Positions 1 through 64,000 of a stretch of 64,000 bases of DNA are shown here, in pieces. The notes beneath the pieces were generated by a model. It searched no databases. It was not told the DNA's origin and worked only from the letters and a program-made list of their open reading frames with translations. The stretch comes from Bacteroidales bacterium. Its GTDB lineage: Bacteria; Bacteroidota; Bacteroidia; Bacteroidales; UBA12077. The position numbers were made by a program, and so were the translations under genes. Every line of letters starts with the position of its first letter. The first letter of the stretch is position 1. The stretch is from positions 1 through 64,000 of the forward strand of contig JANQHR010000052.1 in NCBI GenBank assembly GCA_028282585.1, in the 5' to 3' direction.

Positions 1-122
1 TAATCACAAAAGGCTGTTACACAGAGAATCACAAAGAAGACACAAAGTTACTCAAAGTAAAAAATACGAACAAGATTTAACTATTGTACTTTTTGGACAC
101 CCCCACTTTATTATTTTCTAGT

Positions 123-335
123 TTAGTTCGTAAAGAAGTCGATAACATTGCCGAACTTATTACTTGAAGTTTTATATAGCTCAGTATACTGGCATCTGGA
201 ACAACTAACGGTTGTAAATTTTACGTTCTGAATATTAAATAATTTCATCATAAAACTACCTGTTGTTCTAATCTCAGCGATTTCATAATTTTTACCTTTA
301 CATTTTGGGCAAGTATATTTATAAATCTTATTCAT
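123..335 (-). CDS. Small zinc-ribbon protein (DUF2082-like)
   Basis: CPKC...CSRCQYTELY, two CxxC pairs, 70 aa. Confidence 0.75.
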   Translation of the reverse strand: MNKIYKYTCPKCKGKNYEIAEIRTTGSFMMKLFNIQNVKFTTVSCSRCQYTELYKTSSNKFGNVIDFFTN

Positions 336-346
336 AACGGTATTTT

Positions 347-937
347 TTAATTAAACTTTTCTTTAAGAATTACAGCAAGATTAAAAGCAGCATCTATCAT
401 TTCTTTTTCCAGCATCCATTCCATAGTTATGAATAACGACAAAAAGTTCTTTCCTTTTAGTTCTTCCGGGAATTTTGGATTAATTTCATTAAAACCAATA
501 TGTAATCCGCAATTTCTTTTCATAAACTTTAAAACTTCCATTTGAACTTTAGCATTTCCAAAAATCTTATGAGTTTTGAAGCTATTATTGGTTACAATGT
601 TAATCTTAGAATCAAAACTGCTACTACCTGTTTTAAATCTTTTCCTGTTCTTTCTGAAATTTATCTTATCAAGTGGATTTCTATTCTTTATCAATAAATT
701 ATAGTTAGCTGAACTATTAATTGGGAAAAATATACCACTATAAATCTTGTATTTGTCTATATTAACCCTTTGGGCAGATATAAAATAAGAGCCTGAAATC
801 CCTGGATTTTTAATAATTACATACCTTTCATTATGGCCTACACGAAAATGACGCTGATTTTCAGTAACTTGTATATCCCAACCTGCTCTTTTTGCAATGT
901 TATTTAGTATTTCAACAGATGATAAACTTTTTTCCAT
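347..937 (-). CDS. Hypothetical protein
   Basis: 196-aa ORF tightly packed in a minus-strand operon. Confidence 0.6.
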   Translation of the reverse strand: MEKSLSSVEILNNIAKRAGWDIQVTENQRHFRVGHNERYVIIKNPGISGSYFISAQRVNIDKYKIYSGIFFPINSSANYNLLIKNRNPLDKINFRKNRKRFKTGSSSFDSKINIVTNNSFKTHKIFGNAKVQMEVLKFMKRNCGLHIGFNEINPKFPEELKGKNFLSLFITMEWMLEKEMIDAAFNLAVILKEKFN

Positions 938-942
938 TTCAA

Positions 943-1116
943 TTAGTTTTCATTTGAAGGATCTTGGCTTTTTAGTCTACCTGAATCTTTTAATGCCTTA
1001 GTAATAATCCATTCAAGTTGTCCATTGGTACTGCGAAACTCATCAGCAGCCCATTTTTCAAGCGCCCTCATTTTATCCTCATTCAATCTAAGTACAAAAG
1101 ATTTCTTTTTAGACAT
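943..1116 (-). CDS. Arc/ribbon-helix-helix DNA-binding protein (not in ORF track)
   Basis: Translated by hand: MSKKKSFVLRLNEDKMRALEKWAADEFRSTNGQLEWIITKALKDSGRLKSQDPSNEN*; directly downstream of the SPFH gene. Confidence 0.85.
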   Translation of the reverse strand: MSKKKSFVLRLNEDKMRALEKWAADEFRSTNGQLEWIITKALKDSGRLKSQDPSNEN

Positions 1117-1118
1117 AA

Positions 1119-2039
1119 TCAATGATTTAAAGTTCCTGTATTGACAACAGGTCTTGCCGATTCATCAGAACATAAAACTACCATTAAATTGCTTACCATA
1201 GCTGCTTTACTATCGTGATCCATTTCAATTATTTCTCTACCCGATAATTGTTGCAACGCAGTTTCAACCATTCCTACTGCTCCCTCAACAATTTTGTGCC
1301 TTGCTGCAACTACTGCTGTAGCCTGTTGTCTTCTAAGCATTGCACTGGCAATTTCTTCTGCATATGCAATGTAATTAATTCTAGCTTCAATAACGTGAAT
1401 TCCGGCAATTTCCAATCGCTCTATAATTTCCTTTTCTAACTCCTCATTAACTTCTTCAACTCCCGATCTTAGTGTTACTTCAACCTCCCCACCTGCCGAA
1501 CCTACCTTTTCAGCAGACAATCGGACAGGTTCGTCTTCAAAGTTATCATATGGATATTTGCCCGCTAACTTTCTTAGTGCAGCTTCGCTTTGTACAACTA
1601 CAAAATGTTCATACTCATCAACTTCGAAAGCAGCTTTAAAAGTTTCTTCTACCTTCCATACAAGAACAAGACCAATTTTTATAGGATTACCCAATTTATC
1701 GTTTACTTTTATTGGCTCGCTATCGAAGTTTCGAGCTCTTAACGAAATCTTTTTTCGTGTAAAAAAAGGATTTACCCAGAAAAAACCATTTGTTTTAATT
1801 GTTCCTTTATAAGCGCCAAATAAAACAAGTACTGCAGATTCATTTGGATTTACAATAATAAATCCTATCATCATGAATATGCTTATTACAAGTGTTGCAA
1901 TTAGCCATAAATTGTGTAAAACAATCAATCCTGCAATACTACCAAATAAGACTACCAGATCAAGAAATAACATAAAAAAACCTGAAGCGGCCGAAAATAC
2001 TTTCTCATTTTTCATATTCTTAAAATTTAAATTAAACAT
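1119..2039 (-). CDS. SPFH/band-7 domain membrane protein (likely start 2015)
   Basis: Two N-terminal TM helices, KVNDKLGNPI, AYAEEIASAMLRRQQA, SNLMVVLC. Confidence 0.9.
   Translation of the reverse strand: MFNLNFKNMKNEKVFSAASGFFMLFLDLVVLFGSIAGLIVLHNLWLIATLVISIFMMIGFIIVNPNESAVLVLFGAYKGTIKTNGFFWVNPFFTRKKISLRARNFDSEPIKVNDKLGNPIKIGLVLVWKVEETFKAAFEVDEYEHFVVVQSEAALRKLAGKYPYDNFEDEPVRLSAEKVGSAGGEVEVTLRSGVEEVNEELEKEIIERLEIAGIHVIEARINYIAYAEEIASAMLRRQQATAVVAARHKIVEGAVGMVETALQQLSGREIIEMDHDSKAAMVSNLMVVLCSDESARPVVNTGTLNH
1488..1529. repeat. GC-rich REP-like element, apparently inserted in frame in the SPFH gene
   Basis: Minus strand CCTGTCCGATTGTCTGCTGAAAAGGTAGGTTCGGCAGGTGGG (42 bp) encodes PVRLSAEKVGSAGG. 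Confidence 0.55.
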
Positions 2040-2057
2040 GATATTATTTTGATATCA
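2039..2057. promoter_or_regulatory. Candidate operator of the Arc-family repressor
   Basis: TGATATTA-TTT-TGATATCA: tandem, near-palindromic boxes just upstream of the SPFH-Arc operon. Confidence 0.5.
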
Positions 2058-2102
2058 CAATAATACTAATTTAAATTATCAAAGCCAACTTTTTTAATAA
2101 AA

Positions 2103-2132
2103 AAAGAGATGATATGATCATATCATCTCTTT
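2103..2132 (-). terminator. Perfect 30-bp palindrome, probable terminator
   Basis: AAAGAGATGATATGA|TCATATCATCTCTTT, followed by a T-run on the minus strand. Confidence 0.65.
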
Positions 2133-2151
2133 ATATTTTCTATTACTGAAC

Positions 2152-2340
2152 CTAAGAATAGTTTTTTGCAAAATCAATTAATTGATCAACTATTCTATCC
2201 GGTACCTTTTTAGTGTTCTTTTCAAGGAAGTTGAAAATGCCATTAAAATCCTTTAAATCATTGTCATAAAAGCTGTCATTTATAAGCTCACTTTCATCGA
2301 AATTACTAAAAAGATAAATTAGAGTAGACGTTTTTCCCAT
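2152..2340 (-). CDS. Small hypothetical protein downstream of the ECF sigma factor
   Basis: 62-aa ORF co-oriented with the sigma factor gene. Confidence 0.5.
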   Translation of the reverse strand: MGKTSTLIYLFSNFDESELINDSFYDNDLKDFNGIFNFLEKNTKKVPDRIVDQLIDFAKNYS

Positions 2341-2417
2341 AGGCTTAGTTTAGTTATTTTCTTTAAGAACGCTATGGGAAAATCTTTATTATATAAAATG
2401 TACTTTTTTAATTATAA

Positions 2418-3008
2418 TTAAGTTAACAACAAACTTAAATTTTTCTTTTCGACCAACTTACGCAAGTTAATTAATGCATATCTCATTCTTCCCAATGCAG
2501 TATTTATACTAACATTAGTTTGATCTGCAATTTCTTTAAAGCTCAATCCCATAAAATGTCTTAAAACAATTACTTCCTTTTGCTCATCAGGTAAATGCTC
2601 AACTAGCGCCCTTACATCGGTCATTATCTGATTGTGTATTATATTTTCCTCAATTGTTTTATCAGAAAATTTGGATGAATTGAATATGTCCATTTCATAA
2701 TCATCATTCGAACAAGTCTTCATTTGCTTGTCTTTTCTAAAATGGTCAATAATTAAATTATGTGCAATTCGAATTACCCATGAAATGAATTTACCATTCT
2801 CCTGATACCTGCCTGAGTTTAAGGACTTAACTACTTTAATAAAAGTTTCCTGGAAGATATCCTGAGCGAGGTGCTCATTTTTTACCATTAGTAAGATATA
2901 GGTATAAACCTTATCTTTGTGTCGTTTAATTAGGATTTCGAAACTCGATTGTTCACCATCAATAAACCTTTTTACTAGTTCATGATCGGTAAGTTTTGAT
3001 TTTTTCAA
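2418..3008 (-). CDS. ECF-type RNA polymerase sigma-70 factor
   Basis: DIFQETFIK, SWVIRIAHNLIIDHFRK (region 2); LSFKEIA...SINTALGRMRYA (region 4). Confidence 0.95.
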   Translation of the reverse strand: MKKSKLTDHELVKRFIDGEQSSFEILIKRHKDKVYTYILLMVKNEHLAQDIFQETFIKVVKSLNSGRYQENGKFISWVIRIAHNLIIDHFRKDKQMKTCSNDDYEMDIFNSSKFSDKTIEENIIHNQIMTDVRALVEHLPDEQKEVIVLRHFMGLSFKEIADQTNVSINTALGRMRYALINLRKLVEKKNLSLLLT

Positions 3009-3185
3009 AACAACCTCCTTTTTTTAGATTTTGTAAAAAGGTAAAAGTCTATTCGATAAACAGTCCTCCGAGTTTTAGGTTAGAAATTTATTAGTAATTT
3101 TAGTGCAATTTAAATAAAAAATATTTTTATATCAAAACCAATTAAGTTTTGTTAACATTCTTTAAGAGTATCATTTTCAATATTT

Positions 3186-5984
3186 ATGCCAAACAAAGAA
3201 CAATTTATTCAGATAAAAGGTGCAAAAGTCCACAATTTAAAGAACATCAGCATTAACATAGCCCGCAACAAACTTGTTGTTATAACCGGTGTATCGGGCT
3301 CGGGGAAATCATCCCTGGCGTTTGATACCATTTACGCAGAAGGCCAAAGAAGATACGTAGAAAGCTTATCGTCTTATGCTCGACAATTTCTGGGTAAAAT
3401 AAACAAACCGGATGTTGAATTTATCCATGGTATACCGCCCGCTATTGCCATTGAACAAAAAGTTAATACAAGAAACCCACGATCTACCGTTGGTACTTCT
3501 ACCGAAGTTTACGACTATTTGAAACTTTTGTTTGCCCGAATTGGAAAAACATATTCTCCTATCTCAAATAAAATTGTAAAGAGACACTTAGTAACTGATG
3601 TTGTAAACTACATTATAAACTATCCTGAAAAAACTAAAATGTTAATTCTTTCTCCTTTTGAAAAGAAGAATGGTAAATCTTTTGGCGAATATTTAGAACA
3701 ACTTCAAAACGCAGGTGTTTCAAGAATTGAACAGAACTTTAATATCTTTAAAATATCAGAATTATTTCAAGACCAATCTCCTGTAAATGAGAAAGAAGCG
3801 ATTAATTTAGTTGTTGATCGTATCAGTGTTTCAAACAATGAAGATTCATTAAGCCGATTTGCAGATTCAGTTCAAACTGCCTTTTCTGAAAGTAATGGCT
3901 ACTGTATAATAAAGGTATTTGATGATAAGAAAACGTCTGAAAAATTTTCTAATAAATTTGAAGCAGATGGAATTGAATTTGAAGAGCCAAATGTTCATAC
4001 ATTTAGTTTTAATAATCCTATGGGTGCATGTCCGCGTTGCGAAGGATATGGTAAAATAATTGGTATTGATGAAGATCTAGTAGTTCCAAATAAAGGTTTA
4101 TCAATTTACGAAGAAGCTATTGCTTGCTGGAGAGGAGAAAAAATGCAAGAATGGAAAAATCGATTGGTATATAATGCTGATAAATTTAACTTTCCGATAC
4201 ATAAACCATATTTCGATTTAACCAATGAACAAAAGCAATTGCTTTGGACCGGAAATAAATATTTCTGGGGGTTAAATGCCTTTTTTGAGCATCTCGAAGA
4301 AAAGAAATATAAAATTCAGTATCGAGTTATGTTGTCCAGATATCGGGGGAAAACAACCTGTCCGGATTGTAGAGGAACCCGGTTAAAGAAAGAAGCATCT
4401 TATGTTAAAATAGGAAAAAAATCATTACAAGATTTGGTATTACTGCCAATTGATGAGCTACAAGGATTTTTCAAAAAGCTTAAACTGACTGATTACGAAA
4501 AAGATGTTTCAAAACGAATTCTGATTGAAATAAATAGCCGTTTAGATTTTTTAATGAATGTTGGATTAGGTTATTTAACTTTAAATCGTTTATCTTCTAC
4601 TCTATCCGGAGGAGAATCCCAAAGAATCAACTTAGCAACTTCATTAGGAAGTAGTTTGGTAGGGTCGTTATATATTCTGGATGAACCAAGTATTGGACTC
4701 CACCCCAGAGACAATGATCGATTGATAAAAGTTTTAAAACAACTTCAAAATATTGGTAATACCGTAATTGTTGTTGAACATGATGAAGATATAATCAGAT
4801 CAGCTGATGAAATTATTGATATTGGCCCTTTTGCTGGCCGCTTAGGTGGTGAAATAATTTTTCAAGGTGATAAAAATCAAATTATTGAAAGCAATAATAG
4901 CCTAACGGCAAAGTATTTAACCGGAAAGGAAATAATTTCAATTCCAAAACAACGAAGAAAATGGAATAATTATATTGAATTGTTAGGTGCAAGAGAAAAC
5001 AACTTAAAAAATGTAAATGTTAAATTTCCTCTTAACGTTTTAACTGTAATAACAGGAGTTAGTGGTTCAGGTAAATCATCATTGGTTAAAAATATACTCT
5101 CTCCTGCTTTAAGTAAAATTTTATTAGGTACAGGCGAAAAAACAGGCAAATACGATAAACTTAATGGTGATATAAATGGTTTAAATAGCATTGAATTTGT
5201 TGATCAAAATCCAATAGGCAAATCTTCGCGTTCAAATCCTGTAACATACCTTAAAGCATATGATGAAATAAGAAAACTTTATGCTGCCCAACAATTATCT
5301 AAAATAAATAATTTTAAAGCGTCGCATTATTCTTTTAATATAGATGGAGGTCGATGTGAAGAGTGCCAGGGTGAAGGAGTTATTAAAGTAGAAATGCAAT
5401 TTATGGCTGATGTTACGTTGATATGTGATCATTGCCACGGAAGAAGGTTCAAGGACGAGATTTTAGAGGTAAAGTATCGCAAAAAGAATATTTATGATGT
5501 TCTTGAAATGACTGTAAATGAAGCTATCGAATTTTTTAGTGAAGGTAAAGGGTCAACAGAAAAAAGAATTGTTGATAAACTTTCTCCATTAGCTGAAGTG
5601 GGATTAGGTTATATTAAACTTGGACAATCGTCCAGTACACTAAGTGGTGGGGAAAGCCAGCGAGTAAAGCTTGCATCTTTCCTAAGTAAGGAGAATGCGA
5701 AACAATCTACTTTATTTATTTTTGATGAGCCAACCACAGGTCTGCACTTCCATGATATAAAAAAGCTCTTGGAAGCATTTAATGCTTTAATTGCAAGAGG
5801 CAATTCCGTTTTAATTATAGAACATAATCTTGAGGTTATTAAGTCTGCTGATTGGATCATTGATCTCGGCCCTGAAGGAGGAAAACAAGGTGGAAAAATT
5901 GTTTTCGAAGGAACTCCGGAAGAATTAATTAAAGTTAAAGAATCTTATACAGGGCAATATTTAATTGAAAAATTAAGAAGCTAA
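3186..5984 (+). CDS. uvrA: Excinuclease ABC subunit A
   Basis: Two [10 protein letters not shown] Walker A motifs, LSGGESQR signatures, Zn fingers, [10 protein letters not shown]-terminus. Confidence 0.97.
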
Positions 5985-6135
5985 GGTTGTTATCAGGTTT
6001 TATCTGCAATATTTTAATAAAGTTTGTAATAAGATTTATATAACCGATATACGTGCTGTAAATAAAAATACCACATTTATATATATAATTAGCACAAAAT
6101 CTGTGTATTTTTGATATATTTGTTATAATGACAAG
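5878..6135 (+). repeat. Copy 1 of a ~255-bp direct repeat (uvrA 3' end plus downstream region)
   Basis: Aligns to 7871-8124; the last 42 bp are identical. Confidence 0.92.
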
Positions 6136-6141
6136 TTGCAG
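6094..6141 (+). promoter_or_regulatory. Candidate array promoter and attI-like entry site
   Basis: TATTTTTG (6106) and TATATTTG (6115) match the Bacteroidota -7 element TAnnTTTG; G|TT follows at 6135, where the two repeat copies diverge. Confidence 0.55.
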
Positions 6142-6326
6142 TGCGTTCCCCGCATGTGCACTTACAGGATAGATGCAAAATTAAAAAATCTATCCTTCCA
6201 GACCTAACTAATTTCTGTTGCTAGCAGAAAAGCGGGTAGCCAAAATGAATTAAAAATGATAAATTTTGACAAACATAAACAACAGATAATCAATAATATT
6301 GTTTTACATAGCGTTAATTCTGACAA

Positions 6327-6974
6327 ATGATAACAATTCAAATAAAAAGCTTTTTTAAAAAAGTATCTAGTATAAACTTAAAAACAATTAAAATGAAACA
6401 AGAATTTAGTTTAGTAACGATTGTGTTAGCATTATTATTTTTTGTGTCTTGCAATAATAACAATGTTAAACAAGAAACGCAGAATGTTGAAACTACACCA
6501 ACAGAAACAATCTCGGAACAGGAAGTTTTGGAAGCTCAGAAAATTTGGGGAGAGGGAATTGTTCGCATAGGTAAAGTGTATACAGAGGAAGGTGATTATA
6601 AGACCGAAGCGAAAAACCATATTGCTGATTTATACGGTTATAATTTAGGGCCAGTATTATTTAAGCCAACACTAGCGGCAGATAAGCAGTTCCGAACAAC
6701 AAAAGAAGGGGCACTTTCTTATTTTGTAGGACACGATGATAATTTCCCAGAAGACCACGGTTTTGCAATAAAGCCCTGGAGTGCTGTAAGATGGGAAAGT
6801 ATCGGGATAAAAACAGAGGGGAACATGGCTATTGCTATGGGAAATTATTTTTTCACACCTGCCGAAGGAGGTGAAGATGTTAAAGTTGAATATACTTTTG
6901 CTTATACTAAAGACGATAAAGGAGTATTGCGCATAATTATGCATGGTTCACACCTTCCATATTCTCCAAAATAA
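6327..6974 (+). CDS. COG4337-like (iota-class carbonic anhydrase / NTF2-like fold) lipoprotein (likely start 6393)
   Basis: Lipobox FVSC; VLFKPT, GALSYFVG, GFAIKPW, KVEYTF; C-terminal MHGSHLPY, a variant of HHSSxPY. Confidence 0.7.
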   Translation: MITIQIKSFFKKVSSINLKTIKMKQEFSLVTIVLALLFFVSCNNNNVKQETQNVETTPTETISEQEVLEAQKIWGEGIVRIGKVYTEEGDYKTEAKNHIADLYGYNLGPVLFKPTLAADKQFRTTKEGALSYFVGHDDNFPEDHGFAIKPWSAVRWESIGIKTEGNMAIAMGNYFFTPAEGGEDVKVEYTFAYTKDDKGVLRIIMHGSHLPYSPK

Positions 6975-7055
6975 GTTAATATTGATTTTTAAATCTATAT
7001 GTAAATTTCGATTATGTATTAAATTATATTTTCAAGGTGAAAAAATAAACTTCAC

Positions 7056-7186
7056 CACAACACTTTGTATAAGTAATGGCAGAAGATGGGGTAAATATTA
7101 AGCTTTGTATCCTGTTCAAACTGCTACCCAGTTTAACAAGAAAGTACTACACAATCTGCCATTACTCATACAATTTGCCGTTGTGC
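7056..7186 (+). repeat. Intact attC-like hairpin
   Basis: CACAAC..TTGTATAAGTAATGGCAGA / TCTGCCATTACTCATACAA..GTTGTG. Confidence 0.85.
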
Positions 7187-7215
7187 ACCATGTCAAAAAC
7201 CAATAAATCAATAAA

Positions 7216-7779
7216 ATGAATATTGAAATAAGACCTTTGACAAAAGATTTAAAAGACGATTATTTGTTTTTCTTTGATAATATGATTTTCAAAGAAAATC
7301 CTGATTGGTCAATTTGTTATTGTTACGACTATCACTTCGTTGGAGATGTAGCAAAATGTACTCGTGAATCTAATCGTTCTTCGGTAATAAATCTTATCAA
7401 TGAAAATAAGCTGACAGGTTATTTGGTCTTTGAAAATGATAAACCCATCGGATGGTGTAATGCAAATAACAGATTAAATTACCAAAGATTACTAAAAGAC
7501 TATGATTTGATTGATAATCCTGATGATAAAGTTTGTTCAATTGTTTGTTTTTTAATACATCCCGATTATAGAAGACAAGGGATTGCTCAAAAGATTCTTG
7601 AAAAAATTATTACGGATTATTCAAATAAGGACTATGATTATATTGAAGCGTATCCGAAAAAAGGAGAATTATCGTGCGAGAGAAATTTCAAAGGGCCTTT
7701 GGAATTATATAAAAGACATGATTTCAAGATAAATAAAGAGTATGATGATTATTATGTAATGAGAAAAAAATTAAAATAA
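7216..7779 (+). CDS. GNAT family N-acetyltransferase
   Basis: CFLIHPDYRRQGIA motif A, IEAYP. Confidence 0.9.
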   Translation: MNIEIRPLTKDLKDDYLFFFDNMIFKENPDWSICYCYDYHFVGDVAKCTRESNRSSVINLINENKLTGYLVFENDKPIGWCNANNRLNYQRLLKDYDLIDNPDDKVCSIVCFLIHPDYRRQGIAQKILEKIITDYSNKDYDYIEAYPKKGELSCERNFKGPLELYKRHDFKINKEYDDYYVMRKKLK

Positions 7780-7783
7780 TTAC

Positions 7784-7870
7784 GGTGCACACATTTTGGA
7801 TATTTCATAGCAGGTATGTAACGGCATGACACTTCCATCCCCCGGTCATGTCGCCCTACAGTTGACAGGA
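7784..7870 (+). repeat. Truncated attC-like element
   Basis: GGTGCACAC is complementary to GTTGTGCACC at 7180; the element is cut off by the uvrA-tail duplicate. Confidence 0.55.
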
Positions 7871-8124
7871 GAGGAAAACAAGGTGGAAAAATTGTTTTCG
7901 AAAGCACTCCGGAAGAATTAAAAAAGTTAAAGAATCCGATACAAGATATTATTTGATTGAAAAATTAAGAAGCTAAGATTGCTATAAGATTTTATCTGCA
8001 ATATTTAATAAAATTCGTAATAAGATTTATATAACCGAAATATGTGATTTATATAAAAATATTTCACTGATAACTGTTTACTACAAAATCTGTGTATTTT
8101 TGATATATTTGTTATAATGACAAG
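7871..8124 (+). repeat. Copy 2 of the uvrA-tail / attI-like direct repeat (coding part decayed)
   Basis: GAGGAAAACAAGGTGGAAAAATTGTTTTCG...AAAATTAAGAAGCTAAG...TTGTTATAATGACAAG. Confidence 0.92.
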
Positions 8125-8276
8125 CCGTATGCAAGCTGAAGAGCAAGGCCTACCAACATTAGTAAACTAATTTAAAAAAAGAAAATTAAACATCGTGACT
8201 CTCCAACAAGTCGGTGCTGAATTGATAAAATGGTATGGTAAATGATTGAAAATTAATATGAACTGAATGAACGCCA

Positions 8277-8478
8277 GCATACAACAATAAATATACCCAA
8301 TACTACGTTCAGAGGGTTAGGCAACGCTTGTAGCACTTGGGTTATACCGCCAAATCGTATCGATTTGACTATTTGATTAAAGGAAAATTTACAGTAAAAT
8401 CGGCACTCTTTGGTTCATCGCAAATTTGGAAGTATCTTACCTTTGATTGCGGCACTTGGCATATTCGAGACGTTAGGC
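8277..8478 (+). repeat. Long degenerate attC-like element
   Basis: Starts GCATACAAC and ends GTTAGGC just before the next gene. Confidence 0.6.
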
Positions 8479-8497
8479 ATTATTAAAAAGTGTAACA

Positions 8498-9475
8498 TTG
8501 AATAATAGAATTTATAATATGAGAGCAATTGAAAAAATAGAAAATAAGGATTTTAATTTAACAGATGTTGAGATTATCGAATTATTAAGTATAGATGCTT
8601 ATACTAATGACTTTTATAGGTTGTTATCAGTATCTAATGAATTAACAAGGAATAAATTTAAGAATAAAGGTTATGTCTTTACTCAAGTAGGAATTAATGC
8701 AGCACCCTGTTCAGTTAATTGTCGATTTTGTTCATTGGGTGCCGACCATTATTCAGTAGACTCAAAGTGGGAGAAGGATGTAGATACATTAATTAAGGAA
8801 TTAAAAGTATTAAATGAATATCATTTTGATGACTTTTTCCTAATGACAACAGCAGATTATTCTATCGATAAATACTTGGAAGTATCAAAACAGATAAAGC
8901 CTCTACTAAAAGAGAATCAAAAATTCATAGCCAATATTGGTGATTTTGACATTGAGATAGCCAAACGCTTAAAGTCTGTTGGCTTTACTGGTGTTTATCA
9001 TATTAACAGATTACGAGAAGGTCAAGACACGTTAGTCACTACTGAACAAAGAGAAAAAAGTATAGCTTCTGCTCAAGCTGTAGGCTTAGAAATTTACTAT
9101 TGTATAGAACCCATTGGCCCAGAACATAGTTATGAAGAATTACTTGAAGAAATTAAACGCGCACGTGATTTGAAGATTTCAGTAATGGCTGTAATGCGCA
9201 GAACTCCAGTTGTTGGCACTCCATTGAACGAATTAGGGCAAATTACTGCAATAGAAATGACTAAAATTGCCGCAGTAACAAATATTGTTGTCAATCCATC
9301 ACGCTCGATGAATGTTCATGAGCCTACACAGATGTCATTGCTTGCAGGAGTAAATCAACTTTATGCAGAACTTGGAGCAAACCCAAGAGATTGTAATAGT
9401 GAAACAGAAAAAAGTCGTGGCTTCACCCCGCTTAAAGCATGGGAAATGTTAAGGGAAGCTGGCTATAACAAGTAA
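8498..9475 (+). CDS. Radical SAM protein, biotin synthase-like superfamily (likely start 8519)
   Basis: CSVNCRFC (CxxxCxxC), YCIEPIGPEH, GANPRD. Confidence 0.85.
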   Translation: MNNRIYNMRAIEKIENKDFNLTDVEIIELLSIDAYTNDFYRLLSVSNELTRNKFKNKGYVFTQVGINAAPCSVNCRFCSLGADHYSVDSKWEKDVDTLIKELKVLNEYHFDDFFLMTTADYSIDKYLEVSKQIKPLLKENQKFIANIGDFDIEIAKRLKSVGFTGVYHINRLREGQDTLVTTEQREKSIASAQAVGLEIYYCIEPIGPEHSYEELLEEIKRARDLKISVMAVMRRTPVVGTPLNELGQITAIEMTKIAAVTNIVVNPSRSMNVHEPTQMSLLAGVNQLYAELGANPRDCNSETEKSRGFTPLKAWEMLREAGYNK

Positions 9476-9478
9476 AAC

Positions 9479-9534
9479 AATGGCTAACATTTTGTAAAAG
9501 TAATGGCAGAAGATGGGGTAAATATTAAGGTTTG
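9479..9534 (+). repeat. Left half of an attC-like element, nearly identical to the 7056 element
   Basis: AATGGCTAAC, then 43/46 identity of 9489-9534 to 7062-7107. Confidence 0.85.
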
Positions 9535-9575
9535 CCAGAACAGTCGCGATCCCCTATAAATCATCCGAACAGAAC

Positions 9576-9616
9576 CGACCGCAAGGTCGTGAAAGTTCGA
9601 ATCTTTTCCAGGGTAC
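9576..9616 (+). pseudogene. 3' half of a tRNA (Leu-type, long variable arm)
   Basis: GACC-GCAA-GGTC variable arm, GAAAG-TTCGAAT-CTTTT T-arm, CCAGGGTA acceptor strand; 5' half absent. Confidence 0.65.
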
Positions 9617-9618
9617 AA

Positions 9619-9659
9619 AAAAAAACTCCCGACTGATTTAATTCGGTTGGGAGTTTTTT
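9619..9659. terminator. Bidirectional intrinsic terminator
   Basis: AAAAAACTCCCGACTGA...TCGGTTGGGAGTTTTTT. Confidence 0.75.
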
Positions 9660-9696
9660 ATTTATTCATTTTTTTAGAACAAACTGGATAATGCAT

Positions 9697-10707
9697 TTAA
9701 AAAATCTTTTTTTCTTTTAATATTTTCACCCGTTTCACCATTTTACTAAAATCCTTTTGGTATTGCCTATTCTTCTCAGTTTTACGACGATTTAAAAAGG
9801 CAAGTTCTTTTTTTAAGTGCAAATAGCTATCGTAGCGTTCCGGACTGATATTGCCTTTCTCTAATTCAGATTGCACTGCACAACCTGGCTCTCCTTCGTG
9901 CTGACAATCGTTGAATTTACAATACTGTGCAATTTCTGAAATATCTGTAAAAGTATTATCTAAAGCCTCATCCTCTGCCCACAGCTGAACTTCCCTTAAG
10001 CCGGGCGAATCAATAATATACCCCCCACTCTCCAGTTCAAACATAAACGAGGCAGATGTCGTATGTCGCCCTCTTTTATCTTTCTGTCTTATCTCGTTGG
10101 TTTTTTGCAGATCTTCTTTTAACAAACAATTTGTAAGCGTTGATTTACCAACACCCGAAGGTCCGATAAATACACCTGCTTTCCCATTTGATAAATAACT
10201 TTCAATTGCAGCAATACCTCTTCCATCCTCAACACTGGTTGTTAAAACATCAACACCGGGAGCAATGGTTTCGGCTTGATATTGAACAAACTCAGCTTCA
10301 TCGTTAAGGTCAGCTTTGTTTAATACAATTAGCGGAGTAGCACCACTATCCCAGGCAATGGCAGTTAATCTCTCCAGTAACCTGTCGGAGTAATTACGTC
10401 CACCATCTAAACCTAAAACAATCACTACATAATCAATATTAGCTGCTAATACTTGCTCTTCGGTAGTAACACCTGCTGTTTTCCTGCTTATTTGAGTTTT
10501 TCTTTCCAGCACTTTTTCTATCTGAACCAAATTCTCGTACTCGTTAAATTCCACCCAATCGCCAACACAAGGAAATTCGCTTTTATTTTGTATTGTCTGA
10601 AAATATTTTCCTTTCAGCTTAGCTTGTTTAATATCTGTTCCAATTTGTATTTTGTAGGTATCATATTGTTTTTCTACAATGCAACCTTTTTTATTATTTG
10701 TATACAT
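9697..10707 (-). CDS. rsgA: Ribosome small subunit-dependent GTPase A (accessory paralog type)
   Basis: Circularly permuted GTPase: NKAD, GPSGVGKST, GRHTT, DSPG; Zn site CKFNDCQHEGEPGC. Confidence 0.92.
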   Translation of the reverse strand: MYTNNKKGCIVEKQYDTYKIQIGTDIKQAKLKGKYFQTIQNKSEFPCVGDWVEFNEYENLVQIEKVLERKTQISRKTAGVTTEEQVLAANIDYVVIVLGLDGGRNYSDRLLERLTAIAWDSGATPLIVLNKADLNDEAEFVQYQAETIAPGVDVLTTSVEDGRGIAAIESYLSNGKAGVFIGPSGVGKSTLTNCLLKEDLQKTNEIRQKDKRGRHTTSASFMFELESGGYIIDSPGLREVQLWAEDEALDNTFTDISEIAQYCKFNDCQHEGEPGCAVQSELEKGNISPERYDSYLHLKKELAFLNRRKTEKNRQYQKDFSKMVKRVKILKEKKIF

Positions 10708-11122
10708 CTTCTCCTCCTTTCTCCATACTTATTTTATGTAAAGTCGAAATCATTGTTTTTGATGGAAATGGTAACGACATCAATGGTTCTGCTGCCATTG
10801 TAAGTAATAGCAACTCGTTATCATCAGCTGCAATCCGATTTAGCTTGATGGTATGGCACTTGGTGCATCGATGAATGATCGACCATTCTTTATTTTGTTG
10901 AACGTAAATGCTTATTGGTTTCATTATTCCCCTGCAACTCGCTCGTCGGTCGCCGGGTATTATGTCCACATGAATGCTACATAAGCAATGAGGACAGTGA
11001 TTTCTTTGTTTCCCACCAAACTCTACAGGAGGTACAGCCTTTCCACAAGAGGCACAGATAAATGACTCCATAGGATTTTCATGTATTATTTTATTACGTG
11101 ACATTTTTTTTGCGTTAAGCAC
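10694..11122 (-). CDS. RNHCP domain protein
   Basis: FICASCG, QRNHCPHCLCSIHVDIIPGDR, HRCTKC. Confidence 0.92.
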   Translation of the reverse strand: MLNAKKMSRNKIIHENPMESFICASCGKAVPPVEFGGKQRNHCPHCLCSIHVDIIPGDRRASCRGIMKPISIYVQQNKEWSIIHRCTKCHTIKLNRIAADDNELLLLTMAAEPLMSLPFPSKTMISTLHKISMEKGGEDVYK

Positions 11123-11247
11123 AATTACTAATTGAGTTTAGCAATTTAGCCAATATAAACACTAAGAATATTTATATAGAAATAACTCTGGCAAGAATTT
11201 GCCTGAGTACAAATGGAATAATCAAAGTCTGTTACAACAATGATTAT

Positions 11248-11280
11248 TTACTTAACACGAACCAGAATAGTCTTAATCAT
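11248..11280 (-). CDS. Putative leader peptide MIKTILVRVK
   Basis: 10-codon uORF between the TATATTTG promoter and the RNHCP gene; ends in R-V-K (+X+). Confidence 0.5.
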   Translation of the reverse strand: MIKTILVRVK

Positions 11281-11298
11281 CAAATAATTTTACGACCG

Positions 11299-11306
11299 CA
11301 AATATA
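11299..11306 (-). promoter_or_regulatory. Bacteroidota sigma-A -7 element
   Basis: TATATTTG on the minus strand upstream of the uORF-RNHCP-rsgA unit. Confidence 0.55.
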
Positions 11307-11457
11307 CATTTTTTTTGATAAATCTCCTTTTTTACAAAACTTTTGAAGATTATTATAGAAAACCTAATTAAATTCGTGACTGGAAAGTATTTTATCTCTA
11401 GTGTTTTATAAAAATAGAAATTGTAATCGCAAAAGAAGAGATAGTTAAAAGATAGAG

Positions 11458-11643
11458 ATGGAAGCATATAGGGAATTTATGGAAAGATATATAACTTTGA
11501 CAAGCAATAATTGGATGACAATTCAACAAGAATTTACTCGAAAAGAAATTTCAAAAAATGCTTCACAGAAAGAATGTGTTGATGCTGAAAGTTTATAGAA
11601 AGAGAAACTCGGAACGAGAACATTCGGATTGAATAAAAATTAA
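11458..11643 (+). pseudogene. GIY-YIG nuclease-like C-terminal remnant
   Basis: ...AESL*KEKLGTRTFGLNKN* with an in-frame TAG; 5' part missing; followed by an attC-like site. Confidence 0.55.
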
Positions 11644-11653
11644 AAAAATACGT

Positions 11654-11765
11654 GTGGTAACAAAGTGTATAAAACATGCCAAGTGCAGTACAAACCTGAA
11701 ACGTATATGCCCGCTACTACCGTCTCCGAAGACTGCCACGTTTCATATCGCTAATTGTTGGGTGT
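11654..11765 (+). repeat. attC-like hairpin
   Basis: GTGGTAAC-AAAGTGTATAAAACATG / CACGTTTCATATC..GTTGGGTGT. Confidence 0.7.
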
Positions 11766-11841
11766 AATGTAACGTAGGCACGATGCTAAATTGGATACAT
11801 ACGAAAACAAATAATCTAAGAGATAAGAAAATTGCATCATA

Positions 11842-12696
11842 GTGAAAAGGAAAGAACTTAAAATAGTTAAAGCACTGACGAATGTGAATGACAAAAAACG
11901 TATTGTCTTAAATGATATAGGTTGGACTAGCCGTGTTTACATTATAGATGATGGCGAATATGTTTTTAAATTTTTAAAAAATAAAAAATATCAAGAGGAA
12001 CTTGAACACGAAATAAATATTTTGAAGCTAATAAAAAATCACAAATTCAACATAAATATTCCCTTAATCGGTTGGGTTGGAAAAGATAACGCATACATAG
12101 GTTTCAAAGGAGTGACAGGAAAGTCAATGACAACAGAAATAATAAATGAATTAAATGAAGAACAAAAGAGAAAAATAGGCGCACAAATCGGAATCTTCAT
12201 AAAAAAGCTTCATGCCATAGACTATCATGGTAAAAGCCCAAACAGCGAAAGTAATGTAATTGAATGGTTTCAGGAATCGTTTTGCAAAAAAAAGCGCACA
12301 TTGAAAAAATACTTTAATAAAAATGAACTTGCATCCATTGAAAAACTTTTAACAAGCTTGCCGGAAAAGTCTGCAAAATATGGGATAGAAGAAGTTTTTT
12401 GCCACGGCGATTTAGGCTACAATAATATCATACTATCCGACAATCTTGAAGTCGGGATAATTGACTTTGGCGATGCAGGCAATCTTGACAAGTCGTATGA
12501 CTTTATTGGTTTAGAAGATGATGTTATACTTGATGCGGCAATATTAGCATATGGTGGCGATAATGTTTTAAGGGAAAAAGTTGCAATAAGGCGGCAGTTA
12601 TTACCACTTATGGAAATGTTATTTTTGATTGACAGGAATGAAAAGGTAGAAATTGAAAAGTGTGCACGTAAAATGCGCGTTAATTTAAAAAACTGA
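11842..12696 (+). CDS. Aminoglycoside phosphotransferase (APH)-family kinase
   Basis: YVFKF, HGDLGYNN (Brenner motif), IIDFGDA. Confidence 0.88.
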   Translation: MKRKELKIVKALTNVNDKKRIVLNDIGWTSRVYIIDDGEYVFKFLKNKKYQEELEHEINILKLIKNHKFNINIPLIGWVGKDNAYIGFKGVTGKSMTTEIINELNEEQKRKIGAQIGIFIKKLHAIDYHGKSPNSESNVIEWFQESFCKKKRTLKKYFNKNELASIEKLLTSLPEKSAKYGIEEVFCHGDLGYNNIILSDNLEVGIIDFGDAGNLDKSYDFIGLEDDVILDAAILAYGGDNVLREKVAIRRQLLPLMEMLFLIDRNEKVEIEKCARKMRVNLKN

Positions 12697-12716
12697 CAAA
12701 GTAGACAAAACAAACT

Positions 12717-12816
12717 GCACTCAATATGTGTAATCCATAAAGGTTTCAGAGGTTTTCGAGCGTATTTATCCACTATAAATTTGGTTAGTAACTTGACACG
12801 CTTAAAGCTCTCAATA
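12717..12816 (+). repeat. Truncated attC-like element of the same subfamily as 22006
   Basis: Shares CATAA.GGTTTCAG.GGTTTTCGAGCGT...AACTTGA...GCTCTC with 22016-22110. Confidence 0.7.
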
Positions 12817-12894
12817 GTTTGTTTGTCATATATTTAACGTTTTTTATAGAATATACAAATTGAGAATATAAACACAGTGACTTAATAAATATAA

Positions 12895-13809
12895 ATGAAT
12901 AAGAGTACTACAATATTAAAATACACATCAGATATTAACAGGGTGTTTGACTATATTGAGAAAAACATAAGAAAAGATATTGAATTGGAACAACTCACCG
13001 AGGTTGTCAATATGTCAAAGTATCATTTTATAAGAATTTTTAAGTCAGTTATGAACGAAACGCCTATGGCTTTTGTACAACGTATTCGATTAGAACGAGT
13101 AGCTTCACAATTGGTAAACAAACCAAATGAAAGCATTACCAATATAGCTCAAGAGTATAATTATGATAATATGACAGTGTTTGCTAAAAACTTTAAAATG
13201 CGATTCGGCATATCTGCAACGGAATGGCGTAAAAATAGCAATAAAAGCAAACTAAATAGCAATAATGAAATACTAGCAAATGAATTTTCAGCATATTTTT
13301 GTGATCATTCACAAACAATTAAATGGAGGACAGATATGTTACAAAACAAAACTATCGTGGTAAATGAATTTCCTATTATGACAGTTGCTTATGTAAGGCA
13401 TACCGGACAAAATGACGGTGATGTAGCGTTATATAAAGGTTTGCAAAATAAACTCTTTACTTGGGCTGCAAGTAGAAACCTGTTGAATGTAAATTCTAAG
13501 TACATTATAATTTACCACGATGACCCTAACGTGGTACCAGCAGAAAAACAACGAATGAGTCTATGTCTTACTATTCCTTCTACAACTAAAGTAGATGGTG
13601 ATATTGGGAAAATGGAGGTTCAAGGAGGAAAATACGTTGTAGCAAGGTTCGAATTAAAATCAGATGAGTTTCATTTGGCATGGAAGTATATAATGGATTG
13701 GTTTCCAAAGAGTGGTTATAAACCAAGAAACGAACCCCCTTTTGAGATGTACCCTGAAGAGCCAATAGCTGACAATTTTAAGGTAGATATTTGCATTCCG
13801 ATAGATTAA
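12895..13809 (+). CDS. AraC family regulator with a GyrI-like effector domain
   Basis: N-terminal double HTH (MSKYHFIRIFK...RIRLE); C-terminal GGKYVVARF, DWFPKSGY, DICIPI. Confidence 0.92.
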   Translation: MNKSTTILKYTSDINRVFDYIEKNIRKDIELEQLTEVVNMSKYHFIRIFKSVMNETPMAFVQRIRLERVASQLVNKPNESITNIAQEYNYDNMTVFAKNFKMRFGISATEWRKNSNKSKLNSNNEILANEFSAYFCDHSQTIKWRTDMLQNKTIVVNEFPIMTVAYVRHTGQNDGDVALYKGLQNKLFTWAASRNLLNVNSKYIIIYHDDPNVVPAEKQRMSLCLTIPSTTKVDGDIGKMEVQGGKYVVARFELKSDEFHLAWKYIMDWFPKSGYKPRNEPPFEMYPEEPIADNFKVDICIPID

Positions 13810-13989
13810 TCAACTTATAAAGAATGATAACTGAAACAAGATACTTAAGTGAAGTTGTTAAAACACAGGCAAACAATGATAAATTATTCATATACGATAT
13901 AAATTACTTTGGATTACTCATAGAGAAAGAAGGTAACCAAATTTTAGTATAAAGAAATAAAGATTTACTAAGAAGATATGAACTAAAAT

Positions 13990-14122
13990 CAGGTGCTAAA
14001 AATGCACATAACTAGGCAAAACAGTATTAGTTTCAAAAGTATATAGCCCGCTTCAAAATTGTAACGGATTGATTAGTTTGAAGCTCGCAATCGCTTACTT
14101 TCCATATAATCAACTTTGGCTG
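13990..14122 (+). repeat. Degenerate attC-like element
   Basis: GGTGCTAAAAATG...TTGA...GCTCGCAATC...CCATATAATCAACTTTGGCTG; the body resembles the 12717 and 22006 elements. Confidence 0.5.
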
Positions 14123-14173
14123 TAATTAACGCAACCTTTTCGGTTAATTGACATCTATTAAAAAACAAGAATT

Positions 14174-14590
14174 ATGAAATCAAAGATTTTAATTTTAGTC
14201 TCATTAATACTTTTTATAAGTTGTGATAATGATGAAGAAAGCAATTTAACTCAAATCCCGGATGGTACTTACACCGGAATCTTTACTGTGGAATATTCTA
14301 ATGGAATGACATATTCCAACTCTGTAACAATCAATTTTTCTGAATCTAATAGTTATAAGAGTAGTGGAAATGGAAATATAAATGACTTCTATCCGGCTGG
14401 TGGAAGTGGAACTTATGAAATGAAAGGTTCTAAAATCTCTTTCTATGACATCAATACTTGGTTGGCTCACTTTGACTGGAATCTTATTCTTAGTGGAGAA
14501 TACGATTATTTGATGAATGGTAGTCAATTGACTATCTCTGCTTATAAGAATGATGTGGGATTTTATAAATATGAGCTGACAAAAGAATAA
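14174..14590 (+). CDS. Hypothetical lipoprotein
   Basis: Lipobox FISC followed by an acidic stretch. Confidence 0.75.
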   Translation: MKSKILILVSLILFISCDNDEESNLTQIPDGTYTGIFTVEYSNGMTYSNSVTINFSESNSYKSSGNGNINDFYPAGGSGTYEMKGSKISFYDINTWLAHFDWNLILSGEYDYLMNGSQLTISAYKNDVGFYKYELTKE

Positions 14591-14712
14591 CTACGATCAA
14601 TACGGTATATAAAAATTAGCGGTTTAAGTGATAAAACAATAGAATAAACATAAAGCAAAACTGAAAAGTAAAGTCATTAAATCCGCTAATTTTCATATAC
14701 AAGACCTTCGCA
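14591..14712 (+). repeat. attC-like hairpin
   Basis: GTATATAAAAATTAGCGG (14605) / CCGCTAATTTTCATATAC (14683), 17/18 complementary. Confidence 0.8.
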
Positions 14713-14803
14713 CAACATTAACGACAAGACCATAACAACGATAAGAAGAAAATTTATTAAAAGATTAGTATTATCTTGGGATTAGATAACTGATAGATAA
14801 AAC

Positions 14804-15097
14804 ATGAAAAAGTTAAATGCATACGACTATTATTTAATAGCTAGTCTGTTATACTGGATTTTTATAATGTATCGGTTATCCTCCAGAGAATACCTCGAAA
14901 TGGGTGATACATTTAGTTTCTTTATTTATTCTTTTTTTGTAATTATTCATTCTATAGTTTTAATTTTTAGGTTTTTACTTAGAAATAGAAAAATAGGATT
15001 GAGACTGGTTATCGGTGTATCAATTTTACCTTCCGTAGCTACAGGAATATTTATGATGATTTCAATATTTTTTGGAATCATTTCATTATCAAAATAA
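14804..15097 (+). CDS. Small membrane protein
   Basis: Three hydrophobic segments. Confidence 0.6.
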   Translation: MKKLNAYDYYLIASLLYWIFIMYRLSSREYLEMGDTFSFFIYSFFVIIHSIVLIFRFLLRNRKIGLRLVIGVSILPSVATGIFMMISIFFGIISLSK

Positions 15098-15114
15098 TAA
15101 GGTAGAAGATGCAT

Positions 15115-15150
15115 GAGCACAACAATGTATAAAAAACAGGCATAATGTTG
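15115..15150 (+). repeat. Left-end remnant of an attC-like element
   Basis: GAGCACAACAATGTATAAAAAAC. Confidence 0.5.
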
Positions 15151-15155
15151 GCAAA

Positions 15156-16319
15156 GTGAAAAAAAAGCAATTCATCAAAGTCTTAAGGAACTTGGGTTTA
15201 GGATTGCCGTCTGACAGCTTTTCAAACAACCGCAGAAAATTTAAAGATAAAGCCTTTTCAGGTACTGTGCTTATTGTTGGTGCTGGTGCTGCCGGTATGT
15301 ATGCAGGTTATCTACTAAAGCAAAAAGGAGTTAGTTTTAAGATTATTGAGGCAAGCTCACAAATTGGAGGAAGAATGAAAACCAATCATTCATTTACCGA
15401 CTTCCCCATTGCGTTAGGTGCAGAGTGGATTGCCAAGCTCAATCCTAAATTTGGTGACATCATAGAAGCGAAAGAAGCATTTAAAAAATTACCAAAAGCA
15501 AGTTACGCTGCTGACGATACATATGGAACCTGGCGCAAGGGAAAACTAACTATAGATATACTAGGATTTTTCAATTATAAAAAGTTCATAAATAATTCTT
15601 GGCTGGGATTTTTCCAGGAATTCATCGCCCCCACCATTCGGGAAAACATCGTGTTTGACACACCTATCCGTTTGATAGATTATTCAGGGCAACAAGTTTC
15701 GGTCCAATCGGACAAAAAGCAATACACAGCTGATCGATTGATATTTACTGCACCCGTATCCTTAATTCAAGATGAAAGCATCCGTTTTGCTCCCGCTTTA
15801 CCTCAGAAAAAACAAGAGGCTATTCAGAATACAGTCGTTTGGGATGGTTTTAAGGCATTTTTTGCATTCGAAAAGAAGTTTTATCCTTCATTTGTTGACT
15901 ATACCATCTATCCGAAAAAATCCGGACAAGTTTCTTTGTATGATGCTGCGCATGGCCAGAAAAGTAATAAGAACATCCTCGGACTTTTTTCAGTGGGTCT
16001 TCCGGCAAAAAAGTACGCCAGCCTTAATGAAGCAGATTTCAAAAGAGAAATTCTGGTTGAACTTGACCATATATTTGATGGACAGGCTACCAAATATTAC
16101 ATCAATCATATCACACAAAACTGGTCTAACGAACCTTTTGCAAAAGGAGCTTATGTGAACGATTATGCGAGTCAGAAGTTCAATACGCAATTACAGAAAT
16201 CAGTAGCTCATAAGATTTACTTTGCGGGAGATTCTTACATTGCCGGATCTGACTGGGGCAATGTACATAATGCAATAGAATCAGCCGTGCAAAGTATTAA
16301 AGAAGTTCTATCTAAATAA
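15156..16319 (+). CDS. Flavin-dependent amine oxidase family protein
   Basis: VLIVGAGAAG...EASSQIGGR, GAEW, WSNEPFAKGAY, IYFAGD. Confidence 0.88.
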   Translation: MKKKQFIKVLRNLGLGLPSDSFSNNRRKFKDKAFSGTVLIVGAGAAGMYAGYLLKQKGVSFKIIEASSQIGGRMKTNHSFTDFPIALGAEWIAKLNPKFGDIIEAKEAFKKLPKASYAADDTYGTWRKGKLTIDILGFFNYKKFINNSWLGFFQEFIAPTIRENIVFDTPIRLIDYSGQQVSVQSDKKQYTADRLIFTAPVSLIQDESIRFAPALPQKKQEAIQNTVVWDGFKAFFAFEKKFYPSFVDYTIYPKKSGQVSLYDAAHGQKSNKNILGLFSVGLPAKKYASLNEADFKREILVELDHIFDGQATKYYINHITQNWSNEPFAKGAYVNDYASQKFNTQLQKSVAHKIYFAGDSYIAGSDWGNVHNAIESAVQSIKEVLSK

Positions 16320-16444
16320 CTGCTTCGAACTTGATTTTTAATAGAATAAATGAGTTAAGGTTAAATTGGTAAATAAAAATAATGAATAAAGAGCAGCCAA
16401 TGTTGAGAGTCAATGCTTTATTGGCTAGAAAACAAAAGTGAAAG

Positions 16445-16530
16445 CCGCACAATATTGTTTATAAACAAAGCGGATTTGGTGCTTTCCGAACGATAAAATT
16501 TTAACCAAAAGTCAGTGCTATTTAGAAGTT
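16445..16530 (+). repeat. Truncated attC-like element
   Basis: CCGCACAATATTGTTTATAAACAAAGCGG... Confidence 0.45.
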
Positions 16531-16895
16531 GGTTGAAATCCAGTAATGATAATAAACGAACTGATAAAGAAAGCAACCTAATTTAGTTGAATAATATTCA
16601 TAATTGGAAGAACACCCTTAGTGAAAATTATAAAAGCAAATAAAACATTTGGATCTTTCTTACCCTTAATTGAAGCAACAATTAAATAGTTCTAATTGAC
16701 AAAACACCCAATGCATAAAAATGTGTCATACTTTACCAGGATAGTTAATGGCTATTTGGCAAATATTGCTATCTTTAAAACTAATTAACCACTAACAGGG
16801 AACCACAGTTTTAATCGCAGACAAAGTATATCCAAAAAATGTTGGAAACCATTTGGCATATGAATTTCTAAACTTGAAAACTATAAAATAAAGAT

Positions 16896-18359
16896 ATGCA
16901 AAATCTGGAATTACTATTGCTCATAGCAACTTTTGTTTACATAGGATTTAACCGCCTTATAAACAAAAATCTCTTTAAGCTTTATTTAATCGGTCTGCTG
17001 GCAATTATTCTATCCATCCACCTGATATTTGATGGTCTTCGATGGCAAATGATCCCGGCATACTTAATCTGGCTTATCGCTCTGATAACTGCACTAAAGG
17101 AATTTAGACGAAGGTCTTCAACTACAATTAGGGTTTTCAAGATCATCGGTCTAATAATCCTGTTAGCCCTGGCGATTTTACTTCCCTCCCTCCTGCCGGT
17201 ATTTGAACTACCTAAAGCCAAAGGTCCATTCGCAGTGGGAACAAAGGACATATTTCTTGAACTGGATAGGGAAGAAGTAATTACTGCTGATAAGACTGAT
17301 ACAAGAAGCTTAATGATAAAAGTATGGTATCCGTCAAAAGAAACCGGTGAAGAAATGGATCTCTATGTCGATATAGCGGGGAGAAATGGTTTTGCTCAAA
17401 AATATGGGCTTCCACCTTCTATGCTCAATTATTTAAATAAAGTAAAAACAAACGTTTACAGAAACATTCATGTAGCAGATGAGTCTTTCCCTGTTCTGAT
17501 ATTTTCCCACGGCTACAATTCAAAAGCAAATGGTTATTATGCATTATTGTCAGAGTTAGTAAGTCAAGGATACATAGTATTTGCAATTAACCATACGTAC
17601 GAAAGCACCGGAACTACATTTCCTGATGGTACCCTAAAATATTTTGATTATGAATATGCAAGTCAAATTGAATCAGGTACATGGGACATAATAGAGCCTG
17701 TAATTGAAGCGTTTAAAAGTGACCTTTCATTTGAAGGTCGGCATCCAATTGTGCAAAAAGGTCTAACCACATATTTTGTAAGGGATATGGTTGAACGTTG
17801 GGCAGAGGACATTGTGGATGTTGTGAACAAATTAGATGAATGGAACGATAACGGATTCTTTAAAGGAAAGTTAGATTTATCCAATGTTGGCGTTTTGGGA
17901 CATTCCAGAGGTGGTGGAGCAGCAGGAGAATCCTTGTTAATTAATAGCAAAATCAAAGCTGGAGCGAATATTGACGGAGTCCAATGGGGACAGATAGTTG
18001 ATACCGTATTTCAGAAGCCCTTTCTTTTTTTGTCAGCAGATTGGCCTGAAGAACATGAGAATTTAAATCAACATGCGTATGTGAATAAAAGTACATTCGT
18101 TTTCTATGAAGCTATTGTTTTTCAAACTGGTCATAGTAATTTTATGGATATTCCTTATATGATTCCGTTAAATGCTTTAAGTCAGGCAGGAACTATCGAT
18201 CCTGATTTGGCAATTGAAATTACAAGTAAGGTTGTTACCTCCTTTTTTGACAAACACTTGAAGAATAAAGAAATAGATTTGAATGCCTTAAACTCGGAAT
18301 ATGAGATGCTTGAAATTAATATCTTCCAAGGAGATTCCATAACTTCAATAATGAATTAA
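16896..18359 (+). CDS. Membrane-anchored alpha/beta hydrolase (PAF-acetylhydrolase-like)
   Basis: N-terminal TM helices, FSHG, GHSRGG nucleophile, NIDG, GHSNFMD. Confidence 0.88.
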   Translation: MQNLELLLLIATFVYIGFNRLINKNLFKLYLIGLLAIILSIHLIFDGLRWQMIPAYLIWLIALITALKEFRRRSSTTIRVFKIIGLIILLALAILLPSLLPVFELPKAKGPFAVGTKDIFLELDREEVITADKTDTRSLMIKVWYPSKETGEEMDLYVDIAGRNGFAQKYGLPPSMLNYLNKVKTNVYRNIHVADESFPVLIFSHGYNSKANGYYALLSELVSQGYIVFAINHTYESTGTTFPDGTLKYFDYEYASQIESGTWDIIEPVIEAFKSDLSFEGRHPIVQKGLTTYFVRDMVERWAEDIVDVVNKLDEWNDNGFFKGKLDLSNVGVLGHSRGGGAAGESLLINSKIKAGANIDGVQWGQIVDTVFQKPFLFLSADWPEEHENLNQHAYVNKSTFVFYEAIVFQTGHSNFMDIPYMIPLNALSQAGTIDPDLAIEITSKVVTSFFDKHLKNKEIDLNALNSEYEMLEINIFQGDSITSIMN

Positions 18360-18494
18360 GCTTTGAATAATCAACTTTTAAGAAACTGTAAAAATGAAAG
18401 ATAAAAAATAAGAGCAAGCAAGTTAGGACTGCATACTTTTAGTGATACGCGTCATAAACAAAACATTTCTAAACTAACAAAACGCAAAGTTAAA

Positions 18495-19004
18495 GTGTAT
18501 ATAAACATAGAAACAGAAAGATTAATAATAAGGCCACTAAGTTTGGAGGATGCCGAATTTATAGTTGATTTGGTTAATTCTGAGGGCTGGCTGAAATTTA
18601 TAGGAGATAGAAATATTTCTGATAAAAATGATGCAAGAAACTACATTCAAAAGATACTTGATAACGCAAATTTTTATTACAATGTTTTTGAGTTAAAAAA
18701 AACACGAAAGGCTATTGGAATAGTAACATTTCTCAAACGAGATGATGAGAAATTCCCTGACATTGGATTTGCTTTATTGCCTGAATTTGAAAAAAACGGA
18801 TATACCCTTGAGGCAAGTAAGTCGTATCTTGAGAAAATAGAAAACTCAAACAAATACGACAATATAATTGCAATCACTATGCCGGACAATCAAAAATCGA
18901 TTAACTTGTTACAGAAGCTTGGATTTCATTATGTAAATAGTTACGAAAAAGGTGGAGAGATTTTATCTTACTATACTTTAAAAAATGTAAAAGCCACCAA
19001 GTAA
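18495..19004 (+). CDS. GNAT N-acetyltransferase (RimJ/RimL type)
   Basis: IETERLIIRP, DIGFALLPE, NQKSINLLQKLGF. Confidence 0.9.
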   Translation: MYINIETERLIIRPLSLEDAEFIVDLVNSEGWLKFIGDRNISDKNDARNYIQKILDNANFYYNVFELKKTRKAIGIVTFLKRDDEKFPDIGFALLPEFEKNGYTLEASKSYLEKIENSNKYDNIIAITMPDNQKSINLLQKLGFHYVNSYEKGGEILSYYTLKNVKATK

Positions 19005-19064
19005 CAATATATATGCGAAAATAAAAGTATATTAATCCGTAACTGACTTTTATACGAAGTAGTT

Positions 19065-19901
19065 TTGTACAACCTCAGAACGAACTTTAACAATATAGTT
19101 ATGATTGAGAATAAACAAGTTTATTATCCTAGTATAGGGCAAAGCTGGGGAATTGTTGGATTAGCAATACTTTCCATGTTATTATTTAGCCCCGTAAATA
19201 TTATACTAACCAATATATTAGGAAAGGAAGTATCTTTTTTAGTTTATTACTTATTAGCAATGGGAGTTCCTTTTGGCATTGCTCATTTGATAAGAAATAA
19301 AAGAACAGGGATTAATAATTACAATTTTAATCTTAGTTCTATAAAATTAATGGTATTAGTTTCTATCTCTACAATTTCAATTCAGACCGGAGTAATTTCA
19401 CCAATCGTTAATTCATTACCCATGCCAGAGTTTATGAAAAAGATATTTCTAGAATTTGCAAATCAAAACGGAGTATTTTCTTTTATAGCAATTGTTATTG
19501 CCGCACCAATAATTGAAGAATTGATTTTTAGAGGAATTATTCTAGATGGACTTTTACGAAGATATTCTCCAGTTAAATCAATCATTTTATCAAGTATTCT
19601 TTTCGGAATCGTTCATCTAAACCCTTGGCAGTTCGTTAGCGCTTTGATTATTGGGTTATTTTCAGGTTGGATTTATTATAGAACAAAAAAATTATCACTA
19701 TCAATCTTAATTCATTTAATAAATAACCTTGTTGCCTTTTTAGGAATATATTTTATGGATATAGAAATAATGATCAATGAATCACTAACAAAATTGTATG
19801 GTGGTTTTACAAACATGATTTTAATTACTATTGGATCAATATTAGTGTCAATAATAGGTATTTTTATATTGAGAAAAGAATTTAATGGTTTGAAAAATTA
19901 A
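19065..19901 (+). CDS. CPBP/Abi family intramembrane metalloprotease (likely start 19101)
   Basis: PIIEELIFRG, FGIVH, HLINN. Confidence 0.92.
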   Translation: MYNLRTNFNNIVMIENKQVYYPSIGQSWGIVGLAILSMLLFSPVNIILTNILGKEVSFLVYYLLAMGVPFGIAHLIRNKRTGINNYNFNLSSIKLMVLVSISTISIQTGVISPIVNSLPMPEFMKKIFLEFANQNGVFSFIAIVIAAPIIEELIFRGIILDGLLRRYSPVKSIILSSILFGIVHLNPWQFVSALIIGLFSGWIYYRTKKLSLSILIHLINNLVAFLGIYFMDIEIMINESLTKLYGGFTNMILITIGSILVSIIGIFILRKEFNGLKN

Positions 19902-19909
19902 TAAATGGT

Positions 19910-20044
19910 AGCGCATAATGGACAATAAAAAACATATTACAGATAGTGCTAATTTAAAGGACATTACATTTAATAAATAATGCAACAAGTTGATAGGGAA
20001 TTGCTTTGAATTGCCAAACGGTTCATATACTTAACCTTAGCGAT
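19910..20044 (+). repeat. Degenerate attC-like element
   Basis: Ends GGTTCATATAC-TTAAC-CTTAGCGAT, complementary to ATCGCTAAC at 20878. Confidence 0.6.
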
Positions 20045-20075
20045 TATATAGAAACTAAATCATAAAAAAAATGAA

Positions 20076-20885
20076 ATGAAAAAAATATTATTAATTGCAT
20101 TGTTAGTTATTTTATTTAATTCCACGTATGCACAGTTTTCATTGGATCATTACCATCCTGTTGATATTATTAAAACGGAGGGTATTGATTCTTGCTCAAT
20201 ATATGTTTTACAACCCGATAGTTCATTGACTATTGAACAATCTTATATCTATAATCTTAAAGGCTTAGAGATCGAGAATAAAAGAGATTTTCAGAATTTT
20301 TCATTTATATATGAATATAATGAAGAAGGAATAAAGGTTGCACAATTTTTTGTTCCTTTTGGAGAAGGTTATTTTGAGCGAGATACATTAATCTATGATA
20401 AAAAAGGCAGGCTAATACAAAAAATTACGTATTCATCAGATGGTAAAGAATCTAAAAGAAATGAATATGATTATAAAAAAAGATTAATAAAAGAAGAGCG
20501 ATATATCCTGAAAGGAAAATTACAAACAAAATCATTATACAGATATAATAAAAAAAAGAGGATCAAGAAAATTGAAAAGTATTTTAGAGGTAAACACCAA
20601 GAAGATTGGATTCATGAATATGATAGTGATAATAATTTAATTTCATTTATTACAATTTCTACCAACGGAGATACAACGCTTCGACATAATTTTAATTACA
20701 ATAAAAGTGGTTTGAGAATTAAACATTCAATTTATTTACAAGGAAACAGGCTCTCGACGATATTTTTAACTACATATGACAAAAAAGGATTAATTTCATA
20801 TATGGAAGCAATAACTGGCATAAAAAACAATGATCCAAAAACAGGCGAATATGAAAAAACAATTTATAAATATACATATCGCTAA
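20076..20885 (+). CDS. Secreted protein with YD-like repeats
   Basis: Signal peptide; repeated Y.YD/N..G motifs; stop codon lies inside GCTAAC. Confidence 0.7.
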   Translation: MKKILLIALLVILFNSTYAQFSLDHYHPVDIIKTEGIDSCSIYVLQPDSSLTIEQSYIYNLKGLEIENKRDFQNFSFIYEYNEEGIKVAQFFVPFGEGYFERDTLIYDKKGRLIQKITYSSDGKESKRNEYDYKKRLIKEERYILKGKLQTKSLYRYNKKKRIKKIEKYFRGKHQEDWIHEYDSDNNLISFITISTNGDTTLRHNFNYNKSGLRIKHSIYLQGNRLSTIFLTTYDKKGLISYMEAITGIKNNDPKTGEYEKTIYKYTYR

Positions 20886-20900
20886 CACATTTTAGTAGTT
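20878..20900 (+). repeat. Collapsed attC-like site (outer boxes only)
   Basis: ATCGCTAAC-ACAT-TTTAGTAGTT. Confidence 0.55.
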
Positions 20901-20918
20901 ATTTAAAAACCAGATCAA

Positions 20919-22001
20919 ATGAGCTATTCAAAATTTTTAGATGATTGGAGTAAAGTTCGGGAAGAATACTTGGAAAAAAACCCAACTGAAAATGTTCCTT
21001 GGGACCTGACGGAAGCTATGACGAGAGATAAATGGATAGCTGAAAAAAAGTTCGATGAATTTGTTGCCTATGTTCTTGAAAATTATGATTCCGGAAATTG
21101 TATTGATTTAATCACACCCTTTGGTAATCATCTAATTGAGATCAAGGAATATAACTTATTCAAAAAAATCTGGAAAGGAGTCATTAGAATTAATATATCT
21201 ACTTTGTGGGATTATGTGCATAATATGCTGATTGATTTTCCGAATGCGACATCGGTTGATATAAATAAAATTAAAATAACAGATAAGTTAATCGAAGATT
21301 TTGAATTACGTCCCGGAAAAGCTTTTGCAAATGAGAAAAATGCAGTTGCATATAAACGCTATTATACTTTAAAAGCATTATCAGAATTTATTAACGGATT
21401 AGAAAGATTCAATGATGAAAATGAAATTTCCAAAATGCGTTTGATTATTGAAAATGTTCAAAATCTTCAAAAACCCACACCAACTAAATCCACGGATAAA
21501 AGAAAAATAGATGAAAAGCTTTTCTGGGAATTAATAACAATTTCAAGAGAAGAATCAGAAGATAAATTTGAGTTTATTGAAATATTGACAGATAAACTAT
21601 CTGCATTTAAACCCAATGAAATAAGAAAATTCGCACGAATTTTTGAAACCAAATTTCAAGAGCTAAATACTTGGGATAACTGGGCATTTGTATATATCGT
21701 TCGACGAGGTTGCGGGGATAATGAATTTGATTATTTTAAAGCATGGGTAATTTCAAAAGGACAAGAAACTTTCAATAAAGTAAAGGAATTCCAACAAAAG
21801 GATTTTAAAGAATTAATTGGGTTAGATGATCCGCAATTAGAAGAGATGCTTTATCTTGCAGAGGAAGCTTATGAATTAAAAACAAGTGAGCTAATGACAC
21901 CCATAAGGGTGAAAAAACAAAATATATCTGGCACAAAATGGACAGAAGAAAAGGTTTGCGAGATATTTCCAGAGATTTGTAAACAATTTAATTATAAATA
22001 A
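20919..22001 (+). CDS. DUF4240 domain protein
   Basis: DEKLFWELI, GCGDNEFDYFKAWVISKG in the C-terminal half. Confidence 0.75.
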   Translation: MSYSKFLDDWSKVREEYLEKNPTENVPWDLTEAMTRDKWIAEKKFDEFVAYVLENYDSGNCIDLITPFGNHLIEIKEYNLFKKIWKGVIRINISTLWDYVHNMLIDFPNATSVDINKIKITDKLIEDFELRPGKAFANEKNAVAYKRYYTLKALSEFINGLERFNDENEISKMRLIIENVQNLQKPTPTKSTDKRKIDEKLFWELITISREESEDKFEFIEILTDKLSAFKPNEIRKFARIFETKFQELNTWDNWAFVYIVRRGCGDNEFDYFKAWVISKGQETFNKVKEFQQKDFKELIGLDDPQLEEMLYLAEEAYELKTSELMTPIRVKKQNISGTKWTEEKVCEIFPEICKQFNYK

Positions 22002-22005
22002 TAAC

Positions 22006-22150
22006 AACTGCTAATTATGTGTTTAATTCATAAGGGTTTCAGTGGTTTTCGAGCGTTATCGCCCACATTAATTTTAGTGCGAAACTTGATTGGTTTACGC
22101 TCTCCAATAAAATACCTCACGGAATCATATACTCGTCGGATGGTAACAAT
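22006..22150 (+). repeat. attC-like hairpin
   Basis: AACTGCTAAT..GTGTTTAATTCATAAGG / CCTCACGGAATCATATAC. Confidence 0.7.
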
Positions 22151-22238
22151 TACAAAAAATTTAATATTTTGAGAAGAAAATTATGAAATAAGCCATAAAA
22201 GAATCGCTATCATATTTTAGATAATTGAAAAACACTTA

Positions 22239-24092
22239 ATGAAAGTCTATCAAGAAAATATAAAAAAATATAATGCCAAAACATTAAAGTTAAAAAAGGT
22301 ATTAAATAGAATATCATTACTTAGGCTTGCTATTTTTTTTATTTCTAGTATCATTATTATATACTCCCTTAGTTCTAATTTAATAACTCCTATTCTGATT
22401 GTTTTCCCACTATCCGTATTATGTTTTGGTGTTGCAATCAAACACTATAACAAAACAGCTTTCCAAAAAAAGCATATTACATTCCTGAAAGGTATAAATG
22501 AATCCGAAATTCTAAGAGAAAAATGTAACCTTGAAGAATTTGATACCGGACATAAATTTATCAATCAAAATCACCCATACACATCTGATTTAGATATTTT
22601 CGGTCAACATTCCATTTTTCAATTAGTTAACAGAACAACTACAGAGTCAGGTATGATACGCTTATCTGAATGGCTATCAGAACCTGCACCTAATTTTGAA
22701 ATTCATGACAGACAAAAAGCTATAAAAGAATTATCCAATAAATTGGAATGGAGGCAAGATTTTCAGGCGTCTGGCATGCACTTTCAAAATAAAAAAAGTG
22801 ATTATTTTAAATTGTTAGATTGGGTAGAAGCGCCTGTTGTTTTATTAAAATATCGACGAATATATATAGCAGCTGCAATAATCCTTTCGGTTCTATCTTT
22901 GCTTGGCTTATTTTTATCAATAATTAACATAGTTTTATTAAGCAGGTATATTTATTTTCTTTCCTTTATTTCTGTTTTATTTGTTAATTACTTGGTTTTA
23001 AGAAAAGTAAAACCACTTGCGGTGGATATCGTTGAAACCTCAACAAAAAATCTTAACACTTTAAAAGGTTATAGGACACTTATTTATAAAATTGAAAGCG
23101 AACGTTTCAAGTCGCAAAAATTAAACCACTTACAATCACTACTGATAAAAGGTATGCAATCAGCATACAATGAAATTAATAAGCTATGCAGGTTATTGGA
23201 TTACTCACATCAAAAACCTATAAAAAAGGATCCATTAAGTGGAAATCAATTTTATCCTATATTAAATAGTTTTCTACTATTGGATATTTATTTGATACTT
23301 GGAACAGAAAAGTGGAAATCAAAAAATAAAACGTTTTTAAAATCCTGGACTGAAGCAATTAGTGAGTTTGAAGTAATTAATTGTTTTGCAGGTTTTTGCT
23401 ATGCAAACCCATCCTACTCATTTCCGGAGATTACAGAAAAGAATAACTACCTACATTTTGAGTCGTTAGGGCATCCTTTAATAAATTCTAATAATCGTAT
23501 TTGTAATAATTTTCACTCAGAAGGACAAGGTGATGTTGTTATGATTACCGGTTCTAATATGGCAGGGAAAAGCACTTTTTTAAGATCCGTAGGCGTAAAC
23601 CTTGTATTGGCTTTAGCCGGTGCACCTTGTTGTGCAAAATATGGGCAGGTTTCGAACCTGAAATTATATACAAGTATGAGAACCCAGGATAATTTGAAAG
23701 AAGGAATTTCCTCTTTTTATGCAGAATTAAGTAGAATTGAAAAGATGCTGAAACTAATGGAAAGCAATCAAAACATTTTTTTTCTTTTGGACGAGATGTT
23801 TAAAGGCACAAACTCAGAAGATAGACATAAGGGAGGCTTTTCATTGATTAATCAAATAAGTAAGCTCGAAACGTCAGGAATTATTGCAACACATGATATT
23901 GAGCTTGCTAAGCTATCGGAAAATAAGATGTTGGTTACAAATTATAGTTTCAATAGTGAAATTAAAAATGATTCCATAATTTTCAGCTATAAACTCCATT
24001 CAGGTATATGTAATGATTTTAATGCGAGTGCATTAATGAAAAAAAGTGGAATTGAAATTATATCTGATATTTCAAAAAGTGCAACCAAATAA
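22239..24092 (+). CDS. Membrane-anchored MutS-related ATPase (MutS domain V only)
   Basis: TM segments, ITGSNMAGKSTFLR, SSFYAEL, LLDEMFKGTNS, ATHD; no mismatch-binding domain. Confidence 0.9.
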   Translation: MKVYQENIKKYNAKTLKLKKVLNRISLLRLAIFFISSIIIIYSLSSNLITPILIVFPLSVLCFGVAIKHYNKTAFQKKHITFLKGINESEILREKCNLEEFDTGHKFINQNHPYTSDLDIFGQHSIFQLVNRTTTESGMIRLSEWLSEPAPNFEIHDRQKAIKELSNKLEWRQDFQASGMHFQNKKSDYFKLLDWVEAPVVLLKYRRIYIAAAIILSVLSLLGLFLSIINIVLLSRYIYFLSFISVLFVNYLVLRKVKPLAVDIVETSTKNLNTLKGYRTLIYKIESERFKSQKLNHLQSLLIKGMQSAYNEINKLCRLLDYSHQKPIKKDPLSGNQFYPILNSFLLLDIYLILGTEKWKSKNKTFLKSWTEAISEFEVINCFAGFCYANPSYSFPEITEKNNYLHFESLGHPLINSNNRICNNFHSEGQGDVVMITGSNMAGKSTFLRSVGVNLVLALAGAPCCAKYGQVSNLKLYTSMRTQDNLKEGISSFYAELSRIEKMLKLMESNQNIFFLLDEMFKGTNSEDRHKGGFSLINQISKLETSGIIATHDIELAKLSENKMLVTNYSFNSEIKNDSIIFSYKLHSGICNDFNASALMKKSGIEIISDISKSATK

Positions 24093-24095
24093 AAA

Positions 24096-24205
24096 TACGC
24101 CATATACATGTGTAAAAATAATAGCCCGTCCAATAGTAAATTCAAAGATTTTAGCCCATGGCAATTTTCCTGTACCTTGACAAATTCGGCTGTTATTCTT
24201 ATAAT
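24096..24205 (+). repeat. Degenerate attC-like element
   Basis: TGTAAAAATAATAGCC / GGCTGTTATTCTTATA inverted repeat directly after the gene. Confidence 0.5.
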
Positions 24206-24256
24206 GAACTTCACTATTTTGACGGCTTTAAAGACAACCTTAAAATATAACAACAA

Positions 24257-24898
24257 ATGTTCTATATAAATTGGCTATTGACTATAATTGGCCCTATAAT
24301 TGTTTATTTCATTGAGCGGTTAATTAGAAAAAAGAATAACTTAAGAAAAATATTCGCTATTACCTCAATTTCGTTTATCCTACTTTTTGTAATATTTAAT
24401 ATCTCCGACACTTACTTTAAAGTTTCTGCAGCTAACGATTTACTATTTTCAATGACTTATTTGGGTATTGTATTTATATTTTGGACATCACTTCGAATTA
24501 AAAATGTCGTTCTTAAAGTTCCCGTAATTATAACTCTGGCAATATTAATATTATCAGTCGCATTACTAGGAATTACAGGGCTGTTCGGCATAACTTACAA
24601 TGAATATTATGCATCTAAGTTCGAATATGACAAAACATATAATACCTATGAAGGATACTCGATACAATTGACCAAATTAGGTCATGCTTTGGAACCAGAT
24701 GGAATACAAATTCATGTATTTAAAGACATTGAAATTATTCCGATTAAGAAGAAAGTTTACGAAGAAAAAGACTATAGCTTTTATGGAGATTTGGAAGATG
24801 TCTTCTTTTCAGTAAGTGATAATATTATAAAATTAGAATATCGAAATGATAAAGGCGAATATATATTTGAAAAGGAAATAATGATAAACAGCAACTAA
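24257..24898 (+). CDS. Hypothetical membrane protein
   Basis: Four TM segments then a soluble tail; stop codon lies inside ACTAAC. Confidence 0.65.
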   Translation: MFYINWLLTIIGPIIVYFIERLIRKKNNLRKIFAITSISFILLFVIFNISDTYFKVSAANDLLFSMTYLGIVFIFWTSLRIKNVVLKVPVIITLAILILSVALLGITGLFGITYNEYYASKFEYDKTYNTYEGYSIQLTKLGHALEPDGIQIHVFKDIEIIPIKKKVYEEKDYSFYGDLEDVFFSVSDNIIKLEYRNDKGEYIFEKEIMINSN

Positions 24899-24912
24899 CA
24901 TCAGTTGTGGTT
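24891..24912 (+). repeat. Collapsed attC-like site
   Basis: GCAACTAAC-ATCA-GTTGTGGTT. Confidence 0.55.
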
Positions 24913-24926
24913 AATACAAAACAGAG

Positions 24927-25538
24927 ATGCTTAAGGAAACATTTTTAAAATTGATGAGTAAGTATACAAACCAAGAAGATTATATTTTTTATTGTTGGGA
25001 TGAGATTTTTAAAAGTTATTCATCAGAATCAAGGCATTATCATAACCTGATTCATATTAACAATATGATATCTGAATTGGACCATGTAATATCTGAAGTA
25101 AAAGAGAAAGATTCGTTGCTATTTTCAATTTATTACCATGATATTATCTACAACACATCTAATTCTGATAATGAATATAAGAGTGCAATGTTATTTAAGA
25201 AAAGAATTGCCCGAACAGATTTTCAATATATTGAAAAATGTATGAAACAAATTGAACAAACTAGTGAACATAAATTGTCGGAGGATAATGATATAAATAT
25301 TCTTTTGGATTTAGACCTTTCAATATTAGGCAAGAATAGGTTAGATTACCAAGAATATTGTCAAAACATAAGAAAAGAATATAATATGTATTCTGACCTT
25401 GAGTATAGAAATGGAAGGAAAAAAGTACTGATCAGGTTACTGGATTTATCTTCAATTTATAAAACAGATTATTTTAGTTCAAAGTATGAGAAGAATGCAA
25501 GAATAAACCTTGCTCTTGAACTTAAATCTTTAGACTAA
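24927..25538 (+). CDS. HD-superfamily phosphohydrolase (COG4339-like)
   Basis: RHYHNLIH, YHDIIY, LDLDLSILG, IRKEY. Confidence 0.88.
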   Translation: MLKETFLKLMSKYTNQEDYIFYCWDEIFKSYSSESRHYHNLIHINNMISELDHVISEVKEKDSLLFSIYYHDIIYNTSNSDNEYKSAMLFKKRIARTDFQYIEKCMKQIEQTSEHKLSEDNDINILLDLDLSILGKNRLDYQEYCQNIRKEYNMYSDLEYRNGRKKVLIRLLDLSSIYKTDYFSSKYEKNARINLALELKSLD

Positions 25539-25602
25539 TGGGGTTTTGGAATAAAATACTCAGAAAAGTAAAGCCTAACAGGAAATATATAATATTAAAT
25601 TT

Positions 25603-26805
25603 GTGAAAAAGATAAATTACTACACAACGTTCAATTTAAAATATAAAAGTATGATTTCGAAAAATGAAATTCTTAAAGTCCTTTTATACTTCACGCTATT
25701 AACTACTGGATGTGAAACTACAAAAAACAGCCATAGTGATAACTCCATACAAGCTGTTATTAAAGAGTTTGAATCAGGAATTGAAAAGGATATTAAAGAC
25801 GATGGTATTAATGGAAGTATTTCAACTGCCATTGTAAGGAAAAATGAAATAATCTGGTCTAAAGCATTTGGAATTGCAGATATTGAGAAAAATATTCCTG
25901 CTGATACAAATACTATTTATCGGACAGCATCAATTTCTAAGCCTTTTACAGCATTTCTTATGATGCAACTCTACCAAAAAGGCATTATTGATATAGACGA
26001 ACCTATAGAGAAATATTTACCCGAGATTAGAAATATAAAAGGATATTCAGAATCCACTAAAATTACCTTCCGGCAAGTCGCCAGCCATACGTCAGGACTT
26101 CAGCGAGAACCTGATATGAAAGGGGCTGACGAAGGTCCTATTGAAGAATGGGAAGAAAAGATTCTTGAAGCAATACCGTTAACATCATTTAAAGCAAAGC
26201 CCGGAGAGCATCACAGCTATTCCAATATTGGATATGGTATAATGGGTTTAGCATTATCCAGGGCTGCATCTAAATCCTTTTTGAAACTGGTTAAGGATGA
26301 AATTTTCATACCACTTGGAATGGATAACAGTTTTTTTATAGTTCCGGACAGCTTATATCCTAAGTTAGCTAAAGGGATTGATGGAGGACCCATTGGGAAA
26401 TTAAGTTTTGAAAGACCTTTACGGGGACATAGTGGCAGAGGATATAAAGTACCAAACGGTGGTATCTATTCAACTCCCAATGATTTAGGTAAATTTATGA
26501 TTTGCAACATGGGATTTTGTGACCTGCTTGAAAAGGAAAATCTTGAATTAATGCAGACGGCTACTAAACCAATCGAAGAAACATGGAATAGAGGTTTGGG
26601 ATTTACACTTTATCAAGATGATATTTTAAACACAGTAGAACATGATGGTTTTATTTCAGGCTATACAGCCTATTTTGTTTTTGATAAGAAACATCAATAC
26701 GGTGTAATTATTATGCGTAACTATAATTTTGGATCAACTGATCATTTAGAATTAACTGCAAAAGTTTTACTGCGAAAATTAATTAATGCTGAAAACAAAA
26801 ACTGA
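25603..26805 (+). CDS. Serine hydrolase (beta-lactamase family) lipoprotein (likely start 25651)
   Basis: SISK (SxxK), YSN, HDG; lipobox-like TTGC. Confidence 0.9.
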   Translation: MKKINYYTTFNLKYKSMISKNEILKVLLYFTLLTTGCETTKNSHSDNSIQAVIKEFESGIEKDIKDDGINGSISTAIVRKNEIIWSKAFGIADIEKNIPADTNTIYRTASISKPFTAFLMMQLYQKGIIDIDEPIEKYLPEIRNIKGYSESTKITFRQVASHTSGLQREPDMKGADEGPIEEWEEKILEAIPLTSFKAKPGEHHSYSNIGYGIMGLALSRAASKSFLKLVKDEIFIPLGMDNSFFIVPDSLYPKLAKGIDGGPIGKLSFERPLRGHSGRGYKVPNGGIYSTPNDLGKFMICNMGFCDLLEKENLELMQTATKPIEETWNRGLGFTLYQDDILNTVEHDGFISGYTAYFVFDKKHQYGVIIMRNYNFGSTDHLELTAKVLLRKLINAENKN

Positions 26806-26860
26806 ATACAACAAAGCGTATATGTTCATTTCGGGGAACCATATAGACAAGGTCATTATG
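26804..26860 (+). repeat. Internally deleted attC-like element
   Basis: GAATACAAC-AAAGCGTATATG...CCATATAGAC. Confidence 0.45.
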
Positions 26861-26905
26861 CTGTATGTTAAAAGAACCTATTAATCTGCATTAAAGAAAA
26901 GCATT

Positions 26906-28429
26906 ATGAAAAAAGTGAACTTCGCTATTTTATCAATTATAATTTCTGGATTACTATTTGGGTGTAATAAAAATCCAACAGCCAATCAATACAAAACTCA
27001 ATATAAAGTTAATTATGTAACAATAGATGGTTTGTGGAAATGCACTTCTGAAACTAACTTAAAACTTAAAGATTTAACAATAGAACCAGTTATCTATATA
27101 TCAGGAGAAATCGCAAATAAATTATCAGTGGAAGGATGTTTTACTTGGGATGGGCAATTTCGTGATTATTGGTATCTTGAAAAAATAGTTTACAATGACA
27201 AAACCAATGAAATCAAAATTCAGGATAAAGAGGGTAATATGTATATTGGAGTATTTGACAAAAAAAAACAAAGAATTAATGGAATGGTATATTCACAGGA
27301 TGAAGATAAGTTAGTTCCTGAAGATAAACTCGATTTCATTAGAGCTTCTGACCTAAATTTAGAACGTTTATTTATACCCCGAAAACCTCATGAAGATGGG
27401 AGTATTCAATATAGTTATCAGATACCCGATCACAAAAATGACGAACTGCAAACATCTTCAATATTTAATTATTGTAACGACACTTCTGCACTATACAATT
27501 TAATGAATGAGATTATCAGACAAGAATTTGGTCGACTTGAATCTTTTTTAATAATGAAAGATCAAAAACTGATTCTTGAAGAATATTTCTTTAATTATTC
27601 GAGTTCTGACATGCATAATATTTTTTCATGCACAAAGAGTATTGTTTCTTTAGCAGCCGGAGTTGCTTTCAAAAAACTAGAAAATTTAAATACTGAAAGA
27701 TCTATTTTTGATATTTTTCCAGAATTCGATTCTTTAAAAAACAATGCAAACCAAGACATCACTTTAAAGCATATACTAACAATGACTGCAGGTTTTGATG
27801 AAGGCAATGAGTACAAAAATTTAAAACCAAATGAAGTTGTAGCCAACATTCTTAAATCACCTTTAATATCAAAACCTGGAGAAAAATTTAGCTACAACAG
27901 TGAATGCCCTTACCTCTTGGGAGGGTTTATTTATGAAATGTCTGGGAAAAACATAGAAGAATTTACCAAAGAAAACATATTTAATCCATTGGGAATTAAA
28001 AATTACAATTGGAAGAGTTTAAATAATAATCCTGATTGTGCAAGTAATCTGTATATGCAATCGCGAGATATGATAAAAATCGGATCACTGACTTTAAACA
28101 ATGGAAAATGGAAAGAACAACAGATTGTTCCCGCAGAATGGATAAGCGAATCTATCCAGCCTCAGATTGCTGAAAGTGATTTTTTTGATTACGGTTACCA
28201 GTGGTGGTGTAGGTCGAAATCAAATAAGCCCTGGTGGAAAGAACCCTCGGAAAATTCAAAAGAACATGATATGTTTCTTGCGTTGGGTTATGGCGGACAG
28301 TACATTTTTATCGTTAAGGACCTGAATCTTATAATATCAATGACTTCATCAGATTATAATGAAGGAAATGGAATGGCTTTTAAGAAAATACCACTGGTTA
28401 TTGAAAAAATTGTTCCATTATTTGAATAA
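26906..28429 (+). CDS. Serine hydrolase (NylB/class C-like) lipoprotein with an N-terminal extension
   Basis: Lipobox LFGC, SCTK, YNS, YGYQWW, LGYGGQ. Confidence 0.88.
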   Translation: MKKVNFAILSIIISGLLFGCNKNPTANQYKTQYKVNYVTIDGLWKCTSETNLKLKDLTIEPVIYISGEIANKLSVEGCFTWDGQFRDYWYLEKIVYNDKTNEIKIQDKEGNMYIGVFDKKKQRINGMVYSQDEDKLVPEDKLDFIRASDLNLERLFIPRKPHEDGSIQYSYQIPDHKNDELQTSSIFNYCNDTSALYNLMNEIIRQEFGRLESFLIMKDQKLILEEYFFNYSSSDMHNIFSCTKSIVSLAAGVAFKKLENLNTERSIFDIFPEFDSLKNNANQDITLKHILTMTAGFDEGNEYKNLKPNEVVANILKSPLISKPGEKFSYNSECPYLLGGFIYEMSGKNIEEFTKENIFNPLGIKNYNWKSLNNNPDCASNLYMQSRDMIKIGSLTLNNGKWKEQQIVPAEWISESIQPQIAESDFFDYGYQWWCRSKSNKPWWKEPSENSKEHDMFLALGYGGQYIFIVKDLNLIISMTSSDYNEGNGMAFKKIPLVIEKIVPLFE

Positions 28430-28434
28430 AACTT

Positions 28435-28558
28435 TGCCTAAAATTTTATAAGTAATAGCTGGGATATTTTGAATATTGCGGTTTGCTGTCCTTTCAAGCT
28501 AGTTGGTTTGAAAGAAAAGAATCCATAAGCTGCCACTTCTCATATAATTTACTTTGGC
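28435..28558 (+). repeat. Degenerate attC-like hairpin
   Basis: TGCCTAAA..TTATAAGTAATAGC / GCCACTTCTCATATA. Confidence 0.55.
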
Positions 28559-28899
28559 TTATTGTTCAAAGTATGCAAGAAGTAACTAGAACTATAGCTA
28601 ACAGCAAATTGATAAAAATAGAAGTTTCGAATAAAAAGTATAAATTGCAAAATATAAAACAACTTGGTAATTTGTTTTTTATGGTTATTCAGGATTTAAG
28701 ATTACGAGTTCATTCATTGAAAATATGTTCTGGTAGGCAGATGATTTGATGATTGAATTAGCGATTAAGTTCAATAGTAAATTAACTGATATTCAAGGAT
28801 TTAACATAATAGGTGATTTTATGATTGAAGTAATGATTACACATCCATAGAGGCGACCAATAATAAAAGCAATAATAATAATGGTAAAAAAAACAGAAT

Positions 28900-29871
28900 A
28901 TGAATAGAATTTTAATAGTATTTGTAATTATGAACATATTAATGTTCTTAAATTCGTGTAGTCAAGAAGAAAATGGGCCTGCTGACGAAACAAAAGAATG
29001 GATTAGAAATTCTGCAAATCCTGTTTTCCACGATTACATTTCAGAAGAAAATTATGAAGTTGCTAGTGATGCACACGTCTTCTTTGACGAATATGATTCC
29101 TTAAAAATGATATATACTGGTGGTGCAAACGGGAAAGCTTCAATAAAATTAGCCATTGGCAGTTCATGGGATAATTGGACAAAAGGTAGCTCATTGCTTT
29201 ACCAGCCAGGTCCATCAGGACTGGACATTTATAAAGAAACTGGTTTTTACAGAAAATCTTCGAATGGGAAACATCAAATTTATTATATCGGATACGATGA
29301 TGAAAATACTTATGAATCACAAATATACCTTGCCGAGGCAGATGCTTTAAGAGGGCCTTATACGCAGTTTGAACAGCCTTTGATTTCCAGGGGAATAATA
29401 GCAGGAAAAAATGTTTATTGTATGACCAGTCCCAGTGTGATTGAACATCATGGCTTATTATACATGACATTTATAGGTTGGAATGATTCACCGGAAAATG
29501 TTACGAATGTATGGATGATAGGTGCAATATCATCTGATGAAGGGCATAACTGGTCAGATTTTCAAATAGTTGATGCCAGAATTATGATGGAAGGGCAAGT
29601 AACAAAAGCCCCTGACAATACCTTTATTGCAGTTAGAACAGGTGATTATGAAAACACTGAAGCAATATATTATGCAACTTCAACTCATCCATTCGGACCC
29701 TGGACAGAAGAGGAAGAACCAATTTTGATTCAGGCAGGGGCTCCATATGAAAAGGATGAATGCATCGCGCCGCAAATTACTATTGATCCTCTAACAAATA
29801 AACAGTATTTATTTTACACCGGGGCCGATCATCAAGTTGGATGGTGGATTATGCTTGCTGAAAAGAAATAA
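28900..29871 (+). CDS. Five-bladed beta-propeller glycosidase-like lipoprotein
   Basis: Lipobox LNSC, NPV, repeated GP(W/Y)T, SPSV and APQI blade motifs. Confidence 0.7.
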   Translation: MNRILIVFVIMNILMFLNSCSQEENGPADETKEWIRNSANPVFHDYISEENYEVASDAHVFFDEYDSLKMIYTGGANGKASIKLAIGSSWDNWTKGSSLLYQPGPSGLDIYKETGFYRKSSNGKHQIYYIGYDDENTYESQIYLAEADALRGPYTQFEQPLISRGIIAGKNVYCMTSPSVIEHHGLLYMTFIGWNDSPENVTNVWMIGAISSDEGHNWSDFQIVDARIMMEGQVTKAPDNTFIAVRTGDYENTEAIYYATSTHPFGPWTEEEEPILIQAGAPYEKDECIAPQITIDPLTNKQYLFYTGADHQVGWWIMLAEKK

Positions 29872-29971
29872 ATAGCGGTTTCGCGCTAAGTATTGTAATA
29901 ATATTTGCTTTGCAACGGATAATGATTATGCATAGAGTGAAAACTTCCAAACTTTACTTAAATGTGTACCG

Positions 29972-30601
29972 TTGCGATTTGGCAACAACACGATTTATAG
30001 AATGAATTATAAAAGCGCTGCTGAAAGAATAATTGCCCTGAGAAATACAGACATAGAGTTTAGGGAAAGACTTGTTCAAAATAAACGAATTGGAGAAGGC
30101 TACAATGAAGAAATGAAAAAATTGCACAACAGAAATGCAAGAATATTAAATCACATAATTGACACCATCGGTTATCCAACCATTGACAAAGTAGGTAAAG
30201 AAGCCAGCGAAGCAGCGTGGATGATCATACAACATTCAATCGAACAGCCTGATTTTATGAAAAAGTGTGTAAAACTATTGGAAAGGGCAGTTAGCGAAAA
30301 TAAAGCAGAAGCAAGAAGTTTAGCTTACTTGACAGACCGAATAGCGACATTGGAAGGAAAACCACAACTTTATGGAACTCAATTTGATTGGGACGAAAAC
30401 AAAAAATTAAGTCCAAAACTCTTTGATAACTTAGCCAAAGTAAATCAAAGAAGAAAATCTATCGGGCTTAAAACACTTGAAGAACAAACCGCAATTATAA
30501 GAAGACAAGCTGAAAATGAAAGTCAATTTCCACCAACAGACTTTGTAAAAAGAAAACAGGAGATTGACGAATGGAGAAAAAAAGTAGGTTGGATAAAATA
30601 A
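29972..30601 (+). CDS. DUF6624-like protein (likely start 30002)
   Basis: AAWMIIQH, AYLTDR...GKPQLYGTQF, VNQRRKSIGL. Confidence 0.8.
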   Translation: MRFGNNTIYRMNYKSAAERIIALRNTDIEFRERLVQNKRIGEGYNEEMKKLHNRNARILNHIIDTIGYPTIDKVGKEASEAAWMIIQHSIEQPDFMKKCVKLLERAVSENKAEARSLAYLTDRIATLEGKPQLYGTQFDWDENKKLSPKLFDNLAKVNQRRKSIGLKTLEEQTAIIRRQAENESQFPPTDFVKRKQEIDEWRKKVGWIK

Positions 30602-30610
30602 GCTGATTTA

Positions 30611-30636
30611 GTGTCAACTTATTTCAGGACGAGACA
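30611..30636. mobile_element. Orphan IS3-like terminal inverted repeat
   Basis: GTGTCAACTTATTTCAGGACGAGACA ends in CA and resembles Bacteroidota IS3 ends from recall; no transposase nearby. Confidence 0.5.
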
Positions 30637-30647
30637 CTAGATAAAAT

Positions 30648-30677
30648 AAAAAGGCTTGTAAATCTACAAGCCTTTTT
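30648..30677. terminator. Bidirectional terminator
   Basis: AAAAAGGCTTGTA-AATC-TACAAGCCTTTTT between convergent genes. Confidence 0.8.
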
Positions 30678-30699
30678 CTCTTAAAATATCTTAATTCAA

Positions 30700-31146
30700 T
30701 TAATCAGCTTCTTCTTTTATACCAAACATTATAGCTACGCAACCGCTAACCAGTTCTTCGGATTCTCCTTCACTATTTTTTACTCGTAATGAAATTATAA
30801 GTTGTTGACTTGATTGTAAATTAAAATCCCAGACTCTTGAATAATCATCTTTTCTGTTATCGTACAAAACATTTCTATTTACATCAAGCACCTGAAATTC
30901 AATCTCCGGAAGCGCATCTGAACCACAAATATATATTCTGTAGTTTTGCCCGGCATAAAATGTTTTATATAACTCTGCATCCTCACCTTCAGTCAAAATA
31001 GCAGCATTGTAGTTACCATCATGTATATATGGTGTTAATTCTAATTTACAAACCTTTTTAGCAAAACTCTTCCATTGCGAATTACCATAAAAAGGTATTA
31101 GAGCCAAAACAGTTAATACAATTAATATCTGGTATATTTTTTTCAT
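30700..31146 (-). CDS. Hypothetical exported protein
   Basis: Signal peptide, 148 aa. Confidence 0.7.
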   Translation of the reverse strand: MKKIYQILIVLTVLALIPFYGNSQWKSFAKKVCKLELTPYIHDGNYNAAILTEGEDAELYKTFYAGQNYRIYICGSDALPEIEFQVLDVNRNVLYDNRKDDYSRVWDFNLQSSQQLIISLRVKNSEGESEELVSGCVAIMFGIKEEAD

Positions 31147-31159
31147 AACAGAGGATATT

Positions 31160-32179
31160 TTATAGTATATAATTACTTCGTATTACCTTAACTTTTTCTT
31201 TTAATTCATTATAAGTCTCCGGACTCATAGAAATAGTTGTTTCAGATTTTAGAGTTGTTACTTTAGTTTCTTCATCTGTAACTGGCTCAATCTTGGAAGT
31301 TGTAATCTCGATCTTCTCAAAAATTTTCTTAAGCTCATTAACATCAGTCATTACAGCTTGAACATCTTCATTGTCAGAATTCTCATCTAATAAGCTCATA
31401 ACTGTATTAAGAGTTAATTTTTGATCGATTATCCTATTAATCAACTCATTGTTATTAAAATCAGCATCGGCTCCAACAAGATTAGTTGCAATGTATAATC
31501 CTTCTATCCAACCTCCTACTAAAACAATTGTTGACAAAGCCTGCCTGTCATTTTCTTCAAAAAATGAGCTTGAATTCATAATAGTTTCTGAAATGATGTC
31601 CATTATAACATCCCGGTTATTAATATTAGCTTCTAACCTTTCAATTATATCTTCATCAATAGCATTAAGAATACCAAGACCTTCCGCCATTTTCTTAGCT
31701 GCATTCATATAACTAATTGTAGCCTGTGTTTGATCAAATAAACTGGCATAACTTAAATCTGTAGTATAAATTCCTAGATTTAATGCCATGCTTTTATTGG
31801 TAACATATCTTGAAACATTATCGGTAGGGTTTAGAAGCTCTTCGTTATATTTTGCACCAGCTTGCTTCAAAATCATTGCAGTCTCAAGAGGTGACGGCAA
31901 AGAGTAAAAGATCTCTTTTACAGTTTTTACGTCCTGAATTAATTGTTCATCAATTTCTAATGAATCGATTGTAACTAAATCATCTGAATCTTTATCTTTC
32001 TTTTTATCTGAAGCACAACCTGTTATTATTCCGAAGGCAATAATAACTGCTAAAAAATATAAAGCTCTACGATGTAATAATTTAATATTCATAATTAGCT
32101 GTCTATTAATTGTTACCAGTATATCACAATTTGTAGTAAAATTAACACTTTTTTTTAAAAAACAAAATTTCGATTTCAC
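31160..32179 (-). CDS. Hypothetical lipoprotein (likely start about 32092)
   Basis: Lipobox ITGC; LPSPLE, ALNLGIY, GGWIEGLY. Confidence 0.75.
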   Translation of the reverse strand: MKSKFCFLKKSVNFTTNCDILVTINRQLIMNIKLLHRRALYFLAVIIAFGIITGCASDKKKDKDSDDLVTIDSLEIDEQLIQDVKTVKEIFYSLPSPLETAMILKQAGAKYNEELLNPTDNVSRYVTNKSMALNLGIYTTDLSYASLFDQTQATISYMNAAKKMAEGLGILNAIDEDIIERLEANINNRDVIMDIISETIMNSSSFFEENDRQALSTIVLVGGWIEGLYIATNLVGADADFNNNELINRIIDQKLTLNTVMSLLDENSDNEDVQAVMTDVNELKKIFEKIEITTSKIEPVTDEETKVTTLKSETTISMSPETYNELKEKVKVIRSNYIL

Positions 32180-32360
32180 GCTAATACCTGAAACTACAAG
32201 ATTTTGTACGATTAACTTTCCTATTTTGTTTTAAAAAACCGAGTATTTTTCAGAACTAATATAGAAAATAATAATTTTAATAACCAATAATTAAGCAGAA
32301 TTATTCTAATTTTGTTTCGGTTAATTATGCACTGGAAATAAGTATAAATCATTTTAAATA

Positions 32361-32873
32361 ATGAATAATAAGGAAGTTATAAAGCATCTAAAATCAGGAA
32401 ATCAATCGCTGATTTTAGAAACTTTAAGGTATATCGAAACAGAAGGAAATAAAGAAATATTAGCCGAAGTTATAAATCTTTTGCAACAAACTACCGATAC
32501 TATAATTCGGGATGAGATCGTAAAAATTCTTGAAAATTTAAACAACCAGGATTGCGTAACCGTACTAACCCAATCTCTTTTAAATGCTGATTATAAAGAT
32601 ATTATATCTCTACTTGTTTCCGCTTGTTGGAAAAACGGACTGGATTACAGCGAATCGGTTGAAGTATTTACGGATATATTTATTAAGTCTGATTTTCAGC
32701 TTGCATTTGATGCTTTTACCGTTATTGATAATTTGGAAGAAATTGACAGCATTATTGCAGAAGCTTGTATTTTTAGGTTAAAGAATGCAATTGAGGATAT
32801 TCAGGATGATAAAAAGCCTTTATATTTTGAGCTTTTAAAAATAATTGAAGAAAAAAAAGAAAATCCCGCTTAA
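32361..32873 (+). CDS. HEAT-repeat-like hypothetical protein
   Basis: Helical amphipathic repeats. Confidence 0.6.
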   Translation: MNNKEVIKHLKSGNQSLILETLRYIETEGNKEILAEVINLLQQTTDTIIRDEIVKILENLNNQDCVTVLTQSLLNADYKDIISLLVSACWKNGLDYSESVEVFTDIFIKSDFQLAFDAFTVIDNLEEIDSIIAEACIFRLKNAIEDIQDDKKPLYFELLKIIEEKKENPA

Positions 32874-32884
32874 GCGGGATTTTT
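32860..32884. terminator. Bidirectional terminator
   Basis: AAAATCCCGCT-TA-AGCGGGATTTTT. Confidence 0.8.
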
Positions 32885-32885
32885 A

Positions 32886-33854
32886 TTATTGGACACTGGA
32901 GAAATATTTCATGAATTGCGATCTCTCGTAAACTAAAGGATCATCTATTTTTGAATAACTCATTTTTCCTTTAAACTCATAGATATTTTCAAATCCTTGT
33001 TTATTCATCCATTCTTCAACTTCTTTTAATATTTTTTCAATTTGATCTATTCCATTCTTGTATAATGTTGAACAAACCTGAACAGCATTTGCACCGGCTA
33101 ATATTTGTTTAACAACCGCTTTACCGTCATGAACTCCCGTTGATGCTGCAATGTCTAAATTTGCTATTTTAGAAGAAATTATTCCAACCCAACGAAGCGA
33201 ATTTCTTATATCTGCTGGCGAACTAAAAACTTCGGCTGATGTGAATTTTAAATTATCTATGTCAATATCGGAAGCATAAAATCTATTAAATAAAACTACT
33301 CCAGGAACATTTAATTTTTGTATAAAACCCACAAGGTTTGAAAAGTGCGAGCCTAATTTGAATGCATAAGGAATCTTGATTGTACTTTTTAATTTTGCTG
33401 CCAAATCAAAATAGATATTTTCATATTGCTCAGCGCTTGCATTTCTATCATTTGGTAATACAAAAACATTAATTTCTATAGCATCCGCACCAGCTTCTTC
33501 AATACTCTTTGCAAATCCTACCCACTCTTTTGCTGAAACACAATTTATACTTGCTATAATAGGAATTTTAACCTCGCTTTTAGCTTGCTTAATTAATTCA
33601 AGGTATTCCTGAATCGTATTTTGCTTTACATAATGATTAACATAGTCCCACGCCTCAGGTGAATCTGATCCGTTTGCTATATTTCCGGCCTCATATCTAA
33701 TTTGTTCTTCGAAAATTGATTTCAGTACTATTGCACCAGCGCCTTTTTCTTCAATTTTCTTAATTTTTTCGACAGAACTTGTTAAACCTGAACTAGCTAC
33801 AATCAGAGGATTTTTAAGCTTTATCCCCAAATAAGTAGTTTCTAATTGACTCAT
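32886..33854 (-). CDS. Dihydroorotate dehydrogenase-like protein
   Basis: LKNPLIVASS, KSIFEEQI, LFNRFY, STGVHDG; FMN TIM barrel. Confidence 0.88.
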   Translation of the reverse strand: MSQLETTYLGIKLKNPLIVASSGLTSSVEKIKKIEEKGAGAIVLKSIFEEQIRYEAGNIANGSDSPEAWDYVNHYVKQNTIQEYLELIKQAKSEVKIPIIASINCVSAKEWVGFAKSIEEAGADAIEINVFVLPNDRNASAEQYENIYFDLAAKLKSTIKIPYAFKLGSHFSNLVGFIQKLNVPGVVLFNRFYASDIDIDNLKFTSAEVFSSPADIRNSLRWVGIISSKIANLDIAASTGVHDGKAVVKQILAGANAVQVCSTLYKNGIDQIEKILKEVEEWMNKQGFENIYEFKGKMSYSKIDDPLVYERSQFMKYFSSVQ

Positions 33855-33882
33855 AATGTTTATATATTTAATTGTTTATTTT

Positions 33883-34554
33883 TTAATAATTACGTGCTCC
33901 AAATAGCAAACTTCCAATCCTAACCATTGTTGCTCCTTCTTCTATTGCTATTTTATAATCTCCAGACATTCCCATAGAGATTTCCTTAAAACTTTCTTTT
34001 TTTACAAAAATTGTATTTTTTAACTCATTAAAGATATGAACTAATTCTTTAAATTCAGCACGAATAGTATCCTCATTTTCTGTAAAAGTAGCCATACCCA
34101 TTACTCCACAAATATTTACATACTCCAAACTTCTGAATTCTTCTGTATCCAGAAACTTAATTACTTCTATTAAGTCTAAACCAAACTTTGTTTCTTCCTT
34201 AGCAATATGAAATTGTAATAAACAATCTATTTTCCTATTATTCTTCTCTCCTTCCTTATTTATTACTTTCAATAGTTTAAAACTATCAACTCCATGAATT
34301 AAAGCAACAAACGGTGCTATGTATTTCACTTTATTGCTTTGCATATGGCCAATCATATGCCATTCAATGTCTTTTGGCAACTGCTCATATTTTGAAGCTA
34401 GATCCTGTACTTTATTTTCACCAAATATCTTATGACCAGATTGATATGCCTCAAGAATAGTTTCGACCGGCTTAGTTTTTGAAACTGCAATTAATTTTAC
34501 ATTTTCTGGAATTTCTGTTTTTAAGAATTGCTTTATGTTGTCGGAAACACCCAT
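33883..34554 (-). CDS. yggS: PLP homeostasis protein, YggS family
   Basis: AVSKTKP, FGENKVQ, WHMIGHMQSNK, SMGMSGD, VRIGS. Confidence 0.95.
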   Translation of the reverse strand: MGVSDNIKQFLKTEIPENVKLIAVSKTKPVETILEAYQSGHKIFGENKVQDLASKYEQLPKDIEWHMIGHMQSNKVKYIAPFVALIHGVDSFKLLKVINKEGEKNNRKIDCLLQFHIAKEETKFGLDLIEVIKFLDTEEFRSLEYVNICGVMGMATFTENEDTIRAEFKELVHIFNELKNTIFVKKESFKEISMGMSGDYKIAIEEGATMVRIGSLLFGARNY

Positions 34555-34640
34555 TAATTAACCATATTTAACTTAATGAGCCTCAAAAGTAATAAAAAAG
34601 TAGTTGTCTTAAAAAGATAATTATCAGGTTTGTTTAATAT

Positions 34641-34668
34641 AAAAAAGAGGGATAATTAATCCCTCTTT
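34641..34668 (-). terminator. Intrinsic terminator
   Basis: AAAAAAGAGGGAT-AATTA-ATCCCTCTTT. Confidence 0.7.
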
Positions 34669-34693
34669 CATATAGTTATAATCAACTGTTGAA

Positions 34694-35944
34694 TTAATCA
34701 AGTTTATGAATAACCAATCCACTTCTAAGTTTTGGTTCGAACCAAGTAGTTTTTGGTGGCATAATATTTCCAGTATCTGCAATATCAATTAATTGTTGTA
34801 ATGATGCTGGGTATAAAGCAAAAGCAACTTTCATATCGCCGCTATCTACACGTTTTTTTAGTTCACCTAAACCACGAATTCCACCAACAAAATCAATTCT
34901 CTTTGAAGTTCTTAAATCTGTAATGTTAAATAAAGGTTCAAGTACTTGTTTAGAAAGAATAGTTACATCTAATACGCCAATAGGATCTTTATCATTATAA
35001 GTTCCTTCTTTAGCTGTTAATTTATACCAGTCTCCAGCAAGATACATACTGAATTCATGCAATTTAGAAGGTTTATAAATTTCTGAGCCTATTTTTTCAA
35101 CTTCAAACGAATTAGTCAATTTTTCAACTAATTCTTCTTCAGATAAACCGTTAAGGTCCTTTACGACACGGTTGTAATCAATAATTTTTAACTGATTGTC
35201 GGGGAAATGAACGGCCATAAAGAAATTATATTCTTCATTGCCGTTATGATTAGGATTTTGCTCCTGTTTTTCAACACCGATTCTTGCAGCAGCAGCGGTT
35301 CTGTGATGTCCATCAGCAACGTATGTATAAGGAACTTTTGTTGCAAATAAGTCTTCTAATTTCTTATTCGTATCAGTATCATTTATTGCCCAAAAATGAT
35401 GTCCGAAACCATCCTCAGCAACGAAATCGTAATCTGCTTCTTGAGTTTTTACTATGTTCTCAACAATTGCATCAATCTCAGGGACAGCTTTATAAGAAAA
35501 GAACACCGGTTCGATATTCGCATTAGTATAACGAGTTAAAACCATCCTATCATCTTCTTTTTCCGGACGAGTTAACTCATGCTTTTTGATAATTCCGTTA
35601 TGATAATCTGCGCAAGCAGCAGCACCTACTATTCCATATTGAGTGCGACCATCCATCGTTTGAGCATAAATATAAAATTTTGCTTCTTCATCTTGCACTA
35701 ACCAGCCTTTTTCCTGGAATGCTTTGAAGTTCTCAACAGCTTTTTCATAAACAGTATCTGAATGAACATCTATCCCTGGCTCACAGTCAATTTCTGCTCT
35801 TGTAATATGTAATAACGAACAATCTTTGCCCTCAGCCATAATAGCAGCTTCTTCACTGTTCATTACATCGTATGGTAAAGATGCTAAATCTTTAGAAATT
35901 TCTTTTGGAGGCCTTAGGCCCTTAAATGGTTTTATTATTGCCAT
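34694..35944 (-). CDS. DUF1015 family protein
   Basis: PYDV, KKHELT, ADGHHR, MPPKTTWFEPKLRSGL; serC-serA context. Confidence 0.92.
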   Translation of the reverse strand: MAIIKPFKGLRPPKEISKDLASLPYDVMNSEEAAIMAEGKDCSLLHITRAEIDCEPGIDVHSDTVYEKAVENFKAFQEKGWLVQDEEAKFYIYAQTMDGRTQYGIVGAAACADYHNGIIKKHELTRPEKEDDRMVLTRYTNANIEPVFFSYKAVPEIDAIVENIVKTQEADYDFVAEDGFGHHFWAINDTDTNKKLEDLFATKVPYTYVADGHHRTAAAARIGVEKQEQNPNHNGNEEYNFFMAVHFPDNQLKIIDYNRVVKDLNGLSEEELVEKLTNSFEVEKIGSEIYKPSKLHEFSMYLAGDWYKLTAKEGTYNDKDPIGVLDVTILSKQVLEPLFNITDLRTSKRIDFVGGIRGLGELKKRVDSGDMKVAFALYPASLQQLIDIADTGNIMPPKTTWFEPKLRSGLVIHKLD

Positions 35945-35975
35945 ATTTTAAAAGTATTTAGTTATTTGTTTTTAG

Positions 35976-36332
35976 TTATTTAATCCTTTTTGATATTGCT
36001 TTTGTTAATCCAGTCAACATTTTTGATATTTCAATTAAATCATTTCTCAATTGTGTATAAATTAGATCATTAATATAATCTCTTCTCTTGGCAATTTCAA
36101 TACATACTACACTTTCCTTTAGATTTGCTTTTGAAATATTTAATAAATTACTTTGGGCTGTCACAAGCTCTTTCCGCAATATTTAACACAACCGAAGTTG
36201 TTGACCTTAATTAACTGACTCGCTAAACTAAATTTCTCAATTTCTGGTAATTTTTCAGTTATCCTATAAATTTCATCGATTAAAACCAGAGATTTTTGAT
36301 ATGCCTCTAATTTTTTGAAATTAAATCCACTT
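35976..36332 (-). pseudogene. Frameshifted four-helix-bundle (23S rRNA IVP-like) gene
   Basis: FKKLEAYQKS...LPEIEKFSLASQL / RSTTSVVLNIAE / ISKANLKESV...ISKMLTGL in different frames. Confidence 0.8.
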
Positions 36333-36357
36333 GTTACTAACTACTAATAACCAGAAA

Positions 36358-37278
36358 CTAATTTACTTTGAAAGTTTCATTTCCGTTTTCAATAAAATCA
36401 ACTATTTGATTAGCTGCTGCAACACCTGCATTTATATTAGCTTCTGCAGTTTGCGCTCCCATTTTCTTAGGAGTAAAGAAAAACCTTCCTTCATATTTCC
36501 CGGTGATTTCATCTTTACAATCAGGAGCTATATCAGAAACATACCTGAAGTCTTCCCTTTCTGAGAAAACCTTTAATAGTTCTTCTTCATTAATAACTTC
36601 TTTTCTTGCAGTATTAATTAAAGTGGCTCCTTTAGGCATTTTACTTATCAGATCAAACCCAACTGATTTTTTAGTTTTTTCATTTGAAGGAATATTTAAA
36701 GATAGATACTGGCAATTTGAATATAGTTCTTCAACTGAACTTACCGGAGTAACTCCATCTTTTTTAATATGTTCATCATTTACAAATGGATCAAAGGCAA
36801 ACACTTCCATTCCAAAGCCTTTTGCAATCTCTCCTACATATCTTCCAACATTTCCATATGCATGAATACCTATCTTTTTACCACGCAATTCAGTTCCTGC
36901 TTTTCCATTATAGTTTCCACGGGCGATCATAACAGCCATCCCAATTGCTAACTCCGCAACTGCATTTGAATTTTGTCCCGGAGTGTTCATAGCTACAATA
37001 TTAGCTTTAGTACAGGCATTCAAATCAAGATTATCATAACCAGCACCAGCTCTTACAACAATTTTTAGGTTTTTCGCTGCATCAATAACTTCTTTAGTTA
37101 CTTTGTCAGAACGAACAATTAAAGCATCAACATCTTCAACGGCTTTTAGGAAATCAGCGTTATCCGTATATTTTTCCAATAAGACCAATTCGTAATTCGC
37201 TTTATCTAAAACTTCCTTAATTTGAGCTACTGCTGCCGATGCAAAGGGTTTTTCGGTTGCAACAAGAACTTTTTTCAT
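36358..37278 (-). CDS. serA: D-3-phosphoglycerate dehydrogenase (short form)
   Basis: RAGAGYDN, NTPGQNSNAVAE, INTAR; next to serC. Confidence 0.85.
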   Translation of the reverse strand: MKKVLVATEKPFASAAVAQIKEVLDKANYELVLLEKYTDNADFLKAVEDVDALIVRSDKVTKEVIDAAKNLKIVVRAGAGYDNLDLNACTKANIVAMNTPGQNSNAVAELAIGMAVMIARGNYNGKAGTELRGKKIGIHAYGNVGRYVGEIAKGFGMEVFAFDPFVNDEHIKKDGVTPVSSVEELYSNCQYLSLNIPSNEKTKKSVGFDLISKMPKGATLINTARKEVINEEELLKVFSEREDFRYVSDIAPDCKDEITGKYEGRFFFTPKKMGAQTAEANINAGVAAANQIVDFIENGNETFKVN

Positions 37279-37352
37279 TTTGTAATAATTTTAGGTTTTA
37301 TAAAAAAGACCCAAAGCTAAATACCTTGAGTCTAATATATTAAAATTTGTTA

Positions 37353-38423
37353 TTAAGCATTTTGAGCTTCAAAATCCTTCATTGCTTGAACCAATGCCTG
37401 AACGTCTTCCATTGTAGAAGCATTGTACGTAGAAGCACGGAAACCTCCAACAGAACGGTGACCTTTAATCCCAACACAATTTCTTTCAGCAGCAAATGCT
37501 ATAAAGTCAGCTTCCTTACCTTTATACTGCTCTTCAAAAATAAAAACTATGTTCATTCTTGAACGATCTTCTTTTGCAACAGGACAGGTAAACATTTTAC
37601 TTTCATCGATTGCACCATATAATAAATCCGCTCTATCTTTTGCCAATTTCTCCATAGCTTCAACTCCACCCATTGATTTTACCCACTTCAATGTTTCTCT
37701 TACTGCAAAAATATTGAATACAGGAGGCGTATTAAACATGGAACCTTTATCAACGTGAGTACTATACTTTAACATAGTAGGAACTGGACGTTCAGCGACC
37801 TTATCCAATAATTCATTTTTAATTATAACAAAAGTTACTCCGGCAGGCCCTAAGTTTTTTTGAGCACCACCATAGATCAAATCATATTTTGCTACGTTAA
37901 CAGGACGACTTAAGAAATCAGATGACATATCAGCAATTAAAGGAGCTTTTACATCTAAATCTTCAAATATCTCAGTACCGGCAATTGTATTATTTGTTGT
38001 AATATGAACGTAATCTACATCATCAGGAATATTAAATCCTTTTGGATAATATGTAAAGTTTTTATCTTCTGATGATACAACCTCAACTTCTCCAAATAAT
38101 TTAGCTTCTTTAATCGCTTTAGTAGACCATGTACCGGTGTTAACATAAAGTGCTTTTGATTTCATGAAATTATATGGTATCATAGCAAATTGTAAACTTG
38201 CTCCGCCACCTAAAAAAAGAACAGAATATCCTTCCGGAATACTTAACACTTCCTTCATTAACTCAACTGTTTCATCCATTACCGCCTGAAATTCTTTACT
38301 TCTGTGCGAAATTTCAATTAATGATTGACCGATTCCGTTTAATTCTAAAACTGCTTCAGCTGAATTTTTTAAAAGTGGATCTGATAATTTACATGGACCA
38401 GCATTAAATATGTGCTTCCTCAT
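37353..38423 (-). CDS. serC: Phosphoserine aminotransferase
   Basis: [41 protein letters not shown]. Confidence 0.96.
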
Positions 38424-38578
38424 AATGTATTGTTTTTTAATTTATTAACTATAATTAATTTGAGACTGCAAGATGCAAATAAATTTTAATATAAAGTGAT
38501 AAAATTTTATGATGTTCAACATTTTTCTTTAAAGAAAAACGGATCATAAAATTAAGAATAAACCATTGAATAAAAAAC

Positions 38579-39307
38579 TCAATTTGAAGCTATTTTCTTA
38601 AGATCAACTATATAACCTTCTTTGAGTATTGGCAAAGCTTCTGAAAGGTCAAACCGGAAACAGTAAGCTACAATTTCTTTAAATCCAAACCGGATCAATC
38701 TTTTATATTGAAAAAGTTTTTTAATGTATTCCTCCAAATTTTTATTTGCTTCTTTCCATAAATCCAAAGCGGATTGAACCTGATCGGAATTAAATGAGAA
38801 TTTTCTGGAGCTTATTAATTTCTCAGAAAGAGCACCTGCAAAAAGAAAATCTTCTGCACAATAATCTTGCATCCAACCTGAACAGAGAATTAAAACATTT
38901 GTTTTCCGATTAACTAAATAGTTAACAACAGTGCTTAAATTTAGAAACGAGGCTATTATTACTTGATCGGCACTTTTGACTAAATTAATGGTATTTGTAC
39001 CATTTGTTGTACTATATACCAAAGTTTTATCCTTTATTTTATCTGAAGTAAACTCAAATGGAGAATTTCCAAAATCGGCAAAATTAACTTTTTTACCATT
39101 TCTTTCGGCAGCAACTAAAAATCCTTGTTTCTTATAACTCTCAGCTTCCTCAAGTGACTTTACAGGAATTAGTTTTGCTAATCCATTTTCAAATAAAGTA
39201 GTTATTATTGTAGTAGCACGAAGTATATCAACAATAACTATAATTTTATTATCTAGTCTATAATTATCAATAAGTTTTGGAGCTAAGCAGATTTCTACGT
39301 TATTCAT
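38579..39307 (-). CDS. comB: 2-phosphosulfolactate phosphatase family
   Basis: VDILRATT, AERNG, GNSP, STTNGT, ED..FAG. Confidence 0.88.
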   Translation of the reverse strand: MNNVEICLAPKLIDNYRLDNKIIVIVDILRATTIITTLFENGLAKLIPVKSLEEAESYKKQGFLVAAERNGKKVNFADFGNSPFEFTSDKIKDKTLVYSTTNGTNTINLVKSADQVIIASFLNLSTVVNYLVNRKTNVLILCSGWMQDYCAEDFLFAGALSEKLISSRKFSFNSDQVQSALDLWKEANKNLEEYIKKLFQYKRLIRFGFKEIVAYCFRFDLSEALPILKEGYIVDLKKIASN

Positions 39308-39313
39308 AAAGTA

Positions 39314-40012
39314 TCAATATTCAACTTCCTGAGGAACTTCGTTTGCAGCATTAACAAATATTCTAATATCATTTAATCCGATATGTCCCTTATAAATTCC
39401 TTTTTCCTTATTTATTTTATTAATTCTCTTATGTAAATTAACAGGATCAGCCTCAGATGCCTTTTCAACAGTATCAAATCCTAAATCATATAACATCCTG
39501 GCAAAATTTACACCTACCCATTTAATTCTTGATAGATCTGTTAACTTGGTTAGCTCCAATATTTCTTCTTCGCTTATGCCAGTTTCTTCTGAAAGCTCCT
39601 TTCTATTAATTTTTGTGATAATTCTATCGTATAACTTTTGTGTATTTTTAATTCCAATCTCCTCTAATTTTGATACTGTTTCTTCTGAAATATCCGGAAA
39701 CTCATTTATTTTATTTGGTTTAGGTAAAATACTATTTAACTCTCTTAGCAATATTTTTAAGTAATCAACTGATAAACAATCAACTTTTGAAAACTCCTCG
39801 AGCTTTTCTTTTTTCTTAAGAGTTTGGATTAACTCCTTTACGTTAGTGAGACCCATATTCTTAAAATGATCTAATCTTTCGTCCAGTTTTTCCTTAAGAA
39901 TCATTCGACTGGGTGGTAAATATCCTGAGTCCAATTTCTCTTTATACTGATCAATTGTAATTGACTCTAAATCTATGTAATATCCCATAACCTGAATTTT
40001 AAAATTACTCAA
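39314..40012 (-). CDS. DUF4332-like helix-hairpin-helix protein
   Basis: DLSRIKWVG..FARMLYDLG. Confidence 0.7.
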   Translation of the reverse strand: MSNFKIQVMGYYIDLESITIDQYKEKLDSGYLPPSRMILKEKLDERLDHFKNMGLTNVKELIQTLKKKEKLEEFSKVDCLSVDYLKILLRELNSILPKPNKINEFPDISEETVSKLEEIGIKNTQKLYDRIITKINRKELSEETGISEEEILELTKLTDLSRIKWVGVNFARMLYDLGFDTVEKASEADPVNLHKRINKINKEKGIYKGHIGLNDIRIFVNAANEVPQEVEY

Positions 40013-40022
40013 GCAAATCTAC

Positions 40023-40049
40023 AAAAAAACCCTACAGATTTGTAGGGTT
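40023..40049 (-). terminator. Intrinsic terminator
   Basis: AAAAAAACCCTACA-GATT-TGTAGGGTT. Confidence 0.7.
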
Positions 40050-40066
40050 ATATGTGTTTTAATCAA

Positions 40067-41173
40067 TTATTTGCTCTCATGAAAAGGAGGACGAGCAACA
40101 ACAGCTTTAAGTTTTTTGTTACGAACTTCAATAAATATTTCGGTTCCTGCTTTCCAGAATCCTTTATTTAAATAAGCCATTCCAACGCCTTTTTTAATCA
40201 TTGGCGACATGGTGCCCGAAGTTACTTCACCAATCTCATTTCCGTCAGCATCAACGACTTTATAATGCTGTCGTGGAATTCCACGATCTTCCATGATAAA
40301 TCCTTTTAATCGTGGAGAAACACCTTCTTCCTTTTGTTTTTCCCACTTTTCTCGATCGATAAAATCATTTCCCTCAACAAATTTGGTTATCCAACCTAAT
40401 CCCGCCTGAATTGATGAAGTATTATCATCAATATCATTTCCATACAAACAAAATCCGGATTCTAACCTTAAAGTATCACGAGCTCCTAATCCAATTGGTT
40501 TAATTCCAAACTCCTCTCCTGCTTCAAAAACAGCTTTCCACAACTTTTCAGCATCTTCATTTGCAACATATATCTCGCAACCACCAGAACCTGTATAGCC
40601 AGTTGTTGAAAAAATTACCTCCTTAATTCCTGCAAATTCGCACTTTTGGAAAGTATAATATTCCATGTCAACAACATTAGCAGACGTTAATTTTTGCATT
40701 GCTTTTAATGTTAAAGGCCCTTGAATTGCCAACTGAGCAATTTCATCAGATGCATTATAAACTTCTTTACCAATCTCCATTCTCATTTCTTGAGCATTTT
40801 TTGTTACCCATGTCCAATCTTTATCAATATTAGCAGCATTAACAACTAGCAAGTACGTTTCGTCATCAATTTTATAAACCAATAAATCATCTACAATACC
40901 TCCTTTTCCATTAGGAAAACAAGAGTATTGAACTTTTCCATTATATAAATCAGTAACATTGTTCGAGGTGATTTTCTGGACTAAATCAAAAGCTTTAGGG
41001 CCTTTAACCCAAAACTCACCCATATGTGAAACATCAAATACTCCAAGTTTCTCACGAACAGTTACATGTTCGTCATTAATTCCAGAATATTCTATTGGCA
41101 TATTATAACCGGCAAATGGAAGCATTTTTGCTCCCAATTCAATATGAAATTGTGTAAAAGCAGTATTTTTCAT
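40067..41173 (-). CDS. gcvT: Glycine cleavage system aminomethyltransferase
   Basis: [38 protein letters not shown]. Confidence 0.96.
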
Positions 41174-41314
41174 TATACATTATTTTGAGTTTATTTTATC
41201 GTGGTACAAAGCTATAAAATTTTAGTCATAATTATTATGTTTTTAGTACATAACAAAAGAGATAAAAAAAGGATGATCATAAGACCATCCTCTAAACTAA
41301 TTGTTCATATTTTA

Positions 41315-43417
41315 TTACTTACTTAAAACCTTGAATTCAACTCTTCTGTTCTGTGCCCGGCCTTCTTCAGTATTGTTATCTGCAACAGGCTGATTGAAAG
41401 AGTAACCTTTATATTCTAATCTACCAGCACCAACTCCTTGTTCTATTAAATAATCAACCACACTCTTAGCTCTTGACTCCGATAATTTCTGGTTTGCACG
41501 ATAAGAACCAACATTATCTGTATGACCAGAAATTTCCAGTCGAATTGTCGGATTCTCTTTTAGTAATTTCGCGACACGTTCCAGCTCAGCAGTTGACTCT
41601 TCCTTTATTGTTGCTTTATTGGTTTCGAAAAATATATTGTTCAAAATCATCTTTGCACCAACATCTATCTTATCTAGTTGGAAATTAGCTGTTACTTTGC
41701 TATCAACTACTTGTTTTTGCGATAATGCAGCAATTTCAACAAAAAATAAATAATCTTTTGCAGTTACTTCAATTCCATAATCTTTCTTTTTAGGAATCTT
41801 TATCTGGTAATTACCGGCAGTATCCGTTAGTCCAGTTGCAATTACCTGGCTTTGCTCTAAGTCAATAACTTCTATTTTTGCAAAGTTAATTCCTTCTGCT
41901 GTTTTAGAATCGGTTACTGTACCTGCCATAAACAATGCAGTATCAACTTTAAATTCTGAAGGTTTTTTGTAAAATAAATCTTCGATTGGTTTATGATTCC
42001 ATGCAAGGAATATATCTTCGGTTTTAAGTTTTAACTCTTTTTCTTCACCTAAGAAAATTACTTTATACAGATCTTTTCCACCAAAACCATTATCCCTAAC
42101 CGATGAATAGTAAGCTTGCTTATTGCTTTCCTCCATTTTAAAGAAAATATCATCGTTTGGAGTATTAATAGGATAACCAAGATTTTCGGGATTGGACCAC
42201 ATTCCATTTTCATTTCTTTCTATAACAAATACATCAAATCCTCCCATTGAGTTATGGCCTTGAGAACTGAAATATAATTTATCTTCTTTTGGATGCCAAT
42301 ACACGCCTTCCTCATCATAAATGGTATTTACAGCTGCACCCATATTCATTGGTTCTGTCCATTTACTTTTTTCATCCAGCTTACTATAGAAAATATCCAT
42401 CCCCCCAATTGTTCCTGGCCTGTTCGAAACAAAGAATAATTCGCTTCCATCATTATTAAACGCAATAGTGGTTTCCTTGTATTTTGATAAAATTTTATTC
42501 GATATTCCTTTAGGAGATTTCCAGTTACCATTTTTTAATTCACTTACTAAAATATCACCTCCGTTCTCATCGCCATTGTATAAGTATATTTTAGTTCCAT
42601 CCGAAGAAATTGTTAAAACTGACTCATTTCCCTTTGAATCTAATTTATTCTCCAATAATTTAGGTTTCCTCCACAATTCACCTGCTTGCTCTGATGTAAA
42701 TACATTTTCTAAAAATTTGTTATCACCTTCGTATCTTCTATCTTTTCCTTCTGTCTCCCGTCTTGAAGTAAAATACATGATATCCTCTTTTGGATGAAGA
42801 ACAGGATTATAATCATCATATTCAGAATTAACTCTTTCACTTAAGTTATTAATTATGACCCTAACAGGATTATTTACCAACTCTTGTCCATACTTACATT
42901 GTTTAATATAATTATCGACTCCAATATCAAATTTCTCAAGCTCCTTTACCGAGAAAGAACTATAATAAGCCTTATATTGTTCTATTGCGTTTTCAAAATC
43001 CAGATTAAAATGATAAGCTCTAGCCAGCATATAGTGTATATCCCTGGCAATATTATTATCTTTTAAATATGCTTTTTCAAGATATTCAGCAGCATAATAA
43101 AATTTATCAGAAGCCAAATAACAAACTCCAATTTTGTAATTCAGGCTTGCACAATCAGAATTATACTTATAGGCCTTCAGGTAATGTTCCAAAGCTTGAG
43201 GAAAGGTTCCAAGCCCCTCGCTATATAACTTTTCACCTTTTTTAACATGTTTCCATGCTTCATTAAATCCCACTTCTTTAATTTCAATTTGAAAATCGGA
43301 TTTTTTAATTTTAATGTCTTCCTGTGCACTTAAAGTTGCAGTAAATGCTGAAAAAATAAATAACGATAATATGGTTGTTTTAATAATTTTCATTTCAAAT
43401 GATTTTAAGTTATTCAC
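41315..43417 (-). CDS. TPR + PD40 + OmpA-like domain protein (PorE-like architecture)
   Basis: TPRs, FSSQGHNSMGGFD PD40 repeats, C-terminal ISGHTDNVG...NRRVEF. Confidence 0.9.
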   Translation of the reverse strand: MNNLKSFEMKIIKTTILSLFIFSAFTATLSAQEDIKIKKSDFQIEIKEVGFNEAWKHVKKGEKLYSEGLGTFPQALEHYLKAYKYNSDCASLNYKIGVCYLASDKFYYAAEYLEKAYLKDNNIARDIHYMLARAYHFNLDFENAIEQYKAYYSSFSVKELEKFDIGVDNYIKQCKYGQELVNNPVRVIINNLSERVNSEYDDYNPVLHPKEDIMYFTSRRETEGKDRRYEGDNKFLENVFTSEQAGELWRKPKLLENKLDSKGNESVLTISSDGTKIYLYNGDENGGDILVSELKNGNWKSPKGISNKILSKYKETTIAFNNDGSELFFVSNRPGTIGGMDIFYSKLDEKSKWTEPMNMGAAVNTIYDEEGVYWHPKEDKLYFSSQGHNSMGGFDVFVIERNENGMWSNPENLGYPINTPNDDIFFKMEESNKQAYYSSVRDNGFGGKDLYKVIFLGEEKELKLKTEDIFLAWNHKPIEDLFYKKPSEFKVDTALFMAGTVTDSKTAEGINFAKIEVIDLEQSQVIATGLTDTAGNYQIKIPKKKDYGIEVTAKDYLFFVEIAALSQKQVVDSKVTANFQLDKIDVGAKMILNNIFFETNKATIKEESTAELERVAKLLKENPTIRLEISGHTDNVGSYRANQKLSESRAKSVVDYLIEQGVGAGRLEYKGYSFNQPVADNNTEEGRAQNRRVEFKVLSK

Positions 43418-44456
43418 ATTCTGTTATATATTTTTCAGCTTCTTCTATCCCGAGTTCTCTGGCCATTTTCCAATCTGCACAAGCTGCTGGAAATTTTCCT
43501 AAAAACTCTCTGGCGTATCCCCTGTTCATATATGCTTCTGCATACTCAGGGTCTATTCCAATGGCCTTATCCAGATCCTGTTCAGCTCCCAGATAATTTT
43601 CCATTTTTATTTTTGTAATTCCAGAGTTGTTATATGCTGGTGCATATTCTTTATTCAATTCAATTGCTTTTTGAAAATCACGCAAAGCAGCATCATAATT
43701 ACTCATCTGATAATATGCATTTCCTCGATTATTAAACGCTAAATAATATTCCGGATCTTTTTTTACTGCTTTTGTAAAATCGTCTATCGCACCTTGAAAA
43801 TCGCCTGTTTTGATTTTACAACTAGCTCTGTTATCATATGCAACAACTATAGTTGAATCATAAGCCAAGGCTTGCTTATAATCATGAATAGCTCCATGAT
43901 GGTCGCCTAACATTCTCTTTGCGCTTGCTCTTTCGTTATAGGCATATGCAAAATCATAATTTTTATCGATTGCGAGAGTAAAATCAATCAAAGCACTGTT
44001 ATAGTCTAATAATTCAAAATTCATTAATCCCCGGTAATAATATGCTTCTGACTCCGTAAATCCTTTTTGTATGGAATGTGTAAAATCAGTTAAGGCATTT
44101 TGATAATCCTTCATCAGAAGTTTCATATATCCTCTAACATAAAAAGCTTCACCCAAATTCTGATTTAATTCAATCGCTTTTGCCACATCGTTCATTGCCA
44201 AATCAAATTCTTGATTTAAGATTTTAATCTTAGCCCTTTCAAGGTAAGGATTTGCAAATTCAGGATAAATAAATAAAGCTTCATCAAACTTTAAATGTGC
44301 CTTAGTGTAGTCGCCTTCCTTGGCAAATCGAACACCTTCATTAAAAAGCAATTTTGCGTTTTTTTGAAGTTCCTTTAACTCCTCTTCAATAGAATTTTGT
44401 GAAAAAGAACTAAAAACAAGCAAAATAGCAAATAAGGTAACGGATAATTTCTTCAT
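43410..44456 (-). CDS. Tetratricopeptide repeat protein
   Basis: Signal peptide; many AY.NRG..A..DF.KAI repeats. Confidence 0.9.
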   Translation of the reverse strand: MKKLSVTLFAILLVFSSFSQNSIEEELKELQKNAKLLFNEGVRFAKEGDYTKAHLKFDEALFIYPEFANPYLERAKIKILNQEFDLAMNDVAKAIELNQNLGEAFYVRGYMKLLMKDYQNALTDFTHSIQKGFTESEAYYYRGLMNFELLDYNSALIDFTLAIDKNYDFAYAYNERASAKRMLGDHHGAIHDYKQALAYDSTIVVAYDNRASCKIKTGDFQGAIDDFTKAVKKDPEYYLAFNNRGNAYYQMSNYDAALRDFQKAIELNKEYAPAYNNSGITKIKMENYLGAEQDLDKAIGIDPEYAEAYMNRGYAREFLGKFPAACADWKMARELGIEEAEKYITECE

Positions 44457-44637
44457 TCTTTTATAAATTGATTTTCGGTATACTCTGCTTATACTCCAAA
44501 TTGACTTAAATTGTTTAATTATAAGAAAAGTATTGTAAAAATAAAAATTTATACAGGGTTAACTAAAAACTATATCGCTTAATTTTCAATTTTCATAAAA
44601 GTTTATTTTATTGCATTAAATTAGGATTTGTTTAAAT

Positions 44638-44991
44638 ATGGAATCAAAAAAATTAGTCGACTTAACATACCTATACGAAATAAGCGATGGAAGTGATAAT
44701 TTAATTAATGACTTATTTGAAATGTTTTTTAAACAAATTCCGGAATATCAAGATTTACTTATCGGTTTTTATGAGAAAAGGGATTTCTACAACTTAGGTA
44801 GAATAGCGCACAAAGCAAAATCTGCAATCCTAATGCTAGGACTAAAAGACCTTGCTAATGAGCTAAAAAAATTAGAAGAAAATGCAAAAGAGGGGAAAAA
44901 TTTTAATGAATATCAGGAAATAATTGCTAAATTTGTAAGAGATAGTAATATTGCACTAGAAGAACTAAAGGAAATAAAGAATAATAAATAA
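44638..44991 (+). CDS. Stand-alone Hpt domain protein
   Basis: AHKAKSA..MLG phospho-His motif. Confidence 0.88.
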   Translation: MESKKLVDLTYLYEISDGSDNLINDLFEMFFKQIPEYQDLLIGFYEKRDFYNLGRIAHKAKSAILMLGLKDLANELKKLEENAKEGKNFNEYQEIIAKFVRDSNIALEELKEIKNNK

Positions 44992-45017
44992 ATATATTAA
45001 CTTTAAAACCGGAATAT

Positions 45018-45356
45018 ATGTTAATACACGAATCGAACAACGGAATTGAGATATTAAAGTTTGATAATGTAAGTAAATTAAATATCTTAATTGCTCAGTC
45101 TTTAAAAGAAGAGGTTGCTCAATATTTAACAAAGGCAAATACAAAACTTGTTCTTGACCTAGCGGGTATTGAATATGTTGACAGTTCTGGTTTTGGCGCT
45201 TTGTTATCCATTTTAAGAAATGCAAAAAATAACGATAGTCAGTTTAAAATTTGCAGTATTTCTCCCGACGTTATGGAATTAGTTAAATTACTTCAATTGC
45301 ATAATGTATTTGATATTTGTGATAATGTGGAAAAGTGCATGAAATCATTTGAATAA
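45018..45356 (+). CDS. STAS domain anti-sigma factor antagonist
   Basis: LDLAGIEYVDSSGFGAL. Confidence 0.92.
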   Translation: MLIHESNNGIEILKFDNVSKLNILIAQSLKEEVAQYLTKANTKLVLDLAGIEYVDSSGFGALLSILRNAKNNDSQFKICSISPDVMELVKLLQLHNVFDICDNVEKCMKSFE

Positions 45357-45361
45357 AATAT

Positions 45362-45385
45362 AAAACCGGCATTTGCCGGTTTTTT
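45362..45385 (+). terminator. Intrinsic terminator
   Basis: AAAACCGGCA-TT-TGCCGGTTTTTT. Confidence 0.8.
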
Positions 45386-45518
45386 GTTTATATACTCTTG
45401 TCCTTTTTAATTCTCTTTTTATCTTTCATTTAAATCTGGTTATTTTTGATTCTTAGGCTATTTTAAACGTTGTCTTAGCTAAAAATTAAGTAGCTTTAAA
45501 CGATTAAATGACTCCAAT

Positions 45519-46316
45519 ATGAACTACTTTCAACTAAAAATGGAAATTACAAATGAAGCTGATGGTATATATACTTTGCTAATTTCTGATAAATGTTCTG
45601 AAAGTAGAATAAAATTCTCACCTAAAACAAAAGACATTCAATACCTTGATAATTTGAAACTTACACAATTTATTAAATTAAGAGAGTTCCAACTAAGAAA
45701 ACTCTTACATAACAAAAAGCATGATTCGTTTTTCATTGGATTTAAGTTGAAATTTGTTTTACACGATGGTTTACCTGATACTAATTATTATGATAAAACT
45801 AAAATTACTATACTAAATAATCTGGGAAATAAATTTATTGTAAAGAAAACAGATAAAAAAACTCAAAACATTCCAGAACTATACACAGACGGATCATTTA
45901 ATCATCAGACTAAACTAGGTGGATATGCAATTTTAATAAAGTCAGTTGAAAATAAATATCATTTAAACCAGGTAAAAATAAAAAATAAGGATAATAACTT
46001 AGTTGAACTTTTAGCAGTAATCGAAGGCTTAAAATATTTAATAGATGAAATTAAAGTAAGGGTTATTACTGATAGTCAATACGTAATAAAAGGTATTACT
46101 GAATGGCTGCCTTTATGGAAAATAAATGATTTTTATACAGCCAATGGAACAAAAGCAAAAAATATAAGTGAATGGAAAGAAATAGATCAACTGATACAAA
46201 GTAAATATTTGGAATTTGAATGGGTAAAATCACATTCTGACCATTTTGAAAACACAATTTGTGATATGAAAGCCAAATCAACACATAAAACTAAAACAGA
46301 TGAAAAAAATCAATAA
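45519..46316 (+). CDS. Ribonuclease HI with an N-terminal extension
   Basis: YTDGS, VELLAV, TDSQYV, WVKSHS, ENTICD catalytic residues. Confidence 0.88.
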   Translation: MNYFQLKMEITNEADGIYTLLISDKCSESRIKFSPKTKDIQYLDNLKLTQFIKLREFQLRKLLHNKKHDSFFIGFKLKFVLHDGLPDTNYYDKTKITILNNLGNKFIVKKTDKKTQNIPELYTDGSFNHQTKLGGYAILIKSVENKYHLNQVKIKNKDNNLVELLAVIEGLKYLIDEIKVRVITDSQYVIKGITEWLPLWKINDFYTANGTKAKNISEWKEIDQLIQSKYLEFEWVKSHSDHFENTICDMKAKSTHKTKTDEKNQ

Positions 46317-46869
46317 AAAACCAACTCCTTTAATCTACCCTGTTCCTGCAGCCATGGTAAGCTGTGGGTCAAATCCTGAAGAATATAATATAATAACTAT
46401 CGCTTGGACCGGAACCGTAAATTCAATTCCGCCAATGTGTTACGTTTCCATAAGAAAAGACAGATATTCGCATTCAATAATTGAAAAAAATCGGGAATTC
46501 GTAATAAATTACTCTACCAAGAATCTGGTAAGAGCAGCTGATTTTTGTGGAAGAATGTCAGGAAGAGATTTTGATAAATTCAAGGAAATGAATCTAACGC
46601 CTAAAAAAGGTGAGATTGTATCAGTTCCAATTATTGAAGAATCTCCCGTTAATATAGAATGTAAAGTTACAGAAATTAAAGAATTGGGATCACATGACAT
46701 GTTTTTGGCAGAAGTTGTAAATATTCAGGTTTCAGAAGATTACATTGATAGTTCAAATGGCACAGTGAGTATGCGACATAAAGAATTAATGGCCTATTCG
46801 CACGGTAAATATGTTCAATTAGGCGAGATTTTAGAACAGGCTGGATTCTCAATTAAAAAGAATAAATAA
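46300..46869 (+). CDS. Flavin reductase family protein (flavoredoxin-like)
   Basis: YPVPA, TIAWTG, SGRDFDKF, LGSHDMF. Confidence 0.9.
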   Translation: MKKINKKPTPLIYPVPAAMVSCGSNPEEYNIITIAWTGTVNSIPPMCYVSIRKDRYSHSIIEKNREFVINYSTKNLVRAADFCGRMSGRDFDKFKEMNLTPKKGEIVSVPIIEESPVNIECKVTEIKELGSHDMFLAEVVNIQVSEDYIDSSNGTVSMRHKELMAYSHGKYVQLGEILEQAGFSIKKNK

Positions 46870-46913
46870 ATCTGCTATTTTTGTTATACTTTTAAAAACC
46901 GGACTTTAATTTA

Positions 46914-49268
46914 ATGAGACAAAAGATATTTTTATTTGTTTCTTTATTCATTATTCATACAATTTCTGTGTATACTCAGGAAAATATGAATCAAACACTT
47001 CGAGGTATTGTTGTTGATCAAGAAACCCAAATACCTCTCTCAGGAGTCAATATTGTATTAACTGAATCAGATCCACAACAGGGAACAATAAGTAATGAAA
47101 ACGGTTATTTCCGTTTTGAAAATGTTAATATTGGAAGACACACTATACAGGCTAGTTACATTGGCTACAAAACTCAAATTATAGATAACCTAACAGTTAG
47201 TTCTGCAAAAGAAAAAATTGTTAAAATTGAATTGGAAGAATCTGTAACGAAACTTGATGAGGTAGTTATAAAAGCTTCGATACAAAAAGACAAGCCAATG
47301 AATAAAATGGCCATTACTAGCGCCCGCTCTTTTACAATTGATGAAACGAACCGATATCCGGGCAGTTACGGTGATCCAGCTAGAATGGCCGCTAATTATG
47401 CAGGAGTAATGTCTGTGCGTGATAACAGAAATGATATCATTATTCGTGGAAATTCGTCCACAGGTTTGTTATGGAGGTTAGATGGAGTTGAAATTCCTAA
47501 TCCAAACCATTTTGCAGCTTCAGGTACAACCGGCGGACCAATTACAATTCTGAATAATAACCTATTAACCAATTCCGATTTTATGACCGGGGCATTTCCT
47601 GCCGAATATGGAAACGCACTGGCCGGTGTTTTCGATTTAAAAATGCGAAACGGCAATAATGAAAAACGGGAACATTGGATGGAATTTGGTTATAATGGTT
47701 TGGAATTTGGAACTGAAGGACCTATTTCGAAAAAATCAAACTCTTCTTATTTAATTACCTATAGATACTCTTTAGTTGATATTATTGATCTTTTAGGTGC
47801 CGAAGTTGAAACAACCAAATACCAGGATTTAACATTTAAGTTGAACTTTCCAATGAAAAAAGGTCGTTTGAGCTTTATTGGAATGGGAGGAACCAGCTAT
47901 ATTGAAATGTTTGATTCAAACGATGCGCAAGAAGACTGGTCATTTGAAAGTTGGGGAGAAGATTTAAGTAATGGATCAAATATAGGGTCTCTTGCACTTT
48001 CTTATGTTCATTTTTTTGGAACAAAAACAAGATTGCAAAACGCTTTATCTTTGTATGGATCTGAAGTTACAACTCAAATTGATACTTTTTATAATGATCC
48101 AAACTTGATTGGAAACTGGGCAGGTGAGGAATCTTCCGAAGTAAAGGCAAGTTTTACATCGAGCCTAAATACCAAAATTAACAACAAAAATACTTTTAAT
48201 TCTGGTATAAAATTCGACCGATACTTTGTTAATTTTGCAGATAGTAGCATTGATAATGGATTGTTTATTGTTAATACCGAAGTTAAAAATGAACAATTTA
48301 ATCTATATCAGGCTTATGCTCAATTCAAACACAAATTTACAAATTACATTGATTTATATGCCGGTGTTAACTTTCAGTACCTGGATTTAAACAATTCATA
48401 TTCGATTGAGCCAAGGCTTGGTTTCAATTGGGTAATTAATCCCCGAAACTCCTTTAAATTGGGTTATGGTTTACATAGCCAAACACAACTAAGGGTAATT
48501 TATTTCACCCAAACCCAATTACCTGATGGTTCTTATACTTATTCGAACAAAAACCTTGATTTTACGAAAAGCCATCAATTTGTAATGGGTTATGACCATT
48601 CCTTCAGTGATAATCTAAGGCTTAAACTTGAAACATATTTGCAATATTTGTATGATGTGCCAGTAAAAGAAAGCCAGCCGGAATACTCAGTTTTAAACTT
48701 TGGGGCAGAATATTTTATTGAACGTGTAGATAGTTTAGTCAATGAGGGAACAGGAAAGAATTATGGAATAGAGTTAACCTTAGAGCGATTTCTAAATAAT
48801 AATTTTTACTTTTTAATTACAGGATCACTATATGAATCAACTTACAAAGGTTATGATGGTGTAAGAAGAAATACAGCATTTAATGGTAACTTTGCCATCA
48901 ATGTTTTAGGAGGCTATGAAATTCCGTTAAAAAGATATAATGCGTTTATAATTGGATTAAGAACAACTTATGCAGGCGGAAGGCCGTATGTTCCATATGA
49001 TGTGCAAGAAACTGTTGTTCAAAAGAAAGAAGTTCTTGATTGGGATAATGCATATGAAATTCAACAAGATGATTACTTCAGAATTAATTTACGATTAGGT
49101 ATTAAGCGAAATAAGCCAAAATTTAATGTTGAAATATCAATGGATTTGCAGTACAGGACAAACTATACAAGTGTTTATGAACATCGAATTGATCCATTGA
49201 CAGGTGAAGTATACCATAACTATGAAATGGCATTATACCCCATGGCGAATTATAGAATTCAATTTTAA
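46914..49268 (+). CDS. TonB-dependent receptor
   Basis: CarboxypepD-like N-domain, plug NDIIIRG...PNPNHF, terminal YRIQF. Confidence 0.92.
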   Translation: MRQKIFLFVSLFIIHTISVYTQENMNQTLRGIVVDQETQIPLSGVNIVLTESDPQQGTISNENGYFRFENVNIGRHTIQASYIGYKTQIIDNLTVSSAKEKIVKIELEESVTKLDEVVIKASIQKDKPMNKMAITSARSFTIDETNRYPGSYGDPARMAANYAGVMSVRDNRNDIIIRGNSSTGLLWRLDGVEIPNPNHFAASGTTGGPITILNNNLLTNSDFMTGAFPAEYGNALAGVFDLKMRNGNNEKREHWMEFGYNGLEFGTEGPISKKSNSSYLITYRYSLVDIIDLLGAEVETTKYQDLTFKLNFPMKKGRLSFIGMGGTSYIEMFDSNDAQEDWSFESWGEDLSNGSNIGSLALSYVHFFGTKTRLQNALSLYGSEVTTQIDTFYNDPNLIGNWAGEESSEVKASFTSSLNTKINNKNTFNSGIKFDRYFVNFADSSIDNGLFIVNTEVKNEQFNLYQAYAQFKHKFTNYIDLYAGVNFQYLDLNNSYSIEPRLGFNWVINPRNSFKLGYGLHSQTQLRVIYFTQTQLPDGSYTYSNKNLDFTKSHQFVMGYDHSFSDNLRLKLETYLQYLYDVPVKESQPEYSVLNFGAEYFIERVDSLVNEGTGKNYGIELTLERFLNNNFYFLITGSLYESTYKGYDGVRRNTAFNGNFAINVLGGYEIPLKRYNAFIIGLRTTYAGGRPYVPYDVQETVVQKKEVLDWDNAYEIQQDDYFRINLRLGIKRNKPKFNVEISMDLQYRTNYTSVYEHRIDPLTGEVYHNYEMALYPMANYRIQF

Positions 49269-49316
49269 CAAAAAAAGGATTGTTTTGTTATCTTCGCAGG
49301 TATCCAAACATAGATA

Positions 49317-50657
49317 ATGAAAATACTTTTAATAAATACTCCCCGGTCACCACATAATAAGATACTGGAATCTGCTCCGACAGAAGCAAAAAAGTTTATT
49401 CATAAAAAATTAATAGGGCCACCTCTTGGATTGATGACTGTTGCTGAAGCTGTTAAGGACTACGATGTTGTGTTTTTTGAAACCAAGGGGGAGTATGATT
49501 TATACCCGGATACAACTCCTCTGCTTGACCAACTAGTTTTAGATTTGCTAAATAAACATAAACCGGATATGGTTGGAACAACCACCATTGCTTCGGAATT
49601 TTATTATGCTATTGATATCTTTAAAACCGTTAAAACTTTTGATCCTGAAATTTTAACAGTTGCCGGGGGATTACATACAAGTTTATCACCAAATGATTTT
49701 ACAGATCCTTGCGTTGATTTAATACTCCCAGGACAATCGGCTCATATTTTTAGAGAAGTTGTTGAAGCAAAGGAAAAAAACGAAGGTTTTGAAAATATAC
49801 CAGGAATCATCATAAATAAGAACGGGAAGTTGCATAAAACTAAAACCAGAACACATCATTTCAATTCAGCAAAAAATGATTTTTTAATGCCAGACAGAAA
49901 ATTAGTTGAACCATGGAGGAATAGCTATTTTGTGGGCAATGCCCCCCACCCTTCCACCTATTTATTTACCTCACTGGGATGCCCTTATAAATGTACATTT
50001 TGTTCTATATGGTGCCAGTATCAAGGTAAATATTTACAACGTGATGTAGAAAGTATTATTGCTGAATTAAAAGAAATCGACTATGAAATAGTTCGATTTG
50101 CAGATGCAAATACGATCGTTGATGAAAATTTGATTGATCATCTTTTCGACCGCATTGAACAAGAAGGAATTAAGAAAACATACATTATGGATATCAGAAC
50201 TGATACAGCAGTAAATAATCCTAAACTTATTGAAAAACTGGCTAAAAATGGGTTAAAAGTTGTAATCTGTGGGTTTGAATCATTCCGTGAGGAAGAATTG
50301 AAAAAATACAATAAAAGTTCTGAGGCTAAACTTATACACCAGGCCATAGATATCTTTCATCAAAACGATATTATGTTGCGGGGGAACTATGTTATTCCAA
50401 ACGATTATAACGAATCGGATTTTGAAGCTTTATCTGAATATACCAACTCCCACAGAGTTACCTACGCAGGTTACACAATACTTACCCCTATGCCTGGAAC
50501 TCCTTTCTACAATGAAATTAAAGGCCAGATAATTGATTTCGACCTTTCAAAATACAATTTTTTTAATAGTGTATTAAAAACTAAACTGCCTTTAGAAAAA
50601 TTTTATGAAAATGTGGGTAAACTTTGGTTAATCAAAAAAGGGACTGACGTAATTTAG
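49317..50657 (+). CDS. B12-binding radical SAM protein
   Basis: PPLGL, AGGLH, GCPYKCTFC, LTPMPGT. Confidence 0.92.
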   Translation: MKILLINTPRSPHNKILESAPTEAKKFIHKKLIGPPLGLMTVAEAVKDYDVVFFETKGEYDLYPDTTPLLDQLVLDLLNKHKPDMVGTTTIASEFYYAIDIFKTVKTFDPEILTVAGGLHTSLSPNDFTDPCVDLILPGQSAHIFREVVEAKEKNEGFENIPGIIINKNGKLHKTKTRTHHFNSAKNDFLMPDRKLVEPWRNSYFVGNAPHPSTYLFTSLGCPYKCTFCSIWCQYQGKYLQRDVESIIAELKEIDYEIVRFADANTIVDENLIDHLFDRIEQEGIKKTYIMDIRTDTAVNNPKLIEKLAKNGLKVVICGFESFREEELKKYNKSSEAKLIHQAIDIFHQNDIMLRGNYVIPNDYNESDFEALSEYTNSHRVTYAGYTILTPMPGTPFYNEIKGQIIDFDLSKYNFFNSVLKTKLPLEKFYENVGKLWLIKKGTDVI

Positions 50658-50783
50658 AAAACCTATTGATAGGTAAATTGAAGTCATTATTAACTCTTTA
50701 TTAGATCAATTTCATTAAAATTTAATCTATAATCTTTATTTTTTTAGTAAATTAGCTAATCACTAAAAATCTGGAGGTTTATT

Positions 50784-51161
50784 ATGAAACAAAAATTCAC
50801 AATTACAGGAATTATAACGATTTTTACTATTTTACTTTTCTCTACGGGTGCCTTTGCAAACAAAACTTCAGTTACCATTGTTGCTCCTGAAAAAGCGGAA
50901 AAAGGTAGTGAAATTACTGTAAAAATAGAAGTTAAACACATGGGTAACACTAAAGGGCATCACACTGATTGGGTATGGTTAAAAGTTAATGGTGAAGAAG
51001 TTAAAAGATGGGAGTATTCAAAAGCCGACTTGCCTGAAAGCCAAAATTTTACTTTAGAATACAAAGTTAAAGCAGATTCAAATCTTGAAATTATAGCAGA
51101 AGGAAACTGTAACAAACACGGTTCTAAAGGCACTGACAAAGTTACTGTTAAAGTTGATTAA
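50784..51161 (+). CDS. Exported desulfoferrodoxin/superoxide reductase-like domain protein
   Basis: Signal peptide; KH...HHTDW...CNKHG. Confidence 0.7.
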   Translation: MKQKFTITGIITIFTILLFSTGAFANKTSVTIVAPEKAEKGSEITVKIEVKHMGNTKGHHTDWVWLKVNGEEVKRWEYSKADLPESQNFTLEYKVKADSNLEIIAEGNCNKHGSKGTDKVTVKVD

Positions 51162-51172
51162 AATAACAAACC

Positions 51173-51355
51173 ATGTTTGGGATTGATATTATTCTATGGC
51201 TTGGAGTAATAAATTTATTCCTTGTGTTATTCCAGTTGTTAAGTGGATTAAGAGTATTGAAAGTAAAATATAAAACCCATAAAAGAATGGGAATTTTACT
51301 TTTCTTTACTGCTTTTATTCATGGGATTTATGCTATTGTAAGTTACTATATTTAA
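51173..51355 (+). CDS. Small two-TM membrane protein with two His residues
   Basis: FQLLSG, HKRMG, IHG. Confidence 0.7.
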   Translation: MFGIDIILWLGVINLFLVLFQLLSGLRVLKVKYKTHKRMGILLFFTAFIHGIYAIVSYYI

Positions 51356-51384
51356 TTTATAACCAACTATTTAAATATTAAATT

Positions 51385-51996
51385 ATGAAAATTTTAAAAA
51401 CTGTTTTTGTTGCTCTTATTATTTTTGGGGCAATTACTGTTCAAGCACAAAAAATTAAAGTTACGCAGGGAAGTTTAGACTTTTTAAAAGGGCAAACTGC
51501 AGTATTACTTGAGTACGACTATAGCAATATGGCTGTTGGTAAATTTGATAAGGAAGAAGATTATATTGCTAAAAAAGTAGCTGAATATAATGAAAAAGAA
51601 GCCGGAAAAGGAGACATTTGGAAACAAAGTTGGTTTAGTGACCGGGAAGAAAGGTTTCATCCTATGTTTGAGAAACTTTTAACTGAATATACTAAGGGTA
51701 CCGGATGTAAATTTTCTCAAAATTCTACGGCTGATTATAAGTTAATTTTGCGAACAACTTTTACCGAACCTGGTTGGAACATTGGAGTTTCCAGAAGAGA
51801 TGCTATGATTAATGTTGAAATTCAGTTTGTAGAAACTGCAAATCCGGAAAGCGTTTTAGCTGTAATGACTATGGATAAAATCCCTGGTCGTGGTGCAATG
51901 GGTAATGATTATGATACTGGTTACAGAATTTCTGAAGCATATGCTAAATGCGGAAAATCGTTAGGTGATTACCTAAGCAAAAAAGTTTTTAAATAG
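51385..51996 (+). CDS. Hypothetical exported protein
   Basis: Signal peptide, 203 aa. Confidence 0.7.
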   Translation: MKILKTVFVALIIFGAITVQAQKIKVTQGSLDFLKGQTAVLLEYDYSNMAVGKFDKEEDYIAKKVAEYNEKEAGKGDIWKQSWFSDREERFHPMFEKLLTEYTKGTGCKFSQNSTADYKLILRTTFTEPGWNIGVSRRDAMINVEIQFVETANPESVLAVMTMDKIPGRGAMGNDYDTGYRISEAYAKCGKSLGDYLSKKVFK

Positions 51997-52016
51997 AAAG
52001 GTTGAATATTTTTAAG

Positions 52017-52048
52017 AGTAAGGAATCTTAATAAGATTCCTTACTTTT
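52017..52048. terminator. Terminator between convergent genes
   Basis: AGTAAGGAATCTTA-A-TAAGATTCCTTACTTTT. Confidence 0.75.
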
Positions 52049-52940
52049 ATATTTTATACGCTGATCTTAACTTGTAATCTCCCTTTATAAACCTGGAAAT
52101 TTTCTTCAAGTCTTTTCCTGCACCACATTCATACATATCATTTACACCTAATTCAACTAATTTCTGCATGGTTTTATGCCAGCTTATCTTTTCAGTTAAA
52201 TTAAAAACCAGCTCTTGTTTAATATCTTCTGCGGAAAATATTAAACGTTGATTATAAGTTGAAACTATAGGAACTTGTGGGTCATCAAATTCCAGTTTAT
52301 TTAAAACGGTTTTAAAAGGAATAGCAAACCTTGAAAGGTATTTGGAATGGTAAGGTGTATCTACTGTCAATTCTGCTGCTGTTAAGGCACCTTCCTCCTT
52401 TGACTTTTCCAATAAGATATTGATTTCCTTTTTCAAACCTGCAACAACCAAAGAATGCTCATTATTAACATTGATAATTTCAACTGATAAAGAGCTGGTT
52501 TGTATTAGTTCCTGCACATCTAAATAAGGCAAGCCAATAATAGCTCCCATTCCATATAATCCTGTTTTTGTTAGCTCATATAATAAATGATAGGCATCAA
52601 AAATTAATTTAGCTCCGGTTTCAAATTTTATGGATTTTGAAGAATAAAGAGATGCGTAAACACCCATGCTATATCCGGCCACAAAATCAGGAATAATACT
52701 TTTTTGCTTTAATACATCATAGTAAGTACAACTAAATGTATAAGCTAATAATTGAGAAGTTAATTCTTCTCGAAACAAATCATTTTTATAAGTAAAATCA
52801 GGAAAGTCAATATTGATAGTTTCCGAAATTATTTTTAAGTATTTCGTAGGGTTTAAACCATTATTTCTTAGAAAATCAATTTCTTTTCCTGTAAACTCCG
52901 TTATAAAAGCTGGAAAAATAAATGCCGTTTTGTTTTCCAT
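52047..52940 (-). CDS. Divergent ACP S-acyltransferase (FabD-like)
   Basis: AGYSMG nucleophile, TPYHS, ECGAG. Confidence 0.85.
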   Translation of the reverse strand: MENKTAFIFPAFITEFTGKEIDFLRNNGLNPTKYLKIISETINIDFPDFTYKNDLFREELTSQLLAYTFSCTYYDVLKQKSIIPDFVAGYSMGVYASLYSSKSIKFETGAKLIFDAYHLLYELTKTGLYGMGAIIGLPYLDVQELIQTSSLSVEIINVNNEHSLVVAGLKKEINILLEKSKEEGALTAAELTVDTPYHSKYLSRFAIPFKTVLNKLEFDDPQVPIVSTYNQRLIFSAEDIKQELVFNLTEKISWHKTMQKLVELGVNDMYECGAGKDLKKISRFIKGDYKLRSAYKI

Positions 52941-52943
52941 CTT

Positions 52944-53315
52944 TTACGTTTTTACTAAAACTACCTTAAAAACTGCGTATACATCATTTGATTGTAAACT
53001 TGCAACTATTTTGTTAATTCCAAATTCAGACAAAATATTTTTAACAAGTTCAGATTTAATAATCTTGAAATTTCTTTTATCAGTGAATATAACCTCTATA
53101 TCCTTATAATCAACATCATTACTACTTAAAGCTTTATAAAAAGCTTCTTTAAAACAAAAGCCTTTTAAAAAGGCCTCCTTTCCGAAATATGAATAATTTT
53201 CAATTTCTTTTGCAGTAAAGATATCATATAATAAATCTGATAACTTTCCTTTTTCAAAGTAGTGCTTACTAAAACGATCTACTTCCTCTATATCAATACC
53301 ACAACCGTGAATCAT
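52944..53315 (-). CDS. Holo-ACP synthase (AcpS-type PPTase)
   Basis: GCGIDIEE, FCFKEAFYKA. Confidence 0.88.
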   Translation of the reverse strand: MIHGCGIDIEEVDRFSKHYFEKGKLSDLLYDIFTAKEIENYSYFGKEAFLKGFCFKEAFYKALSSNDVDYKDIEVIFTDKRNFKIIKSELVKNILSEFGINKIVASLQSNDVYAVFKVVLVKT

Positions 53316-53329
53316 CAGAACAGTGTACT

Positions 53330-53632
53330 CTAAAGATCTAAGATATTGTTTTCGTGTTCAATAATAAGCATTTGCATATCTATTAACTCGCCGATAGTTT
53401 TTACAGGGTTTTTCACTGCATATTTACCAATAGTCTTCAATTCGATATTTAAGCTATATTTCTTTTTAAATATTTCTATTAACTCAAGAAACATCAATGA
53501 ATCTCCATCCAAGTCGCCAATAATATTCGATTTCTCTGATATCTCACTTACCTCAACTTCACATTCCTCAGCAAAAAATTCCAACACGATCTCTTTTACT
53601 TCACTCCTGGTACTTTCTGTAATTTGGGCCAT
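53330..53632 (-). CDS. Acyl carrier protein
   Basis: DLDGDSLMFLEL. Confidence 0.85.
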   Translation of the reverse strand: MAQITESTRSEVKEIVLEFFAEECEVEVSEISEKSNIIGDLDGDSLMFLELIEIFKKKYSLNIELKTIGKYAVKNPVKTIGELIDMQMLIIEHENNILDL

Positions 53633-53640
53633 ATATATTG

Positions 53641-54039
53641 TTATTCTGTTATTAACTTATTAACTTCTTCTTTTGTAAGTTCTTGCCATTGTGGATTATC
53701 AAATTTTCCTTCGGTTATATCAAAACGTACCCTGAAAAAAGATTCGTGGTTAAAAGATAATTTGGTCTTTTTATCGGGTGTATGTTCGATATAAATTAAT
53801 TGGTTGTAATTAACCTCATATTTATCGCAAATCTGCTTTGCCAATTTTGTATTCCACTCTGTAATTGATGTTCCCGGGTTTTCTTCAAATAAATCCGTTG
53901 CAATTACAATGGTTTGGTTTGTTTTTTTTACGATTTTTAGCCCACAAATTGAAGGCACATCCCACAATCCTTTAAAATGATAAATTTGGTCTTGATAATT
54001 ATCTACTTTAGGTTTCATTTTAAAACAATTATTAAGCAA
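53641..54039 (-). CDS. Hypothetical protein
   Basis: 132-aa ORF in operon; NPGTSIT motif. Confidence 0.6.
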   Translation of the reverse strand: MLNNCFKMKPKVDNYQDQIYHFKGLWDVPSICGLKIVKKTNQTIVIATDLFEENPGTSITEWNTKLAKQICDKYEVNYNQLIYIEHTPDKKTKLSFNHESFFRVRFDITEGKFDNPQWQELTKEEVNKLITE

Positions 54040-55306
54040 TTTTATGTTTTACATTCTTACCAAAACTGGTTTTAGACAAATCTTGCCTTCTCTTTCTAAA
54101 TGTACCATCTTCTACCTCTCTTGAAACCACTTTCTTAAGTAATTTAAACATTTTCTCTTCTTGAGTTTCATCTTTGTAGAAGGTATCCCACGCATATTGG
54201 TATAACTCCTGTAACCTTTCGGCACTCATATGCTTAGGATGGTATACCACCTGCCCGGCATTGTAATCGTTCCAGTTTTTGTTGAAAATACGGTTCTGCT
54301 TTACAAGGTCATTATATGCCTTTGTATGAGGGAATGGTGCTAAAACAGTAAACTCCGCTAAATCTAAATCAATCTCTAACAAGAAATCAATTAATCGTTT
54401 AATATCATCTTCTGTTTGGTTATCAAGCCCTAACAAAATAGTTCCCTCCACTCCGATTCCATAATCATGATATTGCTTCACCCGGTTTTTTATATAATCG
54501 GATGTATCAAATACAGCTTGGTAAACATACCATGCACCAGCCTGGGCAGCTAAATCTAACACCTCTGGTTTATCTTCGATGGTATGACTACACCATTTTT
54601 TCTTCAACGGAATCATAGCTTTAAATAAGTCTTTTTCCCACTGCGTATCTTGCGCAAGTGAATTATCTACGATAAATAACCTATTGTTATCTATTGTTTC
54701 TAATTCTTCTATTGCTTTATCAATTGGCCTGGGCCTAAATTGTCGTCCACCTAAATATGAAACTGCACAAGGATAGCAGCTATACTTACAACCACGAGAT
54801 GCGTGGAATAAATCTACCATTTGAACGCCTTTATGATAGTATAGGTCTCTGTTATATAATTCACGTCTTGCCGGCCCTACGATTTCAATTGGAGGTAAAT
54901 CATTCATATGGTTATATACCTTTTTCAACTCACCATTCTTAAAATCTTTAAAAACTTGATCCATATGCCCTTCGGCCTCGCCTAAGAAAACGGAGTCGGC
55001 GTGTTCCATGGTTTCTTCTGCGTGCAACATAGAAGCAATGCCTCCAAAAATAACTTTTTTGCCGCGTTTTCTATACTCATCGGCTATTGCCCACCCACGT
55101 TTTATTTGAGTAGTTAACAACATAGAAATACCAACGAAGTCAACATCATCATCAAAACGCATTTCTTCTAAATTCTCGTCAATAAATTCTACCTCAAAAT
55201 CCTCTGGTATAGTTGCTGCAAAAACAATTGCCCCATGAGGCGGCAAGTTAAAAGTTGTTTGCCCCTCAAGCTTTCTCCATTTTGGAAATACTAATTGAAA
55301 TTTCAT
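54032..55306 (-). CDS. B12-binding radical SAM protein
   Basis: VIFGGI, SRGCKYSCYPC, LAPFPHT. Confidence 0.92.
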   Translation of the reverse strand: MKFQLVFPKWRKLEGQTTFNLPPHGAIVFAATIPEDFEVEFIDENLEEMRFDDDVDFVGISMLLTTQIKRGWAIADEYRKRGKKVIFGGIASMLHAEETMEHADSVFLGEAEGHMDQVFKDFKNGELKKVYNHMNDLPPIEIVGPARRELYNRDLYYHKGVQMVDLFHASRGCKYSCYPCAVSYLGGRQFRPRPIDKAIEELETIDNNRLFIVDNSLAQDTQWEKDLFKAMIPLKKKWCSHTIEDKPEVLDLAAQAGAWYVYQAVFDTSDYIKNRVKQYHDYGIGVEGTILLGLDNQTEDDIKRLIDFLLEIDLDLAEFTVLAPFPHTKAYNDLVKQNRIFNKNWNDYNAGQVVYHPKHMSAERLQELYQYAWDTFYKDETQEEKMFKLLKKVVSREVEDGTFRKRRQDLSKTSFGKNVKHKIA

Positions 55307-55361
55307 ATGCTATTTTTGGTTTTCTGCTTGTTTTATCGGATAAAAGTATCAAAAAAATATA

Positions 55362-56450
55362 CTATTCCAAACTATAATTTTTCTGCTCCATCCACCCCTT
55401 TAGGATATTGTTGATTTCCAGCCTATCTGCTTCCGGAATTGTGTATTTATTTTTTTGGTAATTCATTACCGAAATAAGGAATTCTTTTATTTGTTTCTCA
55501 AATTGTTCAGAAAATTCAACATTAAAGTGTTTATATAATTGCTTTAATTCCTTTAAAGGATCCTTTTCCAAATCCTCGAACTTTAATTCATAATACCTAT
55601 CATTTGGTAAAACTTTAGAATCATCCTCTAATTTGTTTACCATCAAATTAAGCACCTCGCTTACATCTTTAGTTGTTGGTTTTACCCACTTGTTATTCAT
55701 AGCATTTTGCGTGCCAACAATATCCCACATTCGCACAGTTGATGGCACAACTTTATAAGGATGCCTTATAATATGGATATACCGGGCTTTTGGAAAAATT
55801 TCATTTAAAACTTCTAACCTTAACGAATGAAAAGGATTTTTGATTAATATGGTTTTATTATTGCCAAGTGTTAACTTTTTATAAAAATAGATAAGTGCCT
55901 CTTTCCATTCTTTTAATTTTTCACCATACGGTAAAAATCCAGGAAAATCATTTAAAAAATATGTTTTCTTTTTAGGAAAAATAACTCTTTCCAATGGAGA
56001 ATAACCGGAAATCCTAAATAAGGCATACTCATCCTCAAGGGGCTCATCCATGCTTAACTTAACCTGGTCCATAGGCCTTGTTCCTTTTAAAGCTCTTCCC
56101 ATAATAGGTTCATAAGATTTTCTGGATGTTAAAAAGCTATCAGGAATTGACCCCTGAAAAACATTGGATGTAACCAAGTTTGAGTCAAGAGCTAAAAGTT
56201 GGTGTAAAAAAGTACTTCCTGTTCGCCAATGGCCTACTATAATAATTGGGTCTTCAGCTAATATGTGTGTCTCTATTTTATCTTTATAGATTGATATTTC
56301 TTTTCGGTGAAAAATAGAAGCCCAAATACCATTCTGAAAAAGAAATAAAAATCTTACCAAATACTTTGGACGTATAGCTATTCCATTTTTCAGAAGTAAT
56401 TTTATGAACCTGGAGAGCCTCATCCCCGCTATCAGGTAAGCACTTTTCAT
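55362..56450 (-). CDS. Sulfotransferase family protein
   Basis: GHWRTGSTFLH (5'-PSB), KNPFH, IRHPY...S (3'-PB). Confidence 0.9.
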   Translation of the reverse strand: MKSAYLIAGMRLSRFIKLLLKNGIAIRPKYLVRFLFLFQNGIWASIFHRKEISIYKDKIETHILAEDPIIIVGHWRTGSTFLHQLLALDSNLVTSNVFQGSIPDSFLTSRKSYEPIMGRALKGTRPMDQVKLSMDEPLEDEYALFRISGYSPLERVIFPKKKTYFLNDFPGFLPYGEKLKEWKEALIYFYKKLTLGNNKTILIKNPFHSLRLEVLNEIFPKARYIHIIRHPYKVVPSTVRMWDIVGTQNAMNNKWVKPTTKDVSEVLNLMVNKLEDDSKVLPNDRYYELKFEDLEKDPLKELKQLYKHFNVEFSEQFEKQIKEFLISVMNYQKNKYTIPEADRLEINNILKGWMEQKNYSLE

Positions 56451-56489
56451 CTGCTAATTTGGTTCGGAATTTAAATTCAAGAATTTCAA

Positions 56490-56765
56490 TTATTCTGATT
56501 TACTTTTAATAAAATCTGCAATAGAATTTACATTCTTCAAAACTTCGCGAGCAAGGTTTTGGTCATCAATGCGTACCTTAAAATCGCGTTGCACTGCCAT
56601 AACAAGCTCTATTGCATCAATTGAGTCTAATCCTAAAGTATTTTCTCCTCCGAAAAGTGGTAAATCATCCTCAATGTCCTCTGGCGTAACGTCTTGCATA
56701 TTTAAAGTCTCAACGATCATTTTTTTAATATCCGCCTTCAAATCAGTACCAATATTTTCTCCCAT
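56490..56765 (-). CDS. Acyl carrier protein
   Basis: LGLDSIDAIEL. Confidence 0.92.
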   Translation of the reverse strand: MGENIGTDLKADIKKMIVETLNMQDVTPEDIEDDLPLFGGENTLGLDSIDAIELVMAVQRDFKVRIDDQNLAREVLKNVNSIADFIKSKSE

Positions 56766-56777
56766 TCTTATCTTTTA

Positions 56778-57791
56778 TTAAATATTATTTACTACTAATT
56801 TAAGTTCTTTATAAAACGCTTCTTCAGCATCTGCTCTTTCATTAATCATCTGGCCAAGTTCTTGAAGTTTTTCAGGGCCTAAGTCCCTATTCTTTCCTAT
56901 CTTGGCTGCAAAGTAAGAAATATTTCTCCAACCATCTCCAATTTCCATCATCTTTTTTGACATATCCTCTAATCCTTTACTTTGAAGTATTTCGGAAGCT
57001 TGCCTGAGGAAAGTTGCATATAAAAATCTAAATCCACCTCCACCGGTTCCTTGGTCCTCAAGAAATACATTAATTTTCATTATTTCATGCGAAAGATGGT
57101 CAATATCTCTGGTTAATTTAGGCCAGCCTTGCAATTTTTTTGCAAAAGTTCTAATACCCCGTACTCCGATAAACGGTGGTTGTATCCCGATCATATTATT
57201 AATGGTATTCTTTAATGCAATCGGAATTAGCTTATAGTAATCAACGCTTTCCGGAACAGACTCAATGTAATATCTAAATCCTTTTGGTGCTAAATAACCA
57301 CCTGCAAATCTTGCTTTTCTGAGATTATCTTTATGAATTTTTGCTAATTTAGGAAAGTAACTATCACTAACTAAATATTCATCATCTTCTTTTCCTACAA
57401 TTGTTATAAAATGTATATTAGCATGAACCCTTTCCCATTGTGGAATATAATCCATATAGTAAAAATCAACCTGGCATGCCACTGGAATATTCTTTGAAAT
57501 CAGTTGATCTAACTCTTGTTCTGCCTCATCCTGACTTTTGAAACGCTTTATATTGAATTTAATATCAGTTCGTTTTGCAATCTTTTTTCTAAGCTTACCT
57601 GGTTTTGTTCTTAAAATAAACATCGGAAAATTTAAGTTGGGAGTATGGTTTAAATATCCAAAATACAATCCGCTTCCAAGTCCAAACATCATTGGTTCTG
57701 TAACTTCCAGACCTTTATGTTTTAATAATGCTGTTAAGGTACCGGACTCGCAATGAGCCGCCATATTGTGGTTAAAAGAATCTATAATCAT
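56778..57791 (-). CDS. BtrH N-terminal domain / DUF4872 protein
   Basis: AAHCESG catalytic Cys, H..TIVG, GTGGGGFRFLYA. Confidence 0.85.
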   Translation of the reverse strand: MIIDSFNHNMAAHCESGTLTALLKHKGLEVTEPMMFGLGSGLYFGYLNHTPNLNFPMFILRTKPGKLRKKIAKRTDIKFNIKRFKSQDEAEQELDQLISKNIPVACQVDFYYMDYIPQWERVHANIHFITIVGKEDDEYLVSDSYFPKLAKIHKDNLRKARFAGGYLAPKGFRYYIESVPESVDYYKLIPIALKNTINNMIGIQPPFIGVRGIRTFAKKLQGWPKLTRDIDHLSHEIMKINVFLEDQGTGGGGFRFLYATFLRQASEILQSKGLEDMSKKMMEIGDGWRNISYFAAKIGKNRDLGPEKLQELGQMINERADAEEAFYKELKLVVNNI

Positions 57792-58288
57792 TTTTTATTT
57801 AATTCAATTTTTGTAATTACAACAAATGGATTTTCTGTTCTGGTTTGTTTTAAAACAATAGGTTGCTTTGATTGATCCGTTCCAACTTTATTCTCATTAC
57901 CTTCAATTACGATTGTTTGCAGTAAATTAGAAACAGGAATATCAAATGCATAAGCATACTTTTTCAAATCAGATAATTTAGCTTTTTTAAAACCATCCAC
58001 TTTTTGATGTTGTTTCACCTTTCTAACCGAAACCTTTGTCCTCCTTGATAATTCTACATCACTAAAATCATGAATAGTTTTATAAAAATATATTGGTGTT
58101 ATTTCATTTTTCTTTAACTTTTCAAGCAATGAGTTTCTAAGCTTTACTGTTTTTTCCCAGAAATCGTCAAGATAATTCTTGGATATATAAGAACCAGTTT
58201 GGATTGGTCCATATGAGCCATCTTCTTTTTCAACATACATAATCAACTGTTGTGGCTCAAAATCAATATAAGCATCTTTTTCTTTCAT
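57788..58288 (-). CDS. HTH domain protein coupled to the BtrH-like gene
   Basis: ITPIYF...ELSRRTKVS...LKKYAYAFDI; 4-bp overlap with the downstream gene. Confidence 0.65.
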   Translation of the reverse strand: MKEKDAYIDFEPQQLIMYVEKEDGSYGPIQTGSYISKNYLDDFWEKTVKLRNSLLEKLKKNEITPIYFYKTIHDFSDVELSRRTKVSVRKVKQHQKVDGFKKAKLSDLKKYAYAFDIPVSNLLQTIVIEGNENKVGTDQSKQPIVLKQTRTENPFVVITKIELNKK

Positions 58289-58605
58289 TATAGTTTGTTT
58301 TGAAGGAAATTAGGCACACTAAAATAGTTCAAATAAAGCAATCGCCAAAATTAAATAAATTAAACAAATTATAAATTTGATTGTTAATGAAAATATATGG
58401 GCCTTTCAAAAAATTGTGCAAAGTTTTCAACTTTTTACACAATTAAATTTCATGTAATTTTTAGACTATTTGATAAAAATATTCGCTAAAACAAATGGTA
58501 TTCTAAGGAATATTAAAACTATTTATTAAATTTGCATTCTTATAAAAACGGCATAAGAACTAATAGGTTTATTTAAACCACTTTAACGCAAACCAAAGGA
58601 TAGAA

Positions 58606-60147
58606 ATGATTATTATAGGGGGTAAAAATCTTAATCTTGCTGATTTTTACAAAATTCTTTTCGAAGGGGAAAAGATAGATTTGGATGAAGCATCTTTAGA
58701 TAAAGTACAAAAGAATTTTGAATTTCTTGACGAATTTTCTAAAAATAAAGTCATTTACGGTATAAACACTTGTTTTGGGCCAATGGCACAATACAAGATT
58801 AGCGACGAGGACCAAAAAGCATTACAATATAACCTTATTCGCAGCCATGCTGCAGGCTCAGGAGACCCGATTCCTGATATTTACGTAAAAGCTCTGATGA
58901 TTGCCAGGTTAAATACTTTTATGCGTGGTTATTCTGGAGTTCACAAAGAGGTTGTTTTACTTTTAAAAGAATTTATTAATAAAAATATTTACCCAAAAAT
59001 ATTTGAGCACGGTGGCGTTGGAGCTAGTGGCGATTTAGTTCAACTTTCTCATTTAGCTTTAAACTTAATAGGTGAAGGAGAAATTCGCTTTAAAGGAAAG
59101 TTCTACCCGGCAAATGAAGTATTTAAAAAAACCGGTTTAACTCCATTAAAAGTTCATTTAAGAGAAGGTTTAGCATTAATAAATGGTACTTCCTGCATGG
59201 CTGGAATTGGAATAATCAACCTGATTCATGCAAATAACCTTCTAAATTGGGCTGTTGTATCCTCAAGCATAACAAATGAGGTTGTAGAATCTTATGACGA
59301 CCATTTTTCAAAAGAACTAAATGAAGTTAAATTGCATGAAGGGCAAAACCTGATTGCAGCAGAAATGCGTAAAATTGTTGAAACAAGTAAGTTAATAAAA
59401 AAACGTGCCGAACACCTGTATGATAATCATGTTGACGTTGGGGTTATAAAAGATAAAGTGCAGGAGTATTACTCTTTAAGGTGCGTGCCTCAGGTTTTAG
59501 GGCCAATTTATGAAACACTAAAAAATGTAGAAAAGGTTTTAATTAAAGAAGTTAATTCTGTAAACGACAACCCAATAATCGATAATACAAACGTAGATGT
59601 ACTGCATGGTGGCAATTTCCATGGAGATTATGTTTCCCTCGAAATGGATAAACTGAAAATTGTTACAACAAAAATGTCTATGTTAATTGAGAGGCAATTA
59701 AACTACCTGTTTAATCACAAGTTAAATGAGAAGTTTCCTCCGTTTGCTAACCTTGGAGTATTAGGTTTAAACCTTGGCATGCAAGCTGCTCAATTTACGG
59801 CAACTTCAACAACTGCAGAAAATCAAACCTTGTCAAACCCAATGTATGTTCATAGTATTCCAAACAATGGAGATAACCAGGATATTGTAAGTATGGGTAC
59901 TAATGCTGCATTAATGGCTAAAAGAATCGTTGAAAATACTTTTGAGGTTTTAGCTATTAAGTGCATGAGCTTATTGCAAGTTGTTGACTACATGAACTTT
60001 AAAGATAAACTTTCTAGCACATCAAAAGGTTTATATGAGGATTTAAGAAAGATGGTTCCAACAATTGTCGAAGACGAACCTCTTTACCCATATATTGAAA
60101 GTATTAAACAATATTTAATTAATAACAGGCCAAACCGCATAAATTAA
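58606..60147 (+). CDS. Aromatic amino acid ammonia-lyase (FjTAL-like tyrosine ammonia-lyase)
   Basis: GASGDL MIO motif, QYNLIRSH, QEYYSLRC, GGNFHG, NQDIVSMG; PKS context. Confidence 0.9.
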   Translation: MIIIGGKNLNLADFYKILFEGEKIDLDEASLDKVQKNFEFLDEFSKNKVIYGINTCFGPMAQYKISDEDQKALQYNLIRSHAAGSGDPIPDIYVKALMIARLNTFMRGYSGVHKEVVLLLKEFINKNIYPKIFEHGGVGASGDLVQLSHLALNLIGEGEIRFKGKFYPANEVFKKTGLTPLKVHLREGLALINGTSCMAGIGIINLIHANNLLNWAVVSSSITNEVVESYDDHFSKELNEVKLHEGQNLIAAEMRKIVETSKLIKKRAEHLYDNHVDVGVIKDKVQEYYSLRCVPQVLGPIYETLKNVEKVLIKEVNSVNDNPIIDNTNVDVLHGGNFHGDYVSLEMDKLKIVTTKMSMLIERQLNYLFNHKLNEKFPPFANLGVLGLNLGMQAAQFTATSTTAENQTLSNPMYVHSIPNNGDNQDIVSMGTNAALMAKRIVENTFEVLAIKCMSLLQVVDYMNFKDKLSSTSKGLYEDLRKMVPTIVEDEPLYPYIESIKQYLINNRPNRIN

Positions 60148-60152
60148 TCTCT

Positions 60153-60881
60153 ATGAAATTTGCATTAGTAACAGGAGGATCAAGAGGAATTGGTAAAGCA
60201 ATTTGTATGGAAATTGCAAAATTAGGGTACCATGTTTTGATTAATTACAGAAATAATACTGAAGAAGCAGAAAATACCTTAAATCAAATTCAAGAGAATG
60301 GCGGTTCCGGTGAGTTAATGAAATTTGATGTTTCTAAACCCGATGAAATTAGGGCTTCAATTGATAAATGGAAAGAAAAAAATCCCGATACAGTAATTGA
60401 AGTTTTAATAAATAACGCTGGAATTAGAAAAGATGCATTAATTATGTGGATGAAAGATGAAGACTGGAAGGGTGTTTTAAATACAAACCTTGATAGTTTT
60501 TATTATATTACAAAACATTTAGTTCAGGATATGATCGTTCATAAATATGGAAGAATTGTTAACATCGTTTCATTATCTGGAATTAAAGGTTTACCAGGGC
60601 AAACAAACTACTCTGCAGCTAAAGGAGGTGTTATTGCTGCAAGTAAAGCATTGGCTCAGGAAGTTGCTAAGAAAAACGTTACGGTAAATTGTGTTGCTCC
60701 TGGATTTATAAAAACAGATATGACCGCAGAACTCGAAGAAAAGGATTTAAAACGTATGATCCCGATGAATAGGTTTGGCAGCGCGGAAGAGGTAGCACAA
60801 GTTGTTTCTTTTCTTGCATCGCCTCAGGCATCCTATGTAACGGGCGAAGTTATATCAGTTAATGGAGGACTTTATACATAA
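60153..60881 (+). CDS. fabG: 3-oxoacyl-ACP reductase
   Basis: TGGSRGIG, NNAG, YSAAK, VAPGFI. Confidence 0.92.
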   Translation: MKFALVTGGSRGIGKAICMEIAKLGYHVLINYRNNTEEAENTLNQIQENGGSGELMKFDVSKPDEIRASIDKWKEKNPDTVIEVLINNAGIRKDALIMWMKDEDWKGVLNTNLDSFYYITKHLVQDMIVHKYGRIVNIVSLSGIKGLPGQTNYSAAKGGVIAASKALAQEVAKKNVTVNCVAPGFIKTDMTAELEEKDLKRMIPMNRFGSAEEVAQVVSFLASPQASYVTGEVISVNGGLYT

Positions 60882-60905
60882 AAAATAATACTGTAATTCA
60901 GGCCT

Positions 60906-62129
60906 ATGAATAGAGTGGTAATAACAGGAATGGGAATTTATTCCACTATTGGTAAAAACATTGATGAAGTAAAAAAATCTCTTTACGAAGGCAAATCCGG
61001 CATTGGTTTCGAACAAATTCGAAAAGAACTTGGATTTCGTTCAGCTTTAACAGGAATTCTTGAACGCCCAAATTTAAAAGGGCAATTAAAAAGGCGGCAG
61101 CGTGTTGGAATGGCTGAGGAAGGAGAATATGCATATGTAGCAACGGTTGAAGCCTTAAATCAAGCAGGTATCGATGATGATTTCTTAGATTCCAGAGATG
61201 TTGGTATTTTATACGGTAATGATAGTTCTGCAAGGTCAGTTGTTGATTCATATGACTTATTGAAAGAAAAGAAAGATACAGCTTTATTGGGTTCAGGTGC
61301 AATCTTTCAATCAATGAACTCTACTATAACAATGAGTTTATCAACTATATTCAGGTTACGCGGTATTAATTTAACGGTGAGCGCAGCGTGCGCCAGTGGC
61401 TCTCATTCTGTTGGAATGGGTTTCTATTTTATCCGAAGCGGTTTACAAGATATTATTATTTGCGGGGGAGGCCAAGAAATCAATTACCACTCCATGGGGA
61501 GTTTTGACGGGTTAGCAGCATTTTCAACCCGGGAAAATGAACCGCAAAAAGCAAGCCGCCCATTTGACCGAGACCGAGATGGTTTAGTTCCTAGTGGTGG
61601 TGCTGCAACCTTAGTTCTTGAAAGTTATGAATCGGCTGTAAAAAGAGGTGTCCCTATCCTGGCAGAAATTGTTGGATACGGTTTCTCTTCAAATGGAGAC
61701 CATATTTCGGTGCCAAATGTTGAAGGTCCTGCAAAATCACTGGAAAAAGCATTAAAAGATGCAAACTTAAAAGCAAGCGAAATAGATTATATTAATGCTC
61801 ATGCAACTGCAACTCCGGTAGGAGATTTAAATGAAGCACAAGCAATAAGCAAAATATTCGGAGAAAAAACCCCTTATGTTAGTTCAACAAAAGCAATGAC
61901 AGGGCATGAAATGTGGATGGGTGGAGCAAGTGAAATTATTTACTCCATGTTAATGATGCAAAACTCATATGTTGCACCGAATATTAACTTTGATAATCCA
62001 GATGAATATTCAGCTAAGTTAAATATCGCTGCAGAAACTATTAAAAATCATAATATTGATATATTTTTGTCCAATTCGTTTGGATTTGGAGGTACAAACT
62101 CGTCTTTAATTGTAAAAAAAATTAAGTAA
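60906..62129 (+). CDS. Beta-ketoacyl-ACP synthase (FabB/F type, APE-like KS)
   Basis: ACASG, NAHATAT, TGHE, SNSFGFGGTN. Confidence 0.93.
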   Translation: MNRVVITGMGIYSTIGKNIDEVKKSLYEGKSGIGFEQIRKELGFRSALTGILERPNLKGQLKRRQRVGMAEEGEYAYVATVEALNQAGIDDDFLDSRDVGILYGNDSSARSVVDSYDLLKEKKDTALLGSGAIFQSMNSTITMSLSTIFRLRGINLTVSAACASGSHSVGMGFYFIRSGLQDIIICGGGQEINYHSMGSFDGLAAFSTRENEPQKASRPFDRDRDGLVPSGGAATLVLESYESAVKRGVPILAEIVGYGFSSNGDHISVPNVEGPAKSLEKALKDANLKASEIDYINAHATATPVGDLNEAQAISKIFGEKTPYVSSTKAMTGHEMWMGGASEIIYSMLMMQNSYVAPNINFDNPDEYSAKLNIAAETIKNHNIDIFLSNSFGFGGTNSSLIVKKIK

Positions 62130-62153
62130 TTTATTAACTGGGAGAAATCGAAA

Positions 62154-62402
62154 ATGGAGAATCAGGAGATAATTAGCAAGGTAAATGATTTTTTAATTGA
62201 TGAATTCGAGCTTGAAGAAGATCAGTTAATTCCCTCGGCTAGTTTAAAAGAAACATTAGAAATCGACAGCCTTGATTATGTTGATTTAGTTGTTATCATA
62301 GAAAAAAACTTTGGATTTAAAGTTAAAGGAGAAGATTTCGCTTCAATAAAATCTCTTCAGGATTTTTATGATTACATCATAAGCCGGGCCCAGGCTAACT
62401 AA
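62154..62402 (+). CDS. Acyl carrier protein
   Basis: LEIDSLDYVDL. Confidence 0.93.
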   Translation: MENQEIISKVNDFLIDEFELEEDQLIPSASLKETLEIDSLDYVDLVVIIEKNFGFKVKGEDFASIKSLQDFYDYIISRAQAN

Positions 62403-62431
62403 CCCATTATAAAACGAACCGGAGGTGTTGA

Positions 62432-63328
62432 ATGCCATCATGGAAAGGACAATCTCGTGGAAATGTACTTGGATACAAAATCTTTGTACAAACCCTTAAA
62501 CACCTCGGCTTAACTTTTGCCTACTCAATACTTGTATTTGTTGCTTTTTATTACTTTTTGTTTTCTCGTAAAAGTTCAATTCATACGTACCATTACTTTC
62601 GCCATGTCCTTAAATATCCTTGGCTAAAATCAAAATGGAGTATTTACAAAAACTATTTTGTATTTGGGCAGGTCCTTTTAGACAAAGTAGCTATTTTGGG
62701 CGGGTTAAAAGGAAAGTTCTCTTACAATTTTGATGGTGAGCACTATTTACGTGAAATGGCTGAGAATAAAACCGGTGGTATTATTGTAAATGCACATATC
62801 GGTAATTTCGAAATTGCCGGGCAACTTTTGGAAAGGCTTGAAACTAAAATTAATGTTTTAATGTTGGATGCTGAACACCAGAAGATTAAAAATTACTTAT
62901 CAGATGTTTTAGTCAATAAAAATGTAGGAATCATACCCATTCAAAATGATAACTCGCATATAATTCCAATCAGCGAAGCATTAATTAATAAGGAACTTAT
63001 TGCTATGGCAGGCGACCGGTACATTGAAGAAAGCAAATTACACACGGTTGATTTTATGGGTAAAAAAGCAAAGTTTCCAACAGGCCCTTTTTATTTGGCG
63101 GCCAGATTTGGTGTCCCAATTACGTTTGCTTTTGCAATGAAGGAAAGAAATACTCATTACCACTTTTTTGCTTCAAAGCCAGAATTTGTAAAAAGATATA
63201 GGGATCCTAAAGAGCAAGAAAAGGAATTGCATAAATTCATTGAGAAGTATTCCAAAGAGTTTGAACGAATTTTAAGAATGTACCCAATGCAGTGGTTTAA
63301 TTACTACCAGTTTTGGGAGAAAAAGTAA
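62432..63328 (+). CDS. LpxL/LpxP-family acyltransferase
   Basis: AHIGNFE, AGDR, GPF, PMQWFNYY. Confidence 0.88.
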   Translation: MPSWKGQSRGNVLGYKIFVQTLKHLGLTFAYSILVFVAFYYFLFSRKSSIHTYHYFRHVLKYPWLKSKWSIYKNYFVFGQVLLDKVAILGGLKGKFSYNFDGEHYLREMAENKTGGIIVNAHIGNFEIAGQLLERLETKINVLMLDAEHQKIKNYLSDVLVNKNVGIIPIQNDNSHIIPISEALINKELIAMAGDRYIEESKLHTVDFMGKKAKFPTGPFYLAARFGVPITFAFAMKERNTHYHFFASKPEFVKRYRDPKEQEKELHKFIEKYSKEFERILRMYPMQWFNYYQFWEKK

Positions 63329-63330
63329 TT

Positions 63331-64000
63331 ATGAAAGAAAATAAAATATTATTCGTATCAGCTAACCAACATAAGGTTCCCTATCCTGTTTATCCCATTG
63401 GGCTCTCCTATATCACTACCTATTTGCAGGAAAGGTTGCCTGATTATCAATTTAAAATGGTTGACCTTAATTTTAGTACCATTGATGAATTAGAATCTAT
63501 AACTAAAGATTATAATCCTAAATACATTGGTGTTTCCTTCAGAAATATTGATGATGTTAACTCATATAACAGAGAAGAATTTGTAAGTCATTACAAAAAC
63601 GTCTTAGATCACCTCAGAACTGTTTCAAATGCTAAAATAATAGTTGGCGGTTCTGGTTTTTCAATTTTTCCGGAATTAATGTTTAATAGGTTAAATCCGG
63701 ACTTTGGCGTATATGGAGAAGGTGAACAAACTATTTTAAACCTTATTAATATACTTGATAAGAACGAGGATTATACTGGTTTAAGTAGGTTGGTATACAA
63801 GAAAAACGGGCAATGCGTTTTCAACAAAAACGAGAGTTATTTTAATAATCTGGATTTAGATTTTGACGAAAATTTGATTGACTTTTATTGGGATAAAAGC
63901 GGGATGCTTAATGTTCAAACCAAACGGGGATGCCCATACAATTGTATTTATTGTACCTACCCGTTAATTGAAGGTAAAAAAGTACGTACTCTTAATACGG
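63331..64000 (+). CDS. B12-binding radical SAM protein, lipid-biosynthesis type (partial, runs off the window)
   Basis: Translated by hand: MKENKILFVSAN..PYPVYPIG..RNIDD..GGSGFS..QTKRGCPYNCIYCTYP. Confidence 0.9.
   Translation, partial: MKENKILFVSANQHKVPYPVYPIGLSYITTYLQERLPDYQFKMVDLNFSTIDELESITKDYNPKYIGVSFRNIDDVNSYNREEFVSHYKNVLDHLRTVSNAKIIVGGSGFSIFPELMFNRLNPDFGVYGEGEQTILNLINILDKNEDYTGLSRLVYKKNGQCVFNKNESYFNNLDLDFDENLIDFYWDKSGMLNVQTKRGCPYNCIYCTYPLIEGKKVRTLNT

Follow-up and report, generated by a model that had tools for sequence, protein, structure and literature searches.

The window, the whole 64,000-nt stretch of Bacteroidales DNA analyzed here, contains downstream of uvrA a long series of genes interspersed with hairpins, which raises the question of whether these genes were captured as integron cassettes and, if so, by which recombinase. 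An initial annotation had read the region as an integron-like array with unconventional sites and no integrase. We consider it probable that the segment 5985–30699 is a secondary cassette array, integrase-less and largely immobilized, that derives from an integron-like system of the Bacteroidota; its features are listed in Table 1.

The insert downstream of uvrA

The segment spans 24.7 kb, starts directly after uvrA and is strain-specific. Comparison of uvrA loci showed that it is missing from 12 of 13 relatives of the same genus; in these 12 loci, as well as in the one locus compared from another family, uvrA is followed within 35–115 bp by the ortholog of 30700–31146. The single exception is G010, with a 274-aa recombinase at that place. 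At the right end, hairpin 30642–30683 is the counterpart of a terminator-like hairpin that in relatives separates uvrA from the gene after it. A gene order common to relatives, which the initial annotation had named as evidence against cassettes, was not found, the whole insert being absent there.

From 6327 to 30601 the plus strand has 22 ORFs with a length of 88 aa or more, whose Pfam families are mutually unrelated, in agreement with the ca. 20 unrelated genes on one strand that had been annotated. The minus strand of the same region has three ORFs only, all within one module (Table 1): rsgA and the RNHCP gene, which had been thought to be the only opposite ones, and a third. As had been noted for a smaller region, there is no integrase in view, and no tyrosine recombinase gene was found anywhere on the 132-kb contig. 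A tblastn search against all array loci collected found none of the insert cassettes in other arrays, and neither the 215-aa ORF of cassette 1 nor the 138-aa ORF of the cassette at 14174–14715 had homologs in the 55 other genomes of the family.

Table 1. Coordinates and content of the features of the uvrA insert, from left to right (scores are for model R1)
Feature	Position	Strand	Content
Putative integrase remnant, 274-aa short-form type	5991..6039	-	ca. 16 N-terminal codons; rest deleted down to the uvrA stop
attI-like site, copy 1	6089..6135	+	ends ..TATATTTGTTATAATGACAAG; junction after 6135 (G|TT); 96 % identical to 8078–8124
Cassette 1	6136..7180	+	215-aa ORF 6327–6974, no Pfam family; intact site 7053–7188, 100.8 bits
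Cassette 2	7181..7869	+	GNAT acetyltransferase 7216–7779 (Pfam); truncated site from 7784
Platform copy 2	7870..8124	+	uvrA 3′ fragment 7870–7975, putative integrase remnant, attI-like copy 2 8078–8124
ORF-less stretch	8125..8472	+	core-like GTTAGGC at 8316–8322 and 8472–8478; R″-like GCATACAAC near 8275; weak reading
Radical-SAM cassette	8473..9534	+	ORF 8498–9475 (Pfam); only 5′ half of site, 9480–9534, 11.5 bits
Opposite-strand module	9535..11652	-	rsgA-like GTPase 9697–10707, RNHCP 10694–11122 (Pfam), ORF 11273–11467
attC-like site	11653..11765	+	AAC and GTT both kept; 28.7 bits, E 4.2e-5
APH-family phosphotransferase and weak site	11842..12844	+	gene 11842–12696 (Pfam); site 12714–12844, 15.3 bits, E 0.12
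AraC-HTH/GyrI-like (Cass2-like) regulator and site	12895..14123	+	gene 12895–13809 (PF06445, PF14526); site 13992–14123, 27.4 bits
138-aa ORF and site	14174..14715	+	no family; site 14593–14715, 44.4 bits
97-aa ORF and possible 41-nt mini-site	14804..15155	+	mini-site 15115–15155, 7.7 bits, E 10; motif by eye; weak
Amine oxidase, PAF-AH-like hydrolase, GNAT, CAAX/Rce1-like protease and site	15156..20044	+	Pfam; site 19911–20044, 31.1 bits, core defective
Cassette with 269-aa ORF	20037..20886	+	ORF 20076–20885; of its site only R″ box TCGCTAAC 20879–20886 remains
DUF4240 protein and weak site	20919..22143	+	gene 20919–22001 (Pfam); site 22007–22143, 11.4 bits
MutS-domain protein and site	22239..24203	+	gene 22239–24092 (Pfam); site 24111–24203, 34.1 bits, model positions 14–119
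213-aa and 203-aa proteins, two beta-lactamase-family serine hydrolases and site	24257..28561	+	Pfam; site 28434–28561, 37.4 bits, core defective
Last insert genes and right junction	28900..30641	+	GH43-like 28900–29871, DUF6624 29972–30601 (Pfam)

A family of folded intergenic sites

The hairpins belong to a structured family of sites. A covariance model, R1, was built from 14 seed sites, one of them from the window (7053–7188), aligned over 144 columns; for these, RNAalifold gave 16 pairs, 13 with compensatory changes. Across 99 matches to the model, 93.0 % of the cells are paired, against 63.7 % after shuffling (0 of 500 shuffles reached 93.0 %), and pairing falls to 24–38 % once the fold is slid along the sites. 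The sites have the layout R″(..YAAC)-GTATAAA..stem..TCATAC-R′(GTT..), with the inner boxes GTATAAA/TCATAC conserved in sequence and a nearly fixed length of ca. 135 nt. They are thus imperfect palindromes of the R″/L″/L′/R′ type of integron attC sites, with covariation on the 14 as well as on the 99 sites. The consensus fold has no extrahelical bases and instead contains two conserved symmetric A.C mismatches on the top strand, which are G.T on the bottom strand. The latter is modestly more stable in 62 of 98 sites (mean −1.17 kcal/mol). No Rfam family matched the sites, and we found no account of their fold or crossover in the literature covered, mainly the main texts of open-access papers.

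The source genome has 24 R1 matches on 10 contigs. Contigs with several matches always have them on one strand, which is the strand of the genes on C33, C70, C85 and C165, and BLAST of the hairpins against their own genome did not reveal high-copy repeats. Of 151 genomes sampled from the order, 99 contain sites of the family, which are also present in the Flavobacteriales Algibacter onchidii and Flavobacterium aciduliphilum and in a Calditrichales MAG. The main array begins beside an integrase in three complete genomes: G008, with 14 of 14 R1 matches within 91 kb; G207, with 75 of 89 within 275 kb; and G169, with an array of ca. 170 kb.

Simpler detectors were too blunt. Inverted-repeat and MFE screens left only three convincing hairpins, a generic scan for AAC..GTT plus stems found only 7055–7186 in the window and equally many matches outside the insert, and a strict motif scan of the genome (10 matches, against 5 in the shuffled genome) was good only for choosing seeds.

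Cassette signature in related arrays

The R′ of each site (6 nt after GTT) was compared with the R″ of the following one (6 nt before AAC). In arrays of other genomes, all six positions are complementary in 45 of 65 pairs, with a mean of 4.85, compared to 2.2 within the same site, 2.48 in the reverse comparison and 2.03 for random pairs. Because of this complementarity, the cassettes are units with their cut at G|TT, like those of integrons. Additionally, G002 and G024 are 94.7 % identical through ..ACAAGTT and have different cassettes beyond, each of which begins with 10 nt that match exactly, in reverse complement, its own R″; the same occurs in G010. The complementarity, and the presence of one platform with different cassettes in two relatives, bear out the earlier proposal of a cassette capture system of a Bacteroidota type.

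The elements could alternatively be selfish or regulatory intergenic repeats (REP/MITE-like sequences, or RNA 3′ stem-loops and terminators) next to accessory genes co-oriented by chance, given that there are up to 89 copies per genome, that they are located 3′ of stop codons and that a few lie beyond the main arrays (14 of 89 in G207). Nevertheless, we judge this extremely improbable, since the copies of G008 and most of those of G207 are confined to a single stretch next to an integrase, all or nearly all on the same strand, and the 6-nt flank matches the next copy and not its own partner, something that neither transposition nor RNA function predicts. The two A.C mismatches, which fall on the mRNA-sense strand, and the lack of a matching Rfam family also argue against it. 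Dispersal as REP/MITE copies, the other observation that had been named as contrary to cassettes, is therefore not what scanning the genome and its relatives with the model revealed.

The signature is absent from consecutive significant sites of the window, where 0, 1, 3 and 1 of 6 positions are complementary. However, four window cassettes keep the match between their start and their own R″ (7/9, 8/9, 8/9 and 8/8 exact). The start of cassette 1, TTGCAGTG.., is complementary at 7/9 positions to R″ CACCACAAC; that of cassette 2, TTGTGCACC, differs at one position from the reverse complement of GGTGCACAC at 7784; and that of the radical-SAM cassette, TTAGGCAT, is complementary at 8/9 positions to R″ ATGGCTAAC. 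In the cassette with the 269-aa ORF, the remaining R″ box is the exact reverse complement of the start TTAGCGA, with ca. 0.03 such exact matches expected in 7 kb.

The platform at the uvrA end

Judging from its similarity to G010, the array is headed by the remnant of a deleted 274-aa Xer-like integrase gene. Positions 5991–6135 match G010:C125:709-853 (145 nt, 69 %, E 9.7e-5), which comprises the start of the G010 integrase ORF and the region upstream of it. The remnant has ATA at the position of the start codon, and the tblastn match of residues 1–14 of the integrase P0001 to it (43 %, 6 of 14 residues) is not significant on its own. In relatives, attI-like sites with the same end, ..ACAAG|TT, lie ca. 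100 nt upstream of intact integrases and also at orphan platforms, which corresponds to an integron attI situated beside the integrase and joined at G|TT; in the window, copy 1 is followed by TT after 6135 and the junction of copy 2 is G|CC. Copy 1 contains a box similar to the promoter consensus TAnnTTTG, a candidate promoter.

The platform is duplicated as a 258-bp direct repeat (5878–6135 and 7871–8124, 86 %). Besides the attI-like site, both copies comprise 105 bp from the 3′ end of uvrA and share the integrase deletion. A repeat of this kind, together with the tyrosine recombinase adjoining the uvrA stop in G010, would also suit an ordinary integrative island, or two in tandem, inserted at the uvrA 3′ end by double-strand att x att recombination, with the hairpins as terminators or passengers. 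We regard such an island as unlikely, because the repeat, carrying the integrase deletion and the attI-like site, points to a duplicated platform and not to an att core, and because no third copy exists at the right end. Moreover, the hairpins are a covarying family linked to arrays and integrases, and junctions in relatives lie at ..ACAAG|TT with cassette-specific sequence beyond.

Cassette insertion does not account for the duplication of the 105 bp of uvrA. ORF 11273–11467 together with ..GACAAG at ca. 11500 was considered as a third platform and dropped, as the ORF has no likeness to an integrase.

Short and long forms of the integrase

The short-form integrase P0001 reaches 184.5 bits with TIGR02249 (cut-off 265), in two stretches, and its alignment with 2A3V is interrupted at query positions 169/205 and chain positions 171/250. 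It aligns end to end with XerA and in two pieces with VchIntIA, being ca. 43 residues short, and lacks the IntI-specific insertion. In both PDB and NCBIfam it comes closest to XerA (115 bits, and 205 bits with a cut-off of 220, respectively), and it falls below every Xer equivalog cut-off. The short form is similar in domain make-up and length to XerA, XerC and XerD acting at dif; in contrast, the integrases studied here adjoin variable cassette arrays and not a single dif site.

Short-form integrases point away from their arrays (L164, L166, L083, L094 and L172), whereas the long forms point into them (L093, L090, L213/214, L215, L219 and L081), the common long form having an attI-like site ca. 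100–170 nt past the integrase stop. Among 56 genomes of the family and 401 of the order, the only close (>50 %) relative of the short form is that of G010 itself, and a broader contig scan yielded mainly long forms, with at most 52 % identity. In G010, where alone among the relatives the short integrase at uvrA is intact, there is no R1 match at E<=1e-4, and the single visible cassette has a stem of another kind.

Contig C169 of the source genome carries a related, full-length integrase of 376 aa with its own attI-like site, which seems to head the main array of the genome; against TIGR02249 it scores 117 + 101 bits, under the cut-off. Other Xer-like genes of this genome are on C16, C41, C121 and C145. 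A tyrosine recombinase is therefore present beside similar arrays, including those of the three complete genomes, and of the two options proposed earlier, loss of the recombinase or its action in trans, the first agrees with the putative remnant heading the array and the second with the related integrase on another contig.

Decay of the array

The window contains seven R1 matches at E<1e-3, all inside the insert, on the plus strand and located 3′ of genes, and no match at E<0.1 was found on either strand of the remaining 39 kb. Counting four weak sites besides these seven, there are fewer sites than genes (ca. 24), and the claim that hairpins separate the genes holds only in part, because two four-gene runs (15156–19901 and 24257–28429) have no site between genes. 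Three of the four hairpins singled out earlier are significant matches, namely the seed at 7053–7188 and the sites at 14593–14715 and 11653–11765, but the fourth, at 22007–22143, is not (E 1.1). The latter is 77 % identical to 12724–12796 and shares 77–79 % identity with R1-matching stretches of C70 and C85; similarly, the weak site at 12714–12844 is 72–77 % identical to 21995–22089 and to R1 matches on C70 and C85. By plain MFE, only hairpins 7056–7186 (z −5.3), 14605–14700 (z −3.2) and 12704–12828 (z −2.5) beat their shuffles.

The AAC...GTT ends attributed to the hairpins are a property of the family at large, as 74 of 78 sites of other genomes keep both triplets, compared to two of the seven in the window; in the other five, AAC is without its C and GTT without its G. 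Thus, site 13992–14123 has AAA/TTT, and site 14593–14715 has AAT and lacks the G before TT. For site 24111–24203 the match spans the stem only, with the R boxes unaligned. The half-site of the radical-SAM cassette is 94 % identical over 9486–9534 to 7059–7107, and in place of its 3′ half stands the opposite-strand module, which includes a terminator-like hairpin (inverted repeat 9617–9662) and has no R1 match on its minus strand. There is also no R1 match at E<10 within 8125–8472. The array is thus decayed, and it appears to be old and largely frozen.

We propose, from related arrays, that a 274-aa Xer-like tyrosine recombinase once lay directly after uvrA, pointing away from the array, and put circular cassettes into the attI-like site ..ACAAG|TT. 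Its partner would have been the folded attC-like site of each cassette, probably as a single bottom strand, with the crossover between G and TT. Later, and presumably in this order, the integrase gene would have been deleted down to ca. 16 codons; the platform, with 105 bp of uvrA, duplicated or brought in once more from outside; one site disrupted by the rsgA/RNHCP module; and the C:G pair at the crossover lost from most sites, so that the cassettes would now be fixed cargo. They are probably transcribed from an attI-borne promoter as well as from their own promoters, and the two intact sites may still be within reach of the C169 integrase acting in trans.

Comparison with integrons and rAID-1 clusters

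As in integrons, a tyrosine recombinase adjoins an attI-like site, and the cassettes are co-oriented, mostly single-gene and end in an imperfect palindrome (outer ..YAAC / GTTR.., inner boxes). The crossover between G and TT is also the same, the first bases of a cassette complementing its own R″; arrays are as large as chromosomal "super-integrons" (275 kb), and the cargo families, including a Cass2-like protein, are typical of cassettes. In contrast to integrons, the integrase has no IntI-specific additional domain (it is below the TIGR02249 cut-off), extrahelical bottom-strand bases are replaced by the two A.C/G.T positions, the inner boxes are conserved in sequence and the length is almost fixed, and in the common long form the integrase points into the array, with the attI-like site behind its stop. 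With R1 used in place of the standard attC model, the window array is a CALIN, that is, a run of two or more attC sites lacking an integrase in the vicinity.

Because rAID-1 clusters of the Bacteroidales have been described as integron-like (Ross et al., 10.1101/471110), the system is less new than the initial annotation supposed, and at large it resembles them. According to the available portion of that report, they occur in over half of Bacteroidales genomes, and in them short genes follow a XerD-like recombinase in the same orientation. A motif immediately past the stop codon of the recombinase is conserved, and the intergenic regions contain repeated motifs described as "reminiscent of integrons". 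Their reported size is ">16 kb, up to 31 genes", and their cargo, orphan immunity genes, is considered a bank against type VI toxins; the criteria delimiting them are a recombinase that shares 44 % identity or more with the reference from B. fragilis NCTC 9343 and at least two co-directional downstream genes with GC <=41 %. The long-form architecture matches this layout as described, and the motif logos of figure S4 may show the same motif as R1; no folded-site anatomy, crossover point or cassette-circle signature was found in the portion available. The arrays analyzed here (91–275 kb) are larger than those given there, and R1 sites occur also in Flavobacteriales and a Calditrichales MAG.

It is very unlikely that the window simply contains a regular rAID-1 cluster, an immunity-gene bank whose recombinase lies outside it, even though the phylum, the co-oriented short genes and the repeated intergenic motifs agree with the description (10.1101/471110) and the XerD-like recombinase family is present in the same genome. 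The array sits at uvrA and does not adjoin the C169 recombinase, and its platform would have had a short recombinase, now deleted, pointing away and not 5′ co-directional. Its genes are co-directional with GC of 27–39 %, which is also the GC of the whole window. The cargo (GNAT, APH-family, AraC/GyrI, serine hydrolases, oxidase, etc.) contains no recognized immunity family among the Pfam matches of the 25 insert ORFs scanned, a weak test because nine of them have no Pfam family.

Implications for integrons in the Bacteroidota

Integrons are regarded as rare in the Bacteroidota. Our results indicate that an integron-like capture system, with its own folded site and a simpler Xer-like integrase, is common in this phylum, for which the available portion of the IntegronFinder 2.0 text gives no more than In0 elements earlier and a single complete integron, that of Salinibacter ruber. 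We give about an even chance to the broader view that this is a second major integron lineage, extending over the Bacteroidota and at least one Calditrichota MAG, with Xer-like integrases without the IntI domain, folded sites of ca. 135 nt, strand choice by the two conserved mismatch positions (A.C on the top strand, G.T on the bottom strand), arrays as long as 275 kb and two layouts, short-away and long-into, the latter being that of rAID-1. The window would then exemplify a general gene-capture device, beyond an immunity bank, whose arrays are retired through loss of the crossover C:G pair. Likewise, should the sites truly recombine as single strands through Xer-like enzymes, the IntI domain would not be needed for integron-style capture, cassettes would have been undercounted in a phylum that is dominant in the environment and the gut, and a mechanism open to testing, with its site anatomy, crossover point and strand rule, would become available for rAID-1 clusters. 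PMC13674405 and PMC13616975, which deal with CALINs and beta-lactamases, have, in their available portions, no bearing on Bacteroidota arrays.

The window itself offers a smaller lesson, that of a fossil array whose cargo of acetyltransferases, an APH-family kinase, beta-lactamase-family serine hydrolases and regulators would now be ordinary chromosomal content.

Gene content and specificity of the insert

The array in the window belongs, in decayed form, to an integron-like system that is widespread and has been described only in part. What the initial annotation observed was confirmed in part, and its interpretation was supported. We compared the uvrA neighborhoods of 13 same-genus genomes and of one genome of another family. 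In 12 of the 13, as well as in the genome of the other family, uvrA is followed after 35-115 bp by an ortholog of the 148-aa gene that closes the insert on the right, synteny with the window is kept beyond 30.7 kb, and the terminator-like hairpin of the short spacer is that found in the window just before this gene. Since uvrA adjoins the ortholog in these relatives and the spacer hairpin is kept, positions 5985 to ca. 30,641 are specific to the source genome, and the gene order is thus not common to its relatives. The exception, genome G010, carries directly after uvrA a reverse-strand tyrosine recombinase of 274 aa (P0001), then ..TTGTTATAGCAACAAG↓TTAGCAAAC.. (the arrow marking the crossover point), and then a plus-strand gene; the sequence downstream of this gene opens with the exact reverse complement of GTTAGCAAAC.

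The description of about 20 unrelated genes on one strand holds, with 22 ORFs on the plus strand and three on the minus strand. A Pfam search assigned them to mutually unrelated families (two GNATs, a radical-SAM protein, an APH-family kinase, an AraC/GyrI (Cass2-like) regulator, an amine oxidase, a PAF-AH-like hydrolase, a CAAX protease, DUF4240, a MutS-domain protein, two beta-lactamase-family hydrolases, a GH43-like protein and DUF6624), and several ORFs matched no Pfam family. GC content did not distinguish the insert from the rest of the window. An additional rsgA-like GTPase gene, divergent in that it shares 37% identity with the C123 copy, overlaps a gene with an RNHCP domain by 14 nt, the pair being inverted within the array. 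Downstream of the array, radical-SAM genes together with FlxA, involved in flexirubin synthesis (831 bits, over the cut-off), suggest a pigment/lipid gene cluster. FlxA and a PorE/CHU_0125-like protein mark the source genome as one of Bacteroidota.

Features of the window and of related loci
Feature	Location	Strand	Remarks
uvrA	window 3186-5984		
Integrase remnant to attI-like site	window 5991-6135		platform copy 1
Platform, copy 2	window 7870-8124		86% identical
R1 site	window 7053-7188	+	100.8 bits; seed
R1 site	window 11653-11765	+	28.7 bits
R1 site	window 13992-14123	+	27.4 bits; AAT or AAA for AAC, no G before TT
R1 site	window 14593-14715	+	44.4 bits; AAT or AAA for AAC, no G before TT
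R1 site	window 19911-20044	+	31.1 bits; AAT or AAA for AAC, no G before TT
R1 site	window 24111-24203	+	34.1 bits; R boxes not aligned
R1 site	window 28434-28561	+	37.4 bits; AAT or AAA for AAC, no G before TT
Weak R1 sites (four)	window 9480-9573, 12714-12844, 15115-15155, 22007-22143		
rsgA-like/RNHCP pair	window 9697-11122	-	
Site reduced to R'' box	window 20879-20886		exact match to cassette start
Terminator-like hairpin	window 30642-30683		
148-aa gene	window 30700-31146		convergent
Two B12-binding radical-SAM genes and flexirubin-type tyrosine ammonia-lyase (FlxA)	window 49317-50657, 54032-55306, 58606-60147		
Direct repeat, ~100 nt	G000:C169:1-100 and 1604-1705		
Long-form integrase, source genome	C169 2004-3134		376 aa
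Doubly defective R1 sites, G016	L065:3551-3686, L064:13583-13716		
Main array, G207	G207:C1:3,682,246-3,956,917		
Long-form integrase, G207	774-1796	array strand	just across start of circular record
300-aa recombinase frames (10)	G169:C1:1,867,016-1,983,115	opposite array	
Flavo-1 RNA	L093:9520-9598	-	47.7 bits, over gathering score
DUF805 RNA motif	L076:3465-3533	-	47.8 vs gathering score 51.1 bits

A family of folded sites

Many genomes yielded 122-127-nt elements in a motif-plus-stem scan of the collected loci, and 14 of these elements (one from the window), aligned over 144 columns, were the seed of covariance model R1. The alignment conserves AACA, GTATA, a GC-rich stem, TCATAC and CGTT, and RNAalifold found in it 16 pairs, 13 with compensatory changes. 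The model gave 99 matches in 445 kb of collected loci. Standard pairs fill 93.0% of the pair cells in the 99-site alignment, compared with 63.7% in shuffled alignments (the observed value was reached in 0 of 500) and 24-38% in a slid-partner control; these figures are flattered because the alignment was fitted to the model, the margin still being large. The sites had been proposed to depart from the extrahelical-base model, in agreement with two conserved positions where A stands opposite C on the gene-sense strand (79/98 with 79/99, and 96/99 with 93/99), which are G.T on the opposite strand. Overall, the non-gene-sense strand folds slightly better (62 of 98 sites; mean difference 1.17 kcal/mol; Wilcoxon p 6e-6, for sites that are not independent). 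Rfam returned no family for these elements.

Scanning the 64-kb window with filters off gave seven matches at E<1e-3, all of them on the plus strand, within the insert and after a gene; the rest of the window had no match with E<0.1. The whole source genome contains 24 matches on 10 contigs (E<=0.01). The alternative of dispersed REP/MITE copies is not borne out: the elements are clustered and polar, because the several matches on a contig share a single strand, which on C33, C70, C85 and C165 is also that of all ORFs.

Cassette boundaries

For consecutive sites of one array, we compared the 6 nt after the GTT of a site with the 6 nt before the AAC of the next. Of 65 such pairs, 45 were complementary at all six positions; the mean was 4.85, versus means of 2.2 for the two boxes of the same site, 2.48 for the reverse comparison and 2.03 for random pairs. 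This is the pattern of integron cassettes, with the cut at G↓TT, and in these related arrays it supports the proposed integron-like cassette capture; the bases after the crossover would move with the next cassette, matching its own R'' (the outer box that ends in AAC). Genomes G002 and G024 are 94.7% identical as far as ..ACAAGTT and then diverge, their first cassettes opening with the exact reverse complement of their own R'' (GTTACCAGCC vs GGCTGGTAAC; GTTGTATGCC vs GGCATACAAC), and the second cassette of G002 is present again in G024, behind extra sequence. Likewise, loci from metagenomes whose integrases share 68-69% identity with P0001 have a common platform and a different first cassette.

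Integrase remnant and attI-like platform

The head of the array is 69% identical (E 9.7e-5) to the G010 sequence from the first ~16 recombinase codons to the ..ACAAG site. The codons of this integrase remnant (6 of 14 identical) are recognizable, if not significant on their own; ATA stands in place of the start codon, and the remaining gene is absent. The remnant, together with a long-form integrase gene on contig C169 of the source genome, agrees with the earlier proposal of a recombinase lost or acting in trans. Each of the two platform copies in the window combines 105 bp from the 3' end of uvrA with the remnant and with an attI-like site of 47 nt, which ends in ..TATATTTGTTATAATGACAAG and is followed by TT in copy 1 and CC in copy 2. 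The end of the attI-like site was found again, without a full integrase, at six other loci in relatives, one of which has a visible remnant of the integrase start.

Two loci of genome G016, L064 (C177) and L065 (C59), have orphan attI-like sites inside arrays, with ~45 nt in common with that of the window and each preceded by an R1 site; the two in L064 are 2.1 kb apart and resemble the two copies in the window. Platforms devoid of an integrase thus seem to have been dispersed as whole units.

Decay of the array

The proposed AAC and GTT ends are intact in 74 of 78 sites from other genomes and, within the source genome, in 9 of 13 sites located on other contigs, but both are kept in only two of the seven window sites and both are defective in the other five. 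The lost C of AAC and G of GTT are partners of one crossover base pair, not random positions, and the same double defect occurs in two other-genome sites, each before an integrase-less platform in G016. Another window site is halved by the opposite-strand rsgA/RNHCP module, and a further one retains no more than its R'' box. Hairpins separating the genes, as initially described, hold for the seven sites, but long runs of genes have no intervening site. The signature between neighbors is absent from the detected window sites (0, 1, 3 and 1 of 6). Because of the lost cores, the halved and reduced sites, the site-less gene runs and the missing neighbor signature, the array is a relic. The match between cassette start and R'' is kept in four window cassettes, near the platforms and at 20037-20886.

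Two forms of integrase

Tyrosine recombinases, which the initial annotation suggested looking for beside similar arrays, were found there in a short and a long form. P0001 contains no domains other than a SAM-like and a catalytic one. It aligns over its full length with archaeal XerA structures and in two pieces with the integron integrase VchIntIA, ~43 residues being absent at the place of the IntI insertion, and falls under the cut-offs of both the IntI and Xer models. The short form (272-280 aa) reads away from the array (L164, L166, L083, L094 and L172), as in classical integrons. The long form (345-400 aa) reads into it, with an attI-like ..AAC(T/A)AG↓TT ~100-170 nt past its stop (L093 from Algibacter onchidii, L090, G003, G023, G008, and L081 from Flavobacterium aciduliphilum). 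Its ~100 additional N-terminal residues matched no Pfam family, and NCBI names some homologs 'site-specific tyrosine recombinase/integron integrase'. The long-form protein of the source genome is 41% identical to P0001; after its stop comes ..CTAACAACTAG↓TTATGC.., and the contig soon ends in a repeat.

The main array starts beside the single long-form gene in three complete genomes: G008 (14/14 R1 hits, 91 kb), G207 (75 of 89 R1 hits among the matches listed, on one strand over 275 kb; at least 75, a lower bound since 150 candidates were scored) and G169 (about 170 kb, with hits from the order-wide R1 scan). That of G207 makes up about 7% of a 4.0-Mb genome. At E<=1e-4, R1 sites are present in 48 of 56 family genomes; at E<=1e-6, a sample of 151 genomes of the order includes 99 that carry them.

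Relation to known systems

The system is like integrons in its anatomy and putative function, and the piece in the window resembles a CALIN; judged by the defining IntI domain and the extrahelical bases, it does not belong to the integrons. In the accessible text of Smyshlyaev et al., the insertion is incompletely conserved in an 'integron-like' subgroup; that of the IntegronFinder papers mentions no CALINs in Bacteroidetes, the only elements named being In0 earlier and a single complete integron of Salinibacter ruber. Among published systems, rAID-1 of Bacteroidales comes closest. The accessible parts of its descriptions report a XerD-like recombinase located 5' of short immunity genes that are co-directional, a motif past the stop of the recombinase and, between genes, repeated motifs 'reminiscent of integrons', in 226 of 423 genomes (10.1101/471110; 10.1101/2025.05.03.651265). 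This layout fits that of the long form, which, judging from these descriptions, is likely rAID-1. In our literature search, neither the fold of the sites, nor the crossover, nor the short divergent platform was found described.

Other elements associated with the arrays

On C169, a ~100-nt direct repeat, within which the contig begins, surrounds a single ORF downstream of the long-form integrase. R1 does not match this repeat, which may represent another class of cassette site; the cassette stem of G010 is also non-R1.

Within its array, genome G169 contains 10 frames, of near-identical length, of a smaller tyrosine recombinase (300 aa), and it has two further copies elsewhere; for the three copies examined, the distance from the start to an R1 site is about 106 nt. 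IS1111-attC elements and group IIC-attC introns target sites in integrons and, by analogy, this recombinase looks like an element that might target R1 sites.

In A. onchidii, the long-form integrase gene is preceded at ~60 nt by the Flavo-1 match, and this motif may be linked to the platform. The DUF805 motif is in an array context. Lastly, marine metagenome contigs (L163-L167) carry tandem ~70-nt hairpin-like repeats (..GGGATTCTTTTGA..GGGATCATCCGC..) 200 nt past the stop of the short-form integrase, on the side opposite the array.

Follow-up and report, generated by a model that had tools for sequence, protein, structure and literature searches.

A probable decayed array of integron-type cassettes in a Bacteroidales genome, with Xer-like recombinases at the heads of related arrays

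Integrons are defined and searched for via an integrase that carries a particular insertion. This leaves the question of how to read a row of genes with seemingly complementary ends in the genome of an uncultured Bacteroidales bacterium. The question arose in a stretch of 64,000 nucleotides (henceforth the window), where a first-pass annotation had read 7180..22015 as a series of integron cassettes, on the grounds that the two ends of each are complementary, as in a circular excised unit. We conclude that the segment from 5985 to ~30650 is very probably a decayed chromosomal array of integron-type cassettes; the array thus extends past both limits of the 7180..22015 first given for it.

The limits of this island were set by synteny, as the segment from 5985 to ~30650 is an insertion relative to five relatives. 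In G007, G008, G015, G016 and G023 the homologue of window 30700-32179 lies directly 3' of uvrA, and synteny with the window picks up again at ~30664-30700; uvrA is thus the left neighbour of the island and the convergent gene at 30700 its right neighbour. The genes are of the kinds that cassettes typically carry (GNAT, APH, Cass2, DUF4240), and a Pfam search found no tyrosine recombinase among the island ORFs. The genes and modules are as follows (families from Pfam unless stated otherwise):

3186..5984, + strand: uvrA (932-aa ORF), conserved, directly to the left of the island; relatives within the genus match it at 73-79% nucleotide identity.
5985..6137, + strand: attI-like module, copy 1, with the site TTGTTATAATGACAAG|TT; 69% identity to G010:C125:707-853.
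6327..6974, + strand: cassette with a 215-aa ORF (ORF listing), no Pfam family.
7216..7779, + strand: GNAT acetyltransferase cassette (PF00583).
7868..8126, + strand: second, frameshifted copy of the uvrA 3' end with copy 2 of the attI-like module (direct repeats D1, D3, D5 and D7, 83-96%; 86% identity over 258 nt).
8127-8282, + strand: mini-cassette without an ORF, recognised by end pairing.
8498..9475, + strand: radical SAM-like cassette (PF04055, 28.2 bits, under the cut-off of 29.5).
9536..11658, - strand: foreign segment that breaks the array (terminator hairpin, RsgA-like GTPase gene and RNHCP-domain gene), with 90% identity to G046:C24 over 10682-11376.
9697-10707, - strand: the RsgA-like GTPase gene, one of four paralogues (33-37% identity).
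10694-11122, - strand: the RNHCP-domain gene.
11842..12696, + strand: APH-family phosphotransferase cassette (PF01636).
12895..13809, + strand: cassette with an AraC-HTH/GyrI-like (Cass2) regulator (PF06445, PF14526, PF12833).
14804..19901, + strand: five genes (membrane protein, amine oxidase, PAF-AH-like hydrolase, GNAT, CAAX protease).
20076..22001, + strand: two cassettes, a 269-aa ORF (ORF listing) and a DUF4240 protein, their junction collapsed to ATCGCTAAC-ACAT-TTTAGTAGTT at 20878-20900.
22239..24092, + strand: MutS2-like cassette (MutS domains III and V), with an 84%-identical copy at a different locus in G016, an attC lying just before that copy.
24257..28429, + strand: four genes, two of them with a beta-lactamase fold (25603-26805 and 26906-28429).
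28900..30650, + strand: last island genes (GH43-like, DUF6624) and the right end (synteny).

We searched for recombination sites with a covariance model, R1, that had been trained on 46 sites of relatives and on no sequence from the window. R1 found 9 attC-like hairpins at E<=0.002, all of them intergenic, on the + strand and within 7059-28555, while its best match elsewhere in the 64 kb, outside the island, reached only E=1.6. Only 2 of the 9 retain both AAC and GTT, and the other 7 have lost at least one of the two. About 10 gene junctions have no significant R1 match; those within 14804..19901 hold weak or collapsed sites (e.g., 16.4 bits at 16451-16565), and R1 recognised no site between the four genes of 24257..28429. 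The sites and their remnants, all on the + strand, are:

7059..7182, + strand: attC-like site, family A, intact AAC...GTT (R1 77.2 bits, E=1.7e-14; inverted repeat I2), with 13 homologues in the genus whose flanks are unrelated.
7782..7867, + strand: left arm of a family A-like attC, that of the GNAT cassette itself, truncated by the duplicated module; it reads ACATTTTGGATAT... where the family A consensus has ACATTTTGTATAAG.
8283-8474, + strand: long degenerate attC-like site of the mini-cassette (R1 only 9.6 bits, at 8283-8358).
9486..9535, + strand: truncated family A attC, left half only (94% identity to 7059-7107, repeat D6; nhmmer E=2.7e-9).
11659..11759, + strand: attC-like site keeping AAC and GTT (R1 26.8 bits, E=0.0011).
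12723..12841, + strand: attC-like site, family C, AAT...GTT (R1 33.2 bits, E=4.3e-5; homologue in G014).
13998..14117, + strand: degenerate attC-like site, family B, AAA...TTT (R1 38.8 bits; family B alignment).
14599..14708, + strand: attC-like site, AAT...CTT (R1 37.0 bits; inverted repeat I4).
19921..20038, + strand: attC-like site, GAC...CTT (R1 25.9 bits, E=0.0017; homologue in G022).
22013..22140, + strand: degenerate attC-like site, family C (R1 32.7 bits).
24105..24211, + strand: degenerate attC-like site, TAC...CTT (R1 33.8 bits).
28440..28555, + strand: degenerate attC-like site, family A-like, AAA...TTT (R1 26.5 bits; nhmmer E=2.2e-8).

Across the 46 aligned sites AAC and GTT are near-invariant, 15 of the 16 consensus stem pairs show compensatory changes, and the consensus structure has asymmetric internal loops. 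The sites are ~100-130 nt long (121-128 nt in intact arrays) and had no match in an Rfam search. Homologues in the genus (13 in family A, 10 in family B) share only the AAC...GTT core, i.e., the conserved part of each family starts precisely at AAC and stops precisely at GTT. The sites thus have the organisation of attC palindromes, with outer R''/R' boxes, inner L''/L' stems and a structure more conserved than its sequence. Such sites occur in 34 of 37 genomes of the genus, with per-genome counts of up to at least 77 (lower bounds, as 96 candidates were scored per genome) and at least 52 in G008 (a single 4.6-Mb contig, 99% completeness); the window's own genome has intact sites on other contigs.

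Do the ends of the window's cassettes pair, as first described? All 12 quoted strings were present at the coordinates given for them, and we re-scored the six pairs that they form as 9-mers and 6-mers abutting the GTT and AAC triplets. The GNAT cassette (7182 to 7791) scored 8/9 and 6/6, assuming that one A of AAC has been deleted (its start, GTT|GTGCAC, is complementary to GTGCAC-A(A)C at 7785-7792), and the mini-cassette (8126 to 8283) 7/9 and 6/6 (its start, GTATGC, pairs with GCATAC before AAC). The radical SAM-like cassette (8474 to 9486) reached 7/9 and 5/6, the 269-aa ORF cassette (20038 to 20884) 6/9 and 6/6, the DUF4240 cassette (20893 to 22013) 7/9 and 5/6, and the APH cassette (11759 to 12723) 6/9 and 4/6. 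Complementary ends were therefore upheld for these six pairs (6-8/9) and not for each cassette: they concern only 6 of ~20 genes, four junctions with defined sites fail (copy 1 of the attI-like module to 7059, 4/9; 12841 to 13998, 2/9; 14117 to 14599, 5/9; 22140 to 24105, 2/9), and no site is recognisable between several of the genes. We attribute this patchiness to the decay of the array.

One explanation is that the six pairs are simply the 8-9/10 matches usual in AT-rich intergenic DNA, with no cassettes involved. The expectation that the ends of one gene match each other better than shuffled ends was indeed not borne out across 20 window genes, where own and permuted complementarity did not differ significantly in the best upstream/downstream 10-mer (p=0.38), the longest complementary run (p=0.49) or TT/AA-anchored 7-mers (p=0.84). 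Off-diagonal gene pairs hit 9-10/10 as often as own pairs, and the weakest pair (11757/12717 as first described, i.e., that of the APH cassette) falls to the scores given above. Pairs at such a match level do arise by chance in AT-rich intergenic DNA, where complementary end pairs alone are no evidence. What gives the six meaning is solely that one anchor of each, or both, falls on a site set independently, by homology or by the covariance model, which was trained on other genomes only. Three of the window pairs are moreover perfect 6-mers, as against 0.34% of 2900 unrelated site pairs in relatives (2.4% of which reach at least 5/6 and 1.7% at least 7/9), and the same rule holds in most cassettes elsewhere (see below). 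Chance is thus contradicted as the whole explanation, and we regard it as extremely improbable, although single pairs may still be due to it. Even where an array has decayed, complementary ends spotted by eye can mark real boundaries of cassettes.

In intact arrays of relatives and of the window's own genome, the 6 nt after GTT were the perfect reverse complement of the 6 nt before the AAC of the following site in 29/35 and 32/36 cassettes of two sets (the arrays are kin, and the counts are therefore not independent events). Next-site pairing in the first set averaged 7.03/9 (n=35), whereas flanks of one and the same hairpin averaged 3.00/9 (n=55) and unrelated pairs 3.02/9 (n=2900), with a resampling bound of p<=5e-6 that is subject to the same kinship; this set takes in contig C70 of the window's own genome (4 cassettes, 5-7/9). 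The second, independent set, with sites defined by the model, gave a mean of 6.97/9 (n=36), against 3.59/9 for same-hairpin flanks (perfect 6-mers in 0/41) and perfect 6-mers in 27/1604 other pairs. The flank after GTT thus pairs with the next site and not with its own hairpin, which is the signature of circular cassettes with a crossover at G|TT: the start of each cassette pairs with R'' of that cassette's own attC.

Under the explanation that we propose, each unit would once have been a small circle of one gene and one hairpin-forming attC-like site of ~105-130 nt (5'-AAC...GTT-3'), and a tyrosine recombinase would have joined it to the head of the array (attI-like ...ACAAG|TT) or to a further attC. 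With the crossover at G|TT, the first 6-9 nt of a cassette (the R' half) would be complementary to the 6-9 nt before its own AAC (R''). Circular intermediates and single-strand folding are what these patterns of sequence suggest; in integrons it is the bottom strand that folds and recombines, with its polarity set by extrahelical bases. The hairpins could instead be self-spreading REP- or MITE-like repeats or transcription terminators, with the genes as ordinary neighbours; the elements are dispersed over many loci of the genus, and they are strong hairpins located just 3' of stop codons. A self-contained palindrome, however, predicts complementary flanks of its own or no rule at all, contrary to the 3.0/9 (same hairpin) and 7.0/9 (next site) observed, and the sites lack a T-run. 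Conservation that ends exactly at AAC and GTT, and arrays that start at a G|TT site beside a tyrosine recombinase gene, also speak against such elements, and we give this explanation hardly any credence. The reading as integron cassettes is, by contrast, supported by the site families, covariation, next-site pairing in intact arrays and the attI junctions described next.

Copy 1 of the attI-like module has its counterpart in G010:C125, flanked there by a 274-aa tyrosine recombinase on one side and the first cassette on the other. On the reverse strand, at ~5997-6038, the window copy retains ~14 codons of an otherwise deleted divergent recombinase gene, a weak match with 6/14 residues identical and E=7.9. 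It also has, 5' of the attI-like site, a promoter-like TAtaTTTG, which we take to match the Bacteroidetes -7 box and from which the cassettes may have been expressed, as from the Pc promoter of an integron. Related ...AACAAG|TTA sites occur at 9 further loci in the genus, and among closely related loci the sequence is conserved as far as ...AAG|TT and divergent beyond. In 8/8 loci tested, the first attC has an R'' that is complementary to the 6-9 nt 3' of the attI G|TT: G010, G002 and G024 each score 8/9 and 6/6, contig C169 of the window's own genome (G000), G008, G015 and G003 score 7/9 and 6/6, and G046 scores 6/9 and 5/6. Relatives thus have a G|TT insertion point adjoining a recombinase gene, as an attI site does, whereas the window has kept the attI-like module without that gene, and the crossover triplet of copy 2 is GCC instead of GTT. 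The platform's own divergent recombinase gene would have been deleted down to those ~14 codons, while some sites would have been shortened or have collapsed, and a foreign segment of two genes would have come to lie within one site. With the recombinase gene deleted and the sites degraded, the result would be a fixed, decaying array, or CALIN in IntegronFinder terms.

Which enzyme would move the cassettes in relatives? None of the 37 genomes of the genus, the window's own included, has a canonical IntI above the TIGR02249 cut-off (265 bits), and the IntI-specific insertion near patch III that marks the product of an intI gene was not found here. The recombinases adjoining arrays are without ~43 residues that VchIntIA (2a3v) has between aligned blocks: the G010 type has 35 residues where IntI4 (VchIntIA, 2a3v) has 78, and the C169 type 22 where it has 65. 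For both types the closest solved structures are XerA (5hxy) and an XerC-like protein (4a8e), which align end to end with no IntI gap. These Xer-like genes adjoin the G|TT junction at the array head in two fixed architectures. The G010-type gene points away from the cassettes (at 42 loci, 27/30 R1 matches lie upstream on the opposite strand). The C169-type gene has its array 3' on the same strand in 4/4 loci with enough sequence (G003, G008, G015, G046), and its product has an extra N-terminal stretch of ~95 aa without a Pfam match. Contig C169 itself carries an apparently complete integron head (recombinase, attI, first cassette). The acting recombinases are, we think, probably these Xer-like neighbours of the arrays.

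Two alternatives bear on this assignment. These may be ordinary integrons whose canonical IntI is unassembled, on a plasmid or lost, with the Xer-like recombinases as bystanders: MAGs make up most of the genome set, assemblies break at arrays (contig ends carry many of the sites), and IntI is described as able to act on CALINs in trans (PMC8618304). The 37 genomes below the cut-off, however, include G008 with its single contig, and the Xer-like genes stand beside the G|TT junction at array heads in two fixed architectures; we therefore consider this unlikely. In a different reading, recombination would proceed on duplex DNA in the manner of Xer/dif, as proposed for pdif modules, and not on folded strands, the likeness to integrons being formal only. 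The affinity of the recombinases to XerA and XerC-like proteins and their lack of the IntI insertion, which MacDonald et al. reportedly found in 2006 to contact extrahelical bases, count in its favour. However, the boxes that bear the triplets lie ~115 nt apart across a covarying stem, which suits a folded strand and not a 28-bp duplex core, and the cassettes all have one orientation, whereas pdif modules alternate; a duplex mechanism is accordingly very unlikely. An Xer/dif site is a short duplex in which two inverted arms flank a spacer of 6-8 bp, and each replicon has one. We rejected this identity for the sites themselves, which form hairpins 100-130 nt long and number in the tens in a genome.

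Returning to the integron reading, we compared the arrays with known systems. They resemble sedentary chromosomal integrons (e.g., the Vibrio cholerae superintegron with its VCR attC family) in their long same-strand arrays of mostly single-gene cassettes, a narrow attC length class with lineage families, AAC...GTT bounds, the G|TT crossover, an attI adjoining a tyrosine recombinase gene, and GNAT, APH and Cass2 cassettes. They differ in recombinases that lack the IntI insertion and fall under the TIGR02249 cut-off, in a long complementary R box (3+6 nt, then a conserved mismatch) and in their host, an uncultured Bacteroidales genus. In the 'inverted' integrons of Treponema and Chlorobi, the integrase has the same orientation as the cassettes and carries the IntI insertion; the C169 type likewise has attI and array following the recombinase on the same strand, but is without that insertion and has the N-terminal extra of ~95 aa. 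Both recombinase types have their closest solved structures among Xer recombinases (XerA and an XerC-like protein), whereas dif and pdif modules differ from the ~120-nt hairpins with covarying stems and the one-directional, attI-headed arrays found here. With at least 9 attC-like sites and no integrase gene in its vicinity, the window array falls within CALINs (at least 2 attC, no integron integrase nearby), for which the loss of intI by deletion is given as one proposed origin in PMC8618304. It differs from a plain CALIN in that a remnant of the platform survives (the attI-like module with ~14 codons), duplicated, and most sites are degraded.

For Bacteroidetes, the IntegronFinder 2.0 paper lists only In0 elements and one complete integron (Salinibacter) (PMC9024848). 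Here, one Bacteroidales genus combines the textbook cassette signature with no canonical IntI and with Xer-like recombinases at array heads. We see an even chance that integrons running on Xer-like integrases without the IntI-specific insertion form a widespread lineage across Bacteroidota and neighbouring phyla, with two architectures (a short divergent and a long co-directional integrase) and arrays that, in a closed genome, exceed 50 cassettes; matches came from Bacteroidales, Flavobacteriales, Cytophagales, Saprospiraceae, Ignavibacteria, Melioribacter and Balneola. In that case attC-type cassette capture would not need the insertion, which is treated as defining and essential, these enzymes may represent the ancestral, Xer-like condition, and software that relies on the insertion would class such integrons as CALINs or overlook them. 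Were the Xer-like proteins integrases, the known range of integrons would grow, the role of the insertion in hairpin recognition would become directly testable, and a large cassette pool in marine Bacteroidota would become visible, resistance-like families (APH, GNAT, beta-lactamase fold) included.

The object in the window is a decayed integron-type array, and it is larger than was first thought: the extent of 7180-22015 given in the first-pass annotation fell on a real array but was too small. That annotation had argued from gene ends, holding that the two ends of each cassette are complementary, and all 12 of the strings that it quoted are present where it had placed them. In permutation tests on 20 window genes, each gene's upstream region was set against downstream regions, its own and those of all other genes. 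No excess was found: the best complementary 10-mer averaged 8.25 for own ends vs 8.19 for others (p=0.38), the longest complementary run gave p=0.49, and with TT and AA anchors required the means were 5.1 of 7 for own ends vs 5.2 for others (p=0.84). Within the window alone, complementarity was no better than in shuffled pairings, and matches of 8-9 of 10 occur everywhere in its AT-rich DNA. The complementarity visible by eye is real, yet by itself it lies within chance and is no evidence alone.

Sites were defined independently of gene ends. A 16-kb DNA search of the genus returned conserved pieces that are intergenic hairpins, not genes. In two site families, A (window 7059-7182; 13 homologues in 11 genomes) and B (window 13998-14117; 10 homologues), conservation runs exactly from AAC to GTT and the flanks are unrelated. 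A hairpin scan of relatives' and own-genome contigs yielded 55 AAC...GTT elements of 100-135 nt, most of them 121-128 nt long and standing in arrays of up to 9, and RNAalifold on 46 aligned elements, none from the window, gave 16 pairs, 15 of them with compensatory changes. We then used R1, a covariance model of attC-like hairpins trained on 46 relatives' sites and no window sequence, across the whole window with filters off. It returned 9 matches at E<=0.002, all on the + strand, all intergenic and all within 7059-28555; the next-best matches were 16451-16565 (E=0.17) and a truncated site at 9486. Both AAC and GTT are kept only at 7059-7182 (77 bits) and 11659-11759, the seven other sites scoring 26-39 bits with mutated triplets. 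A plain energy scan of the window for AAC...GTT hairpins was too noisy to be used, with dozens of candidates at -14 to -23 kcal/mol in coding DNA; 7059-7182 alone stood out. No Rfam family was found in 5500-25000.

Which flanks pair distinguishes two readings of such elements. For self-contained repeats, pairing is expected either between the two flanks of one element or nowhere; for attC sites of integron type, the stretch after G|TT would be part of the next cassette and complementary to the stretch preceding the next site's AAC. We scored this in a first set of hairpin-scan sites, in the calling of which flanks played no part, and in a second set of R1-defined sites from arrays of four relatives (G003, G008, G015 and G046). 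R1 ends one base short at many G008 sites, and the second set was scored after locating GTT.

Pairing of site flanks with different partners (n, pairs; mean paired bases of 9)
First set, next site: n=35; mean 7.03; 6-mers, 29 perfect and 34 at >=5/6
First set, same hairpin: n=55; mean 3.00
First set, preceding site: n=35; mean 2.91
First set, unrelated pairs: n=2900; mean 3.02; 0.34% perfect 6-mers
Second set, next site: n=36; mean 6.97; 32 perfect 6-mers
Second set, same hairpin: n=41; mean 3.59; 0 perfect 6-mers
Second set, others: n=1604; mean 3.5; 27 perfect 6-mers

The next-site mean of the first set was reached by 0 of 200,000 resamples, and its sole bad value, 1/9, came from a doubtful site in one relative's locus (L128). 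With related genomes and possible sharing of cassettes, the two sets do not represent 71 independent events. The next-site pairing rule is unambiguous, including on contig C70 of the own genome. The integron-cassette reading of the first-pass annotation was thus borne out by next-site pairing (7.03 vs 3.00 and 6.97 vs 3.59 of 9, next site vs same hairpin) and by the R1 sites. In relatives' arrays (e.g., loci L125, L132, L140 and L147) the shape of the outer boxes, R'' beside AAC and R' beside GTT, is fixed as A-(C/T)-N-N6-AAC ... GTT-N6'-N-(A/G)-T; six bases of the complementary box are perfectly paired, with a recurrent mismatch two positions further out.

Returning to the window, we re-scored the six quoted pairs after anchoring them by R1, nhmmer or module homology.

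Complementarity of anchored cassette ends in the window (bases of 9; bases of 6)
GNAT cassette: 8/9; 6/6, provided that one A of AAC is deleted
ORF-less mini-cassette, 8127-8282: 7/9; 6/6
Radical-SAM-like cassette: 7/9; 5/6
APH cassette: 6/9; 4/6
ORF 20076-20885: 6/9; 6/6
DUF4240 cassette: 7/9; 5/6

Once anchored, the six pairs hold at 6-8/9, but complementarity does not extend to each cassette: four further defined junctions are unpaired (4/9, 2/9, 5/9 and 2/9). About ten window gene junctions carry no significant site.

In five congeneric genomes (G007, G008, G015, G016 and G023), tblastx placed a homologue of window 30700-32179 after uvrA (window 3186-5984), within tens of bases of it. Since the two adjoin in these relatives, window 5985 to ~30650 is an island of ~24.7 kb, inserted between two convergent conserved genes. 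Outside it, R1 had no match in the window better than E=1.6. The ORFs of the region form a + strand run of accessory-type families, broken by one reverse-strand pair.

Genes of the island region
7216-7779, + strand: GNAT
+ strand: radical-SAM-like protein
11842-12696, + strand: APH
+ strand: AraC regulator with a GyrI-like/Cass2 domain
+ strand: amine oxidase
+ strand: PAF-AH-like hydrolase
18495-19004, + strand: second GNAT
+ strand: CAAX protease
+ strand: DUF4240 protein
22192-24109 (cassette), + strand: MutS2-like protein
25603-26805 and 26906-28429, + strand: two beta-lactamase-fold proteins
+ strand: GH43-like protein
+ strand: DUF6624 protein
within 9536-11658, reverse strand: RsgA-like and RNHCP pair

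The APH, the beta-lactamase-fold proteins and both GNATs belong to families in which antibiotic-modifying or -hydrolysing enzymes occur.

At the array head, the 150 nt after uvrA (5985-6137) terminate in TTGTTATAATGACAAG|TT. A relative, G010, has the same module (69% identity) between uvrA and its first cassette, together with a divergent gene for a 274-aa tyrosine recombinase; what is left of a recombinase in the window corresponds to about the first 14 codons only, a weak match (6/14 identical, E=7.9). Related ...AACAAG|TTA sites were found at 9 further loci of the genus, and in two pairs of related loci identity ends exactly at this site. In G010, G002 and G024, R'' of the first attC is complementary, at 8/9 and 6/6, to what follows G|TT. 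We refer to such stretches, which end in G|TT at the array head where cassettes would join, as attI-like modules. In the window, the module and the last 115 nt of uvrA (5870-6137) are duplicated at 7868-8126 with 83-96% identity. In the second copy the uvrA part carries a frameshift, and the crossover triplet that follows the copy is GCC, not GTT; between the duplicates lie ORF215, an intact attC, the GNAT cassette and half an attC. Some recombinase-less modules elsewhere have an attC a few hundred bases upstream (L024 6357-6480 and 6793; also L022 and L023), and given these, attI-like modules may also lie inside arrays. An ORF that by eye alone resembles an IS3-family OrfA separates attI from the first attC in the large G008 array (L146 ~5900-6300).

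Decay of the window array is visible at several sites. The attC of the GNAT cassette ends abruptly at 7867, a foreign reverse-strand segment truncates the 9486 site at 9535, and at 20878-20900 R''-like and R'-like boxes stand just 4 nt apart. AAC and/or GTT are lost at 12723, 13998, 14599, 19921, 22013, 24105 and 28440 (7/9 R1 matches), the remainder being largely alignable; this may reflect faster decay of the cleavage triplets, as under selection to fix cassettes, or chance. A second collapsed junction, with boxes ~25 nt apart, lies at 15117-15152; both have the look of a lost central hairpin, and such a loss would permanently fuse the neighbouring cassettes. The segment inside the truncated attC (9536-11658) holds an RsgA-like GTPase gene, one of four paralogues at 33-37% identity, an RNHCP-domain gene and a strong terminator hairpin; a relative's contig (G046:C24) is 90% identical to window 10682-11376. 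ARAGORN found no tRNA in the window, and 9590-9615 resembles a tRNA 3' fragment. An 84%-identical copy of the MutS2-like cassette sits at another locus in G016 (L036 10168-12216), with an attC (45.6 bits) directly before the gene and none after; homology between the two stops where the window attC starts (24105-24109).

Beyond the window, R1 found at least 21 sites at E<=1e-3 in the own genome, with 150 of ~3160 candidates scored: four on contig C70, two each on C64, C85 and C77, and others on C34, C33, C166, C170, C165, C122, C103 and C44. Many, at 50-88 bits, are located on small contigs or at contig ends. The own genome thus appears to hold one apparently live integron, made up of C169 and fragmented arrays, in addition to the window's decayed array. 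One sequencing run (X1) contained 0.98 of the words sampled from 6100-16000, and nineteen other runs 0.05-0.16.

Array heads carry two Xer-like recombinase types: short and divergent (G010 type), or long and co-directional (C169 type). A G010-type query returned 42 loci in named records, from Bacteroidales, Flavobacteriales, Cytophagales, Saprospiraceae, Lacinutrix, Flavobacterium, Bernardetia, Bacteroides neonati, Ignavibacteria, Melioribacter, Balneola and others. Many share a conserved stretch upstream of the gene up to G|TTRRRY, after which they diverge. R1, although trained on one genus, had 30 matches in these 42 loci, 27 of them upstream on the opposite strand (14 loci) and 3 elsewhere (2 loci); among full-length loci with >=40% identity and >=2 kb of upstream sequence, 13/22 had an upstream opposite-strand match. 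The C169 type (366-402 aa) was found in 25/36 other genus genomes at E<=1e-25. A same-strand array follows it in all four loci with enough downstream sequence (G003, G008, G015 and G046), with 41 R1 matches, all on the + strand. A conserved ...AACTAG|TT or ...ACAAG|TT lies 130-165 nt past the stop codon, and in 5/5 loci, own contig C169 included, the bases after it pair with the first attC at 6-7/9 (6-mers: four at 6/6, one at 5/6). For the C169-type gene of G045, the nearest site is on the opposite strand. The 376-aa C169 recombinase has arsR and housekeeping genes on its 5' side, which had suggested an unrelated Xer-like gene; the array lies on its 3' side. The motif ...AACAAGTT was sought beside the long recombinases and not found there.

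Both types show the catalytic R, HxxR, H and Y motifs in alignments, align end to end with XerA (5hxy) and have Pfam matches to PF13495 and PF00589 only. Against VchIntIA (2a3v), the alignment falls into two blocks, between which the G010 type has 35 residues and the C169 type 22, vs 78 and 65 in IntI4. We consider it fairly probable that these Xer-like neighbours are the acting integrases. The main alternative is that a canonical IntI exists but is missing from the assemblies; no protein reached the TIGR02249 curated cut-off in the own genome or in any of 37 genus genomes, and G008, likewise below it, is a single 4.6-Mb contig with at least 52 R1 matches. The array belongs to a lineage of integrons whose probable integrases do not fit the textbook definition.

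By analogy with integron biology, reportedly established by Stokes and colleagues in 1997 and MacDonald and colleagues in 2006, cassettes would be excised as circles, one strand of the site would fold for recombination, insertion would take place at attI, and cassettes would be expressed from the array head.

A review (PMC8618304) counts Bacteroidota among the integron-bearing phyla and gives routes to CALINs, i.e., attC clusters without an integrase. In the IntegronFinder 2.0 paper (PMC9024848), apart from Chlorobi and Ignavibacteriae, Bacteroidetes are credited with only In0 and a single complete integron, in Salinibacter ruber. A 2024 preprint places Bacteroidota with clades earlier found without integrons, and in a preprint on archaeal integrons the additional domain is taken to define IntI. 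A full-text search of non-subscription literature turned up neither an account of these arrays nor one of an insertion-less integrase linked to attC arrays. Such Bacteroidota CALINs could be present in supplementary tables of IntegronFinder 2.0 or of MAG surveys.

Two further observations concern the recombinases. Residues 1-95 of the C169 type (L009, own C169 2004-3134) form an N-terminal extension (~95 aa) for which neither Pfam nor PDB sequences gave a match. A third recombinase type of 283-293 aa, sharing 36% identity with the G010 type, occurs in L078 (G048:C99, 590-1669) and L077 (G019:C461); its gene is divergent to a high-scoring attC (110.6 bits) at a distance of ~80 nt, a separate attI-like module is absent, and the two loci diverge just past ...GTTCAACAA.

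Follow-up and report, generated by a model that had tools for sequence, protein, structure and literature searches.

The RNHCP-rsgA operon analyzed here is preceded by a structured leader that belongs to a cis-regulatory family not described before; in the genomes searched, this family occurs only in a single order of the Bacteroidota. The operon lies in a 64,000-nt stretch of a Bacteroidales contig (JANQHR010000052.1), which is called the window below. The family consists of 37 examples. Ten of them precede RNHCP-rsgA (RNHCP-type), and the other 27, likewise from Bacteroidales, precede a methyltransferase of the BT_2972 type (methyltransferase-type). Each leader carries a short upstream open reading frame (uORF). 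We consider it fairly probable that the leader is a leader-peptide attenuator, in which a ribosome that dwells on the last codons of the uORF frees the RNHCP start, so that RNHCP and RsgA are made together.

Organization of the RNHCP-rsgA Operon

The coordinates of all features are collected in Table 1. The promoter box announced in the preliminary description at 11306-11299 of the minus strand is present at that position. It has the form TAnnTTTG, which we take to be the -7 consensus of Bacteroides. Such a box starts 25-29 nt upstream of the uORF ATG in 33 of the 37 related leaders and at -14 in one further leader, which gives 34 leaders with a box. On the same strand, RNHCP and the rsgA paralog that it overlaps were both found as described, with an overlap of 14 nt. 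The leader had been estimated at about 125 nt. This value had to be corrected, since the distance from the uORF stop to the RNHCP start is 143 nt. The difference arises from the choice of start: every aligned homolog begins at the methionine of the ATG at 11104, which makes this the conserved start of RNHCP in place of the GTG at 11122. The distance from the promoter to RNHCP is 190 nt.

The leader is 69-99% identical to that of nine relatives, and the RNHCP coding sequence is conserved to a similar degree (73-98%). Over the 150 nt located 5′ of the leader, identity falls to 47-54% in seven of these relatives; the two closest ones retain 70% and 97%. The layout of the promoter box, the uORF frame and the conservation of the leader exceed chance expectation. 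At its other end, the operon is closed by a bidirectional intrinsic terminator. Seven weak matches to Rfam leader and sRNA families at about 9560-9706 were rejected, as they merely reflect the hairpin of this terminator.

Two RNA-library contigs cover parts of the operon. One of them, from a relative (233 nt, 4 differences), reaches from within the uORF through P2 into RNHCP, and the second spans the RNHCP/rsgA junction; carry-over of DNA is possible in both cases. Such contigs indicate only the presence of the relatives' sequence and give no starts, ends or levels, and the parts that they leave uncovered are uninformative.

Table 1. Features of the RNHCP-rsgA operon and its leader (positions in the window).
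Feature	Position	Strand	Basis or remark
Promoter box, Bacteroidetes-type -7 (TAnnTTTG)	11299..11306	-	TATATTTG, read from sequence
uORF, 10 codons + stop, MIKTILVRVK	11248..11280	-	ATG at 11280, TAA at 11250-11248
P0 5′ strand (last three sense codons of the uORF + stop)	11249..11258	-	RNAalifold helix, columns 35-44 with 176-185
P1 hairpin, immediately 3′ of the uORF stop codon	11218..11247	-	Fold and covariation
P2 hairpin, conserved loop and U-rich tail, terminator-like	11176..11207	-	Terminator pattern scan flags 11203-11190
P2b, A/U-rich hairpin, RNHCP-type leaders only	11153..11177	-	89% of cells paired, one-sided changes only
P3 hairpin	11123..11146	-	Five of nine pairs with changes on both sides
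P0 3′ strand, -17 to -8 relative to the start of RNHCP	11112..11121	-	RNAalifold, pair probabilities
RNHCP-domain protein, 136 aa	10694..11104	-	PF12647, E 1.3e-36
Accessory RsgA-family GTPase, 336 aa, 14-nt overlap with RNHCP	9697..10707	-	PF03193, E 3.6e-50
Bidirectional intrinsic terminator closing the operon	9620..9659	.	17-pair stem, T runs on both sides

A Conserved Upstream Reading Frame

The uORF reported for positions 11280-11248 indeed encodes MIKTILVRVK. Its start, frame and length proved to be maintained over the 37 related leaders. The length is 10 codons in 34 of them and 8, 9 or 12 codons in the other three, all of which arose by in-frame changes. Of the 36 distinct sequences, one has a premature stop in the uORF frame, compared to 29 in frame +1 and 30 in frame +2. 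The stop codon is TAA in 35 leaders and TAG in two. At position -2, valine is found in 36 of 37 leaders and is encoded by all four of its codons (GTG 16, GTT 9, GTA 9, GTC 2). The open frame, the in-frame-only indels and the free wobble of the Val codon argue for translation of the uORF. At the sequence level, it is a real, frame-maintained reading frame that is presumably translated.

The conserved end of the peptide is Asp/Glu-x-Val-Lys/Arg-stop, with Asp or Glu at -4 and Lys or Arg at -1 in 30 leaders each. Position -3 varies (Leu 12, Arg 11, Ile 8, Ser 4, Met 1, Asp 1), and in most methyltransferase-type leaders the residue is Leu, Ile or Ser. The uORF of the window and of seven further RNHCP-type leaders ends with Arg-Val-Lys, and two RNHCP-type lineages, L014 and L093, have Ile-Val-Lys in its place. 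Since R/K-x-R/K ends the uORF in just 10 of the 37 leaders, the +X+ motif highlighted in the preliminary description cannot be upheld as a conserved feature.

The conservation is not limited to the peptide. Codon -5 has G as its third base in 37/37 leaders, and the GG at codons -5/-4 is likewise present in all of them. The invariant G in codon -5 and the conserved loop of P2 are not explained by the peptide, which points to constraints at the level of RNA or from a trans-acting factor.

Secondary Structure of the Leader RNA

In the consensus fold of the 10 RNHCP-type leaders, 93.3% of cells pair, compared to 33-48% when the partners were slid. Two-sided changes were observed in nine pairs, as against 1-4 after sliding, and this number was reached by none of 500 shuffles. 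Across all 37 leaders, nearly all pairs of P1 show two-sided changes (at column pair 56/96, for instance, in 20 of 37), and a compensatory change was found in 16 of the 17 pairs of P1 and P2. In the long-range helix P0, 92% of cells are paired. Only one of its pairs shows a change on both sides, because the P0 strands are so conserved. The summed pair probability of P0 is 6.5-9.8 in nine of the 10 RNHCP-type leaders, and the helix was not predicted in the remaining one, L092 (0.44).

The P0 helix pairs the end of the uORF with the region from -17 to -8 before RNHCP, so a ribosome that dwells at the uORF end should free the RNHCP start. When the footprint of a ribosome at the uORF end was masked, the region from -17 to -1 of RNHCP became single-stranded in the minimum-energy fold, and P2, P2b and P3 persisted. 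The RNHCP AUG and the positions from -7 to -1 are left unpaired by P0; repression by this helix must therefore be steric.

In the methyltransferase-type leaders, it is the start region of the uORF that pairs just 5′ of the main AUG, and this was the best duplex in 23 of 25 leaders. Against shuffled sequences, the support for this duplex is weak in most leaders (z of about -1), and in 7/25 it beat at least 99% of the shuffles. Since the long-range helix uses different parts of the uORF in the two leader types, a common logic can only be presumed.

The P2 hairpin with its U-rich tail looks like an intrinsic terminator. The tail holds a run of at least three U in 32 of the 37 leaders and of at least four U in 16. 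The stem of P2 is short, and its U tract is interrupted in the window. No conserved helix competing with P2 was found among nested helices, either in the ribosome-masked fold of the window or in the constrained consensus fold of the 37 leaders.

High conservation is also seen in unpaired letters of the uORF GG, of the junction that follows P1 and of the P2 loop. Neither a pseudoknot joining the P2 loop to the uORF GG nor a GG:CC extension of P1 showed consistent covariation. The Rfam covariance models gave no match at E up to 1 in the region 10700-11900.

Distribution of the Leader

The leader was found in 19 of 150 other Bacteroidales genomes sampled. The preliminary description proposed to test whether the uORF is conserved upstream of RNHCP-rsgA homologs, and this was the case only in the 10 leaders of a single Bacteroidales lineage. 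When 82 other sources (81 RNHCP loci and L004, the locus of another rsgA paralog on contig C123) were searched with the full leader model (R1), nothing was found except for one match at E 0.46, and no leader copy precedes the rsgA on C123. A further model (R2) gave nothing in 150 other genomes drawn at the class level, all but three of which came from other orders. Scans of the window's own genome revealed no second copy of the leader. Within the module, P2 with its U-rich tail is shared most widely. It is kept in both gene contexts, and the 3′ halves of the leaders differ. A BT_2972-type methyltransferase near RNHCP was absent from the 89 loci inspected.

A literature search gave no published description of the uORF-P1-P2 module and, for Bacteroides leader peptides and attenuation, nothing relevant to it. 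For BT_2972 and BVU_3255, only structure papers were found. In E. coli, BT_2972 is reported not to have conferred resistance to kanamycin, tetracyclines, erythromycin or chloramphenicol (PMC3225368), which counts against the model favored below.

Proteins Encoded by the Operon

The first gene product matches PF12647 with 124.8 bits (cut-off 24), and positions 2-89 of the 90 positions of the model are covered. The residues C17, C20, RNHCP 34-38, C40, C57, H78, C80 and C83 are invariant, the RNHCP motif being so in 32 sequences. The conserved Cys and His residues suggest two zinc sites. A model of the protein was obtained with AF2 (pLDDT 79.6). With this protein, Foldseek gave no hits in the PDB at E up to 0.001, the best being generic zinc-ribbon subunits at E above 0.1. 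The VIA-align wide search gave chromo/SH3-like barrels at a best Z of 3.3, without a clear match to a solved fold, and the ESM Atlas returned RNHCP clusters only. A literature search for RNHCP yielded chemistry papers and none of relevance.

The second product scored 184.7 bits against TIGR00157 (cut-off 100). By its sequence, it is a member of the RsgA family with a predicted circularly permuted GTPase core, an OB region at the N terminus and a zinc finger at the C terminus. The invariant residues include G182-S189 of the P-loop, K131 and D133 of NKxD, D233 and G236 of DxxG, and the zinc finger C-x4-C-x-H-x5-C (C263, C268, H270, C276). The genome holds four RsgA-family genes, on contigs C154, C45, C116 (the window) and C123. 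Thus, a separate housekeeping rsgA, whose presence the preliminary description had left to be verified, is available among the three further genes, and the window rsgA is an accessory copy. In a quick tree, the window RsgA falls in a clade separate from the two canonical copies. A prediction of the RsgA-RNHCP complex with custom alignments gave a score of 0.00, which has no bearing on binding either way.

Model of Regulation and Its Alternatives

The leader-peptide attenuation put forward in the preliminary description stands in part. The uORF is conserved and open, and it abuts and pairs with helices that cover the region just 5′ of the RNHCP start, but the macrolide motif is not conserved. 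In the attenuator that we favor, the 10-codon uORF would be translated from a very short 5′ UTR. Fast termination and departure of the ribosome would allow P0 and P1 to form, with P0 closing a junction of four hairpins (P1, P2, P2b and P3). The A-rich initiation region of RNHCP would then be kept close against a compact fold, with poor translation of the operon. A ribosome dwelling on Asp/Glu-x-Val-Lys/Arg-stop would cover the 5′ strand of P0 and the 5′ arm of P1 with its footprint. P0 would open, the RNHCP start would become free, and RNHCP would be made together with the overlapping rsgA. The most likely candidate for the dwell signal is a translation inhibitor or another translation stress. 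The products would be an accessory RsgA GTPase and RNHCP as its obligate zinc-finger partner, probably acting on the 30S subunit. We regard the operon as, probably, an uncharacterized 30S-directed module that is inducible by stress or drugs. No antiterminator that competes with the terminator-like P2 was found, so this mechanism is incomplete in part.

The macrolide variant of the model assumes that the uORF is a macrolide sensor, that a macrolide-bound ribosome stalls at Arg-Val-Lys as it does on ErmDL, and that the operon is a module of macrolide rescue or resistance. R/K-x-R/K stalls macrolide-bound ribosomes, this tripeptide ends the window uORF and those of the seven further RNHCP-type leaders, and the stall site would fall exactly on the 5′ strand of P0. 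However, the restriction of R/K-x-R/K to a minority of the family leaves this reading unsupported, the more so as the arginine is replaced by Ile in L014 and L093 and mostly by Leu, Ile or Ser in the methyltransferase-type leaders. In addition, RsgA acts on the 30S subunit, whereas macrolides bind in the tunnel of the 50S subunit. No erm, msr or mph gene stands under the leader, and the neighboring APH-family gene reaches 80 bits against a resistance-family cut-off of 600. We therefore judge the macrolide variant to be highly improbable.

Ribosome-mediated transcription attenuation, as in hflXr, vmlR, bmrB and msrD, would make P2 and its U tract the regulated element. A stalled ribosome would cause read-through of P2, and the long-range helix would be secondary. 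The wide sharing and strong covariation of P2, the flag in the terminator scan and the retention of P2 in both gene contexts while the 3′ halves differ are in line with it. On the other hand, P2 still forms, both in the window and in the consensus of the 37 leaders, when the uORF end and the 5′ arm of P1 are masked; its short stem and interrupted U tract in the window also speak against it. That one RNA-library contig spans P2 counts against it as well, although weakly, because contigs cannot show levels. We find this mode of control unlikely. It is also conceivable that the leader is mainly an RNA that binds a ligand or protein, either as a riboswitch or for autogenous control by RNHCP, RsgA or another factor, with the uORF passive or accessory. 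Its conserved unpaired letters (in the GG, the P2 loop and the junction that follows P1) and the architecture of a multi-helix junction would fit, and RsgA is known to bind structured rRNA. Yet 27 leaders carry the same module in front of an unrelated methyltransferase, which rules out autogenous control by RNHCP or RsgA as a general explanation. The features that favor translation of the uORF and the lack of a matching Rfam family also argue against a binding RNA, and we consider this explanation quite improbable.

Comparison with Known Leaders

The attenuator proposed here resembles those of ermC, ermB and cat-86 in having a short leader uORF and a pairing that masks the downstream initiation region, which a held ribosome would open. 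It has no sequence or Rfam relationship to them. In the window, the masking concerns the region 5′ of the AUG and is due to a long-range helix that closes a multi-hairpin junction. The masked element lies there because bacteria of the host group are not known to rely on Shine-Dalgarno pairing. Moreover, the conserved peptide motif of this family is immediately followed by the stop codon, and none of the downstream genes is a known resistance gene.

On Bacteroides CTnDOT, tetQ-rteA-rteB is reported to be controlled by translational attenuation in response to tetracycline, a ribosome inhibitor (PMC3809561). This leader comes from the same phylum, uses the same kind of control and drives a ribosome-directed GTPase. 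It is nevertheless a different and much shorter leader, with a leader peptide of three codons; its product is a paralog of EF-G and not of RsgA, and no similarity was detected. A literature search on the tetQ leader gave no paper relevant to the window leader.

In the hflXr (rli80) leader of Listeria and the vmlR and msrD leaders, a uORF and a terminator also precede an accessory ribosome-associated GTPase or ATPase with a housekeeping paralog. These leaders rely on terminator and antiterminator helices that exclude each other, whereas no antiterminator was found in the window leader. The RsgA/EngC paralog SCO6149 of Streptomyces coelicolor belongs to the WblC/WhiB7 regulon and is controlled by a transcription factor and not by a cis leader. 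A model for a stalling sensor that is not specific to one drug is toiL, the uORF of E. coli topAI-yjhQ, which is reported to sense several classes of ribosome-targeting antibiotics (PMC12121999). It differs in Rho-dependent termination, in controlling a toxin-antitoxin pair and in its unrelated sequence.

Gene Linkage and Possible Role of the Module

RNHCP is tightly tied to RsgA. Across phyla, the two genes lie next to each other in 48 of 80 loci, and 16 of the 23 long ORFs examined encode both domains as a fusion. Adjacency, overlap and fusion in at least five phyla mark the domain as a partner of accessory RsgA, which gives RNHCP its first functional anchor. A TetR gene lies directly upstream of RNHCP-rsgA in seven other loci and on a Vibrio plasmid. 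The position of RNHCP-rsgA behind a leader peptide in the window and behind TetR elsewhere suggests that second rsgA copies are ribosome factors induced by stress or drugs, a class that has not yet been studied. In a search against resistance families, RNHCP, RsgA and the BT_2972-type methyltransferase were all without a match above the cut-off, and no relevant paper linking RsgA paralogs with resistance was found. An assignment to defence systems was rejected, as PADLOC gave no match for RNHCP or the window RsgA; it returned only weak P-loop matches for a fused RNHCP-RsgA protein and a generic methyltransferase match for the methyltransferase.

The leader adds a new cis-regulatory family for Bacteroidales, in which the sensing of translation stress is little known and models based on Shine-Dalgarno pairing are not known to apply. 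As a speculation, which we think has a small chance of being correct, RNHCP and the RsgA paralog may form a new class of inducible, 30S-directed factors of ribosome protection or rescue, comparable to HflXr, Tet(M)/Tet(Q), ABC-F and FusB-type proteins, with RNHCP as a GTPase-binding zinc-finger partner. They would be induced in Bacteroidales by a lineage-specific arrest peptide that ends with Asp/Glu-x-Val-Lys-stop and senses translation inhibitors at termination, and the same sensor would drive the widespread BT_2972-type methyltransferase of gut Bacteroides. If the arrest-peptide reading is true, this orphan methyltransferase gains a role in the same response. The link to BT_2972 and BVU_3255, whose structures have been solved, offers a test system in a genetically tractable genus. 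Apart from RsgA, TetR and GNAT, the neighbors of RNHCP were heterogeneous.

Organization of the operon and its accessory status

The promoter box, the uORF and an RNHCP gene overlapping an rsgA paralog were present as the preliminary description had reported, according to the sequence, Pfam and TIGR00157. The leader length of about 125 nt given there was revised. The RNHCP start was placed at the ATG at 11104 because 32 of 32 aligned homologs begin at that position, and the spacer between uORF and RNHCP is therefore 143 nt. A search of the leader against Rfam gave no match, and a tRNA search found none.

Features of the operon and of two nearby genes in the window
Feature	Position	Strand	Basis
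Promoter box TATATTTG	11306-11299	minus	sequence reading
uORF, 10 codons	ATG 11280 to TAA 11250-11248	minus	sequence reading
RNHCP-domain protein, first operon gene	10694-11104	minus	PF12647, E 1.3e-36
RsgA-family GTPase, second operon gene	9697-10707	minus	PF03193, E 3.6e-50; TIGR00157, 184.7 bits vs cut-off 100
Strong bidirectional terminator 3' of the operon	9620-9659		terminator scan
UvrA-like paralog, 932 aa	3186-5984	plus	UvrA interaction, DNA-binding and ABC ATPase domains
ECF sigma factor gene	2418-3008	minus	

With regard to a separate housekeeping rsgA, the window gene is one of four RsgA-family genes in the source genome (4.9 Mb, 173 contigs). Two canonical copies of 314-329 aa, each adjoining an exonuclease III gene, lie on contigs C154 (L001) and C45 (L002), and the fourth gene is a further long paralog on contig C123. 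The two exonuclease III-adjoining copies may be genuine duplicates, or the bin may contain a second organism; its contamination estimate is 3.89%. RNHCP is present as a single copy in the source genome. Elsewhere it was detected in only 1 of 36 genomes of the same genus and in 0 of 24 from other families of the order, which makes the operon accessory.

Conservation and structure of the leader

The same uORF was found at the same distance before RNHCP in nine other loci (L011-L015, L018, L092-L094). It was absent from the Tenacibaculum, Putridiphycobacter and Pseudoalteromonas loci and from every other phylum among the loci examined, and no further copy was detected in 82 other sources with a covariance model built on the whole leader. 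Among these loci, conservation of the uORF before RNHCP is confined to one lineage. Between the window and the nine relatives, the leader was 69-99% identical, a range similar to the 73-98% of the RNHCP coding sequence, and identity fell to 47-54% in seven of nine comparisons over the 150 nt further upstream.

RNAalifold analysis of the ten RNHCP-type leaders revealed five hairpins and helices. One of them, the long-range helix P0, joins the last three sense codons and the stop of the uORF to nucleotides -17 to -8 before the RNHCP AUG; it was predicted in 9 of the 10 leaders. In the ten-leader structure 93.3% of cells were paired, compared with 33-48% when partners were slid, and nine pairs had changed on both sides, compared with one to four for slid partners; none of 500 shuffles reached nine. 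These comparisons indicate that the leader RNA is structured and subject to selection.

Further leaders were compared in a set of 37, of which 27 are of the methyltransferase type described below. In this set 16 of the 17 P1/P2 pairs were changed on both sides somewhere. P1 begins directly after the uORF stop codon. P2 was terminator-like by scan and is followed by a U-rich tail in 32 of 37 leaders; no conserved antiterminator competing with it was found in the masked window fold or the 37-leader consensus fold. P2 could act as a pause site, a partial terminator or a stabiliser. In 33 of 37 leaders the distance from the promoter box to the uORF ATG is 25-29 nt, and therefore the implied 5' UTR is roughly a dozen nucleotides. 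At locus L128 (G066:C110, about 1489-1606) the box ends only about 6 nt before the ATG, so that the transcript carrying this uORF would be almost leaderless.

The uORF peptide and the macrolide-arrest motif

The uORF has 10 codons in 34 of 37 leaders (8, 9 or 12 in the other three) and ends in TAA (35) or TAG (2). An early stop was seen in 1 of 36 distinct sequences in the uORF frame, compared with 29 and 30 in the other frames, so the frame is maintained. Counting back from the stop, Val occupies codon -2 in 36 of 37 uORFs, with all four Val codons used, Asp/Glu is found at -4 in 30 and Lys/Arg at -1 in 30. Position -3 is free (Leu 12, Arg 11, Ile 8, Ser 4, Met 1, Asp 1). The conserved feature of the peptide is therefore Asp/Glu-x-Val-Lys/Arg, placed immediately ahead of the stop. 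Codon -5 has G as its third base in 37 of 37 leaders and the P2 loop is conserved; these are RNA-level constraints on the leader besides the peptide.

The preliminary description had proposed a leader peptide ending in a +X+ macrolide-arrest motif. The uORF, whose conservation it proposed to check, proved to be conserved, upstream of RNHCP in one lineage only, with the frame kept across the 37 leaders. Leader-peptide control is supported by the anatomy and the comparative evidence, but the macrolide +X+ reading is not, as R/K-x-R/K occurs in only 10 of 37 uORFs and its position -3 is free.

A second leader type and the proposed switch

With the use of leader models, a second copy was found in the source genome at C123:11326-11524 (L102/L105). 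It carries a 10-codon uORF, P1 and P2 with a U tail, and precedes a 257-aa class I SAM methyltransferase of the type of Bacteroides BT_2972, which belongs to practically the same family as the Bacteroides proteins 3KKZ, 3T7R, 3SVZ and 3F4K (E 1e-110 to 1e-122), whose structures are solved but which are uncharacterised. A further 26 genomes from the genus and order show the same arrangement. The 5' module (uORF, P1, P2) was present in 8 of 37 genomes of the genus, source genome included, and in 19 of the 150 others sampled from the order. It was missing from a further 150 sampled from the class, of which all but three belong to other orders. The extra matches all precede BT_2972-type orthologs, except the RNHCP leader of genome G025 (L011). 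In the published account (PMC3225368), E. coli expressing BT_2972 did not become resistant to any of four antibiotics, and a small molecule is the substrate that the authors prefer. The E. coli result, as reported there, counts against a simple resistance reading.

In methyltransferase-type leaders the uORF start codon and first codons are predicted to pair with the nucleotides that immediately precede the main AUG. In 23 of 25 leaders this pairing ranked first among the duplexes, with only 7 of 25 beating at least 99% of composition-matched shuffles. The two types would share a common logic, in which a long-range helix joins the uORF to the main start region and a ribosome on the uORF must open it. 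They differ in that RNHCP-type leaders use the end of the uORF for this helix and methyltransferase-type leaders its start. When a ribosome footprint at the uORF end was masked in the window fold, P0 and P1 were lost and RNHCP -17 to -1 became single-stranded; P2, P2b and P3 stayed folded. The element is best read as a new family within a familiar class of switches, the leader-peptide attenuators.

Parts of the operon are also represented in RNA-library contigs of relatives. A contig of 233 nt, with 4 differences, extends from within the uORF through P2 to a point in RNHCP (11266-11034), and another spans the RNHCP/rsgA junction. They are consistent with read-through and co-transcription and prove neither, and DNA carry-over is possible.

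Linkage of RNHCP and RsgA

A scan of one genome per species gave 578 RNHCP relatives, and the best 80 loci were kept. These come from Bacteroidota, Spirochaetota, Bacillota, Actinomycetota, Pseudomonadota and Thermodesulfobacteriota, and 48 of the 80 have an adjacent RsgA on the same strand (40 by tblastn at no less than 100 bits and 8 weaker, confirmed by Pfam as RsgA_GTPase). Both domains were found in one polypeptide in 16 of 23 long ORFs tested. The leader element links RNHCP, an uncharacterised domain, with an accessory RsgA.

A quick maximum-likelihood tree separated the RNHCP-linked RsgAs, as a supported clade, from the two canonical copies, with a gammaproteobacterial RsgA nested among those of Bacteroidota. 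RNHCP is up to 73% identical to Vibrio proteins, and a Vibrio coralliilyticus plasmid carries TetR-RNHCP-rsgA with the identical 14-nt overlap. The tree, the identity and the plasmid pattern are consistent with horizontal spread of a two-part RNHCP-rsgA module. On one metagenome contig the leader is immediately preceded by a fragment of a DDE transposase (L094:3-662), in keeping with a mobile leader-RNHCP-rsgA unit. Fused RsgA-RNHCP proteins from Lachnospiraceae and other Bacillota (L034, L042, L043, L047, L049, L064, L077, L079) make up a second clade, which is highly divergent, with a long branch in the quick tree and weak RsgA_GTPase scores (40-72 bits).

The invariant Cys/His pattern of RNHCP suggests two zinc sites. 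Comparison of its predicted model (pLDDT 79.6) with solved structures gave no convincing relative.

Gene neighbourhood and possible signal

TetR control elsewhere, a Streptomyces plasmid and the window neighbours hint at a possible drug or translation-stress signal for the leader. TetR lies directly upstream of RNHCP in seven loci, often with a palindrome before RNHCP, and a GNAT gene in five. In L016, L017, L019 and L020 the palindrome between the two genes is short and perfect or near-perfect, and is likely to be an operator. The Streptomyces sp. plasmid NZ_CP108735.1 (L134, 3995-5465) carries two tandem RNHCP genes, then a gene annotated 'FBP domain-containing protein'; a Tn3 transposase fragment, an aminoglycoside phosphotransferase fragment and an integrase are nearby, and no rsgA was found within the 8 kb shown.

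Around the window operon there are five xenobiotic-type accessory genes (7216-7779, 11842-12696, 12895-13809, 18495-19004 and 19065-19901): two GNAT acetyltransferases, an APH-family kinase, an AraC regulator with a GyrI-like ligand domain and an Rce1-like CAAX protease. The kinase was rejected as an assigned resistance gene, its best NCBIfam match being 80 bits against a cut-off of 600. The UvrA-like paralog, which may be the housekeeping uvrA or an additional copy, lies a few kb from the operon, with the ECF sigma factor gene beside it.
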